A DNA stretch of 64,000 nucleotides from Ramazzottius varieornatus. Taxonomy: Eukaryota > Animalia > Tardigrada. The stretch's first letter is position 1, and every line of letters begins with the position of its first letter. The DNA lies in contig BDGG01000009.1 in assembly GCA_001949185.1 (NCBI GenBank), positions 361,624-425,623 of the forward strand. The letters are read 5' to 3'. The position numbers were made by a program, and so were the translations under genes. Below are positions 1 through 64,000 of this stretch, one piece after another. Below the pieces are notes generated by a model. That model saw only the letters and a list, made by a program, of their open reading frames with translations. It made no database searches and was not told where the DNA came from.

Positions 1-2800
1 AGTGGGCTCCGTAGTCGGCTCGCTGGTGGCTTCGGTAGTGAGCTCGGTGGTGGTCTCGGTAGTGGACTCCGTAGTCGGCTCGCTGGTGGCTTCGGTAGTG
101 AGCTCGGTGGTGGTCTCGGTAGTGGACTCCGTAGTCGGCTCGCTGGTGGCTTCGGTAGTGAGCTCGGTGGTGGTTTCGGTAGTGGGCTCCGTAGTCGGCT
201 CGCTGGTGGCTTCGGTAGTGAGCTCGGTGGTGGTCTCGGTAGTGGACTCCGTAGTCGGCTCGCTGGTGGCTTCGGTAGTGAGCTCGGTGGTGGTCTCGGT
301 AGTGGGCTCCGTAGTCGGCTCGCTGGTGGCTTCGGTAGTGAGCTCGGTGGTGGTTTCGGTAGTGGGCTCCGTAGTCGGCTCGCTGGTGGCTTCGGTAGTG
401 AGCTCGGTGGTGGGCTCGGTGGTGGGCTCGGTGGTAGGCTCGGTGGTGGCTTCCGTAGTGAGCTCAGTAGTGGCCTCGGTGGTGAGCTCAGTAGTGGTCT
501 GGGTAGTGGGCTCCGTAGTCGGCTCGCTGGTGGCTTCGGTAGTGAGCTCGGTGGTGGTCTCGGTAGTGGGCTCCGTAGTCGGCTCGCTGGTGGCTTCGGT
601 AGTGAGCTCGGTGGTGGTCTCGGTAGTGGGCTCCGTAGTCGGCTCGCTGGTGGCTTCGGTAGTGAGCTCGGTGGTGGTCTCGGTAGTGGGCTCCGTAGTC
701 GGCTCGCTGGTGGCTTCGGTAGTGAGCTCGGTGGTGGTCTCGGTAGTGGGCTCCGTAGTCGGCTCGCTGGTGGCTTCGGTAGTGAGCTCGGTGGTGGTCT
801 CGGTAGTGGGCTCCGTAGTCGGCTCGCTGGTGGCTTCGGTAGTGAGCTCGGTGGTGGTCTCGGTAGTGGGCTCCGTAGTCGGCTCGCTGGTGGCTTCGGT
901 AGTGAGCTCGGTGGTGGTCTCGGTAGTGGGCTCCGTAGTCGGCTCGCTGGTGGCTTCGGTAGTGAGCTCGGTGGTGGTCTCGGTAGTGGGCTCCGTAGTC
1001 GGCTCGCTGGTGGCTTCGGTAGTGAGCTCGGTGGTGGTCTCGGTAGTGGGCTCCGTAGTCGGCTCGCTGGTGGCTTCGGTAGTGAGCTCGGTGGTGGTCT
1101 CGGTAGTGGGCTCCGTAGTCGGCTCGCTGGTGGCTTCGGTAGTGAGCTCGGTGGTGGTCTCGGTAGTGGGCTCCGTAGTCGGCTCGCTGGTGGCTTCGGT
1201 AGTGAGCTCGGTGGTGGTCTCGGTAGTGGACTCCGTAGTCGGCTCGCTGGTGGCTTCGGTAGTGAGCTCGGTGGTGGTCTCGGTAGTGGACTCCGTAGTC
1301 GGCTCGCTNNNNNNNNNNNNNNNNNNNNNNNNNNNNNNNNNNNNNNNNNNNNNNNNNNCTCGGTGGTGGGCTCGGTAGTAGGCTCGGTGGTGGCTTCCGT
1401 AGTGAGCGCAGTAGTGGCCTCGGTGGTGAGCGCAGTAGTGGCCTGGGCAGTGAGCTCGGTGGTCGGCTCGCTGGTGGCTTCGGTAGTGAGCTCGGTGGTG
1501 GTCTCGGTAGTGCTCCGTAGTTCGCTGGTGGGTAGTGAGCTCGGTGGTGGTCTCGGTAGTGGGCTCGGTGGTAGGCTCGCTGGTGGCTTCCGTAGTGAGC
1601 GCAGTAGTGGGCTCGGTGGTGGGCTCGGTGGTAGGCTCGGTGGTGGCTTCCGTAGTGAGCGAGTAGTGGCCTCGGTGGTGAGCGCAGTAGTGGCCTGGGT
1701 AGTGAGCTCGGTGGTCGGCTCGCTGGTGGCTTCGGTAGTGAGCTCGGTGGTGGTCTCGGTAGTGGGCTCCGTAGTCGGCTCGCTGGTGGCTTCGGTAGTG
1801 AGCTCGGTGGTGGTCTCGGTAGTGGGCTCCGTAGTCGGCTCGCTGGTGGCTTCGGTAGTGAGCTCGGTGGTGGTCTCGGTAGTGGGCTCCGTAGTCGGCT
1901 CGCTGGTGGCTTCGGTAGTGAGCTCGGTGGTGGTCTCGGTAGTGGGCTCCGTAGTCGGCTCGCTGGTGGCTTCGGTAGTGAGCTCGGTGGTGGGCTCGGT
2001 GGTGGGCTCGGTAGTAGGCTCGGTGGTGGCCTCGGTGGTGGGCTCGGTAGTGAGCTCGGTAGTCGGCTCGCTGGTGGCTTCGGTAGTGAGCTCCGTAGTC
2101 GGCTCGCTGGTGGCTTCGGTAGTGAGCTCGGTGGTGGGCTCGGTGGTGGGCTCGGTTGTAGGCTCGGTGGTGGCTTCCGTAGTGAGCGCAGTAGTGGCCT
2201 CGGTGGTGAGCGCAGTAGTGGCCTGGGTAGTGAGCTCGGTGGTCGGCTCGCTGGTGGCTTCGGTAGTGAGCTCGGTGGTGGTCTCGGTAGTGGGCTCCGT
2301 AGTCGGCTCGCTGGTGGCTTCGGTAGTGAGCTCGGTGGTGGTCTCGGTAGTGGGCTCCGTAGTCGGCTCGCTGGTGGCTTCGGTAGTGAGCTCGGTGGTG
2401 GTTTCGGTAGTGGGCTCCGTAGTCGGCTCGCTGGTGGCTTCGGTAGTGAGCTCGGTGGTGGTCTCGGTAGTGGGCTCCGTAGTCGGCTCGCTGGTGGCTT
2501 CGGTAGTGAGCTCGGTGGTGGTCTCGGTAGTGGGCTCCGTAGTCGGCTCGCTGGTGGCTTCGGTTATGAGCTCCGTAGTCGGCTCGGTAGTGGCTTCCGT
2601 AGTGAGCTCGGTGGTGGGCTCGGTGGTGGGCTCGGTAGTGAGCTCCGTAGTCGGCTCGCTGGTGGCTTCGGTAGTGAGCTCCGTAGTCGGCTCGCTGGTC
2701 GCTTCGGTAGTCGGCTCGCTGGTGCTTTCGGTAGTGAGCTCGGTGGTGGGGTAGGTGGTAGACTCGGTAGTTGGCTCGGTGGTTGATTCGGTCGTGGGTT
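1..2800 (-). repeat. Coding minisatellite: 60-bp unit (TETTTELTTEATSEPTTEPT) built from 12-bp TTEx subunits
   Basis: Dozens of near-identical 60-bp copies; 50-N assembly gap at 1309-1358 and an indel-rich patch at ~1510-1665. Confidence 0.97.
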
Positions 2801-4091
2801 CCGCGGCTGGGCCAGTTGTTGTATCCGGTGTGTCCACTGACGAGGTTGAGATGTCGGGGTCGATTTCGCTAGGGTCCCTGACGGTCGTTGTGTTCCCGAA
2901 CGTTTGTGGCAGTTTATTGACAGCAGGGGCACGTTTATATCGGTCTGCGGGCTGTTCTCCGTGGCATTGCTCTGAAAATAGTCCTGTTAGTTTTGGATCA
3001 GGTGATATTTCAAACGGTTTCACCGTGGACGGTTTTCTGGGGAAACTTTTTATTTCAACGATTCGTCATCGATGGTTTTCTCCGATATTGATATGGACGA
3101 CGGCGACAATTTTCAAAAAGATTGAACGATTTCTTCGGTCAAATGAGACAGTGAAAGTATGGGGAACACCGTTTACTATTTTCAATTCCAGGAGCCGCTG
3201 TTGGTTTGGAATTATTGGACCTGTTGTCCCCTAATACGGAACCTTGATGCATCGTAAGAAGCACTCACCCTTTGTCAAGGATATTGTGTCAATAAATATG
3301 GCGTTAGGGTGTCCGTTGCTCTTACAGACGATGCCGTGATTTGAGATGAACGCAATGCGGAATGCCTGATCCAGAGTAAAATCGGCCGTTAGGAGACGCC
3401 ATTGTCTGCCCTGCCGGAAATCTGTAGAATTGATACCTCGAGCCTTCCAAACGTAGTCCGTCAACTGTGGGATCTGGTAGTGATGGTCTGGACTGCTACT
3501 GTTTTCGGTCAAGACCGCAATTTGAAAGTTCGACGTTACTGAAAAAGTGTCTGTGAAATAGGTCCAGAAGGATAACTGATACTTGGTACACTTTCCAACG
3601 ATAGAGGGTACGCGAGGACTGATAAGCGCCGCTTTATCCTCGGTGGCGTCTCGAATAGCTTTGTGTGACGATAGGCGGCAGTCAGACACCAATGCACCCA
3701 CGCTGCCTGATTTATCTGGAAATACAAGCTTCTATCGCAGTCGAGCACTCTACTTCGCTTCTGTACGAAAGGTCAGTCACTGTAGTACCTCCAGAGTGGT
3801 AACGGTCGGATGTGTGATGAAATTGGTACTTGTACCAGTCAGGCGTTGACCAGCTCGAAAGCGTGTCGTTCGCGTTTCCGCGCGTGCAGTCGGGTAGAAG
3901 GCGGTAGTCCGGAGGTGCATCATCCGGAAAAGGCTCGCAATCGAAGTTGGAAGATAACTCATTCACAAGTTCTAATCGCTTAGCAGATCCGGTTACGCAG
4001 TTACTGCAGTCCTTAAGTGTACCGTGCGTGACGTTCAGATTAATCTTTAGTCCTGTGACCGAGCCGGGTTCAACTTTATTCCTCCATGGCG
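1..4091 (-). CDS. MAM-domain, Thr/Glu-rich mucin-like protein (partial; 3' end off window, 5' exons unresolved)
   Basis: Spliced exons 4091-3789, 3715-3269 and 2971-<1 with GT-AG introns 3788-3716 and 3268-2972. MAM-like motifs AALISPRV..C..LSFW..W..FRIAF..IFIDTISLTK|EQC, then a furin-type RYKR and (TTEx)n repeats. A further donor lies at 4550. Confidence 0.8.
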
Positions 4092-4367
4092 CTGCAGAAA
4101 AACAAAATTAGCTCAAAACAACGATCCACATCAATGTAATGAGGAGTCCTAGGTCTAAAAGAAGGCCCAGGGAAAGGTCGAACTGCGATAAATGTAAACC
4201 CCGGATGGCGCAATGGTCTGCTCGCTATATGCAAGGGAATGACAGAGTGTTGAATCCTATCTCCGGCAAACTTTGTTTCTTAGCAAGACTATCGCAGGAA
4301 ATAAGTCAGGGAAAAAGGCTACGAATCTATAAAAGGGATGGTAATACAGCCCTATCATTACATCAAA

Positions 4368-4500
4368 AGTATCATTCAGTATTGAGCCAAAAATTTCAGA
4401 AAAGTACACAAGTGGAAGGGTGGCTGTGACGTCACGCTATCCAGCCGAATTTGATATCGTCTATTTCTCTGAACTTTTTGGCTTAATATTGAATGATACT
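4368..4500. mobile_element. MITE-like fold-back with ~33-bp imperfect TIRs, in an intron of the MAM gene
   Basis: AGTATCATTCAGTATTGAGCCAAAAATTTCAGA ... TCTGAACTTTTTGGCTTAATATTGAATGATACT. Confidence 0.7.
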
Positions 4501-5812
4501 AATGCGGCGAAGAGATTGCTGCAATATCTGATAATTACCGATGTACTCACCTGTTGTGCAGTGGTCGAACTGCAAAAGTAGGACGAAACAAAATATTAAA
4601 ACGTATTCAACTTCACATTTGTCATACATTGCGCGCATACATTTATCAAATTTTGATCACAACACAGGCATCGGTGAACTTTCGGTTCAGAATCTTAACC
4701 GTGTCCAGTTCGACGAAAATCAAATGGAAAACGAAAATATGGCTAACGACCAGTAGCCGCTAGTGTAAACGGCCTTCCGTTTCTCGGTGATGTCGAAACG
4801 GAAGTCTATCACGGGGTTCCAAACTCGATATAACGCTACTGCGGTCGAACCGGAACGTGTTATTCTGTACAGATTTCCAATTTGCACTGTCGTAGTGTCT
4901 TTTGCAAACATTGTTATCGTTGACCTGTCACCGAGAGCCGGAATTTACGTTGTGTAACAAGATAGTTGCTGCACTGCTATCTACCGTATTTTAATCGTCA
5001 GGAGCATTTCGCGGTCGTGGTCGTGCAAACATGCTTCCCAAATGCACACCCAGTTTTTACCGCGGTACTCCGAACGTTCAACGGGATATGCCGCCATTCG
5101 AAACACCCAGCGGAAGGTGGAATACCACGGCATCAACCGAATTTGGGATGTTGGCATATATCGACATTACATTACGTCAAGCAATATTAGATACTTTTTT
5201 CCATCTAATATATTATGCTAACAGCATTAGATGACTCCTGAGAAAAACTTATCAAATTACAATTAAATTAAGTGTAAATTTCCCATTCCGACCAATGTAA
5301 CACATATTAGAATTAGCTTGTTAGGTGCAAAGACGACTTTATATATCAAGTTTCATTAATATTATCATGGCTTCGATCCGGAGAGTCGATATTATATTAA
5401 AATTATATGACGTTCTCATTACCTTATGCCAACTTCACTAAACCGAGTACCCTGTGCAGGTGACGCCACAGTATTACATGGAACAAACGTGGTCTTGAGA
5501 ACTGCAGGCAGCTCACGACCGTATGTATAAGACTGCGAGTACCGAAAAAGAGCCGTAAAAAGCTGTGCACGCTTACGGCGGTTTGTCTCCAACGTTTGGT
5601 GGTAGACAAAGAAGAAGCTCAACAGCTAGAAGCCCTCCATTTGAGTAGTATCGTCTGGCGCACAGTAAGTACTTGTACGTCGTATGTTTTCATTCTGCAC
5701 CAGGCTTTCCGTATCGACAGACATTATTTTCTTTCACTGAGCTTTTTTCATATCCTTGTATTGGGTGCTTTTACCGTTCGTCCAGAACCCAGAATTCTAG
5801 TGGTCGTTAACA

Positions 5813-6243
5813 ATGGATATGGCAATGAACCTACTGGGGCAGTTGGCTCCCCAACAACAAGACTCGGTCAAATCCAACTGGGGAGAACTCTTCAACGTTA
5901 TGGGTGGCAGTAAAGAGAACGTGGCCATGGAATTGGCTAAACAGTAAGCTTTATCTTCTAGTCGTATTCATTGACATTTTATCGGTCCCGTTCCAACATC
6001 TTTCCTCTGCCTGGGATGCCTTTGTGATCACATCTTTGATAGTATGCTTCCTGTGATAGGCTTTCTGTCGTTTGCAGGACGGTCAAGACACAGCTGCTCG
6101 GTGGCGGAAGCGGATCCGGAGGTTCGGGGGGTGGAATGGCTTCCATGCTCGGGGGGATGTCCAAACTGTTCGGGAAGAAAGAACCCGCCAAAGAGGAAGC
6201 TGCTGCATCCATTCCTTCTAACCCCATGGATATCATCTCGTAA
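5813..6243 (+). CDS. Small 98-aa Gly/Met-rich orphan protein (2 coding exons: 5813-5943, 6078-6243)
   Basis: ACAATGG start; the GTAAGC..TTGCAG intron joins in frame to give MDMAMNLLGQLAPQQQDSVKSNWGELFNVMGGSKENVAMELAKQTVKTQLLGGGSGSGGSGGGMASMLGGMSKLFGKKEPAKEEAAASIPSNPMDIIS*. Confidence 0.7.
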
Positions 6244-6959
6244 ACCACAGGACCAGTGTCCACGCTTTTACTACTCGCAATGTGTGACGGTGCCTTTTTC
6301 TTGCTTGTAGGAAAGCCGCTCCGTTCATTGGAGGTCTTGACAACCCGAGTACGCTGAACTTTGAGTTTTCACGATAAACTGTTCAAAATTTCGTGGTTAC
6401 AACATTATCATATCTTGCTCGTTTTTCAGACGCGCTGATGGGATTTTTCATGCAAGGAGTAATGGGGTCAGGTGCAGCCAAGACACAATCGGAGAGCTCC
6501 ATCTTCTCGGTAAGGTTTCGGCGTAGCGGCTGGCCGGCCGAATTATTTACTTACCAAAAGCCGAGCCTCGGAAATCACAACAGATTGCATAATGATGATG
6601 AATGGAAATTACTGCAGCATGTAAGTCCAATTGTGCTCTTGGCAGATGATGAAACAGGTTATTTTTGGCTTGCTGGGCGACAAACTGCCAGCGCAGTCCT
6701 TCAGTCAAAACAACCAAGCTCAAGGTGCCTGGACCAATTTTCTCCAGCTGGCTGCGGGAGCCATGAAGAAGCAAGCAACGTGATCCGAACTTCCGAACAC
6801 AGCACTGCACCACTTCATGCTGAATTCCCTCTCAGCTTGCACCGAAAAATACGCAAATGTCGTCTGTACGTACAGACATCACACGTATTTTATTCGTATG
6901 TTAGAAACCCAACACTGGCAGCACCGAAGCTTTTATACTGTACATGGTTTCTTCATGTA

Positions 6960-8778
6960 CGAGGAAGACTCCATAATTATGTCAGGGTGAGATTCACACT
7001 GTAATTCGGTCAGGCTTTTTTCTCGATGCCCACTGGACCGAATCTTCCACTGCTTGTTTATACGTTGTAACGACAACTTTGCCGAGTCTTCTATTAAGTT
7101 TGAAGAGATTCACGAGATAAAATGAGGAGATATAGGCTCTGGAAGTCAGGAGCATCCCGCTAATGTTAAAAAGCCTGCGAAATAAATCAAGACAAGGCCG
7201 CTAGGGGGCACGTTCGTCGTTTTTTGCAGAAATGCTTGCAAACAGGAACACCACGTCATGTCGTCGGTTTCTGCGTTTACAGCACGATCATGAACGTTGC
7301 ATTGGCTCAGCATGGAATCCATGACGTATAGCTCTCCCGATACGTGCAGTGATGCCGTACTGCATTGCCAGTTTTCACAAAAGGATATTTCCTGCAGATT
7401 TTCTGGTCTTTCATACTGCGATATTTCTCTCTCACGATGGCTGTCCGTTCTCAGCTGAAAACAGCGTTTCAGGTGCACCAAGAGTTGTCGTTGGAAGCAG
7501 CTATTCACGAGGTAAAGAACGGCCAGAGTCAAGCCTCTGCAGCAAAGATATACAGGATCAGCCGTACAACCTTGCGTAATCGCCTGCAGAATTCGACTCC
7601 GTCTTCCGTTGGTGCTCCAACAAAATTCGCATCCCACGAAGAAGACCGTCTGCCGAGTTTTTCTTAGCCTGCANNNNNNNNNNNNNNNNNNNNNNNNNNN
7701 NNNNNNNNNNNNNNNNNNNNNNNGTCAAAGGAGGACGAATAAGCAGTGTTTTGCTGAGCAAGAATGCTTTTCAGTTTTTGCATATTCGCTTTGTTCATAG
7801 GGATTCCCTTTTAACTGTCATACTTTTAGGTGACGAAGGACAATCTACTGTCGCACGTGGTGAAACTTTGGTACCGAACCGAAGGATGCACGGAAAGGTA
7901 CGCGTTCAATGTTGGACAGAGTTTACAGTCTGGGTTTGCCAAGACGGGATTGTTCCCGTTTTCACCGGAAGTGATACGACAAACGGTGAAGCTTCACCAC
8001 GATCCCCAAATAATCGAGCGCGGAATCCGCCGAGAAATACAGCAGGACTTCGGTCCTTTGATTAATATACTGAAAGACCAGTACAACATCTCCGCCGAAA
8101 AGGACCTCGAAGATATCAAGGAGTTCATTCAGCTTAAACAGAAGGGTATTACCCCCGGGGCCGTGTTGGCCAATGTGATGCAGAAGGACTTGTTTGGAGA
8201 AGCACCGAAAAAGCAACGACGACAGGTAAACAGGCAGCTGAATACCGAGCCAGGTGCGCTGATCACCGGTCCCGAATTTGTTGCCGAGTTGGAGAAAGAA
8301 GATGAGAAGAAGAAGGCAGAGAAAGCTGCTGTTGAAGCAAAACGAAAGGCTGCAGCTGAAAAGAAAAAGAAAAATGCCACGAAAGAAAAAGATGAGAGTC
8401 CCACAGCATCGAAGCGCAAGGCATCAAATGTGAAGTCTCTGACAAGCAAGAAAGCACGAGTTTAGTTTCTTTTGGCGGAATGCGCCGTTGTACGATATTT
8501 GAGACGCATTCCGCTTTTTGAAGACTTAAAAATGTTGTACTTTGCTGATGATTTGCTCAGGTGATCAGAGAATTTAGGGATCAGAAAGGTAGAATTAAAT
8601 CGAAATAGTGCAGTTCAAATTCTCCCAGAGTTTTCCCGTCCAACAGCACATAAACGTAGTACGGTATCAGGCTCAGCACGGATCGCTAATGCTTGCGACA
8701 CTGCTGCCCCCGCACACCACTGTCCTGACCGAATTATGGTGTAAATTTTACCCTGACATAATTATGGAGTCTACCTCG
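6960..8778 (+). mobile_element. pogo/Fot1-like (Tc1/mariner superfamily) DNA transposon with ~55-bp TIRs and TA target duplication
   Basis: TA|CGAGGAAGACTCCATAATTATGTCAGGGT..AATTCGGTCAGG at left, CCTGACCGAATT..ACCCTGACATAATTATGGAGTCTACCTCG|TA at right; transposase fragments inside. Confidence 0.9.
7437..8465 (+). CDS. pogo/Fot1-type transposase, interrupted by an assembly gap (7674-7723)
   Basis: N-terminal HTH_psq-like LEAAIHEVKNGQSQASAAKIYRISRTTLRNRL. After the gap, an acceptor TTTTAG precedes a post-DDE motif LQSGFAKTGLFPFSP and a basic tail. The catalytic core is not visible. Confidence 0.75.
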
Positions 8779-10483
8779 TATCGTAGTCTCTGCTTTGTCC
8801 GGTTCTTCAAACAGGGAACCTTTGTGGCGGCCTCTGTTGATACCGCTGATAATCTGCCAATATACGTAACTGTTTTGTATACTTTCTTCAAATAAGGACA
8901 TGCTCTATAGCTTTATAAAGCGCGCACATCTCGCTGCCCCAGCAGCCATCTTGGTATAAGACACAAATCGGATTGTTCGGTCTGCTTCTGGATTTACGGA
9001 CTTTGCGACTACCTCGGCCTGAAGATCTCAGAGGTCATACTACGTAGCTTGTCATTTGATCCGTTTATCCGGCCGACAGACCTATACGGGTATCGGCGGC
9101 CCAGTTTTGTAGCAATGGGCTTCTGACCAAATTGTTCAGGAGTCGACTTTTAAGTTTTGGGACCCCAAGGGCAAAGTTGAACTGACAATGCCATCAGATG
9201 TAGCGAAGATCGAGGTACACGATGCTGGAGTCCATTTGGCGACCTGACCACTCGTCAAACGTTCACGTAAGAAAGATCCAGAGGGGTTCGAATCTTTGAC
9301 CAAAACGCTTTGACGTCATAAGGATGTTACATAGCATAAAATTGCACATACAATCGTTCTAACATCCAACGATTGTAGGCTTGCGTGTTTGAGCTATTAG
9401 TCACCCTTGAAATTTTCGGAAGTATGTTCCCAGAAGGGCGAACAGCTTTTTGAAACTTTGAGCCACGGCGAGGTACGGCAAACTTACCGCGCGATGGCCT
9501 TCGCGATGGCCGTCGCGATGCTTGACAGTCTTATGTCAAAAAAGGGTACTCTGGAAACAAGAACCATTGTCACAAAAGTGGGCCGCCACGACTCATATAT
9601 ACTGGTATATTACTCATTTTATCGCATTGTCTATAAAGATAGTTAGCTTCGACTGCGGTTGAGTCCGGACTTACGTCCGTGCCACATGAGAAAAATTTTA
9701 AAGGACCAGTTGACATAGTCTACAGGACTCTGTGCTATAGCTAGCCGGCTTTTTTCGTGGAATTAGTTTTCGGTGCGCATGCCTCCCCGTACGCGTTATA
9801 GAGGAACTGATGGGAAGATAAATCGCTGAACACCAAGACGAACCTACAAAGTGAAGCTTTTCGTGACACTGTAGGTACCTTTCGGGGCTTATGTGCAAGT
9901 TGCTATTGACGAAAGACAGTTCGCCGGTAGATCGTGATCGACAGAGGATAAGAATGTGCTACCGACGTCGACAGGGGACATTTACGCTTCGCCACAAGGA
10001 TCAGCCGTTCCATAATTATACACCGCCCGGTAACTATCCGCACCGTCATGTTCTGTAAAGTCAACCTTTGAATCGTTCATGGAGGAACATTTTTTGTGGT
10101 TTCACACTTATGGATACTCGCTTGAAGGGGCTAGAATCACTAGATAAATGTTTCCAGGCTAGAATTCCTAGGTAAATTCTTCCAGAACGAGGTCTACCGC
10201 TGGTGCAAACTCCTGTGCGTCCGACGTCCGACGGTCGAAGACTTGGTGTTGTCCATATCGGTGCATGACGCTAGGGAGCCATTAGTGCGCTGTGACGTCA
10301 TGGTCAAATTGGGTCCAGTTGATTGAACAACTGGTGTTTGGCTTGGCTTGTGGACTTTACGTTTTGAAAGTTTTCAGTTCAAATTTTCGGGATATCTTTT
10401 CTTTGTTACCCGCACTGGATTCTGCTGAAACTGCCTCAAAGCGTCGCATCCATGTATATTTGAGATCTTTGCTTTCTGCCATT

Positions 10484-13400
10484 ATGAGTAAAGTGGGGAA
10501 CGTCAAGCTGCTGGTCATCGGCGATGTTCATGGACACTTCAATCTTCTGGTCTCCAAGATCACCGCTCTCAACCAGAAAAATGGCCCTTTCGAGGTAAGC
10601 TGTATCATCTCGCTCACGGAGTTATAATCATCATCTTCCTCCTAACTCCAGGCAGTATTCTGTGTGGGAAGCTTCTTCGGAGACAACAACAGCGAATGGA
10701 GCGACTTGGAGAAATGCATAATACAAGGTACATAAAATAAATATATTTGTTCTTTTCCTTTCCATATTTCATTCGATGTGCTTCTTGCTTACGTGCGCTC
10801 GTTTTTTTCCACAGTTCCAGTACCGACGTACATACTCGGACCTATCTTTCCTGAGCACGCTAAATTCTTCAAGGACAAGAGCGGCGAAGATCTCGTTCCA
10901 AACGTAACTTACCTCGGTATGAAAATATCGAACACTCGATCTCAACCTTTTCAACCCGTTCCATTCACGTGATTGTCGTATTTTCGTACACAGGTCACGT
11001 GGTGGCTTGGCCACAGGCAAATTAAAATTGAGTACGGTTATTTAGGAAGGGGTTTTTAATCGAAGATCTCTCGAACCCACAAAAACTGCGGGTTTATGGG
11101 ATACATGGTCAGACTTTTCGACGTGGCTGTGAAATTTGGGGGTTAGCCAGTGATGCTTCGGGCTGAAATATCTTTCGTCCACATGGTACAAGCATTATTC
11201 GCGTACAAAGTACACATCTGGATCGATCTTCCGGGATTTTTTCCCCACGAAAACAGACGTTTTCAGTGTTCTGGAATTCCAAGTTTCCGTCCGAGAATTT
11301 TGGAAAAGGAAGATAGGAATATTAGGAATTCCTTTCATATTTTCCATTCCAAGAGGTTTGGCCTGGAATGCACAACCTTAGTACGAGGTAGGTCACCGTA
11401 GGTGGAACTGCCCGTTCTAAAAATCCCGCAGAGGTGAAAATCTTTGAGAATTCATTTCTCCAAAACTAATCATGTCATTTCGTGACAGTTGGTACTGTTC
11501 GAAAGCCCGAATTTTTCTCTACAACCTGAAGCTAAATCGTTGGATTCGGAATTTGAACCAAAACACCCCTTTCTAAAAAACCGTACTCAAATAGAAGTAC
11601 TCGTTTACATTTCTGTCTTTCATGCTAATATTAAATTGCCTTTTTTTCAGGTCGTCGAGGAATCTTCACTTTCACGTCCGGTTTGAAAGTAGCCTACCTT
11701 AGTGGAGCTGAATCCTCCGATCTGTCTGGTGACAAGTCGGAAATCACATTCACACAGCGTGATGTGGAAGAAGTGGTAACATTAGCTGGTGGAAACTCCT
11801 GTATCGGTTTCGATCTCCTCCTGACTAGCCAGTGGCCAGCCAATGTCGAATTGCATGGCGGAAATGAAACAGTAAAACTCCCGTCCTTTGCATGTCTTTG
11901 ATCCTTCTGTCGAGTTCATGCTGTACGCTCCTTTCAGACGTTCGACTCGGCAAAAGGAGGATCTGCCCTCATCGCTCAGCTGGCCGTCACACTGAAACCT
12001 CGCTACCACTTCTCCGCGATCGCCGACACCTTCTACGAACGACTGCCATACAGAAACCACCAGACCCTCGCTGAATCCGCCACTCACCCTTCCAGGTTCG
12101 TCGCTCTGGCCTCCGTGGGAAACGCCAAGAAAGGACGAGTAAGTCGGATCGCGGAGTGGCGCATGGGTCTGTTGATAATGGCTGGAAGCGTGCGCCATTT
12201 GGAGCAAACTCCACAAGATTGTTTTCCCAAGCCGGCGCACGTTTTGGTGATTTGTGCTGGAAGTGTGCGCTACTTAAGGAAACGATCTTGCCCAATTTGC
12301 AACTTTATTATCCGAACAGGTCAAACTTCCTGTTTTTTTTGCAGTACGTGTACGCTTTCAACATAGTCCCAATGTCCAAGATCTCCTTCCAAGAGCTGAG
12401 AAAGCAACCTGACCACTGCACGCCTTGTCCCTACGCCGAGAAGCCTCTCCTGACCAAGAAGGACAAGGTAGAGGACATTGTAGCGAACCAGTACTTTTAC
12501 GACATGGTCTCGGGTGATGGCCAGCGCAATGGCAAGCGTCAAGGCAATCAAGAGGATCACCGGAACAAAAAACCACGGGGAGACGGCCAACCGGAAGCTC
12601 CCTGCTGGTTTTGCCTCAGTTCGCCCGACGCCGAAAAGCACCTGGTCGTCAGTGTGGGCCTCCACTCCTACGTGGCCCTGGCCAAAGGTACGACGAGCAT
12701 GCCAGTACCGTTCTCCGGTAACTGCCGTAGACTTAATGTTAAATTCTTCATGAATGCAGCAATCGCGGGAAACCCCGGCGCCCTCCTTGTTTCCGCCCTT
12801 TTTCTACGAGTGTTTGTCAAGGCCATGCCCGGCATAAATCTAACTGGGATACTGGTAGAAAATGGGCAGAATTGCCTCAGCGGTTAAATAACTTTGCAGT
12901 GTTTGGCGTTTGTCTGCATCATAGTCCTTTTATTTTCAGGAGGGTTAACGCCAGAGCATGTGCTGATCATGCCCATCTTCCACTTGAGGTCGTACCCGGA
13001 AGTGGACGACGAGACAGCTGCCGAGATCGAACAGTACAAAGCAGCCTTGATCAAGTTCTTTTCGGAGCAGGGCAAGTCGACGGCTTTCTTTGAACGGAAC
13101 TTTAAGTCTAAGCATATGCAGCTGCAAGTCGTTCCTGTCCCTCAGACCGACCCAGAACGAATCAAGGATCTTTTTCTGCAACGAGCAGAGGAAAGCCAGC
13201 TGAAGCTCACGGAAATCCCCTCAAAATCCGACCTCAGACAAGTATCAGAAGCAGTTTCTATTCGATATCAGCGTCTGTTTTTGTAGTTCGCTTTATTGGT
13301 GTTGAATGCATTTTTACAGATTATCAAAGCCGGACAAACCTTCTTCTCGGTTGAACTGGACAACAACGATAAGCTGTTTTACAAGATTGACCAGAAAGGG

Positions 13401-13650
13401 TTTCCTTTGCAGTTTGGACGGTGAGTTTTCCTAACCGTCATCTTTCTCGCGAAAGATCAATCGTGTTCTAGAAAATCACGTATCGGTACGGTATTTCTGT
13501 TTGTGCAGGGAGGTCCTAGCTGGAAGAGAACTCCTGAACATGCCCGACCGCGTGGACTGGAGAGAGTGCAAAGCTAGCAAGGAGGAGGAAACACGTATGG
13601 CCAATAATTTCAAAATTGCTTTCAAACCTTATGATTTTAATTTTGGATAG
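10484..13650 (+). CDS. CWF19L1: CWF19-like protein 1 (metallophosphoesterase-like N-terminus plus CwfJ C-terminal domains), multi-exon
   Basis: [92 protein letters not shown], ends FKPYDFNFG*. Confidence 0.95.
11028..11590. mobile_element. ~560-bp non-autonomous TIR element in a CWF19L1 intron
   Basis: TTGAGTACGGTTATTTAGGAAGGGGTTTTT ... AAAACACCCCTTTCTAAAAAACCGTACTCAA (~30-bp imperfect TIRs). Confidence 0.75.
12141..12300. repeat. Family A palindrome x2 (CWF19L1 intron)
   Basis: Arms 12153-12164/12190-12201 (25-nt spacer) and 12229-12240/12265-12276 (24 nt). Confidence 0.9.
12790..12872. repeat. Family B fold-back (CWF19L1 intron)
   Basis: CGCCCTTTTTCTACG..TGTCAAGGCCATGCCCGGCA..GTAGAAAATGGGCAGAA. 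Confidence 0.8.
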
Positions 13651-14678
13651 GTCTAGTCATTCATTTTGGATAGGTCTCGTTTATTCATTTTGTCAAAAAA
13701 AATATCGCAGATGTTTTTCGGACTCTGTCGCTTCATGAATATATTTGCGGCAAATTGTACAAAATTCCTTTAAGTATTGTTTTTTGGTAAAGAGGCAACC
13801 AGTGCACGAGGGCAATCTGGTCAACACGTTTGCAGCTTTATTACTTGCCGGCAACATGAATGTGAGGAGGAATCTTGTCTAGGCATGACGACGAGGCGTG
13901 AAAGTCGCCCTTCGAGCGCTGAATAAAGTCCGACTTATTCGTCACTATCGGTCAGGAAGATCTGTACACGTTTTATCGCACGAAATGTCGTCGTAACCCG
14001 TTCAACAACAGTAACTTGAGCCCTTACTAGCAGCAACATGCAAAATTACACCGGTCGGTTTTTCCCCTTAGCCCTTTATCCGAACAATCAGGCAACCCAA
14101 TTTGCCAAGGTTTCTGTTGGTCTGGACCTCCCTGTTGGTTTCCATCTTGATTTGGAATTGCGGAAGTTGTGAGCTTTGCAAGGCGCTTTGACGTGTTTCG
14201 AGATGACGAAAACTGATGAACTTACTGTATATCCGCGTTTATGTAACACAGACTGTACGGTGTGCACGCCAGAAACACGTGAAGCCGTACGACCGTCAAC
14301 TTCCCTAACTTGTGCATTTTGCCGCTGCTGCAACACTTCCTACCGTAGCCGCGATCAACTTTGGCCAGTGTCACAAGCAGCTCTGTTCTGTTTTGTTGTC
14401 TGCCTTCTTCCTAAAATTATCTCTTAGATTTTAGCTCCAGAATTCTGCACATCCTCAATCTGTGTCGACGATGGCTTCAGTACCGTGCTGTACCTTCTCC
14501 GCAGGTCGCGTACACACTGAGCTGGCCATGCAGCGCCAAAAGTCCTCAGTGGAAAATGACCGTACGCTAGCGGACTTGCTGAGTAAGGCCCTCTCACCCA
14601 TGTCCTCTGTCTGAGACACTCGCTGGCGCTTTATATTTGTACAGTGCGAAATAAATGGACAAGCCACCATATCGGTTC

Positions 14679-14732
14679 TCTTCTTATACAGGAAACCATG
14701 GACAATCTTCTTATACAGGAAACCATGGACAA
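14679..14732. repeat. Perfect 27-bp tandem duplication
   Basis: (TCTTCTTATACAGGAAACCATGGACAA)x2. Confidence 0.9.
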
Positions 14733-15124
14733 CCGCCAGTGTTTTTTGCCTGCCCAGGGAAGAGCGGCCACATGAATCCCACCGCAACCTCCAATGAAAG
14801 GTGAGGTTTGGGTCAGAAGGAGAACCGTAGGACAAGCATGTAATTTCTGAGGATTGTAACAAGACAGGAGTGACAGTACGTTATCAAGAAGTCGCTTCAG
14901 TGGTTTCCCTTGGAGCTGATGTGACGGTTGAATGCATGTCAGGGACGTCCCTGAGAACTGTCCATGCATAGCCGATTCCACCTCATTGAATATCTGTTAC
15001 CAACTATCGGTCCTCAATCCACTGTATATAATTATACTGTAGCACTATACAAGGCTTTAACTCCCCAGTCTCATACTGACAACGGCTTGGGATTTCTGAC
15101 ACTGATACTCGTTTTCACTTGCAG

Positions 15125-15269
15125 CTCGTCGAAAGCCACCCACCTTCCGTCGCCCAGCGTTCTCATTCGATCAGACAGCGGCGTGATCGACCCTTCCACC
15201 TTGACCCAGGCCAAGCTCAAGCCCGTCCCCTCCCAATCGACACCCGGTATTGGTCCGCGCAAAGGATAG
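15125..15269 (+). CDS. Short ORF or last exon, paralog 1 (..TQAKLKPVPSQSTPGIGPRKG*)
   Basis: Acceptor TTTTCACTTGCAG at 15124; codon-level similarity to 16696-16878; start unresolved. Confidence 0.55.
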
Positions 15270-16695
15270 CAGCCCTTCCCGTCCCGCTCTCCCGTATCCC
15301 CATTTCTGCAGATCTCCAGACCATACATAAAGTTGTACTTTATTTTCTTTACAAAGACCGCTATACTGCCCTTTTACAGTATATACGTTTCCCCTAACGC
15401 TTCTCGATAAAGTCGTCGCAGTGTTTGCTTGTATACACTGACTGCCGAGGTCTTGTCTGTCAATTCAACTCGCCAGAACCTGCAACACGCCCTTGCTTGT
15501 ACAAAGCGCAATTACAGTATGAGCAGTCATTTGCTATTTTTTTCGGTGAAAGTTCAATCGCTATAGTAATTTGGTGATGACGACTTTCGCGTTACTGCAC
15601 GGTGAACAGTGGATCCCCTAAAAAGTCTTGAACCATGGCGGAAGACGTCTACGATGCGTAGATAAGATCAATGCAGCTTGTACACCTTGAAGAAAGTTGA
15701 CTTGTCAGATGAACATTCTTTACCGTAAAAAACGTTAGATCGTAACAGTAGTTGGCGCCCTTTGACCGTTTGATCATGCATCTGCAGCAGGTCACGACAT
15801 GGACGCATGCGTCGGTTCGAGCAAACCCTCGACTAAACCCACCCGCTTCGCCGAATTATGGTCCAATGCGGAACAACCTGGAGGTTTCGACGTACAGGAA
15901 CACAGGTCGCCATGTCCATAATCTCAATCAGCCGACATTATTTAGGAAAATCAAGGTTCAGCAAAGTGGGTTTCATCTACTGTATACTGAAACAGAGCAC
16001 GCAATAGTTGCCCAAGTGATATCTGCTATCAGGTTTCGGCTCTGTGAGTTACGAGATGTTACTGTAGCTTAGGATGGCTCGATGTAATTTCTGGGTGACA
16101 GGATCTTGTTTTAATGAGCTATAAGAAACAGACTGGTAGAAAAATGGCATCGATACCGATTACACCCATTCTCCCTCGCAGACGAGCGCAGCTTGCTTCT
16201 GGTGAGCAACCAGATTGTTGTTTTATGACCATGTGATTATCCTCTTTATGAAAATAACGGCCGATACCGTTGGGTTGTAGCGTTGGATCGCGCGCGTTCC
16301 CGATCGGTTGACCGACTTGGAAGTCACAGTGATCCCTGTTCGCCTGATCCACTGGGCAACACCGGGCAAACTCCTGGAATTGTCAGCTTTCTCATGAACA
16401 GCGGCCAGCGATTGATCACTCGTGCCCAGTCTTCCAAGTACGTTATTGGGGGACCGGCAAACAAACCGCACAAGATCGGTACTACCACAAGTGGCGCACG
16501 CGTTCAGCCAATAGGAATGGACACCTGCGTCGCTTGAGATGACAATCTTGTGTGTTTCGCTTTCCGCTCTGCCGTATGGTTCAGGTTTCAACCACAGTTT
16601 GAGTTTTTCCGTGTGGAGAATATTGTGTTTTATAATTCGAGACATGGTTTATAACCAGGTCTCAATATAACTCAACGGAGTGTCTGGAGTCCCCG

Positions 16696-16878
16696 ATGGA
16701 TAGCCCCGTGACCAAAAGCCCTCATTGCTTCCTGACGCGCTCAACTTCGGACGTGGAGAAACCTCCGAAGTCTGCGGTCCACAGAATGCCACAAACTCTT
16801 CCTTCGATACCTAGCCAGGCAGAGCTCAAGCCCGTTCCTTCTCAACCAGCTACCGGCGTCGGTCCGCGCAAAGGATGA
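16696..16878 (+). CDS. Short ORF, paralog 2 (..SQAELKPVPSQPATGVGPRKG*)
   Basis: Shares the C-terminal 20 codons with paralog 1, with several synonymous differences. Confidence 0.55.
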   Translation: MDSPVTKSPHCFLTRSTSDVEKPPKSAVHRMPQTLPSIPSQAELKPVPSQPATGVGPRKG

Positions 16879-17335
16879 TGCGGAAGTTGGGAGGGAAGAC
16901 TGGTGCGTTAACGACTACTTGCTAACCCGAGTCTATTCTTTTCGGCCCCATGCGAAAAAGAAGGCTGGTAGGAATTGACAGACCATACCTCTCTTCAGAA
17001 CCAATTGAGCATAGTCATTCATTTGTGCAGTGGTGAGACTAAACAATCGAACAATTTGCCTTTTACCTCGCTCGATGCAGCAAAGTGCGCCCATTACTGG
17101 TTGATGAGGTGCACGAAGTTATTCTTCTAAGTGTAGCCTGCTTTCCATGTCCGTGTACTCTTCATTTCGACAAATGGGAAACAAACGAAAGTTGGCGAAT
17201 GCAGTTGGCGTTGGCAAATCAATTTCTGCAGGCGACTCGACTGGTTTTCATTTCGTCTTCATTTCATTGGTTTTACTCGTTTGGGCTCGATTCTCCTGTT
17301 GATTATAGCTCAAGCCTAACATTGCCAGTTAGAAC

Positions 17336-19777
17336 ATGGTGTTTCCCAAGGTCTTGTTTATCATGGCCTTGAGTTTCTACATGTATGGTAGAACTGAGGC
17401 TCAGAGTGAGGAAGCGACCATCCCGCGGCCGAGCTCATCGATAGCGCCTACAACGTTACAAACAGCCACAATTTCACCTCAGGGTAGCTCCGCCGATGCT
17501 TTCTTCCACGGTATCGACACAACGACAATCCCATCGGTCGGCAACCGTGAGCTAGCACTCAATCGGACCGCCAAGCTGGCAGATGACCACAGCGCCGCCG
17601 AGCAAGAGTCCGTCCGAACACAGGACAAGAGCCCACCGGCGGAAGGCAAATTTGATCCCGCCCGACTGCTCCAGCTCGCTTCCAAATAGTAAGTGTTCGG
17701 CCCAGGTTCTGAACGTTGGTTCCATACTACATCACTGTACGTGGCGTTGTTTTTCCTCTTCCAGTGGCATTGCTCGGTCCGCTGCTCTGCCCGCTGGTTT
17801 CACGCTAACGCCTCCACGCCCCAAATGGACCACCATCAAGAACAAGACTTTCGACCACGCCCAACCAGTCTTCTTCGACTCCTTGGTAACTTCAGTATCC
17901 ACCACCACCACGACCGCAGCTCCTACTTCTAGCACAACAGAAACACCGACTACGCCTACTCCTACCACAGATCCCACAACGACGGAACCTACAGAAACTA
18001 GTACTGTGAGTTTGACTGCTACTACTCCAGAAGAAACTACGGTTACTTCTGTCGGCACCACCCCCTCGACTACCACCACGGTTACTTCCTCTTCCCAAAC
18101 CACCACCATGCTCATCACCTCAACTACCACCACGGTTACTCCTTCCACCCAAAATACCACCATGCCCACCCTCGTCACGGCAGCCACCACCAAAGTCACA
18201 TTTCCAACAGAACGCGCCTTCATCTTCTCTGATCCGGATTTCGTCTTTGTGGAGAACGTTACTTTGTTCCCAGCACCTACCACCATAGCAGCCACAGCCA
18301 CTACTACAGTGGAAGCAACCACCACTGAAGTAACAGTCACGACCGATGTAGTCACCGACACACCAGCTACTACCCCGTTACCTGTCACCGAAGCAGCCCT
18401 AATGACCGATACAGCGGTGGTCCCAGTGAGGATCGTATCTAAAGCTGGGGACGAATTGGCGAAAGTACCAGCTAGCGAAAGTACGTCAGAATCGACGACG
18501 CCACCTGCCGAAACACCGAACACAACGTTAGCCGAAACCACCACTGAGGCTCCCGTCGAAACCACCACCTCCACCAGCGTAACTGCAGCAGTCTTCGAAA
18601 CGACGACTAAGTTGATGCCCGATTTTTCCAGTCAGTAGTGTACATGTTAGGAAATTCCTAAATTTGACAGAGATGAAATCTAGCAAAACTAAACTCGCCG
18701 AAATTACACTTCCATTTTTTTACGCAGAATTTCGACCGGGGATGGACTGTTCCGAGAGCGCCACCTGCGATGCCTTCATTCCCAACTCGTACTGCAAGAA
18801 GATGGATGGTGACTTTGGTATTTGTGCCTGTTTCCCTTCCTTGACACCAGTCAACACTTCCGACTTGACACGACCTTGCGGTGAGCGAACCGTCTGTACG
18901 GAAAACCCCTGTCGAGGCGACACCGATGCTTCAACCTGCACACCATTTCCTGATCGCTTCTTCCCAGACAACTTCGGACGTTACACCGCTCAGAAGAGCT
19001 TTGAATGCCGGTGCAACGAAGGATCGGTTGGCAACGCCCATTCTCCAGTCGTCGCTGGACTTTGTAAGTGGGGATGTTGGCAAAGGATTTTACTCACATT
19101 ATTGTTCCAAGCGGCGCAGTACTTCGGTGTTACTTACTGGTAGAATGCGCCACTTGGACAAACAACCAGGTCGAGTTTGATTGCTTCCTCGAGTGGCGCA
19201 CTGTGTCGGTGTTGTCGTTTGGAAGCGTGCGTCACTTGGGGAAACGATCTAGGTAAAATTCATTTGCTGAAGTCACAGTGGAATTTTGATCGTTATCTTT
19301 GTGTCGTTAATATCTATCGAACTGTCGTGGACCAAAGTTTACCATCGTCAAGCGGCGTGTTTTCTTCCAGGTTGCAGTGCTGGGCGGATGATGTGTAAAG
19401 ACATGAAGAACTGCTACGGTGTCGAAGATATGTGTGATGGTACTCCGCATTGCCAAGTAGGCATATACCGTCGCTCTCTGCAGTTTTATCAGGTATGAGT
19501 CTTTGATTGTGGGGTTCTACGGATTTGTTCGTAGGACTTGACGGATGAGCTATTTACGTTCTGTGGAAAGCGCGAGCGAACCCTCGCCCTTGCTCATTCA
19601 CGCACCATGGAAGACTCCACCGATCCCCTCTTCATGACCTCACTGCAATCTGTCCCGCATCCACGAGCCGTAATCCAGAGCCGAGCGGACGAAGGCCTTC
19701 TTGTAGGCTCTCCCTTCGGCATACCTGGTATGATCCGCGTACCATTCCGCAGCGCTGCTTGGGGAATGACTTACTGA
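17336..19777 (+). CDS. Secreted mucin-like protein with Cys-rich EGF/EB-like and LDL-receptor class A modules
   Basis: Signal peptide MVFPKVLFIMALSFYMYGRTEA, Thr-rich exon, Cys-rich EGF-like exon, spliced LDLa CSAGRMMCKDMKNCYGVEDMCDGTPHCQ|DLTDE. Confidence 0.8.
19069..19276. repeat. Family A palindrome x2 (intron)
   Basis: Arms 19108/19145 and 19190/19227, both with 25-nt spacers. Confidence 0.9.
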
Positions 19778-20383
19778 GATTTTAGCGCTAAAGTCCATAT
19801 CTGTCCGAACTCGATAGTCTATCTGTTTCATGGTTACTACAAAGTATGTTTTATCGTCCTAACTTAGCCCCTGTCAAGTATTTCTAGAAGAAAGCCGGAA
19901 GTGGTCTCCTACTTACGGTGAATGCTGTACGTTCATTGTATTCGATCCAGCTCATTGACTGAAACTGGCAAAAAGCACTCAGGATCCCGTGAAAGGGGTT
20001 GACGCTTGGCGTCGTGCACGAAAGAAGGAGTTGACACATTACGGAGAAGACTGAAGGAAAATCATAAAAGACTATGGTTATGAACCTTATCCTTCTTTTA
20101 CATTGATAAGTATTATCGTAACTTCCGGATCCAGCGGGTGGACCTCGGTCTCATTAGCTAATTCATAGGCGCCCCTGTGAACTGTAAACACCTCACGTCA
20201 GCGTGACGTTACTGATGATGTCCGTCATCAGAAATTTCTATTCTGGTGTTGTTTGAGTTTATCTCTGCAAGAGCACTTCGGAACTGGAGAATCTGTACCT
20301 TATAACGGACGAGAAGGGTGTGCACGCAGAGAAGTTTTGGCACCATGGACTGAAAGGAATCGCACAGTCGAGCAGGAATGACC

Positions 20384-21304
20384 ATGGACAAGCTGAATCT
20401 TATTTCCACTCTGTTCTTCATCCTAGCTGACATTTTTGCAGTGGCCAGCCTGATCTTGCCTGACTGGATCATCAGCGACATCGGTGGAGGTAAGAGCAGT
20501 TTCTGGTAAGTAGATAAATATGCTTAATCAGCCCTTTCTGCTGCAGGGAAGACACGAATTGGCTTGTTGGAAACATGCTTCACCATCTATGGGCGAGAGT
20601 CCACCTGCGAAGCTTCCGTTCTGCCAGCTGAATGGACCTTCAGCTTGATTCTTCTCGTTCTGGGCATCTTAACATCCACGATCACCTCCATGCTGTTTGT
20701 GACTTCCCAGTGGAAGCCTGGCTTGACTAATGTCGCTCGTTGGATCGGCTTTGCTGGAAGTAAGTCCAGATATTTCTGCCTTTCTCTACGAAAACGCTTT
20801 GTCAAGGACTTGCCCAGCACGGCCTTGACACATCGTTTTCGTAGAAAATGGGCAAAATTTATGTATTTGGACAGATCGTTTTTTCAAGTGGCGCACGCTG
20901 TCAACATAAAAGACTGAAAACGCGCGCCACTTGCGAGTACAGTCTCACTGATTTTCCCAAGCGGCGCACGCTTTCGGTCAATAATAATGAGAACGTACGC
21001 CGCTTGAGATACGATACGTCGAAATCATTTGTCGACGTCCCGACTTATTCTCGCGACTAGTCCAAACAGATTAGATGCCCTTACCAGTTTGTATGTCAAT
21101 GTATGTTTTGCAGTGATATTCTTCTGCTTGGTGGCAGTGACATTCCCCCTGGGCTTCTCCATGGAGGCGATCGGAGGCGACCCATTTCAACTGCCCAACA
21201 GTTTCCAAGTGGGCATGTCCTACATACTTTTCGTTTTAGCTTTGTGGGTGACTGTAGTTTCTGAACTTCTGGCAGGCAAAGTGTGCCTTCCACACATTCG
21301 TTGA
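20384..21304 (+). CDS. MOSMO: Modulator of Smoothened (C16orf52-like tetraspan protein), 3 exons
   Basis: MDKLNLIS..LADIFAVASL..PDWI, ARWIGFAG, FPLGF..IGGDPFQLPN..VGMSYILFVL, LAGKVCLP match the MOSMO family as I recall it. Confidence 0.9.
20773..21041. repeat. Family B (20773-20858) plus Family A x2 (MOSMO intron)
   Basis: B is a near-perfect hairpin CTACGAAAACG..TGTCAAGG..CCTTGACA..CGTTTTCGTAG; A arms 20885/20922 and 20958/20995, 25-nt spacers. Confidence 0.92.
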
Positions 21305-21654
21305 TCTCTTTCTCCGTTTGAAATCTCTCAGTTTGAATCGCTACTCTTTCTCACTCTTTCCGTTCACAAATCGTCCTAGTGCTGAGAATCTTCTCTTTTA
21401 ATTACAGCGCAAACAAGAATAAATATAACGGAGGACAAAATAAATATGTTTCTTCCCCTGTGAAATCTGAAGACGGCAGAAAAAAAATCCGAAAAGCACC
21501 CACATACTCTGATAAAAAAGCTCTGTCAGCGCGCACAACTAAACTGCCATCGAAGATACAGGGATTGAATAATTTACAGGAGAAGACAACTCATCAAGTA
21601 CCAATAAAGACATTTGCGGACAGGCTATCTTTGATGTGGTAAGAGAAGCTGCTG

Positions 21655-24600
21655 TTATTTTTTCTTGGTGAATCGTCCTTCCGAGGCAAAGACATCGGCC
21701 ATGCGGTTGAGTGCGCTGCCTGCTTTGAACCATTCAATTTGCTGGTCGTTAAAAGAATGGTTCAACTGAATAGTCTCCTTGCTGCCATCCTTGTGTTTTA
21801 ATACACATGTCACCGGCTGCAAAAACAACGATGATCAAAACTCCACCAAACCTACCGAGTCAAGCCCGACGGAGTTATTTTGAACGTCGGCAAAGGAATT
21901 CAACCAGACCGTTTTCCAAGTGGAGCCCTCATCTAGTTACAATACTAAAGTGCGCCACTTGACAGCGATCTGAGTTGCATTCTGGGCGTATGTTCCTTCT
22001 GCCATATTTCCACGCGAATACCGGTCAATCTAGCGCATGCCTTGATAGATACTCCGCAGAGAAATGGCAAAAATTAACTGAAACCTTGAATGTGAGTTCG
22101 GCAGACATGACATGGCTGTTCTGCCAAGTGCCGCACATTCCCAGCGTTATTGGCCGGAAGAGTGCGGCACTCAGACCGATCTTGTCGAGTCTGAATGTTT
22201 CCCATATGGCGCACGATTCCAGTATTATTGGCTGCCAGCGTGCGCCACTCAGAATAATTATCTTGTCCAGTTTGTTTGCCGAGCCCCATATAATTTCCCC
22301 ACGACAATTACGGAATATCGGATCAGCCTCATGACCAGGCAAGATCCGGTCAGTGCGACGACAGGTTTACCTTGTTAGGGGCCAATTCTGCCAGTCCCAA
22401 AAGCGAGACCGTATCATCGGGTTGGACTTTATCGTAGTCGGCAGGATCGTTGAACGTTAGAGGCAACATTCCTTGCTTCTTCAAATTGGTTTCTGCGAAA
22501 GAGAACACAGTCATTATTACTGCGTCAGGACCGCCCAACCGTGCAAGAAGCCAGATTTGGCGTACCGTGGATACGGGCAAAGCTCTTGACGATGATGGCT
22601 CGTCCACCGAGATGTCGCGGTTCGAGAGCTGCGTGTTCTCGCGAGCTGCCTTCACCGTAGTTGTCATCACCGATCACGACCCATGGTAGTCCCTTGGCTT
22701 TGTACTGACGCGCCACATCCGGTACAGCTTCGTACTTGCCCGTCAGACGATTCTTCAGCTTGTTGGCTTCACCATTCTCGTAGTTGATGGCCCTAAACAA
22801 GACATGCACGCTCTTTCATACAGCCAACAGTCACTTGACTTGTACAAAGAGTCACAAAGCTGAAGGGTTTACCCGATGAACATGTTGTTGGAAATGTTGT
22901 CGAGATGGCCTCGGTATTTCAACCACGGTCCAGCGGCACTAATGTGATCCGTCGTACACTTGCCTTTGATCTGCAAAACACAATACAGCATCCGTAATCA
23001 TTTCTGTCATGGGACGCCGGCAAATGAAGTGAAACATGATCGTTTTCCAAGGTGGCGCACTTTCTCATTGGTACTGCGTGGAACTGAGCGCCACTAGAAA
23101 GCGGTCTTGTTTGAAACAATCGTATTGTTTTCTCTCAGATTTCCTCGGCGTTGAACGGCATTTCAAAAGACAAAGGGTAACATTAGCTGCTGGCTTTTCT
23201 TACCTTCATCAGTACGGGCATATCTTCCAAATCTTTACCATCCCATCGGTCGAAGGGTTCCAGCAATTGCAAGCGCTGACTGGCCGGATCGACATCAACA
23301 CGGAGGTCGCGTCGTTGGTCTTGCTTCGGTGGCTCTTGGTAGGTATCTTCGCCGGGATCAAAGCCTCGATCGGGCAGTTCGCGACCAGTCGGTGGGTCCA
23401 GGACGAACTTCTCACCATTCGCCCCTGTTAGTGGGTCCGTCAGGGGATTGAAGTCTAGCCGTCCACCTAGCACTAGAGCTGTGACGATCTCTGGCGATGT
23501 CACAAAGGCATGCGTTCCTGGACTGCAAAAGGAAGGCCAGTCTCAACACTCGACACATTCGAGCGCCCACCGGCATCCAAGGTGAACCTTGCCGTTGCTT
23601 GCTCATCGGTGTATGCAGGTGCGTGAAAGACATACCTCGAATCATTTCGACCAAGTTACATAGCCCGAAGATTCGGGCAACTACGTGCATACACGTGGAC
23701 CTTGGTGATAGCCCTTACTCGTGTATGCAGATTCACGAAGTTAAGACTTACTTGGCATCATTTCGGCCGGTGAAGTTTCGGTTGTACGAATTGACAATGG
23801 TATTCTTTTCGCCCTTCTTGATGTCCTTCCTGTTCCACTGACCGATGCAAGGTCCACAAGCGTTGGCCAAGACCAGACCACCGATGTCGTGGAGAGACTG
23901 GGCCAATCCGTCACGCGTAATGGTAGCACGGACCTGTTCCGAGCCCGGTGTGATTGTGAACTTGGACTTGGCTTTGATGCCGTGCTTCAAAGCTTGGCGA
24001 GCAATGCTAGCTGATCGTTCCATGTCTTCGTAGCTGCTGTTGGTACAGCTGCCAATCAAGCCAACCTACCGAGGCAACTCCTTGAAATGGAGGAACTCAT
24101 CTCATGACACCTGCATACAGATGCACCACATCCCAGCATGGGGTCGCTGTATGCAGGTTGGTAACCGGCTTGAAAAGGAAAACTCGAGCAAATGATCTTA
24201 CCTTGATCTCCATGGGCCATCCATTCTCTTTGGCGCGTTTCGCCAGCTGAGACACGGGTGTCATCAAGTCAGGTGTGTAGGGTCCGTTGATTAGAGGTTC
24301 CAGCTCGCTCAAGTTGATTTCCAGCAGCTGGTCATACTGACAGCCTTCTTCCGGTGTCAGCAGCTGTTCGCGGTACTCCTCAGCGGCGTCGCCAATGTCT
24401 TTGCGGCCGGTGGCGTTAAGGTAGCGGCGCATGCGGTCGTTGTAGGGGAAGATGGAGGTGGTGGCCCCAATCTCGGCACCCATGTTACAGATGGTGCCCA
24501 TGCCGGTGCAGGAGATGGACTCGGTTCCCGGACCGTGGTATTCCACAATGGCACCTGTTCCACCCTTGACGGTCAGCTCCCCAGCTACCTTCAGGATCAC

Positions 24601-26336
24601 ATCCTTGGCCGACGTCCAGCCGCTCATTTCACCCGTCAAACGCACACCAATAACCTAAGCACGGGACAACTGACGCTTGGTCAAAGTCGAACTATCTCGA
24701 AAAGATCATCGTTTTCAAGTGACGCATGCCGCTAGCCTATAACATTTAGAAAGTGTGCCACTCGGCAAAAAACTCGACCAGTGCGTTCGCACCAGTGGCG
24801 CACGGCCTCCTTGTTACTGCCCGATAACGTGCGCCACTTGAAGTACCCGTCGAACGAGACAAAATCGTTCTTCCAAGTGGCGCACTTTCCACCCAAAAAC
24901 CTTTAAATCCGACGCCACGTGTGAACCAATATTATCATGCCTGTTTGGCGACCTCTCAGTCGGAACTGTGCGTACAAAGTACAACGCCCGTGGAGTGCTC
25001 ACCTTTGGGCATTTGAGCTCCCAAGGAAGTCCGGCCATGACATCGACGGCGTCAGCACCACCGACTCCGATGCAGACACCGCCCAAACCGCCACCGTTGG
25101 GAGTGTGGCTATCCGTGCCAATGAGAAGCAGACCAGGGAAGGCATAGTTCTCAAGGACGATCTGGTGGATGATACCGCTGCCTGGGCGCCAGAAACCCAC
25201 GCCGTATTTGGCGCTGGCCGAAGAAAGGAAGTCATATACTTCGTGGTTAATGTCCTAGCACCACCAAACATCACACATTATAAGCAGAGCCCAAGACACC
25301 AGAGAAACTGTCGCACGAACCTTGGCACGAGGTAAGTCCTCATCGTTTCCGGTTTGAGCTTCAATCAAATGATCGCAATGGATCGTGCTAGGAACGGCTA
25401 CCTAGAACACAGAGAACAAAAATCTAAAAACTGGCTGAACTTTAATAGCAGAAACATGCAAGCGGACTCCGAACCCGAAGCCAGACAAACATTAGGATGA
25501 ATCGATTACGCACCGTCTCAATGCCACCGGAAATGAACTGCAGCATGGCCATCTACAAAAGAGATTTGGTCAATCAACAACAAGAGAAAGGGTACATGGT
25601 CAGTCAACCGGAAGTCCGCTCAGTACGAGTAAGGTCCTAAAGGTAACAGAGAACCCTGAAGGGGAAGTTTTCCCGTCGTTGTTGATGCGAACGAACACTA
25701 AACAGAACATGGCGGACATGGATTAGTGCCCTGTACGCAACCAGTGTTGAATGCGGCGGATGGCCTTATTCGCCCTGTAGGATTGTGCAAGTGATGTCAC
25801 GTCAATGTAAAAAGGGAGCGAACCTGTGCAGTGGCATCTTGCATGGCCACCCGATCTGGTCGCAGCATCAAATAACTCTTTCCGCGGATGATTTCTTGCG
25901 ACTCGGGCTTGTCCAGATGGGAATAGAGCACTTTCTCGGATAATGTCAGAGGGCGACCCAACCTGCAGGACAGAAGAACAGGACGCTGGCCTTGAAGCTT
26001 CAATCAGAGTCCATCAATCAACAATCAAGTGTACACCAACCTTTTCCGCACAATCTCCAAATTTGACAAGAGCTTCTCGTAAGGCACCGTCTTGTTCCCG
26101 TCGAATCGGCTCATCGCCGCCTATAAATTAAAGTTCGATGAACAAGTAAAAATGGCGAAATGGGGCGATTTACCTTTGGAGCGGCGCGCTGAGCGTTGAT
26201 CAACGAGACGGAGAAGCATCTTGTCTGTAACGCCTTCTTCACCACCAAACTACTGTGGATTTTCTAAAAAAAGTACACCAGACGAGACGATCAGTTTCCA
26301 TAACGCAGAAGGGCGAATATAAAAGGTACTTACCAT
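21655..26336 (-). CDS. ACO2: Aconitate hydratase, mitochondrial (multi-exon)
   Basis: [83 protein letters not shown]; ATG is followed directly by an intron. Confidence 0.98.
21905..22288. repeat. Family A, Family B, then Family A x2 (ACO2 intron)
   Basis: A arms 21917/21950 (21 nt), B 21997-22073, A 22125/22162 and 22203/22240 (25 nt). Confidence 0.88.
23038..23110. repeat. Family A palindrome (ACO2 intron)
   Basis: Arms 23049/23086, 25-nt spacer. Confidence 0.85.
24700..24921. repeat. Family A palindrome x3 (ACO2 intron)
   Basis: Left arms 24716, 24792, 24874; spacers 25, 25, ~24 nt. Confidence 0.9.
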
Positions 26337-27404
26337 TGTGGTGATGTGGTCAGAGGAGAGTGACAGTTCCGTCCGAATCAAGCCTGGATAGTCAGCATAG
26401 CAGCCGACGTCTCAGAGAGGTGTCCAAATTTATGCAATCAAGAAGTTACGGAGTACACCAGTTACCAGTGAATCAGTGATGGATCGTTGTGCCCTCATGC
26501 GGCAGAGATGATGATATTTCCGGAAGAAGATGCACACACGTTACGCGTTGAAGTTCCTCAGATACGGAAAAACGAACACTTATCTGTGTGCGCAAGAAAA
26601 ACACTTGCTACGAGCGTGATTACTGTTTGAACCACTAACGGCCTGCTGCACAGCCAAGGCCGCAGAGGACATGGCTCGTCATACGTCGCAGTTTCCAGCT
26701 CTCGCCTCGCCCACCCGTATCAACTTACGCTGTACGTTGCTTATCACGTGAACACTTTCCCTGGACACACCCCGAAACTTGTCAGGTGATTTTCTATGAT
26801 GTTAAAACATCATGTGCACGTTTGTTTTGGCTACAGTAGCACGAAGGCCACGGAGCGAACTCTCGATGCCACATTGTTGCTTCCCGAGATGGCCTGGGGA
26901 ATGAGAATAGGTAACATCCGGTTCACCAACTGGATTCATTGGGACTGCTTTGCGCAAGTTGTTTCTTATCGCAGGGGCAACGGAGAAATCCTTGATTCAT
27001 CTACCAGCGCACTTGATTCGAACTTCGATGGCAATCTCAGAACTGTTTCACCTTCTTGGAGGTCGCCGCGGGGCGTCGAGGTTCAAAATCAGTTTGACGG
27101 CCCGACATTGTTTCCTGGGAAGCGGAAGCTTGCTTTTCTCGGGAAAGCAACGGCGTCCGCCAACTGGAATGAACAGCGGACCATCTCTTCACAGTAGGGC
27201 TTCTTGACGTTTCCAAAGGTCTCGTTCGTCTAGCTGCCTTTCCATTAGCTTGCCAATCAAGACGACTGGACAAAACATTTCAAGGCTGTAGATCTCACTT
27301 CCGAAAATTCAAAACGATAACAAGAAGAAAAAACAAGGAAAAGATCGCAGTGGGAAACTTGAGATCAAACTACTCGTGACTCATTCGGAAAAAACAAAAC
27401 TGCA

Positions 27405-28299
27405 TCAATCGCCACCGTCAAGAATAATCTGCAAAAATGAGCCGACAGCTTCCATAGGATACTCTAACAAGGAACGTAACGACATATCAAAAATGCTGAT
27501 CCGTGGCTCGAAGCTACCTACGGGCATCACAGTATCATCATCAACAACCTCATTATTATTAGAAACGGTACTATCAGAAATCTTTTCCACGCTGGCTGAT
27601 CTTGGTTCATTCTTCACACTGGAATGGTTGAACGATTCCGTCAACTCTGTAAACTTCCAGCCCATCCGTGACGGTATCTCCCTCTTGTCATACTCGGTCT
27701 CTTCTTGGATGTTGGTGATGAGGTCGAAGATTGGCGAGCAGCCGAAACCGTCGATGTCAACATAGTTGTCATCGTCGATGAAGACGCACCTTTCTCGATC
27801 TTCACAGTGCACTCGCCTTGTCAGCACCTCAAACAGGTATTGTCGCCATGTCAGTCTACGGCAGTAACATCCACAAAAGAGCCCCGTCAGGCTCATAAGA
27901 TGCGACCACTCTAGGGATAGAAATTCTGGAAGAAGAACCGGCGAGATTAACCGTAAGAAACGGCAACAGTCGAAATCCTTCAAACGGCGATCAATCCTCA
28001 CCTGACTCTTGCTCGGACTCCGTCTGAAAGATATCCAGGGACACGTTGTTCCTGAGGTTGTTGTCTTCTGTCAAGCAGAAGTTCTGGTCTGAAAGCATAA
28101 GCACTAGAATTCAGTCTTCAAACAAAGGTTGCTCTATTCAGCGATTGATACGTTGATTGTCGATTGATTAATAACGCGTTCGAATTCCACACGCCATCTA
28201 GATTTCAAGGTTATACTGCAACGCTTACCATCGTGGTGCTCCGCAATTTCTGCCGCGGCTGCAATAAGGAGCATCCCCAACACCGTCTGGAGCAACATC
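27405..28299 (-). CDS. Possible secreted protein of unknown function, or pseudogene
   Basis: Signal-peptide-like MLLQTVLGMLLIAAAAE with a GTAAG donor and a 198-codon ORF downstream; I could not join the exons in one frame. Confidence 0.3.
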
Positions 28300-29714
28300 A
28301 CGTTACCATCCTGAATGTCCGAGCCTTTGCGATGTGAGAGTGCCATGGCCCTTGGGATCACTGATGTGCTGCTGAACCGCGCGTTGTTGGAGAGCGACAC
28401 GCATGATCAAGCTCTTGATTGCTTACGTCTACAGCGGAAGTGGGAAGGGCAACACGTCGGGTGACCATTTACAAGTTAAAACTGTACAAAGCGGACACAA
28501 GTCCAATCAGGGGACGAAAACAATAGAACATCTAGCGTCGAACGCGGTATCACGCAAAAATGAAAGACTCCGTCCAGATATGGAAAACAACAAGATGAAC
28601 ATCAAGAAATAAAAGAAAATTCAAATGAAACAGTAAAACAAGTATCCTGACTCAACGTACCGATCAGCTCCGGCTGTTTCGGCGGCGATTGGCGTTCCAT
28701 CCCTTCTCCGCCATGTCCGCCGAATCAGCTGGAGCTGATCGGTACTTCTTGCCCAGATACTGCAAGTAGCCTAAGGCAATGGCCGTGAAGCACAGCATGC
28801 CTGTCCTAGGGTAAGGAGGAATTCCGGTGACGTTCCGTTGTAGGATGTTTCTACGCCGAATTCCATGCCGGCAACCTTCGAGTAAGTCTTCACGGACGGA
28901 GGGGGCACTCTCCATCACCAGTGTTAGCAACGAGGGCGAAAATTTTCGGAGAAAATGTAGCAAAAATTTTCTGGAAAGTAAAAGTTATGGAATGAGCGAC
29001 TTACCTAAGGGTACCGGTAAAAATTCACCCCGGACCACGACAAGCTAAATTTTGCACGCCACAGGGGTACTCTCTGATTTTTGCATATGGACTGCCTCCA
29101 AATATATGCTTCGAGCGTGAAACCTCACAACGTTGACTGATAATTTTGAGTGGTACAATCAAGTAAACTTGGACAATTACAACAGTTCGAAGTATAATGG
29201 TTATTCATGAAAAGTATGTGACACTGGTGTACTACATGAACCAAATATTTGGCGGAGGTAAGTTATGTACGTGAAAAAGTTAGACAAAGGACTGCGCGAA
29301 TTTTGGAGTGAAGATCCTCCCTGTGCGGTTTATGAAACAAATCACTGTGTGATCTCTCACGAATTTTCACTCCGGATCCTAGTCGAGAATCCGGAATATG
29401 ACAGTAATTGCGAATGGAAAGTGCAGGAAATATCCCAGGAGGAGACTGTGCAGTGATGTGTTTTGTACATCGTAGTGGTCCTCGCTAGATTCGGGTGACG
29501 CTTTGATCCTGCTTCTCTCTACATGGAAAGGCACAATGTCTCACAGACTGTCAGTTGTCTTAAGATGAACAAAGGCGGCCAAAACTCTCGTCTCTGGCCA
29601 TTTCCCGCGTATAATGTTAGACTTATGGACGTTGTCTGGAGATCGCGTCGATATCTGCTGCCAGTCTCTTTCTTCGAGATTCTCACTATCAGCGGCGCTT
29701 GCTTGGGGTGGATT

Positions 29715-32330
29715 TCACTCAGAAGAAAAATTGCCAGACCGCACCCATGACATGATGATATTCAGGAAGTCCATCTCTCCTAGTGGCGGTCCGTTTATGG
29801 CTATCCGCATGAGCGCGTCCAACCTTCGTTCGTTCAGTCGACTTCGACGTATAGTTTTGTTTACATTCTGGATGGATAAACCTCGTTCGCAAATTGCCGT
29901 ACTGACCGGAAGTACAGAAGCGACAACAAGCAGCTGTTCCAGCTCCGAGTCTTCGTCTTCGAAGACGATGTGGCTTTCATGCAGAATGTTGTGCATTTTC
30001 CTTTGTCCAATAGACTGGCTCGAATTATGTTGTAAGCTCTGCTTTGGACGGTAAGCGGGTTGAATCCGAAGTACCGGGCCGGTACTTCTATGCGTGTATC
30101 GCCATAGCGTCCGTTCTCGCGAGGAATTTTGTTCAGCTGGAACACCCGGAAGTATGTCGTCGTTTCCGTTTCGGGGAAACGCAAGTTGAAGAATAAGAGA
30201 ATTTTTCAGTAGGTTCACAGAGTTCTTGCGAAATGTCGTAAAAGAGTTGCCGTTACCGTCTGCAGTGAAAAAAAGAGGAGGAAAGGCTTTGCCTATATCT
30301 GGTGTTATCGGCACGGTTAATTGTTTCTAATCGTTAACTGGTGTACCGATTGTTTCTGGACACTCCTGAAAGAAGACTAGGCCATGTTGATTCTTGATTT
30401 CGTCCTTCAGCGCCGTGATAGACGGTGACCCCTCATGCTCCCAACTGTTCAGAACCTTGACGAACTCTTCCAGGGTGTCATGTGAGTCGAAAACCCGGTA
30501 ATCGTTTCTCTGATACCTCGCCGATAATTCGATAGCTCAGCGAGGAGATCCTGAAGAAGTGAGGAGTTAGGAGGAACTGAGTTGATGTGACAAAGTTGGT
30601 CAACCGAGCTTTCAGGGGACGACCTTCAGCCGCCAAGGTCACGGCCACACCAATGTCTAAGACAAGTCCGTTTTAGTCGCGAATAATCGCTCGTATCGCG
30701 GCCTGCTTTGACGCTACGTACCCACCGAATCTCTAGAGGCATTTTGGGCTACAGGAAATCTTAGTCCAGAAGATCCATTACGCTTTGAGGTCTTCTTGTG
30801 GCTTTTGGGAACCTGCAGAACTGTAGCTCATCAAATGCATAATCACGAAGGAAACGTTGAAATATTATCAGCAGGTGTATCCCACATTGTGAGCTCCATT
30901 GACCGTCAATGGTATCGCCGAAGTGTCATTATTTCTTATAATGCAGACACGTTTAATAATTATGCGGTGCATGTGGGCGAAGATCATGGTCGCGCTAAAC
31001 CTCAAATTATACGGCACACACTTATGACTTATCGAATGTTGGAAGATGGTTCCAAGGCCACCTGAAGGTATTCCTGGTCCCTTACGGAAAGTAAGCACTT
31101 TCGATGATAGTAATGTTTCAGGGTGATACCCATAACGTACGACTGGGGAGCCCTCGGTAGAACTTAAACTATGCTTTCATGTGATTACAGAACGTGCACA
31201 AATGGGCAACGACTGAATGCCGGGAAAGCTCACAGTGATATACGTATTGTGTTTCCGATGTGATTATGTAGAATTGACACTTACACGACAGAGACCACTA
31301 TCAAAGCCATATTGTCGTAGCTCTTCCTCAACATTCACTGTTACTTATTTTCCATAGCTAGATGGGAATACAGTACGGCGGTCTTTCACTATTCCTCCAT
31401 CATTGAATAAACCATAGGACTGTGTTATGCGAAGTGCGGCGCGGCCATCGTTATCGATGGAAGCCAAACACACAGGGATACCCGCTAGGGTCTCACTCTT
31501 CTAACTCTAAAGTTACGGTCAACTACTGTGCGGTGGGCACTTCCATAATGGGGGAAGGAATCGTATACGTAATCTGTGCAGATAAGTCACCAGCTATAAT
31601 GGAACTGTGCGCCTCTTCTTAGTTGGTTGCAAATTCGGGAACTATGTAACTCAACCGTAGCGGGCAGCGCATCGGCCACATACACTGTATAATGGTCAAA
31701 CGACTAGTGAATCACAGGAAGGAAATGACGCTATCGATGGCGGTAGGGCAGCTCCTGTCCTGTCATGTCTTGTACGCAAAGTAGTACGGGTTTGACACAG
31801 TCAGGTCTCAGTGGCTTAAGTCGGACCATGTTTCAAAAGACAAAAGCATTGCCGTGTTTTTTTTGCGTATTTATAAGTTCGTGTTCACAAATTTTCTCCA
31901 TGAAAGCAGTCAGAAAGTTTGAGCTACCACTTTTCTTACCTGGAGTAGTACGAGTAAATATCACGGACTGCATCCTCGAATTTGATGAGATGGCTCGTCT
32001 TTTTTACCGTGTCGACAACAGTGAGCTGTAGACGATGGGCAACGCAGTGAGTAGACATTATGAGTGGAAATTGTTCCGCAAGTCTGTTAGCCAGTCCGTT
32101 TAGTGCCGATGCACCGTCAGTTGCGAACCCAACCCACTTCCTGATCACGTAGTCTCGCTTAAGACCCTATCCATAGCTCAGATGGGTCCATTTGAAACTG
32201 CAAGACATCGTTCAAAGCATCCCACACTACCAAGGAGTATCCGTCAAGACGATGCTTGTAGATGCACAAATTCTTGAGTTCCACGTAGTCGGAAAACTCA
32301 CAATCATCGTGTCTCCCAACGTTGAATTCA
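29715..32330 (-). pseudogene. Decayed hAT-family (ZNF862-like) transposase fragments
   Basis: VGFATDGASAL..THCVAHRLQL (catalytic D and CxxH) at 31936-32148; frameshifted EIRW near 30730; dimerisation motif VLPVSTAICERGLSIQNVNKTIRRSRL at 29715-30000. No TIRs found. Confidence 0.85.
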
Positions 32331-33788
32331 CTGATCAAAACTGGACCTGGGTTCTAGCGCGTTAGCACACGTAGAAACGTAAATTATTATGAAATAGAAG
32401 ATCGTCGTTTAATTCGAGCTGTAAGGCCCTGCTATCTTCGAATCCATAAAAAGCGTGAACCCATCTTGGAATTATGCGGCCGATTTTGAATGTATGGTTT
32501 ACAGATACTGGACCTAGAGGAGTAATTGCCTTCGTCGAGACCGTCTTCTTTGTACACCTAAGCTGTCTGTGATATGATAAATTCAGCAAAACCGGCTGCC
32601 TCAAGCACGCACATGCAGTTGCCCGGTGGTCAGACAAACAAACAGGACAGGGTTGAGCTATCAAGATGTATCCCGACGTTCCTTCTTTCTGCTTCCATTC
32701 GTACTTCCTTCTTATTTTAATGACATCGTTCTGCAGGCAAGCTTCGTACACTCGCCCGGCCTAATTATTGGCGGCGAACAAATTTCTGGCCACCGGCCGA
32801 AGGCGGTATCTCCCGGCTTAACTGACGATCAATCGAAGCGTTACCGCTTTCGGCTTGCGGCCAAATACTGTTTCCCCCCATAATAACGCTAGAAGAGTGT
32901 ACCGTTGATGAACGTGCATTTTGGGTTAAAAGGTACTACGAAGTGACAATTATGGCTTGTTGGAAAACCAAAAAGCAAATTTTGTAGAATCGAACCCAGC
33001 CCTGTTGTGCGGGAGTCGGCGCGTTATCTTGATGGACAGGCAGTATCATGATGAAGCGGATTTTATGGCAAGTTGATCTCAGATGGGCGCGCGGTTCAGC
33101 AGCACTACAGTGCTTGGGATCTGAGAATGCGTCGAAACTCGAAACTCGAATTTTGCAGAATTCGAACACAGAGATTCGAATAAGGGTGAAGCCTATCGGT
33201 AACAGCAAATGAAATGACCTGCGTAATATAACATATCATAACAACGGGTACTGCCGCAGTGACGCCGCCCAATTCGGGGACACTATCTGGAAATCAGAAC
33301 GCCCCCGGATGCTTCATCGCCCTCTCGTTCTCAAAATCTGTCAGACTAAGAGAGGTTCTGACATCGACTCAGCTAATATGATGCGGCCTAGGCCGCAGAA
33401 TCCGGTGCCAGAAATTCTTTAAATCTACTCGTTCCACTGCGAGCTTTTTGGTCGCCCCATCATGCCTCCACCGCCGTTCCAGACTGCATCTTCATGCGAG
33501 CATGGAAGAATAATATTATCGTTGAATGTCTCTTTGACAACACCGGTACGCTTAATCGCGATGGACCAGCGAGTAATCGGGACAGACCGTCAGGACACTT
33601 TCGGCCAAACATCAAGAAGCCGCAGCATTGCGGAAACCGTGTGATCAAACTTTTACTGATTGCTTCCTTGATTGTTATACTCCTCTCTCTGTATGAAACT
33701 CTTCTTCGAATAGAAGAAAATTCCGTTAATTATTTTCTGATTCTACGGATTGATTGATGGGTATTTTCATCAATCAGGAGGATATTCC

Positions 33789-35189
33789 ATGATCAGTTTC
33801 TTCTGGGCGTTTGCCATCCTACCATTGTTCATTTCCTGTGCGTACAGTGCAGGCTTCGACGACCTTTGTGGTCCTAATGCCTACAGTATTTCTCAGTGTA
33901 ACAGTGCTTCGTCTGACAATTGGTGGGGTTACGGCCTGACCAACACATCGGTCTGCATTGAGTACTGGTGCTGCTGTCCGGCTTATTGTCGGGACGTCAA
34001 GGGCTACAACCACAGTTATCCCATGCTGGCACGCTGTCCTACCGGTATGGCTTTTGACGTCTTGCCCGAAATCAACAACTGCGTCGGCCAAGCTCATCCC
34101 AGTATCGCCGATCGCCCGGGCTGTGGCATATCTCCAGATTATGTAGACAATAGTGACGCCGATGCTGGTGATTTGGAGCTTGATGAAAGCGGTGGCATGG
34201 ACGATGGCGGCGACGAGACGGGCACAGGAACGGGAGACGATTACAACGATGGAAATAGCGGCGACAACAACAGTGACATTACTAATGGAGCTGTTACAGA
34301 CCAGAATGGCAATCTGGTAACACCCGCCACTCAAGCCACCTCTCCGACAAGCACCGCAGCCACCACACAGAGTACCACACCTTCAACCACGCCGACTACT
34401 GTTCTACCTACCACTCCGGCACCCAGTACTATCGATCCATCGGTTAATACAGGCTTAAGGGCCATCAACCTGCCGCCGAGGACAGTATCGACTGCGACGA
34501 CAATTTCGTCCACCACCACTGTTCCCTCAACGACGACGACGCCAACTACCACCCCGCCTACAACAACAGTACCCACCACCACTCCTACCACCACTATACC
34601 AACCACGACGACACCGACCACGCCATCCACTACTACCAGCACTACTACCGTGTTAACGACACCCACGACAACTGTAAGCACTGCCGCGACCACCAAGGGT
34701 CGCTACCTACCACCACCAGTATGGCTGGACAATCAGTGCTACGACCGCTGTGACGCCACTTTCTGTGGTACGCGACAAGACGCCTACTACGAAGTGTCCC
34801 CCTGTGCAAAGAACTATTGCAAGTGTACCGGAGGTGTTGGCACATATCTGAGTTGTCCTAGCGGCAAAATGTTTGACGCTCTGGGTTTGACATGTAAAGT
34901 GGGCAACGCGATGTGGTGCCCGGACAAAGCGGTGGTCACTTCGACCGGCGCGGCTGGTGCAGTGCCACCGGTTCTAGCGGCACGGTGTAGCCGTGAGAAT
35001 TGCTTGGCACGAAGGGGCATAAGTACCTACTTCCCACTGGATTGTTGCAGTCCGTTTTGGTGTTACTGCTACGACTCAGCGTCTCCGCCTAGTCAGACGG
35101 TACAAACTTGTGCTGCTGGACAGTATTTCGACCATCGCTCCGAATGGATGCAGTGTCGCGATAAGAGTTTACTCCAATTCTGTCCTTGA
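33789..35189 (+). CDS. Secreted peritrophin-like protein: three chitin-binding type-2-like domains with acidic and Thr-rich linkers
   Basis: Signal peptide; repeated C..Y/WC.C..CP/A.G..FD....C motifs; single exon. Confidence 0.85.
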   Translation: MISFFWAFAILPLFISCAYSAGFDDLCGPNAYSISQCNSASSDNWWGYGLTNTSVCIEYWCCCPAYCRDVKGYNHSYPMLARCPTGMAFDVLPEINNCVGQAHPSIADRPGCGISPDYVDNSDADAGDLELDESGGMDDGGDETGTGTGDDYNDGNSGDNNSDITNGAVTDQNGNLVTPATQATSPTSTAATTQSTTPSTTPTTVLPTTPAPSTIDPSVNTGLRAINLPPRTVSTATTISSTTTVPSTTTTPTTTPPTTTVPTTTPTTTIPTTTTPTTPSTTTSTTTVLTTPTTTVSTAATTKGRYLPPPVWLDNQCYDRCDATFCGTRQDAYYEVSPCAKNYCKCTGGVGTYLSCPSGKMFDALGLTCKVGNAMWCPDKAVVTSTGAAGAVPPVLAARCSRENCLARRGISTYFPLDCCSPFWCYCYDSASPPSQTVQTCAAGQYFDHRSEWMQCRDKSLLQFCP

Positions 35190-35309
35190 GTCTGGCCTTG
35201 GGGCCTATGCGCTTTTTGCTAAAGATACCCTGCAATACGCAGTGTTTCCGTCTTGACCCGTGGCCGATAAAAGTCCCTTCAACGAGTTTCTGACCGACTT
35301 TTTGAGAAA

Positions 35310-35425
35310 TCGGCAAACGAATTTCAGCCCAATCGTTCTCAAGTGGTGCATGCGTTCACTGTAACTGACCAACAGCGTGCGCCACTTGGGAAAATGATCT
35401 GGTTGAATTTGTTTGCTGCCGTCCC
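35310..35425. repeat. Family A palindrome (3' of the chitin-binding gene)
   Basis: Arms 35340/35377, 25-nt spacer; right flank ends GCCGTCCC. Confidence 0.9.
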
Positions 35426-36555
35426 ATGTACCAGGTCCTCCGGTATGAAGTTGCCGTTTTCTGAACGCTTATTTCAAAAAATTCGTTCTCTGGACAGAAG
35501 CGGTATCTAGATCCAGGCTTTCTTACTGAAGATGGTGTGCAGCTTCATTTTTCCTTCAAGCATTAGAAAACTCTTCAGCCTTACGGTCAATTGCTGGAGC
35601 TGTTTCTATTTGTAGCGTGATTTGAAAATTGTGACGTCCTTGTTGAAAAGGGAATATTGTCGACTCCAGCGCTTTCGGAAATTCATTTTCTATGTCAAAA
35701 TGACAACAAAAGAGTACTATCGGTTACCCACTTCAGTTTTCACGAAAACTGCCTAGTGGGGAATGAGCTTAAAAACCTCAGTTTCGTCGAAAGAAAGTTT
35801 CTCCTTCCCCGGACCCGATCAGAGCAGACTTTTCTAACCTTCACATGATAATTGAAGACACCTTGGCAGATCCACCGAAAGCAGTTTTGTTTGTGTTCAT
35901 CATCAATATGACCGAAAAAAGCGAAAACATGTTCACCCCACTAAAGTAGCGCATGTTGTTTCCGGCCATTCACCACCCCGTTTGCAAAAAATTTTTCTTT
36001 GGTGGAATCTCGAAGGCATAATATCCCATTACATTTTTCTCGGCAACTGATAGCTCAAGGCTCCTGCTACAAATCGAGCCTGTTGTTGGTGTGAAAGTGC
36101 TGCTGAGCGTGTTAGAACAAATTCGTAAAGTTGCCCTGGTTAGAAGTGCATCACCGTTACTCTAAAATTTCTGCCACGTCCCGTCTTCAACGCTTCGAAT
36201 GGATCTTGTTAGCAAAGAAACGAGAAGATCTTGCTTTCACAGTTGGACATCAGCTGAACTTTGAAAGTCGTTTTACGACTCCGAAACGAAATTTCGAAGT
36301 TCGACCCTAAAAAACGGCAACTTCATACTGCATAACCTTATGATCCGTATAATAACTTTTTTCCGTTTTACGGATCGGGCCAGCAAGACTTCAGCTTGCC
36401 GGAAACAAAGGTCCGAACGTAAGGGAATCAAGTAACGGACATGAAACGATGAGAAGATTAGTAAACTGATGATGATACCTTTCATTTTAGTGTACTACAG
36501 AAGCTACCAGGAACAGACAGGCATCATCAGCGGAAAGAGTCATTTTCAGTTACTG

Positions 36556-39500
36556 TTAGTCGCAGCAGTCGTCCCCACCTCCTCTGGGCGATGGATCATC
36601 TTGCAGCTTGATCATATCATCGATACGGAGGATGGTGATGGCTGCTTCCGTAGCGAACTTGAGACTCTTGACTTTGGACATGGTCGGCTCCAGCACACCG
36701 GCTTTCTTGTTATCCCGGGTTTCGCCGTTCATCAAGTCTAATCCATACCTGCCAACACCAGCGTTAGCCACTCGACATTTGATCTACTACGAGAAATTAG
36801 GAAACAGCCATGAAAAAGATATCTTTCGAGCGTCGGAAAAATTCCTGCTTTTTTTCGACGAAGCTTGCGGTCAAAATTTATCGGGCACGGCCTTAACACG
36901 GGACGTATGTCAAGGAAGTGCCAGTTACAATCGTGAGAAATTATTCGTAGGAAAATGGCAGAAATATAACTGGGACGCCAAATCTTAATAACTCGCCATG
37001 ACTAGAACGAACAATACTGTAAAAATTCGCTGCGTCCGCGCAGTACGTACACGTACAAGATGATGCATCCCCGTAGGGGGTTGCACAAGCAGTAAAGCCG
37101 GACCGGAGCTGTACTTCACGTGCACGATGACGTGAAGCGCGGACGCAGCGAATTTTTACAGTATCATTTTCCTTACCACTTCAAGTAGTCGTGCTCGGGT
37201 TTGGTTTGTGCGCTGTTATGGAAGGCTCTCAGTTTGGCCACAAGCTCGGTGGCATCTTGGGCGGCATTGACGGCCAGCGTCTTGGGGATTACCAGCAAAG
37301 CTCGGGCGAACTCGGCGATGGCCAGCTGCTCCCGTGAACTCTGAAAACAGATCGACGCATCAACGACATGCCGTCATGTTTGGAAGAACCTCGCAACCTG
37401 TATGCATATTTGGGAGGTCGGCAACTGCACTTGACATGATTTTTGGTTCAATTGGCGGACGTATCCATGGTTATTAGCCCTACTTGTGCGCCACTTCCAA
37501 TAATGATCTGGTACGTTTCGTCATTTTAAGCGGTGCAGGTTTTCATCTATTTTTGGCTTGAAATATGCCCTACATGGAAAAAAGATCATGGTAAAGTTTT
37601 CTGCCGACATCTCATTTATTATTGAACGTGATTACACGTACCAGAGTTGTAGCGAAGTTTTCCAAGTAAATGGAGAGAGCCGTCTCGACCGCTCCGCCAC
37701 CGACTACCACCGTCTTACTCTCCATAACCCGCTTGACGACGCAGAGGGCGTCATGGATGGACCGTTCCATCTCATCGACAAAGAAATCGTTGGCGCCGCG
37801 GAGAATGATGCTGGCTGCCGAACGGGCTTTGGTCCCCCGGATGAGAATCAGCTCGTCATCGCAGATTCGCTCTTGTACGACTTCGTCGGCGTGACCCAGG
37901 AAAGAAGGCTCGAAGCTTTCTTCCCCTTCCATGTTAGCCAAATTCATCACGAACGTCGCTGCGAATAAAAAACAGACCTCCAGAATCATGATCAGAGGAT
38001 GAGAAAATTCAGCGGGGAGAACTGAGCCGAACCAGATCGATTCCTCCTGGTAGCGCACGTGTAAAACCAAAACGTGCGCCACTTGGTCAAGCAAAGCAAC
38101 TCGACAAGATCGTTCTCCCAAGTGGCCCACTCTCTTGGACCATAACAACAGAAACGTACGTCACTTGAAAAAACGATCGTTTGCCGATGTCTCAATTACG
38201 ATATAGAAGGGAAAAAGAATGCTCCTACCACCGGTAGCTTTGGCGATGGCTTTCATGTCGGAAGTCTTGACTCGGCGAACTCCCATGGCTCCAGCTTCCA
38301 CAAAGTACTTGAGGCACAGATCATCGATCCCACCGGTGCACAAGATGACATTGGCACCAGCGGAAATGATCTTTTGGATACGCTCCTTTGTAATATCGTA
38401 CTCTCTGTAAGGACATTTGGTTTACTCTCCAATATTGTTCGACAATTTCATGACTTACCGTTGTCGAATGGCTTCGAGTTTCTCTGGATCAGTAACGAGG
38501 ACTTGAATACCGAACATCAGCTTGGCCTTCATCAGGCTGAAGTCCAGGCAGGCAATCTTGGCGCCGGTGATCTTCCTGGACATCTGCTGCGAGGCGATGG
38601 TGCAGTTGAGAGCATAGCCGGGCACTAGGATACTCTCGCGAGAGCTGCGTCCATGCGCCTTCAACACGTTGACGGCCTTGACAGGCACTTTGTAACCTCC
38701 CTTGTGGTCCGAATAGCGAACGGCAGTTGCGGCGTCCACCACCATGGTGCCGAAGAAATCCGAATCCCTGCAATAACACGGGAATCACAAACTGTTGACA
38801 GCTGTCCAACAGACGACAACCGATACTTATTCCCTGTGAAACGAGAAACGACACAAGACAAATATCGACAAACAAAATCGACAAGATCGTCATTCAAGTG
38901 GCGCACACTTCCAGACTGTAACACTGAAACATGCGCTACTCGAGGAAACCATCGTATTTGTTTCCGAGCTCCAAAAATGACTTCGCACGATTGCCAGCCA
39001 TCCCAGACACCGATACAGTTCACCACAGTCCACACAATCCACCACATTACTGTTCGCTAAACGAGGCCGTTAAGAGCAGTCAGCAGTGCTTGAATGAAAC
39101 TTACGAGCCGATCAGTTTGGAGGACATGCTGGTCTTCGCTACATTCAGCAACGTATCTCTGCCCAGTTCTTCCACGCTGATCGTCAGGTGTTCCTGGATA
39201 TATTTCACAGCTTCCCTAAAAGTACATCAAACATTAAACGTCAGAAACAGATCGACACGAGAGCTTTTCTTCGTCATTGAGGCTTGTGAGTCTGTCGACA
39301 CTGACTTGCAAGCGAGAAGGTAGCCGCTGATGATGGACGTCGGGTGGATTTTCTGCTTCACCAGCTCGTCAGCGTTCTTTAACAACTCCGCAGCCAGGAT
39401 CACCTGTATCAACATCATATACTTATCTCCCCTCGAAATAAGTTCGAAAGAAGGGAAACTAAGATTCACTTACCACCGAAGTTGTCCCATCGCCAACTTC

Positions 39501-39927
39501 TTTATCCTGCAGATCCGCCAACTCGCACAAAATTTTTGCGGCTGGGTGCTCGACTTCCAGAAGTTTCAGAATGGTTGCTCCATCATTTGTAATCGTGACG
39601 TCCTGGAAATAAGACAGCAGTGGGGTATGAACAGTACTCACGCGGTTGGGACCCCTGAACAAGTTGAAGGGTTCAGCCTACTCACGCCGATATCATCCAC
39701 TAGCATTTTATCCAAGCCCACTGGTCCAAGGGAACTTTTGACGATATTGGCAATGGCGTTCACTGCCATAACTAAAAAAAGAAGAAAGGACACGTGTGGA
39801 TCATGAGGATATGGTATTAAAGAAGGATAAGCGAAGAAGAGAGGGGGTTCAACCTACCGTTCTGTGAGCGGATGGTGTTACCGCTGATCCGCTCGCCCTG
39901 AATCGTTAAGAGGTTTTCCGAGTTCAT
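36556..39927 (-). CDS. TCP1: T-complex protein 1 subunit alpha (CCT-alpha), multi-exon
   Basis: [74 protein letters not shown]. Confidence 0.97.
36842..36964. repeat. Family B fold-back with duplicated inner core (TCP1 intron)
   Basis: CTGCTTTTTTTCGACG..GGGCACGGCCTTAACA..TGTCAAGG..CGTAGGAAAATGGCAG. Confidence 0.7.
37014..37164. mobile_element. MITE with a perfect 28-bp inverted repeat and TA-flanked ends (TCP1 intron)
   Basis: ATACTGTAAAAATTCGCTGCGTCCGCGC ... GCGCGGACGCAGCGAATTTTTACAGTAT. Confidence 0.85.
37436..37512. repeat. Family A palindrome (TCP1 intron)
   Basis: Arms 37449/37486, 25-nt spacer. Confidence 0.8.
38030..38191. repeat. Family A palindrome x2 (TCP1 intron)
   Basis: Arms 38047/38074 (15 nt) and 38119/38156 (25 nt). 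Confidence 0.88.
38865..38973. repeat. Family A palindrome (TCP1 intron)
   Basis: Arms 38895/38931, 24-nt spacer. Confidence 0.88.
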
Positions 39928-40428
39928 CTTCGAATCGTAGCGTGTACCCTGTGCTCGAATAGATGATGACCTGAAGAAGTGGCTTGAAGAGATAAGCCTC
40001 AATCTGAGTCAATCCTGTTGTTCTTGCCGAGAGAAAACGTCCAAAAAATCTGCGCCGGAACTGGTAGGCAGGAAAAAAGCAAATCAAAATCACCGGGTTG
40101 ATTGATCCGCTCACTGTGTTCCACGTGATGTCATACATGACACACAGCGAGTCATACTATGCCACTTCGTTCGGTTCCCTCTGTTCGCAATTTCGGAAGC
40201 CACTTTGTACCCTTGATTGAGCAAGCTGATTGGCCAGGTAGTGCATTCACACTTCTCCCTTCTTCTAACTCGTCTTTTGAGCTTTCTTCCGTTTCCGTCC
40301 ACCCACAGCAATTTTTGGCTTCTGAGTATTACTAGTTAAGAATGACCCGACCTCATTGCTGTAGGCCCCGCTGAGCACAGCAGTTAGACAGGTTGCCTTC
40401 AAGTTGTGTGCTTGTGTTCTGTTTGCAG

Positions 40429-41429
40429 ATGGAATTCTTGTTTGGAGCGCGACGTGGACAGAAGACGTTTAAGGTGGCTTTCCCCCTCTTCTGCCTGTAG
40501 ACCAGTGGTTATGCCTCTAACTATGACTTCCTTACAGCCCAAGAAAAGCATTCCTGAAGGAACCCATCGGTATGATCTGTTGAGGCATGCCTCGGCCACG
40601 CTGGGAAGTGGCGCTGATCTGCGCGAAGCTGTGCAGCTGCCTGATGGCGAAGACCTGAACGAATGGGTGGCTGTCCATATTGTCGACTTCTTCAACCAAA
40701 TCTCAATGCTCTACGGTACCATCACCGAGTTTTGTACCTCGCAACGATGTCCGTTGATGTCTGCAGGCCCCAAATACGAGTATCACTGGGCTGATGGACA
40801 AACGGTCAAGAAACCAATCAAGTGCTCCGCACCACAGGTAATGCACGTGCCTACTATCTTTGCCTGCTTTTCACGGTTTGGCCGTATGTACATGCAGGAC
40901 GCAAGTGAGAGTGGTCGTTGCGTTGCGTCGGTCATGCACCTACGTACCATATATACCTGCTTCTCGCGGTTTAGCCGTATGCATGAGACGTTGTTGCACC
41001 GTTTGAAGTATGTTGCAACGTTTGAAGTATGCATGTCTACGATGCGCTCAATGTTTGAAGCTGACAGTTCTATTAACATAGTTCTTTCTGCTTTTCTGGC
41101 AGTACATCGATTACCTGATGACCTGGGTTCAGCAGCAGCTGGACGACGAAGCAATGTTTCCGTCGAAGATTGGTGTGCCTTTCCCAAAGAACTTTCTGAC
41201 CAACGCCAAGACGATATTGAAGCGGCTCTTCCGGGTTTACGCCCACATCTACCATCAGCATTTACGCGATGTGATAGCCTTGGAGGAAGAAGCGCATCTC
41301 AATACGTCCTTCAAACACTTTACCTTTTTCATCCAAGAGTTTAACCTCGTGGAGAAGAAGGAACTGGTACCACTGCAGGAGCTCATTGACGAACTGAACA
41401 ATCGCGCTTCCAAAGCAGCCATCCGTTGA
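40429..41429 (+). CDS. MOB1: MOB kinase activator 1 (Mats), 3 coding exons
   Basis: MEFLFG..KTFK|PKK, ATLGSGADLREAVQLPDGEDLNEWVAV, MSAGPKYEYHWADG, FPSKIGVPFPKNF, ILKRLFRVYAHIYHQH. Confidence 0.97.
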
Positions 41430-41734
41430 ATTTGTGGCTTCCATGTCGAGAAGTAATTCTTTCTGAAATTCGCTTCCCAAATAAGTTTAGCGTTTTTATG
41501 GCCTTGTAAAAATTCCAGTCTTATCTTGTCAACACAATCCGTTAGAAACAATCCCTTCCGTCACTCTTCAGTTTTCGAAAATACTCTTGTGATTTTTATC
41601 CGCATGTTTCATTTAATTTTTATTTTGGCTAGCGTTCACGGGCTTTGGTTTTTACTGTTGCTGTACAGATGAAGGAGAAGACAGTTTTTTTCTACGAACG
41701 ATGCAGACTCAATCGCGGCAGAAGAGCCGAACAC

Positions 41735-41810
41735 AATCGTTATCTCAAGTGGCGCAATTTTACATCGTTGCCGGCTGGAAGTGTGCGCCACTTGGGAAAA
41801 CGATCAGGTT
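41735..41810. repeat. Family A palindrome (between convergent 3' ends)
   Basis: Arms 41746/41783, 25-nt spacer. Confidence 0.9.
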
Positions 41811-41957
41811 CAAGTCATTTGTTGTTGTATGGAGCTTCTTGGATGGTGTTATCGTTTCAACTGTGGGTTGTTCTGTAGTCTAGTGCAAAGTCGCTCATCA
41901 ACCCGCATTACAGAGTTTCTCGATCCCTCCGCGTGGAGAAATAAGTGGGCTGTAGCT

Positions 41958-42977
41958 CTACGAAAAGTACAAAATCTGGTCTTCGGTGGGCGACAAGAAA
42001 ATGTTATCGGAAGTGTATCGCCGAGGATGGCACATGAAGGCCAGCTTTTGATAAGCCACAACTCCACATCCGGGGATGATGTGGCACAAGTCCATGCAGG
42101 TTTGTCCGTCCATGACATTATTGATGGCCACACAGGCCGCGTTGATGCATGCCACGCCCGGACTTTGGGTGAGAGCCATGCCGGGCCAGGACGAGAATCT
42201 CTTGGAACTGTAGGCCAACAAGGAAGTGTCGGTGCTGTGCTGGTAGATCTGCGACCTGGCGGACTCGGCTGTGAAGGCCGTGCAGCCCATGGTGTTGAAG
42301 TTGTACTGGACGAAGCGACAACGAGGCACCATCTCGTAGCGCCGGCATAACTCCAGACAGGTGTGGGCATCGATGGTCTTTTGTAGGATGGTGGAGGTGG
42401 TCACGTTAGTCGTCACTGCTTCCCAACCGGACGCTTCGTATAACACCAGGTCCGACGGCTTGTCGATGGTTTGGACCGCTAATAAGCAAGTCAGAGAAGA
42501 TATTCAATCTCACTCTTCGCAAAACGGTGAAACGAAAAATGTTGAAGAATGTATTCAAGCAAGAAAATTGGGTGGCCGGCAAACACAATCTCGGGCGATT
42601 AGTATCTCAGGTGGCGCAGTTTTCCGTGTTATTTGCTGGTAACATGCGCCACTTCAGGTAACCATCGATACGAGGGCGTTTGCCGGTCTCTTAGATGAAA
42701 GACAGCTTCCGGCTTTTTCCGGTGTTTTTGTGGACTCAAAAAGCATTCCGTGGCTAAACAAAATCCTTCTCAAAGAGCCACAGAACTGACCTCCGGTTCC
42801 TGTGAAAGCCAACTGAATTCCGGGCATATCTTCCAAGATGCTTTTAGCAATGTCCCGCTTTTCCCGCTGAGCTTCCGCGGCACTTCCTGGTCCCTGCTTT
42901 TCCTCGTATGATGCTGCTTCGCGCGCCAGAAGACACGCCGCGACCATGAAGAAGGCATGCTTCATTCTCCCAACCAT
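41958..42977 (-). CDS. Secreted protein with two PAN/apple-like domains (2 exons)
   Basis: Signal peptide, REKR, then CLELC..RCRFVQYN..C and CMDLC..GCGVVAY..C. Confidence 0.7.
42595..42668. repeat. Family A palindrome (PAN-gene intron)
   Basis: Arms 42608/42644, 24-nt spacer. Confidence 0.85.
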
Positions 42978-43444
42978 GGTCTTGGGACTTTCCAGTGTCA
43001 ATCAATTCGAATAATATTCCCGCCAGTGATGGTCAGTGAGTAACGCAATGAGTTTCCACTTGGTATTACAAGAGAATCACTCTGTAGTGGATGGCGTTGA
43101 TAACTCAGTCACGTTCAAAGCCAGTTCGCTTCCCGCTGAACTGCTTGACGTTCAGGTTTCTCGCTTCCAATCAATACGTCCAATATTCCACTTTCTTATT
43201 GCTATGTGAACGAGAAACCTCTATCCGCCGTTCGGGATTGCGGACGAACGAAAGGTCTGCTTAGGCCTCCCGACTCTTCCGCTGGCGTTCGGCGCGGACA
43301 CACCCCTGATCAGGCAGAGTACCTTCCTGTAGTTTTTAGACCCAGGCTGAATATAACGTAACATGGTTGTATGAGTATACAAAGTCAATGTCTTTGCGGT
43401 ATGACGCTCAAAAGCCAAAGGTAAAAATACAGAACAAGTGTGTA

Positions 43445-46400
43445 CTATTCTTCAACATCCATTACATTTTCTGCAACTACATCATTACTTTTCTTCATCT
43501 TTTTATGGCTTCTCTTCGATGTTCCCTCTTCCCCAGCCTGCGGAATCTTCTTAACCGAAGTGTTGTCGCCTTCTTCCCTCTTAACGACTCGTCCTTCGAG
43601 TGTCTGACGGAAGAGGATGAGGACCTTCCTGGTCGACTTTGCGGCTTTGGCGTCCAGCTTCTTGTCCAGCAGTGCTTCCATCACGCGGGCCATTTCTTTC
43701 GTATCCCACAGTTCTTCAATGGGTTTGAACGAGGCTTCGTTCTGCTTAGTCTGCTTCCTGTGCTTCAAGACCAGGAAGCGACCGTAGTCACACACTTCCT
43801 CCAGTAGCTTCTTTACCCTTATCGGTCCTGCAAAATGCAACAGCTAAACACGGAAAAGACTTTGCCACAATGTGATCAGTCCACGCAAGCCAAATGCAAT
43901 TCCAGACACCGGTGGAGATAATTTGGGACATCGGCGAATGAATTCACCCAGATCGTTTGCACGAGTGGCGGCGCATGTCATAACCCAATAACAAGGATAA
44001 CGTGCGCCACTCTTTTCGACCCTCGAGTTCCACGCCATTTTTCTACGAACTAGCAAGACAAGAGGGAACAGGGAACCGACCTGTCCGATTTTTCGATATC
44101 TTGTAGAATTTCGTAGAAAAAGGGTAAAAGTTCAGTAAAACTGCGTGTTTGTCGTTTTACAACAATATCACTATTTTTTCACAATGACTTACCGTGGTGG
44201 TCCAGTGTCCTCTTGAGCGTCGTCAGCAGTGCTTGTCCGGCCGAAGTGACGAGCTGCTGGGATTCTTGTGGATTGATGGGTGTTGGGCCCTTGGTCCGCA
44301 TGACACTCCTGGCCACTTGGCACAGCTGCACCTGTCTGATGGGCGGGTACTTTCGCGACATCTTCTGGCCATCCAGCGTCTTGACGTCTCCTTCCTCTTC
44401 CTCATCGTCCTTGGGCGGTTTCCCTGCGTCTTTGGCAGCCTTTAGCACGAGCTCGTCCGAGAAGATGATGTCGTTCACGTCGGGCAGCAAGACGAAACCG
44501 ACACTGGAACCATGACATAACACAACCATGGCATAACATATCACTTTGTTATATCACCGTCTTACTGAACAGCGAACTCACTTGGTCAGAAGATGGTTCC
44601 ATAAGATGTGGCCAAAAGTGCAGCATCGTTTCCCTGCGAACGACTGCAGCTGGGGAACGTAGAAAGTGCGCAGAAGTCTGGTCCGTTCGTCAGGAGGAAG
44701 GTCCGTCATCAAGAGGGAAAGAATGCGCTGCGCGAAGAGGACGGCCTCGGTGCACTGCTGATGCAGCTTCAAGGAATGGACTTTGCTCGTTTCCTCGATC
44801 AGCTGACTCATCTGACCCATCACTTCGTCTATCGTTAAACTTTTCCTGATCTGAAAGGTGGAAAAAGTTAGGAAAGTTCCGCGGAAAAGAGCAATCTTAT
44901 CGTTACTTTATCTGCTTCGAATTTCCGACGGTATTTCGTCAAGTGGAGAATCTTTCCACAGGCATCGACCAGCAGGGTCTGCTTCTGTCGTTGGCTGTGC
45001 TTCACTTTCTGGTTGGCTAGCTTCACCAGCACACCGACAAAGGCCAGGAGGAGAGCGTCGTCTGCCTCGGCGTATGCGAACCAGGACATTATTAGACGCA
45101 GAGCTCTCATCTGTACATCCGCTTCGCCCGAGGCTCCATTACCACCCTTCTCATTCTTCCGCGCTCTCATCATGTTGGAAAAGACCTGCAACAGCAAATC
45201 TTTAATAATTCGGAACGACGAGGCACAAGATAGAAACTCAGCAGTGGAACGGGGTTATTGGGATAGTCAGCAAACGAACCCAAAAAGATTTTTTTTCGAA
45301 GTGGCGCACGCTGAGGATGTTATCGGGTCACAGCGTGCGCCAATTGGGAAAACGACCTTATCGAGTTTGTTAGTCGACTTCATTTTACCATTCTGCAACG
45401 AAAACGCTGACAAGGACGTGCCCGGCTTAGACTTGATGGGTGTTTTCTTGTAAGAAAAAGGCGAGATTCACTCAACACAAAAAGGATTCCGCTAGACAGG
45501 AAAGCTACCTTACCTCGTCGAGTTGGAACATGGCTTCGTCGTCCAGGTCAGGTTCACTTTCCACTTCCTCATCGTGACCATTAACGGGCATCTTGGCTAC
45601 ACCGGGAAGGAGGTTCAGAGCCGCTTTCTGTCGAGCCACCTCTTCGTTCTCCTGTGTATTCTCCTCATGTTCCTCCTCTACGTCGCTCCATTCGTCCTCA
45701 TTCTCATCTTCGTCTTCACTCTCAAACTCGATGGCCTCGCCTTCTTCGTTATCGTCCCCATCGTCATTCTCCGTTTCCACCTGTCAATCAAACAGCAATA
45801 CACACTTGACTTTTCTTCTCACCATGTACTTGTAACGTGCAAAAACGGGACGTCGGCCAACGAAGTCACCCAGATCAATTTCTCAAGTGGCGCACATTCT
45901 CGTTGTTATTGGACTGGAGCGTGCGCCGCTTGGGAAATGTTCTCGGTGATTTCATTTGCCGACGTCCCAATTTCGCTTTCATTTCGCAAAGTTAAAAACT
46001 TGGCTCAGCGGCCTCAACCTAATTATTGCTAGTGGTCTTACCAGCGTGAAGAGTTGAGTAACGGCTTCGTGATCCAAGAAGGGGCATATGGCTTTGAAGA
46101 GGAGTTCGACGGTGCCGAACATGTGTCGTTCTACTGCCAGCAGACTGAGAAGAAGAGTCAGAAGGCGGCCAGCAGCCTTCTGATCCGTCAAGCTTCCGCC
46201 CTGCTTCTTCAGGTCTTTCAGCAGGCTGCTCACTTCTTGCAACATTTCTTCGGCCAAGACCGGCTTGACTTTTAGCCAGAGCGCTGACACCGTCGTCGTC
46301 AGCAGTTCCAAGGCCCGCTTGATCCTTGGTCCCAACTCCAACTTTGCCAGCTGAAACCATACCACACAATGAAGCTACCCTCCAAACAGAAACAAGGCTT

Positions 46401-49282
46401 TAGCACCATAAACATAACGTGTGGGGACTCGCCGAACAAACTCGTCAAGACTGCTCACTCAAGTGACGCACGTTCCCAGTGTGTACTGGCAGATAGAGTG
46501 CGCCACTTGGAGAAAACGATTCTGTCAACTCTGTTTGCCCAGGTTCCATGGCGCACGCTTTCAGCCAAGAATACTAAAAATGTATGCCACTAGGAAAACC
46601 GCTTGTACTTTGTCGAAAAACGAGCTTGGCGAAAACGAATCAACGTACCTGTTTGCTCAAAGAGGCGCTCTTCTCGTTGGCATCGTTGGTCTTCTGTCGT
46701 TGTCGATCGCTTTCGTCATCGGCGTGATCTACGCCATTAACTTGGGCGGGGGAAGAGGCTAACGCTTTCATAACGGCTAGCTTGATGGCCACTTCCTTGT
46801 CCACTTCCTCCATATTCAGCAGCGCTGACTTACGGTTAAACTGCTCCAGCGACGAAGCCGACAGAAACTTCATCAAGGCCTTGGACGACATGGCTGCTTT
46901 GTCCTGTCCCGCACTAAAAACTACAGGGAAAAAACGAACTTATTAATACTGATACCAATTAGAAAGAGCTTGAGAAACTTCAGTAGGTACTGCGGAACGA
47001 TTTTGCACGTTCAGCGCATTTTGCTTTTTCTCCACCATCATTCTGACAAGGCAATGCTCGGCCCAGCCTTGACATGGAGCTTCGCAGGAAAATGGCGGAA
47101 CAAACGCAGCGCCAGATAAACACTGCACAGGAATTCTTGTCACTGAACCATGCTTCTTACCTTCTTGACCGAAGAAGGCAATCAGTTTGGAGAATGTCTG
47201 GACATCTTGGGGTGTCTTGACTTTATCCTTCAGGACGTTCTCCAACACCGCCATGATGTGTTTCTTCTCACCGGTCACGTTCTTGACCAGCGCCACCAGC
47301 GTCTCGCTGGCTCTGGCTGCCAGACCGGCATCCACCCGGTACAGCAACGTGCTGACAAAGCTACTCCACACCTTGTTGTACAGCACGCTCTTATCCGCCA
47401 GTAAACCTGTCAACACCTGCAAGAATACCATCTTGAGAGAAAATGATACGATAAATAGGAAAAGCGAAGCAAAGGACTCACTCTGTTGATGCAGTCTTGG
47501 TCGCGGGTTAACTTCAGCGCATTCTGCACTAGTGTGACCGCCTGGGTGGCGCTGGCGTGGATAGCTTTCAGGCCCTCCGTTTCGTTCTTGCGGTCCGTTA
47601 CGGCATTCCTCAGCAGTGCATTGAGGAACTTGCTGGTCACAATGGCCAGAATCTGCTTGCTGTCCGTAATGCCGCCTGTAAACACCATCAAAACCAGTAA
47701 GAGTAAGCTCACAGAGACTATGAGTGGGACCAACATTAGGTTACCGGTTGTGCTTTGCAGAAGAAAAGGTACCACGTCGAAGGGTATCTTGCCTTTCCAC
47801 GGTGTCGATTCGGCGACCGAGAGGTCGATGAAGTGCGCCCAGAAAACGGGGAAGGTGGCTGGACGAGCTTGGAAAGCTTTGGCGAAAGCTACGACAGCCG
47901 GATGAAGGAAGCGGGTCGATGTGGTGAAGAGCAGCTGAGAGATGGCTTCCGCATTCTTCTGATCCAGCAAGTCGGCTGTGTCTAGACTCTGCTTGAATAC
48001 CGACTTCATCACATCCTGTCAAGCACATGCGAATAAACACCATTTAGAATGAATACTACCAAGTACGAAGATCAAAGCCCAACCCGGTAGGTGGCAAACG
48101 AACTCAGTGTAAGTGGCTGAAGACATGCACCAGGTGAAAAAACTCAACAGGCCTGTTTACCCAAGTGGCGCACGACCACGATGATATTGGCTGGGAGAGT
48201 GCGCCACTCGGGAAAACGGTCTTGTCGAGTCCGAAATCCTGATTAGCAAGTTTACCTTATGGTGCTGCGAAGTCTGCAGAAGGAGCAACAAACCATCCAA
48301 ATCCAGCTCGCTGAACTTTCTTCCCAGATGTCCTTTCAGCTGAGGTAGCACGGAACGTTCGAAGCCGTCTGTCGGAACCTGGCAAGCCAAAACACAAAAT
48401 GATCAAAAACCGGGGACAAATCTGCACCTTCTCTATGGATAAAACCTTTTGAACGATCTGGTTGAGGATTTCGTGCACGGCGGCACGCAAATAAGTTTTT
48501 TCCTTCTCGAGCCTGAGCAAAATGTCCATAATAGTGCGGATGTGAGCGCCGCTGATACTCTGCAGGCGCCCACTGTTGATCAGCGCCATAATGACTGTCA
48601 ACTGGCCCACCGCCATCGTCTTCATATCATGTGAACTGGTGATTTTCAAACTCTGCTCCATCTCCAGTAAAACTTTCGAGTTCTTCAACGCAGGAAACTC
48701 CTGCAGGAGCTACAAAATCACATCACATCAGCTGTTCAGTAATGGCACGAAACCAGTTCGGAACGTACCACTGTCAAAGCTGCTCCGAATCCCCATCGTA
48801 CACCTTTCCGATTCGACCCTAATCCTCGAACTAACCGGGCCAACGTGTACTCCAGACATCTAGTTCCGTCAGAATCCTGGAAACACAGAGCAAATGCGCT
48901 CGAGATAACCCATTTTTACGTTGATGTCGATTTCGCAATCGGCCGCAGAAACGTCATGGCGTGCCATAACTCGTCCTCCACTCTGATCTATCGCATGCCG
49001 CAGGGCCACGTCCGAATTTTCAAATAGTCAGCATTATACTTGAAACGTTACCTCGTCACCGGCTTGCTCAGATTTTTGTCCGAGACCGCCATCATGCATC
49101 TCTCTATGCAGTTCCGAGATCAACTTAGTTGTAGCATCAATCTGTTTGGACTGGTTGAGCTCGGCTAAGTCCCAAAACAGATCGAGGATAGGCTGGGACA
49201 GTGGCAGAGAAGGCTTCTTCGACGGAGCTGTTTCCGTCTCGGCGTCGTTGCCCCTCTTCTTCAGTTGAGCTTCCGTTCCCAT
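43445..49282 (-). CDS. MYBBP1A: Myb-binding protein 1A / Pol5 (DNA_pol_phi family) nucleolar protein, multi-exon
   Basis: LDLFWDLAE..QIDATTKLISEL, YTLARLVRGLGS, acidic tract then DLDDEAMFQLDE, helical repeats, basic C-terminus. Confidence 0.85.
43923..44129. repeat. Family A plus degenerate Family B (MYBBP1A intron)
   Basis: Left terminus TTGGGACATCGGCGAATGAATTCACCCAGATCG; 25-nt spacer; B outer arms 44030-44129. Confidence 0.82.
45285..45467. repeat. Family A plus Family B (MYBBP1A intron)
   Basis: A arms 45298/45335 (25 nt); B 45382-45467. Confidence 0.85.
45847..45968. repeat. Full-length Family A element (122-bp fold-back, GGGACGTCGGC...GCCGACGTCCC)
   Basis: ~48-bp imperfect inverted arms around a 25-nt spacer; MYBBP1A intron. 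Confidence 0.92.
46423..46612. repeat. Family A palindrome x2 (MYBBP1A intron)
   Basis: Arms 46460/46498 (26 nt) and 46545/46582 (25 nt). Confidence 0.88.
47018..47100. repeat. Family B fold-back (MYBBP1A intron)
   Basis: TGACAAGGCAATGCTCGGCCCAGCCTTGACA core with degenerate outer arms. Confidence 0.78.
48140..48231. repeat. Family A palindrome (MYBBP1A intron)
   Basis: Arms 48162/48199, 25-nt spacer. Confidence 0.9.
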
Positions 49283-50078
49283 TCCTCCTGCTGCTTCACG
49301 TCTTTCGTGATGAATCTCGTCCAGTTAGTATACTTAGTAAGACAACGAACACCACCACAAGAAAGAAACGCGCGGATTACTACTCGAACGGAAAACATCA
49401 AAAACTGGAAAAGAAATTGGCAAGCCGAAGAATCAACAATGTCAGAATTTCCCCAGCAGACAGATTTCGTCATCAAACACGTCCTGCGCAGACCGCCGAA
49501 CTCGTCTGTTCTTCGAATGTTTGTAAATTCAGTTCACTGCATTGACTGGCAAGTCCAGCTTCCGCGGATGCAGAATGCGTTCAAAGTTGTTCAGTTCAAA
49601 TAAAAATTCCGAGAGGAAGTGGGGAGTGGTAGACAGCGACTGGGTATGCGGACGGGAATACCCGTCAAGACCGGAGAACTTGCAAAAACCCAAGAATTGT
49701 GAGTGTTTAGACCGTGGGCCGGTGGCATAGGCAAAGACGTTATTCAACTGGCCATATCAGCGCCAGCTATGCGTACCGTATTTTGAAGGACGTTCATACT
49801 ATCACTACGTATACAAGATACAAACATCTTATTCGAACTGGACCAGAAAAACTAATAAAATCTGAAAATCGATGTGGCACATAAAAGAAAAACCGTAAGA
49901 AATAGAGGAACTACTTCGTGAATAATTTAGCAATAAATATGGAAAATCGGAAGAAATCAGTGAGAATCAGTGTGCAGACCACGAACCATCATCCAGAAAA
50001 AGGAGAACGAAGAAAATTGTCCGGGACAGCTATCACAACTGGGGAGTAGTCGTAGTTCAGTACACAGTACAAAAGCTT

Positions 50079-53000
50079 TCAGGAAGGGCTGTCCTTGTTC
50101 TGCTCTAACTCCGGTGGCGGCTGAAGGTCCTTGGCCGCTAGCTCGATCAGCATCCTGGCGGCCTCTGAGTCGGGAGCCACCACCTTCTTGCCCTTCTCCA
50201 GCCAGAGGTCTTGCTGAGCATGGATGGACTTGGTGTTGTTGATGACAGACCCGTCGGGTGTGCCGTAGTTGGCTGAGGTGGAGTAGGGATCATAGCCTAG
50301 GCGTTGAAGCATGGGTGCCAGGGTGGCCATATCGTTGAGGACGTCCTGCGGGATACTGCCCACCCATTTGCCCAGAGCGTCAACGTTGACTGGCTTGATG
50401 ACTTGGTCCGACGAACGTTCCACACTACGAAAGAAGACCAACCGTTATTGAACAAACATTCGCATACGAAAAACCTCACAAACGCGGCCTTCGGATTATC
50501 ATCATTCATTTTTGCGTAGACAATACCAACCGTGGGAGAATATTGTGCGCAACAGTTACTTCTGCCCTTTTTCTACGATGTAACCGTTAACTGTCACGGC
50601 CGTGCTCGGCACAGACTTGACAGGCATCACCGTAGAAAGAGGCCAGAATGAGTCGTCCCACACTGGCTGCTGAATTATCCAACGGGGACGTCAACTGAAG
50701 TAAATAATTTCTGCTCAAAGGGTGATTGACTTATGGGGACAGTGTGTACTCTAGGACTAAGTTTTGACGAAACATGCAGAGGGAGAAGGAAGACGCAGTT
50801 ACTTACTTGGACAGTGCAACACCTCCGGGTTTGCCCACCATGTCTTCGTGATGAAGCATGACATCGTCCCAAGGCAATGCCAGGAAGGTGGAAATGCGTT
50901 GTAGCCAGACTTTGGGATGAAGGACCAATTGCTCGTAGTAGACCAGCATGCATCGATCAGGCCCCACTTGCCGACACTGCGCAAACATCAGCTCCATGGC
51001 TGAATTCCACTTCTCCATGCATTCCCTACAAGAGCCGGATAAGATCACATGGAGCATGAGGCTCACTATTCTAAAGGAAAATACTGCTGATACTGGTACC
51101 GATAACTGTCCAACTTGAAGCCGGTAATGGTGATCTTTCGGGAAATGATGGAGTGGACGGTGGCGCGACCGTCGCGAACCATAAAGAGAAACTTGGCGTT
51201 AGGGAAGAGCTCCGACAAGTAGGCAGCACTCTTCATGGTGAAGGGGTCCTTGTTGCAGAAGCGCTCGGCTGGATCTCCGTGACGCACAATAACCTACCGA
51301 CGCAAACCCAAATCAACCCAACATTTTTATTTTAATATAGTATCATGTGACTTTATATGGAAGCTCAGCGAATAATCTCGACAAGACCATTTTTTTCAAA
51401 TGGCGCACGACTGCAGCCAGTAACTCTGACAACGTGCACCACTGCGAACGACAAACTCGACAAGATTGTTCTTTCAAGTGGTGCACGCATCGGGTCAGTA
51501 ACACAGTCAAAGTGCGCCACTTCGAATGGCGAATTTTTAGAGCTTGCTTGACTAGGTCCCATACTTTCTTCATAGTCTTTCCCTTTACTCAGAATTTTTC
51601 CCTTCGTTCCAGACTTTGATTTATGAGAATACGATTCTGTATCAGTGTCACCGCGCCATCTCGCCTTCACGTATTTTCTTCGATTGCATGCCGACAATTG
51701 AAAGTTCATCACGTCCGGTATGGCAACTGTATCGCACAGCAGGACAGGGTAAAGCTTTCGTTGAATACCGTCTCCTGGCTCTTGGTTTATTGAACGCGAT
51801 AAGGAACACATGCAATATTTTATAGCGCAGCATGTATTAATGGCTTTTCTTGCGGGTGTTAAGTGGCTTTACGGGAAGCACAACCGATGGCATAAAGCAC
51901 CCATAAAGTGATGAGAATCGATCATCTACGCCAAGAGAGGGGAATATCCCATCATCCCTCGACTTATTGTCGTAAGCATCACTATTATCCGTGTTTAACA
52001 AGGCCTAAAACGCAACAGTAGCGCCATGAATCAATAGGCAGCTCTTACATCTTCATCTTATTACGTTTTTCGTCCATCCCGCTACACTTCACTTCACCCT
52101 TCCACAACTGTCAAGCTTTGTGAATTGTGACGGGACATACATGCACAAGAAACCCTTCGGATGAGTTCGATGGGTTATTATTATATTACACGAGTTATGA
52201 GCTTGGTGTCAACATGGCTCCATGCATTACTGCACGAACGCCAACTTGGTTTGGCTTCTTTGATGTCTTCCCACATGACAGTTTGCGACAACATCGGCCA
52301 TGTTTGCTCAAGCAACATCTCTTTCTTGTATCAATGTATTTCCACCAACGTCCGCGGCATTGTTGCTGTAAGGCGGACATTCACCGGTCTCCTCTTTCGC
52401 ACAAGTTTCGCCCATACTACCGGATTGAAAAGTAACTTTGCCCTTTTCCTATGAGATACCAAGGTCATGCCTAGCACGGACTTGGCAGGATTGTACGTAG
52501 AAAAAGGGCAAAACTGAACACCTGTCAAGGGCGTGCTCGGCACAACCTTGACAAGCAGTTTCGTTGAAAACGAACGAGCCTATCTCAAAATCTTTCCGCG
52601 GCTGGAAAACACATAGGAGAGAAGAATAGACATATAAAGTGAATTTTATTGTGAAGTATACTGGTACCTCTAGAATGAAAGCAGCAAAGGCCGGGTTGAT
52701 CACATCGTCCGTGACGCCGGCACTGTGAAGACGGCGCATTTCCTTGTCGGACTTGAGCCACATTTGGCGCAGGGCTAGAAGACGGGGAATGACGCGCGTT
52801 TCCTCCCCGCAACGGACCGCGGGATGAGCGTCCAGCATGGCCCGCATCAACGTTGTGCCTGCAAGCAGAAGCAAGTAAATGACATATGCTAATCCAATTA
52901 GCGGCTCTTTCATCAAATGAAATAGATCTTTGATGGCACCAGAGCAGAAAAGACAACTCACTTCATTCGTGCTGGGCATAAAAGGGTCTTCAACCATTCG

Positions 53001-53616
53001 CTCAGCACCAAAACCCTGCTCTACGTCTTGTGGTACACATTATTCCCAAAAAAGGTCTGACCAGCAGCCAAGAGCCAGCACTTTAGGCCATGGGTCGCGC
53101 AGGCATGAAACACTGCTGACCAGCGGCTATTACATCACTGATAAACATCCCCACGTACATATTAGTAACATCACACATAATCCTCACATCACACCAACCT
53201 CACACACTCGATAAAGTGGCGCAGCCCACGGGTTTAATAACTGGTCATAACGCGCCACCACACTTCATTCAGTTTTCATCCAGATAATTTGTTCTTTTCA
53301 AAAAGTTTGCGTCCGAGCGCTCGTTCGACAGTTCGATACAAAAACGGCTCGACTATTTTCTGGAGAGCGGAAGACGGGAAGGTGAATGAAGGTACTTACC
53401 GCTGCGGGGCATGCCTCCTACGAAGATGAGCGGTATATTCTGATCGTAAGAGTAGGTCTGCTTCGTGATCTTGTCCTGCACAAATCCCCGCCGGACTAGC
53501 GTATTCGAGGCACATTGGAGCGGTGTGATGAAAGCCGTCAGGAGAGCAATGAGGAGGATCAAGATGAGGATCAGCAGAACACGTTTGGCCAGCCATCCGC
53601 GCATTACTGCCGTCAT
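50079..53616 (-). CDS. TPST: Protein-tyrosine sulfotransferase, multi-exon
   Basis: Type II TM segment, [11 protein letters not shown]|[55 protein letters not shown]. Confidence 0.97.
50560..50648. repeat. Family B fold-back (TPST intron)
   Basis: TTCTGCCCTTTTTCTACG..TGTCACGGCCGTGCTCGGCACAGACTTGACA..CGTAGAAAGAGGCCAGAA. Confidence 0.88.
51358..51561. repeat. Family A palindrome x2 (TPST intron)
   Basis: Arms 51397/51434 and 51475/51512, 25-nt spacers. Confidence 0.9.
52437..52570. repeat. Family B fold-back plus a second inner core (TPST intron)
   Basis: TTTGCCCTTTTCCTA..CGTAGAAAAAGGGCAAA then TGTCAAGGGCGTGCTCGGCACAACCTTGACA. Confidence 0.88.
53213..53261. repeat. Family A core (TPST intron)
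   Basis: AAAGTGGCGCAG-N25-ACGCGCCACCAC. Confidence 0.7.
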
Positions 53617-54721
53617 CCCGTCTCCCTTCAGCCCAAGATACTACCTTGATTCTTGATTGAAGCCAGCGTCATTCAACAATTTCTGCCGTCCGTTTCATTC
53701 GTGATAAACTATGAATTTATGATTTCGTTAATGATGGTTAATCCGTCAGACATCTGAAATTGATCATCAATCTATCTTCAGCCTGCTTTTCGCCATCAAT
53801 ATCGGCTGATCTATTGCAGGAACCCTCCTAAAGAGGAAGAGTAAACATTGGAGGAAGAAGGAAAGATCAAACGCTGGCAGCGCACAGTTTGCGTAGCCGA
53901 AGGAGAAGTGGCTTTTGTTCGACGCGGGTCACAGAAAGATACTCTGGAGCAAACGATGCAAGGCATATAGTCAACAAGGATGGAGTAGAGGGAATGACTG
54001 AGTGGGTATCGACAATCGGAAAGCGATGCCGTTTTCATTGAAATGTATTACACTGTCACTTCATTCATTCGTCTGTCACATGTCATGTCAAGTATCACGC
54101 TCTGACGTCACTGCGAAACCAGATGTAAGCAGTCAAATCACGTGCAAAGGCTCCCTTTCGGATACCATTGGTATTCTTGGGCTCCTGCTGCGTGGCTTGT
54201 CCTGTCATGTCTGGTTACCCGAACGGTTCACATTCAGAAATAACCATTATCGGCTCGAGCAGACCCTAACGCCTTCATCAGATCGTAAAGCTGGTCACCT
54301 GTCTGCCAAATTACAGGTACGCGCTAGGCTGCCGAACAAGTTCCAGATAACCAGCTTATAAAGCACCAGAGACTCGAGTCCTCTATGAGACATGCACAGC
54401 AGGACCAACAAAGAAAAAGACTAAATCAGTGTCCAAATGATACCTGAAACCGGTGGTAAGGTGTGTGGCACGATATCACCTCCTGCTCGGATCGCTCATC
54501 TACTGGTACCGATGTGGCAGAAAGGGACCTACATTCGATATGAAACCATGGATACGTCCCAGAATTGCCACTACTCCGAGAGCAAATCCTGCTTCGTTGG
54601 TTGTAGAAGGCCGGAAGATGTCCGCAGCTCTGATCGGCCATCTTCCGGATTATTCGTGATTTTTGGCGGACCATTTAGTTGACCTTGATAGTGCTTGCGT
54701 CTAGCTAACCGTTGAAAGAGG

Positions 54722-55888
54722 ATGGACAGCTCAGGCTTCGGCGGTTCCATCTTGATGCGATCGGTTGCAATGACGGAAATCACCCAATTGGCAGAACAGG
54801 ATGCGCAACATCCGGAGCATTCTGTGGACGTCAACCCGAAGGAAATGACTGGTGAGAGCAGATATTTTATCAAAACCAGCTCTAATTTCGCTCCAGGCCA
54901 AGGTTAAAGAGTGGTCCTAGTCTGCTTTCGACTGTCCATCCGTTAAATTGCTCATGGCACTGTACGCGTTTTGGTAGCAGGTGACGCTCGGGATAGCAGT
55001 TCGAAGGAAGACACGACGCATCCCTTCGCCAGTCGTTTGTTGGCCGTCCTGCCCAACGCCATGTGTCCATACCTGCCGGGCGACCGTACTCGCACAGGAT
55101 ACTACGGACTGCGCACACCCATCTGCTTCTACACCGAGACTGGCGAGCAAGTCACATACGACCCGGCTTTTGTTCAGCCCTCCTCTTCGTCGAGCTCCAA
55201 CACTCCGCCTAATCCTGGCACAGCGCCCTCTCCGTCCGCGCTCAAGACCACCATAGCAGCCAGCAAAAGCTTCGTTGGCTCCTTGGCTTCCAACGACAGT
55301 AGCGTCAACAGTAGCGGCGGAAGGGTAAGCCTCGCCAAATTTAGAAGCTTAGCAAACAAATTCGAACAGATCTTTCTCCAAAGTGGCGCACGCACTCAGA
55401 CAGTAACACTGAACATGTGCGCCACTGCGAAATGCAATCAAATTCACCAGCCTTGTTTTTCCAAGTGGCGCATAAATCCTGCCGATATCGCTACTAAGGT
55501 GCGCCACCTGGGAAAACGATCTGCCTAAGTTTATATGCCGAGCTTTCATTTGAACCTCAGCTTCTGAATAGCAAGTTTTACAACCTTAACCTGAATAGCC
55601 TTCTCTGGAGAGTAGTTTTACAACCGTTTTAACAACTGGTGGTTTCAGGATCCGAGTATCTGGCCGATTGTTACGCAAAGTCAGCCACAGTTCTGGCCGA
55701 ACCGTGGAGGACAAAATGGTCGACGGACGGACAATGATGGGAACGGCGGCGGGCGTGGTGGTGGCCGTGGAAGATATCATCAGCGAGGTGGCGCCGGTCG
55801 GCTTCGACGTGGTGGGGCCAGCAACCACAATAACGGCGGCGCAGCGCGTCAAAATCAGCAACCACCACAAGCAACTGCCACTCAGTGA
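54722..55888 (+). CDS. Orphan ~237-aa protein with a Ser-rich middle and an RGG/RG-rich C-terminus (exons 54722-54851, 54981-55324, 55649-55888)
   Basis: Two GT-AG introns join in frame; last exon reads ..NRGGQNGRR..GGGRGGGRGRYHQRGGAGRLRRGG..QNQQPPQATATQ*. Confidence 0.7.
55345..55548. repeat. Family A palindrome x2 (intron of the RGG gene)
   Basis: Arms 55380/55417 and 55462/55499, 25-nt spacers. Confidence 0.9.
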
Positions 55889-56692
55889 AGAAACTATTCG
55901 TCTCGCTCGTGTTCTTTCAAAGACATTCCTCGCGTTCCGAGGCATCTGGTCTTTCAAATTTTGTAAAGTCTTTGTAAGCTTGTCAGTGCACGTGCAGCTA
56001 ACGGCTGTTACGCGCTGAAACCTGTAGCGAATATTCTTTGGGCTTTTCTTATGGTTTCGTACAGTTGATTTTTCTTTTCGCCCTCGAGAATTTGATGTCT
56101 GGCTTTTTGTTCTCTTTAGTCCCTTATGCAACTTCTTGGTTTTTTCTCTGTCAAGTTTCGCATGTTAGGTTTGTTCATTATTGTTATGGTTATATAGCTA
56201 GCTGACCAGTTTTAGTAAAGTAAGATGGTAAGATCTGCTTGAAGGACCAGCACTCGACAAGATGGCACTCCGCGCTCAGTTTGCCGCGCAGTCAGCCAAT
56301 CCCGCGGTATAGGACGGTGTACGGACTTTCCTGACGGTATCAAGTATGGCAAGACTTCGAAGTTGTTTAGAAGAAGATTTTTCCCCAAAACGTCCCGGGT
56401 GGCAGCCTGGCACTATCTTACGCCGTTCTTCTTCGTTTATTAAAGCACTGCCTGCCTCGCATCATGAGTCATGTCGTCATTGCGATTCGCTAAAATAGGC
56501 TGGGGTCTTTGCCAACTTTGAGATTGATCGATCAATCAATCGAATAACTGTCAGGCACAATGCGAGGGAAGCTCAAGATGATGGATCTGCATACTGCCAG
56601 CGATACAATGATACTGCATTTTAATTTACTGTAGATCCCATTTTGTTCTTGCTAAAGATCTCCAATGTGATGATTACCAGCGTCCCTCAGCA

Positions 56693-58577
56693 ATGAACTG
56701 GTGGAGATCGCTGTCATGGACAAGACTGCCTCGTAAACTGAGTGAAGCCGTAGCAAGTGAGGGTTCCAAAACTGGTTTATTTCCTCCGACCACCAACAAG
56801 CAACACAAGCTCTGGCTGATCCTTATTATTCCTTTGAGCGTCCTCCTCATCTTTCAAATTTGTCGCCTCATTTACCAAAATCCCACCTTACTCCCTCAGT
56901 CCTCTACCACCACGACTCGCAAAGTCTTTCAGCAAAATGCTCAAACACTTCAGACACCCAAGACCGAAGGCCGGTAAGTTCCGCGTAGTGATCGACATTC
57001 GTCATGCGAAATCGAATCACTCATATCGGACATCAACAAAGGACTGGAAAACAATCGTTGTCCAAGTGGCGCACACTTTGACGAAATAAAAATGGGAAAG
57101 TGCGCCACTTGGGATAACGATTCTGTTCAGTTCATTTATACCGACGGTCCCTATTCTGTGTCATAGTTTCTTTCAATAGGTCACTCATCCACCGTCTTCG
57201 ATGGCGCGTTCGCAACACTTTCCAGCGTTCTTTCCCCCCGCCTACAGCGACACAAGTCTCTGAAGGCCTCTTACTGCACAACATGGAGCAGATTACCTGC
57301 GCGGGACTGGGTAACTTTCTGTTTGCAGTGGCATCGGTGATTGGAGTCGCCCGAAGCACCTATCGTCAGCCCGGGCTCTTCCAAGGTATGGGAACTGCCC
57401 GACAGGGGCTATTTCCCCACCTGAACTTCTACGCCGTCCCCAAAGCACAAAGTCTGACGGACGACAAGCTGAAGAATGTGATCATTGATACGGGCGTGGC
57501 CGGCATTCATAATCTGGATATCTACAAGCAGATTATGCAAAGCCGGAAGAACGATGACGGTCTTGTCGATTTCGTCATCATTTCTGGTTCGTTGCCATTT
57601 TCCCCTTCTAGGGAATGGATCTCTGTCCCAGAAGACTCCCAACGTGCCGCAAAATCTTTCAACTTAGACGCTGTGTGGATTCTGCCCTTTTCCCACGGAA
57701 ATGCCGGTCAAGTTTGTACTGAGTACGGCTTGATCAATATTGCGTAGGAAAGGGCAAAATCCATTTTGCACCCAACATGTATTCCCATGACTTGTCCCAA
57801 TTCTGAACTTGAGATCACATTGTTACTTTGGAGTAAAAAAGTTTTGTGTTTGCGGGAAAATGTCGGTCGAATTTAACAAGAAATTTCCGACAAAGCAGTT
57901 TTTATGCATGGTGTTTGTTTTGTTTGACAGGTTACATGCAGTCGTGGCGGTACCTCGAAGCGTTCCACGACGAGGTTCGCCAACGCCTACAGTTCGCTCC
58001 ATCCATCTACGAGAGCGCCATTCAAGCTTTGGTCCTCAACACACCCAAATATATTTTAAAGAACTCCAGCCGCCCTGACGGTCAACCTTACACTCTGGTG
58101 GGCATTCACGTGCGGCGAGGCGACATGGTCAACCACGGTTACGGCTACCAGCCAGCATCGGAAGCCTACCTGCTGGCCTGCGTCTCCTACTTCACTCGGT
58201 ACTACCCCAACGTTCTCTTTGTCGTTGCCAGTAACGATATATCTTACTGCCCGAAGCTTTTTCAAGGCTCTTTTGTCTTCATCGCAACGGTGAACCCACC
58301 GGAAGTAGACATGGCTCTGCTGACACTGATGGACCACCTCATCCTTTCTGTGGGTACTTTTGGGTGGTGGAGCGCTTACCTTAAAGACGCCATAGAGATT
58401 TGGTTCTATAAAACGTGGTACAAGTCCGGATCAGGGGTAGAGAACGAATATGTTTCACGCGATTACTTTCTACCGACTTGGAACGTCTCCGACTATAAAC
58501 AGCTGATGCTTCTTCGTCGTTGGACTACTGTAGGATGTTTGTTAACCTTGTTCGTCTGTTACACCATTGTCCAGTGA
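56693..58577 (+). CDS. Galactoside 2-alpha-L-fucosyltransferase (GT11 family), multi-exon; 3' end approximate
   Basis: Type II TM segment, AGLGNFLF, GYMQSWRY, VGIHVRRGD, DMALL..DHLILSVGTFGWWSAYL, DYFLPTW. Confidence 0.9.
57050..57125. repeat. Family A palindrome (GT11 intron)
   Basis: Perfect arms CAAGTGGCGCAC 57063 / GTGCGCCACTTG 57100, 25-nt spacer. Confidence 0.92.
57680..57759. repeat. Family B fold-back (GT11 intron)
   Basis: TTCTGCCCTTTTCCCACG..GTCAAG..CTTGAT..CGTAGGAAAGGGCAAAA. Confidence 0.82.
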
Positions 58578-58921
58578 ACCTTGTCTTTCGAATCCTCAAG
58601 TGATGCATTTCGCTTCCCAGACGAAACGGGCCCAGTAAAACTAATAACGCCCTGTAAAGCAGTGACGTCACTTCCGGTTGACTGGTAAGTTATTGATAGC
58701 GCTGGGCGCGGCCATGCACTTCTCTTTCCTTGAAATGCGTCGGCCACTTTGGCTATCGTGGTATGAATTCCCATCAGCTTCAACCTTTATTACTGGGAAG
58801 TTCTAAACAAGTAGCACCAAGCACTGGGGCTCTTTACCAAACGCTGCTGTGCAAAAGGGTAACGAAGGTATCGCACATTCGATTCTACCTGCGCATCACG
58901 ATCGAATCATCAATTGGGGTT

Positions 58922-59007
58922 TGGGACATCGGCAAATGAATTCACCAGGTCATTTTTCCGAGCGGCGCACGCTCTCGAATACTGAAAATGAAAACGTACG
59001 CCGCTGA
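58922..59007. repeat. Family A palindrome (5' part of the GT32 locus)
   Basis: TGGGACATCGGCAAATGAATTCACC.. terminus; arms 58959/58996, 25-nt spacer. Confidence 0.88.
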
Positions 59008-59021
59008 AGATAGCACTCTGC

Positions 59022-60268
59022 GTGGAATCGCTTTTCAAAGTTGGACGTCCAACTTCTAATTTACACACCGTACATTATTACGGGTATATGTCCATGATGT
59101 CGCAGTTCGGGCTCCTGGGGTTGGGGAACATGGAAGAGATCGAAGATACCAACATAACATCAGAGGACTTGCTTCGGACGGGCACGCCCGCCAAAGCTGA
59201 TTTTCTGATCGTTCATTACGTCCGGCTGTTAACTGATGGAACTCAGGGCGCACCTTTGAGCTTCGTCGACTGTCTGGGACTCTATTCAGTGTTTCTCCTA
59301 CTCAAGCCCGATCGCATTCTGCTCCATGCCAACTCGAAAGACGTCTGAACCTTAGAGAACAGTGAAGCGCTGCTAAACAAGACACTGAATTGGTCCATCG
59401 TTCAAACCATCCTGGCGCCCTTGCAACGCACCATCAACGGCAAGACCATCAGCTACATCGCGCACGAAGCCGATATCCGTAAGTTGCGCGCCCTGGAAGA
59501 ATACGGAGGGATAGTATTGGACTTTGACGTGGTAATCCTCAATGGTAGCACAGTGCGGGCCTTGTGGACCATTACGCCCTGTTTCATCTGCTGGGAACCA
59601 GCGCGCAACTCGGCCAATTCCGGCTTCCTTGGCTGTCGCCAGAAAAACGCCACCTATCCGCGGTCGATTCTGAAACAGTACGAAGTGGCTTATAACCCCA
59701 ACTGTTGGTCCTGTAACAGCGGATTCGTGCCATGGAACATCTGGAACGACAACAAAGGTGAGACTAAAATGGCAGTCCGGGTCAACAGAGCCGACCAGAT
59801 CGTTTCCCCAAGTGACCCACGCTTTCAGCTGAAAACACTGGAAATTTACGCGACTTGAGAAAACGATCTTGACGAAGTGAAGAAGTCTCCAGCCTGAAAC
59901 ACTGGTAACATGCGTCTCTGGAAAAAATGATCTGGTGGACGTCGTTTGTCGAACTCCCAACTGAATACTGTATTCCTGTCCTGCAGACCACACAGTTTCT
60001 TTGTCTATTTCAGATATAGCCGTTTTGGCCGATAATGTTTGCAACAACCCGGACTTTTACCAGCGAGACAAGATCAATGAGCAGCGCGGCAAGTACGGTT
60101 GGAACTTGGAGAGACAAGCCGGCCTATCACTCTTTCCTTCACGACAAGGATTTCAACCGGACCAGCGCCAACCACTTGAACTCAGCTTTGGGGGGTGTCT
60201 TCCGCTGGCTCCTGACGGGCGCTCCCCCAGACCTGATGGGGCAACAGATTCCCCCTGTTCTTGACTGA
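59022..60268 (+). pseudogene. GT32-family (alpha-1,4-glycosyltransferase, DXD motif) gene with an in-frame TGA and a +1 frameshift
   Basis: IVHYV..CLGLYSV..LKPDRILLH, AHEADIRKLRALEEYGGIVLDFDV; TGA at 59346-59348 inside a continuous frame; apparent extra T at 60106-60107. Confidence 0.75.
59795..59959. repeat. Family A palindrome plus a degenerate second unit (GT32 intron)
   Basis: Arms 59809/59846, 25-nt spacer, GATCGTTT/AAAACGATC flanks. Confidence 0.8.
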
Positions 60269-60521
60269 AATGTATTGCTCTTTCAAAATTTGACCAAAAG
60301 TCAAGACTTGTCGTCTGGATTCACTTCTCTTTCAGACCACGTTTTCTTTACTTTTGAAATGTTTTTGTGTGGTTTTTCTGTGATGTTTTACTGTGGGTCG
60401 AAGCAAAGGCCGCAAACCCGAGCTATAAGGCACACTTCGTTATAAATATACATAATAATAAAGATAAAGTTCCCAGAAAACGTCGGAACAGAAACCGAAA
60501 GAAATTATTATTTATTCTGAG

Positions 60522-63418
60522 CTACACTCTTTTCTGATGTTTCTTCCCCGTTTTCTTGGCTGGTTTGGGTGGAGCGTGTGGATCGATGAGGCGGCCTGAG
60601 CGGTTCTTCACATCGACGGAGTCGTAGAACGTCACACCGGTTTTCTTGAGCCGTTGACGTCGTTCCACCTTTCGCTTCTGCTTGCCTGTCAGCGTCCGTT
60701 CAGCTTTCTGCTGCTCGTCCTTCTCGAACCACCTCTTCTTGGCCGTGGCCACATCGTCCACATCGGGATCAGCAACATCCACCTCTTCTTTCTCTTCTCT
60801 TACCTGCACGCCGTTCTCCAGACTCGTTGAAGGCTCATTGTCTAACGTTGCTTCGTTCTCCTCCACCACCACTTCTTCGGCTGTCAGTTCCTCCTCAACC
60901 ACTTCTTCTTCCTCCTCTTTCTCTTCTTCCTCACCCACTTGGCCTATCTTCTCATCAGCGGCGTCAAACTGGTTGGTGTGCTTCAAATCTTTGAAACTTT
61001 GCTTGATCTCTACCGTCGCCTTCTTTTCGACGGATTCTCCTGCAAACAAAGCCAATCGGCGTTCAGAGATGAATTATTCAGTGCTATCAAACGGAGAACG
61101 CGACAAGCTCGACAAGATCGTTCTCGACAAGTGGTGCATATTTCCCGTCAACAATACTGCAAAAGTGAGCCACTTGGGAAAACAATCCTGTCGACTTTTT
61201 CGAGGTGCGCACAATTACGACGTCACTGGCCGGATGCGTGCGCCACTTGACACAAGAACCTTTTCGAGATCGTTTGCTAAACTCCCTATTACCGAAACAT
61301 ACCTTGGCTGGTGCTGAGCTGCTGGGTTTCCGGTGGCTTGACAAAGTAAGGTATCTTTCCGCGTTGGAAGTCATTCAAAATCATCTTGGCCACCGTTTGC
61401 AAGTCGGCTTCGCCTTTCTTGAAGAGTCGACCCGCCTTGCGGGCAATCTGCTCCAAGAAGTGCTCCGAGTCGGTCCACTCTTCCACTCCGTACGTCTTCT
61501 TGATATAGTCCAGCTTGACTCGTTCCAGCAAGGCGGGAATATAATCCATGGCCGACTTGAGGTGCTCCACGCGGATGATGCCTTTCAAGACCGTATCTTC
61601 GTCCGTGTTGCCCGTTGGATAGACGACACCTGGACAGTCGATCAGGTAGATGCGATTCATCAGCGTAATGTACTGCCAAACCTGCAATTCAATCACGGGC
61701 ATGATAAATTGATACGACGATAGTTCTCGGTGAGATCTGACTGCGCCGCAGTCGTGGGGACTTATTGGAAGCTGGGCGACAAAACGTACGAAATCGTCAC
61801 ATCAAGTAGCGCACATATCTATTGTTAGTGACTGAACAGGTGCGCCACTCTTGCACGTGTCAACAGCTTCCAACTTAGTAGAAGATGGTTTGATTTTCGC
61901 CCATTTTCACGAAATAACTACTGAAGTCGCGCTCGGTACAAACCTCTGTTGAGTGTTGATCTATGCCGAGCACGGCCCGGACAGACAACCCGTAGACAAG
62001 TGGTCAAATAAGTCTTCGCGACTCTTCTGATACTCCGCTTACCTTGGTTTCACCAGGAATCGGTGCGACCTTGACCACTTTCTTGGCTTTGAGCGTGTTG
62101 ATGATGGAGCTTTTGCCGACGTTGGGGTAGCCGATCAGCCCGACCGATATCTGCTTCTTGTCGATGTGCAGCTTTGCGAACTGCCGCAAAATGTTGATCA
62201 GAGGCCCCTTGCCAAAGGAGTTGGTGATAGATGCGTGGAAGGCAAGGGTGGGATACTCCTGACTAAGAATGGCCACCCATTTCTTCGTCACCCACGTCGG
62301 TACTAAATCGCACTTGTTCAGGATGAAGATTAAGTGCTTGAAGGGCTTTTCTTCCTTCAGAAACTTTTCAATGGTCGGACTGCGCGTCCCCATTGGATCA
62401 CGAGCGTCCAAGACTTGTAAAAGCACGTCGGACGAATCCACCACCTGAAAAAAACCCAAACATTTACAGATAACCACACCGGGAGGTTACTTTAATTAAA
62501 CGGCGTACCTTGTACAACTCGTTCCAGATTCTCTTTGACTGTCCCGCAAACATGATCCATTCCTTAGCCTCATCACGCTCCCCGCCGTCATCCACCACCA
62601 AGTCTCGATCTTTCTCCACATCGTAACTGTCTGTCGTTGTTGAGGCATGCGAAACGAAGTCCTAAAGAGAAACGACCACCACTGTACGAATATACAAACC
62701 GGCAGACCTACTTCCTTCGCGACTTGGCCGACGGCCCAAAGGTGACATGCGACACAGAGCACGCCAAGGCTCGCCATCAGCGTCAGATTCTGGAACATCG
62801 CTTGATTATTGATTACCTTCAAATCGTCAAACTTGACATTGGGCTTCTTCCGCTGCGCTTTCGGTCCAAACGTTGTCTCGAACTTTTCCACGTCCAGCAA
62901 ATGGGCACGCTGGTATTTTGCTCGTTCATTCAGTAATGTGACAGGCAATTTAGTGGGTCGCATCACGACGCGGTAGGGGTCTTTTACAGCTTTGCCTGTA
63001 ACACACAGAAGTACAAAAGGGATAATTTGCCCGTCTTCCTCGCAAACTGTCCTTCCACTAAGCAAGAAGCATGGTTCGAAACTTTGTGCTAACGTCCGAG
63101 GAACAAACCTAGCTCGTCTTGGAAAGTCTGGAGTGCGCTCTGGCCGACCACACGCGTGTTTCCAAACCATTTCCGGTTGGGCTCAACTCGACTCTGAGTA
63201 CCACTTTTGTGCCAGCTCTGGAACGGTGCTGGCTTGACAATGATTCCCTTAGCGTTGCGCTGAGGCTTGGAGTTTTTGTACATCAATAGCCGCTTGATGG
63301 TAGCACGATCCCGCTGCCCAGCATGTTCACGAGGACGATCGGGATTGAGACTGTGGCCACCCATCTGGAAGCCTTCTTTCCTCGTCGTTCTGATATCGCG
63401 CTGACTCTTTCGACCCAT
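60522..63418 (-). CDS. GNL2: Nucleolar GTP-binding protein 2 (Nog2/NGP-1), multi-exon
   Basis: [80 protein letters not shown]. Confidence 0.97.
61100..61286. repeat. Family A palindrome x2 (GNL2 intron)
   Basis: Arms 61128/61165 and 61201/61238, 25-nt spacers. Confidence 0.88.
61795..62008. repeat. Family A plus Family B (GNL2 intron)
   Basis: A arms 61803/61840 (25 nt); B 61894-62008 with two degenerate cores. Confidence 0.82.
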
Positions 63419-63562
63419 CTTCTCGCAGCGTCCTGGCTTACTTAATGATTGTGAACCTTCAAATCCACGCCCTCGAGCGATCCACTGAACCTGAAAGCGG
63501 AAGATATCAGGACAGTCGCGCGCGGAAGAGAATCGTGGAGAACTTTGCCGAAGAAAATAAAA

Positions 63563-63747
63563 TATACAGATTGCGAGCTAAAGCGCACTAGCACAATTTC
63601 GATACGCACAGGAACATCGTGACATCATATGAACAAGTTGGTCTCGTGGCTCTGTGTTAAAAGAGTCGCACAGTTTTTACATATGACGTCACGATGTTCC
63701 TGTGCGTATCGAATTGCGCTAGTGCGGATTACTTCGCAATCTGTATA
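63563..63747. mobile_element. Tc1/mariner-type MITE (TA|CAG...CTG|TA, ~65-bp TIRs) upstream of GNL2
   Basis: TATACAGATTGCGA..TCGATACGCACAGGAACATCGTGACATCATATG / CATATGACGTCACGATGTTCCTGTGCGTATCGA..TCGCAATCTGTATA. Confidence 0.88.
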
Positions 63748-64000
63748 ATAATTAAAATCTGACAAACGTGCGGTGTGCGCACTGTGCAAAAGCAGCAGAA
63801 GCTGCAGAACAACAGCGTGTACTATGCAGCAGGGGAGCCACACAAGTTGTGACTCATCTCCTACCTGTCCTGCTGTTGAGAGAGGATGGCCGCGAGTCTC
63901 GTTTGAGTCACCGCCCACCTGCGCGAGTTCCTTGGAGAACTGGATTTATCTTGCAGCAGGGTGGGGTTATAGTGGTCTATCTTCAGGCCTTTGCCAGTTT

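Follow-up and report, generated by a model that had tools for sequence, protein, structure and literature searches.

The DNA analysed here is a stretch of 64,000 nucleotides (the window) from the tardigrade Ramazzottius varieornatus (contig BDGG01000009.1, positions 361,624 to 425,623), in which a family of short inverted repeats lies in introns of different genes, for example a CwfJ-like gene and the aconitase gene. An earlier note on this DNA had listed 37 repeat units, each a pair of inverted 12-nt arms around a spacer of about 25 nt. All 37 left arms were printed out from the window and each was real, and pairing each with its best right arm gave exactly the spacer tally of the note (25 nt in 30 units, 24 nt in four, and 26, 21 and 15 nt in one each), the arms carrying 1.59 mismatches on average. 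Only one place in the window (57063-57111) matches 12-N25-12 exactly, and no match arose in 100 shuffles; 24 pairs have no more than two mismatches per arm, and the spacer is 25 nt in 21 of these. A profile search of the window recovered the listed units and one further copy (Table 1). An Rfam scan of the window matched no family.

Table 1. Copies of the repeat in the window (window coordinates; "." is entered as element strand; numbers in brackets are left arms listed in the earlier note)
Feature	Position	Strand	Evidence and setting
Two modules	12155..12299	.	Fill intron 12139-12344 (+ gene, CwfJ-like); nhmmer; intron model score 28.5; GTAAGT...CAG
Full-length copy overlooked in the earlier note	16439..16586	.	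Profile, 89 bits
Two modules (19108, 19190)	19069..19283	.	Profile; RNA depth there near zero
Two modules	20861..21053	.	In RNA-confirmed intron 20760-21113 (+ gene)
Three modules	21873..22292	.	In RNA-confirmed intron 21817-22370 (- gene, aconitase)
One copy	23009..23114	.	In RNA-confirmed intron 22971-23203 (-)
Three modules (24716, 24792, 24874)	24692..24925	.	In RNA-confirmed intron 24655-25002 (-)
Full-length copy (35340)	35300..35431	.	Profile, 96 bits; intron model score only 7
Two modules	37406..37621	.	Profile; predicted intron 37341-37641 (-)
Two modules (38047 with 15-nt spacer; 38119)	38016..38199	.	Arm print-out and profile
One copy (38895)	38861..38973	.	Profile
One copy (41746), best preserved by profile score	41713..41835	.	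109 bits; served as genome query
One copy (42608)	42557..42699	.	Profile
One copy (43965)	43914..44011	.	Profile
One copy (45298)	45254..45384	.	Profile; predicted intron 45186-45513 (-)
Full-length copy (45884), both termini present	45837..45980	.	Profile; folds as single hairpin
Two modules (46460 with 26-nt spacer; 46545)	46412..46603	.	Spacer tally and profile
One copy (48162)	48133..48259	.	Profile; second genome query
Two modules (51397, 51475)	51348..51573	.	Profile
Degenerate unit	53213..53261	.	2 and 5 arm mismatches; under profile threshold
Two modules (55380, 55462)	55335..55554	.	Profile
One copy (57063)	57019..57158	.	Only copy with both 12-nt arms exact
One copy (58959)	58916..59042	.	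Profile
One copy (59809) and half copy	59771..59970	.	Profile
Two modules (61128, 61201)	61096..61295	.	Profile; predicted intron 61040-61302 (-)
One copy (61803)	61758..61849	.	Profile

Architecture and intron setting of the element

The flanks that the earlier note had seen around the arms (GATCGTTTTC / GAAAACGATC) are real, and belong to a longer palindrome whose ends it did not reach. The unit is no free-standing site but the inner 49 bp of a perfect palindrome of ~125 bp. The profile consensus comprises 154 columns that obey the mirror rule i+j=154, and conservation falls off at columns 15 and 139, which delimits a short element of ~125 bp without coding capacity. The palindrome runs out to TGGGAC.../...GTCCCA, so that the terminal inverted repeats span the whole element. 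Read inwards, the layout would be a terminus (TGGGAC...), an outer stem, a GATCG flank, the 12-nt arm and a tip, followed by the mirror image. The sequence of the alleged variable spacer does drift (28 % diverged), but the segment is itself the hairpin tip, with an 8-9-bp stem and a 7-nt loop; for example, the copy at 45850-45975 is predicted to fold as a single hairpin (-60.1 kcal/mol, z = -7.4). Modules stand singly or in arrays of two to three with a period of 72-85 bp. The surroundings of the element are A/T-rich, and no clear target-site duplication was found there (direct-repeat excess at most 0.08-0.135 over control; a perfect 4-bp repeat in three copies). The genome contains 129 matches to Harbinger-type DDE transposases, and neither an autonomous partner nor a transposon superfamily could be assigned to the element. 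The MITE origin that the note had entertained fits an element that is short, non-coding, dispersed in high copy number and bounded by terminal inverted repeats. The best reading is a non-coding, perfectly palindromic mobile element of ~125 bp, a MITE of the fold-back type, which is of an ordinary kind apart from the slowly decaying boxes described below.

Within the 6 kb checked against RNA (19050-25049), every unit falls in an intron for which spliced contigs from four studies give confirmation. Element-free introns of this segment measure 57-136 nt, and the non-element remainder of the host introns measures 56-134 nt, near the minimal intron size. An exon-flanked intron model was obtained for 49 % of clusters, and for 72 % in the window, versus 7-12 % of random non-coding segments. 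Other intron sequence extends over a variable distance, 11-89 nt, on each side of the element, and the orientation of the element relative to the host gene is unbiased (21 vs 28). As units sit mostly in short introns, they would be transcribed and then spliced out. A relative's aconitase fragment (72 % identity) has its start precisely at the exon boundary occupied in this window by three modules; the aconitase fragments of relatives differ in their break points, the exon having been searched alone, without a joined model. The introns of the genome span 12.4 Mb (PMC5531438). Set against this span, ~1.5 Mb of element would explain much of the variation in intron length in a very compact genome.

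Abundance and age of the family

Both 12-nt arms are found exact at N25 in 371 copies genome-wide, versus 0 for the reversed control. Exact copies of the 9-nt core of the arm (the box, AGTGGCGCA) number 12,324 on many contigs, versus 291 for the control, and exact box pairs at N27 number 1,686. The probability that a box is exact is about 0.39-0.45, and combining it with the exact box counts gives ~15,000 units for a genome of 55.8 Mb. The placement of the boxes argues against a free motif used elsewhere, since 92 boxes lie inside elements and only 8 outside, where chance alone would give 2.7 and where several are degenerate copies. A metagenome scan for the box pair matched 32 contigs, none of which (0/32) carried the family by profile, so that the matches are ascribed to chance; a likeness of the box to an initiator-tRNA 9-mer given in papers was likewise dropped as chance, a tRNA scan having found nothing. 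Our literature search turned up no publication on the family or its motif.

The copies differ strongly from one another. The fine statistics were drawn from a sample of only ~100 copies in 350 kb, of which 29 had been picked by similarity to one query. Mean pairwise identity is 0.63 and the maximum is 0.833, versus a column-shuffled maximum of 0.80; no young copies appeared in these pairwise comparisons. The best genome-wide matches of two query copies (41746 and 48162) reach 75-86 %, and the full-length ones among them 75-79 %. A column-shuffled star model accounts for the pairwise identities, except for two deep subfamilies set apart by outer-stem differences that are linked and in part compensated on the mirror side. 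The family is old, with copies dispersed over unrelated loci. It would have spread long ago to its present number, both halves of each copy having decayed independently since insertion.

Protection of the box pair and decay of the hairpin

Conservation of the arms exceeds that of the flanks and spacer, as the earlier note had claimed, and detection bias is not the cause, since copies found by flank-only profiles agree: in these, the arms are 89-91 % conserved, the opposite flank 77 % and the outer stem 70 %. While the conservation is real, the protected part is not the 12-nt arm but the 9 nt of the box. Its edges are sharp, with A-T pairs inside 92-97 % conserved and G-C pairs just outside 74-81 %; genome-wide, conservation per edge site is 0.78 (from 371/1,686). 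Box divergence is about 9-10 %, versus 20-28 % elsewhere in the element. Two candidate causes were rejected. A mixture of subfamilies fails, as the gap between arm and flank persists when the copies are split into up to 6 subfamilies and narrows only slightly; base composition fails, as neither the G+C-rich termini (60-89 %) nor the G-C pairs adjoining the box are protected. Mismatches in the left box vary independently of those in the right, and their counts are nearly binomial, with no sign of separate classes of kept and abandoned boxes.

The inverted boxes are 27 bp apart, or 36 bp centre to centre, and this spacing has survived ~3 times better than has the length of a comparably sized flank segment. 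Genome-wide, length is kept in 79.7 % of box pairs over 27 nt, versus 53.6 % over a 25-nt flank segment whose anchor was shorter (6 nt) and whose sequence is homopolymer-rich. Local indel events per nt amount to 0.006 in the spacer versus 0.018-0.021 in the flanks. Thus, neither of the outcomes named beforehand as fatal to a selected site, namely equal indel rates in spacer and flanks and arm conservation produced by detection bias, was observed. Two properties expected of a paired (dimeric) protein-binding site are present, with half-sites conserved above their surroundings and sharply bounded, and a spacer constrained in length and free in sequence.

The alternative offered by the note, a selected hairpin or cruciform of fixed geometry, found no support. 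The bases of a copy pair with their own partners no more often than with shuffled ones in the arms (86.7 % vs 86.4 %), the inner flank (73.2 % vs 73.1 %) and the tip stem (69.0 % vs 67.4 %), the outer stem giving 68.9 % vs 63.8 %. Sense-strand asymmetry was absent (G.U 134 vs A.C 146, p = 0.51), as was orientation bias, and divergence of the loop does not exceed that of the stems. The left and right halves decay independently; therefore nothing maintains the hairpin.

Explanations for the slow decay of the boxes and comparison with known systems

We consider it probable that the family is an ancient palindromic MITE whose paired boxes form a putative bipartite, sequence-specific recognition site that decays more slowly than its carrier. 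The protein binding the box pair would recognise it by sequence, probably as a dimer, and would most likely have been the factor behind the former mobility of the element. Against this reading stands the absence of separate box classes, which many models of selection predict, and the protection might also stem from past selection on the element itself or from a local cold spot of mutation. The former would make the boxes a neutral relic, needed with their spacing for mobilisation only and without present host function; as births would come only from parents with intact boxes, the boxes would look young while the flanks carried the lineage history. This has an appreciable, if minor, chance of being correct: the two deep subfamilies and the outer-stem excess show that source lineages evolved, the boxes decay homogeneously and on each side independently, as in neutral decay from one date, and Harbinger-type transposase copies are many. 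Nonetheless, it predicts parent-offspring pairs with ~82 % full-length identity and shared private flank changes, which the best full-length matches do not reach, and the 28 best genome-wide matches share rare states of the query at background level (16 % vs 12.7 %). Because the genealogy is star-like outside the two subfamilies and close relatives have not survived, and with the gap outlasting subfamily splitting, weak purifying selection in place appears more likely than a filter at copy birth. A cold spot, in which sequence context or a stable stem makes the box less mutable without selection, is improbable; the slowdown is indeed uniform across copies and nearly binomial, yet G+C-rich termini and flanking G-C pairs enjoy no such protection, the loop has diverged no more than the stems, and slower substitution leaves the retained spacer length unexplained.

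Two further accounts start from the introns. A fold of the pre-mRNA might keep the splice sites as close as in a minimal intron of 57-80 nt, in line with the intronic position, the near-minimal intron remainder and the copies still predicted to fold strongly. It is quite unlikely, being already weakened by the lack of covariation, G.U/A.C bias and orientation bias, and by A-T pairs that are protected in the box while adjoining G-C pairs are not. That the element created its own host introns is the least probable account and very doubtful. Intronic copy number is high and intron 12139-12344 is almost wholly element, but the element ends differ from the splice sites and are separated from them by other intron sequence, orientation is random, young copies are absent, and the shared exon boundary in the relative's aconitase hints that the three-module intron is older.

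Should the boxes be only a relic of transposition, the family is a routine new repeat. If the slowly decaying boxes of the MITE are selected in place, a mini-transposon has equipped tardigrade genes with thousands of identical pairs of binding sites, which would make a clean example of a regulatory or architectural network born from a transposon beyond the usual model organisms. Tentatively, and judging from sequence, the ~15,000 pairs seeded by one MITE might be held by weak purifying selection as putative dimeric-protein sites and form a lineage-specific cis-element network, whose factor could be, for example, of an architectural or insulator type, or one linked to splicing or transcription. 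With the motif, the spacing and the copies listed above, a pull-down or footprint analysis can be designed.

Palindromic or fold-back MITEs occur in compact animal genomes, such as the PAL-type elements of Caenorhabditis elegans. The tardigrade element resembles these in being short, non-coding, high-copy, dispersed, often intronic and one inverted repeat throughout, and differs in that its best-conserved part is the internal box pair rather than the termini. Waves of transposons have carried sites for transcription factors or CTCF, as SINE B2 did in rodents; in both cases one family seeds thousands of motif copies that then decay more slowly than their carrier, whereas the putative sites here are inverted pairs at fixed spacing. 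The box bears a partial likeness to AGGTGGCGC within the CTCF motif, which serves as a lead only. As with introners (Micromonas, Aureococcus, fungi and some aquatic animals), a repeat family makes up much of the intron sequence of a compact genome; unlike introners, the element is old, occurs in either orientation and is enclosed by introns that have splice sites of their own. MITE-derived hairpin RNAs are exemplified by the MADE1-derived microRNA precursors, and here too a transcribed palindromic MITE would give a long RNA hairpin, although one without Rfam match, strand bias or covariation. Bacterial REP/BIME sequences offer an analogy only. They too are imperfect palindromes that occur dispersed, singly or in small arrays, around a short conserved core, and they are recognised by a dedicated protein, as the box pair may be; they differ in domain of life, size and genomic niche.

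Copy number and anatomy of family A

All 37 inverted pairs that the earlier note had counted by eye were confirmed in the window, and its tally of spacer lengths (25 nt in 30 units, 24 nt in four, and 26, 21 and 15 nt in one each) was reproduced exactly when the best right arm was chosen for each left arm. An exact arm-N25-arm match is present at a single place in the window and in none of 100 shuffled sequences; if up to two mismatches per arm are allowed, 24 pairs are found, of which 21 have the 25-nt spacer. A search with a profile of these units recovered the same places and an additional full-length copy that had been overlooked (see table). Across the genome (55,842,812 bases, 200 contigs, with the window at 361624-425623 of contig 9), both arms are exact at N25 in 371 copies, compared to none in a reversed control. 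The 9-nt core of the arm, referred to herein as the box, occurs exactly 12,324 times (291 in the control), and exact box pairs number 2,115. Since a box is exact with a probability of about 0.39-0.45, as measured in copies detected without using the boxes, family A totals roughly 15,000 modules, or about 1.5 Mb. Its density is very uneven, with 38 modules in the 64 kb of the window versus 10 and 4 per 100 kb at 1.0-1.1 and 5.0-5.1 Mb of another contig (C1) of the assembly.

The palindrome extends well past the arms: in an extended alignment, the mirror rule is valid for columns 15-139 of a 154-column profile. The element begins with a terminus (TGGGAC...); inward of it lie an outer stem, GATCG with a T-run, the 12-nt arm and a tip, after which the order is mirrored. 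The "sequence-variable spacer" of the earlier note is the hairpin tip, made up of a 7-nt loop on an 8-9-bp stem in which several pairs are G.T. This loop is the only asymmetric part of an otherwise symmetric element, which explains why units appear to lie in either orientation. One well-kept copy, 45850-45975, was computed to fold into a single hairpin (-60.1 kcal/mol, z = -7.4). Arrays of two or three modules have a period of 64-85 bp (111 bp in one pair), and adjacent modules have one flank in common as a linker. No clear target-site duplication was found at the copy ends, where the flanks are A/T-rich and the best direct-repeat excess is small; a perfect 4-bp direct repeat is present in three copies.

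Host genes and introns

Animal genes in the window encode aconitase, Mob1/phocein, a CwfJ-like protein, a family-11 glycosyltransferase and NGP1. Over 19050-25049, ten GT..AG introns are defined by contigs of four RNA-like runs (four studies). Every family A unit in this interval is intronic; the 19108/19190 pair lies where RNA depth is almost nil. Introns without family A measure 57-136 nt there, plus one of 229 nt, and the distance from element to splice site varies from 11 to 89 nt. A simple intron model that combined splice motifs with the open frames and codon usage to either side, and that recovered the confirmed introns, placed 49% of 88 family A clusters (72% in the window) in exon-flanked introns, compared to 7-12% of random non-coding segments. 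Judged by these calls against the published genome shares of 22% intron and 43% intergenic (PMC5531438), family A is over-represented in introns, a comparison that is partly circular, as introns are short here unless they bear the element.

Positions of family A-bearing introns and other features in the window
Feature	Position	Basis or remark
Family A-bearing intron	20760-21113	RNA contigs
Family A-bearing intron	21817-22370	RNA contigs
Family A-bearing intron	22971-23203	RNA contigs
Family A-bearing intron	24655-25002	RNA contigs
Family A-free aconitase intron of extra length	23523-23751	229 nt, RNA-confirmed
Family A-free aconitase intron of extra length	24066-24201	136 nt, RNA-confirmed
Additional full-length family A copy	16439-16586	profile
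Family B palindromic element	20762-20868	52-nt arms, 75% complementary, 3 nt apart
Run of 50 N	1309-1358	
Run of 50 N	7674-7723	

Several other observations concern the same region. A single RNA contig spans 21114-21816, joining a + strand gene, whose GT..AG introns reach to 21113, with the aconitase gene on the - strand, whose CT..AC introns begin at 21817; the 3' ends of this convergent pair appear to be shared or to overlap. Low-depth contigs of two of the RNA-like runs (X1 and X6) link family A copies kilobases apart without GT..AG ends (19146-24890); these links are most likely assembly joins via the repeat, not RNA processing. An aconitase fragment in a protein record from an ENA assembly (P0105) is 96% identical to an exon of the window, and its alignment ends after ...LLEIN, within the exon here; the fragment may come from a close relative that has another intron, or its assembly may be broken at this point. 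The palindromic element of family B is unrelated to family A and shares an intron with two family A modules. At the start of the window, 1-2800 is a tandem array with 12-, 36- and 60-nt periods and a G+C content of 0.59. This array has a strong GC skew, contains long open frames (2-1378 and 1363-2754), and is probably a repetitive coding region interrupted by the window start.

Protection of the boxes and their spacing

Fine statistics were obtained from about 100 copies drawn from 350 kb. When copies were detected by outer-stem and flank profiles only, with the arms left out, the arms retained 89-91% consensus identity, compared to 77% for the flank on the undetected side and 70% for the outer stem, which bears out the better conservation of arms noted earlier. 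With a leave-one-out consensus and up to six subfamilies, the values were 89% for the arms, 92% for the box, 79-80% for the flank, 72-76% for the outer stem, 72% for the tip stem and 75% for the loop. The protected block is 9 nt long with sharp edges. Within it, A-T pairs are conserved like G-C pairs (92-97%), while G-C pairs just outside are at the flank level (74-81%), a pattern that points to sequence recognition, not to base composition or the stability of the stem. For the genome as a whole, dividing the number of exact 12-nt pairs by that of exact 9-nt pairs (371/1,686) yields 0.78 per edge site.

Spacer length is likewise kept, as had been claimed: 1,686 of the 2,115 exact box pairs (79.7%) lie 27 nt apart, and among the first hundred listed, spacing changes are mostly of one base. 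A 25-nt segment from the box to a TTTGCC anchor retains its length in 1,146 of 2,140 cases (53.6%), although the flank is more homopolymer-rich, the anchor is shorter than the box, and some flanks are replaced in arrays. In aligned copies, indel events amount to 0.006 per nt in spacer and arms versus 0.018-0.028 in flanks and outer stem. Box spacing is thus moderately protected.

The hairpin itself is not maintained, contrary to one suggestion of the earlier note. Pairing with a copy's own partner equals pairing with a random copy in the arms (86.7 vs 86.4%), the inner flank (73.2 vs 73.1%) and the tip stem (69.0 vs 67.4%); the outer stem alone exceeds its random partner by a little (68.9 vs 63.8%), because two deep subfamilies carry mirrored differences. 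Compensated pairs seen by eye at 20958, 22125 and 58959 are as frequent as expected by chance. Where the host gene was assigned with confidence, its sense strand shows 134 G.U mispairs, no excess over A.C (146), and the loop is oriented 21 vs 28 relative to these genes. The mismatch counts of a copy's two boxes are not correlated.

Origin of the protection and comparison with known systems

Pairwise identity among the roughly 100 copies averages 0.63, with a maximum of 0.833 (0.80 expected after column shuffling), and the genealogy looks like a star. For that reason, the rate difference between box and remainder most likely arose in place. An unlikely alternative is that the copies are pure relics that passed a filter at birth. 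Such a filter needs parent-offspring pairs about 82% identical over their full length, with shared private changes. However, when two copies served as queries, their top matches in the genome were 75-86% identical, those of full length only 75-79%, and the rare states of one copy were shared at 16% by its 28 best matches versus 12.7% in unselected copies.

The evidence favours weak purifying selection on what would be a paired, sequence-specific site, as the earlier note proposed. That this selection acts at the level of the host, with the box pairs forming a genome-wide site system, is possible but doubtful, and somewhat less improbable than the birth filter; on the side of the relic, box decay is near-binomial and side-independent, and kept and abandoned classes are not evident. 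Little weight is given to a mutational cause (a cold spot), or to RNA folding, for which structured-RNA tests failed and Rfam gave no match to family A.

In the literature, no description of family A was found. The box presumably resembles part of the CTCF motif, a candidate likeness. The Harbinger/PIF transposase domain PF13359 has 129 matches in the assembly, on many contigs (e.g. C3:355948-356421 and C14:1034282-1034755); several share the same score and have an uninterrupted 427-aa frame, suggestive of a recently active transposase family. An introner origin also receives little weight, as family A lacks the defining feature of introners; in contrast, it displays every feature of a MITE that could be tested.
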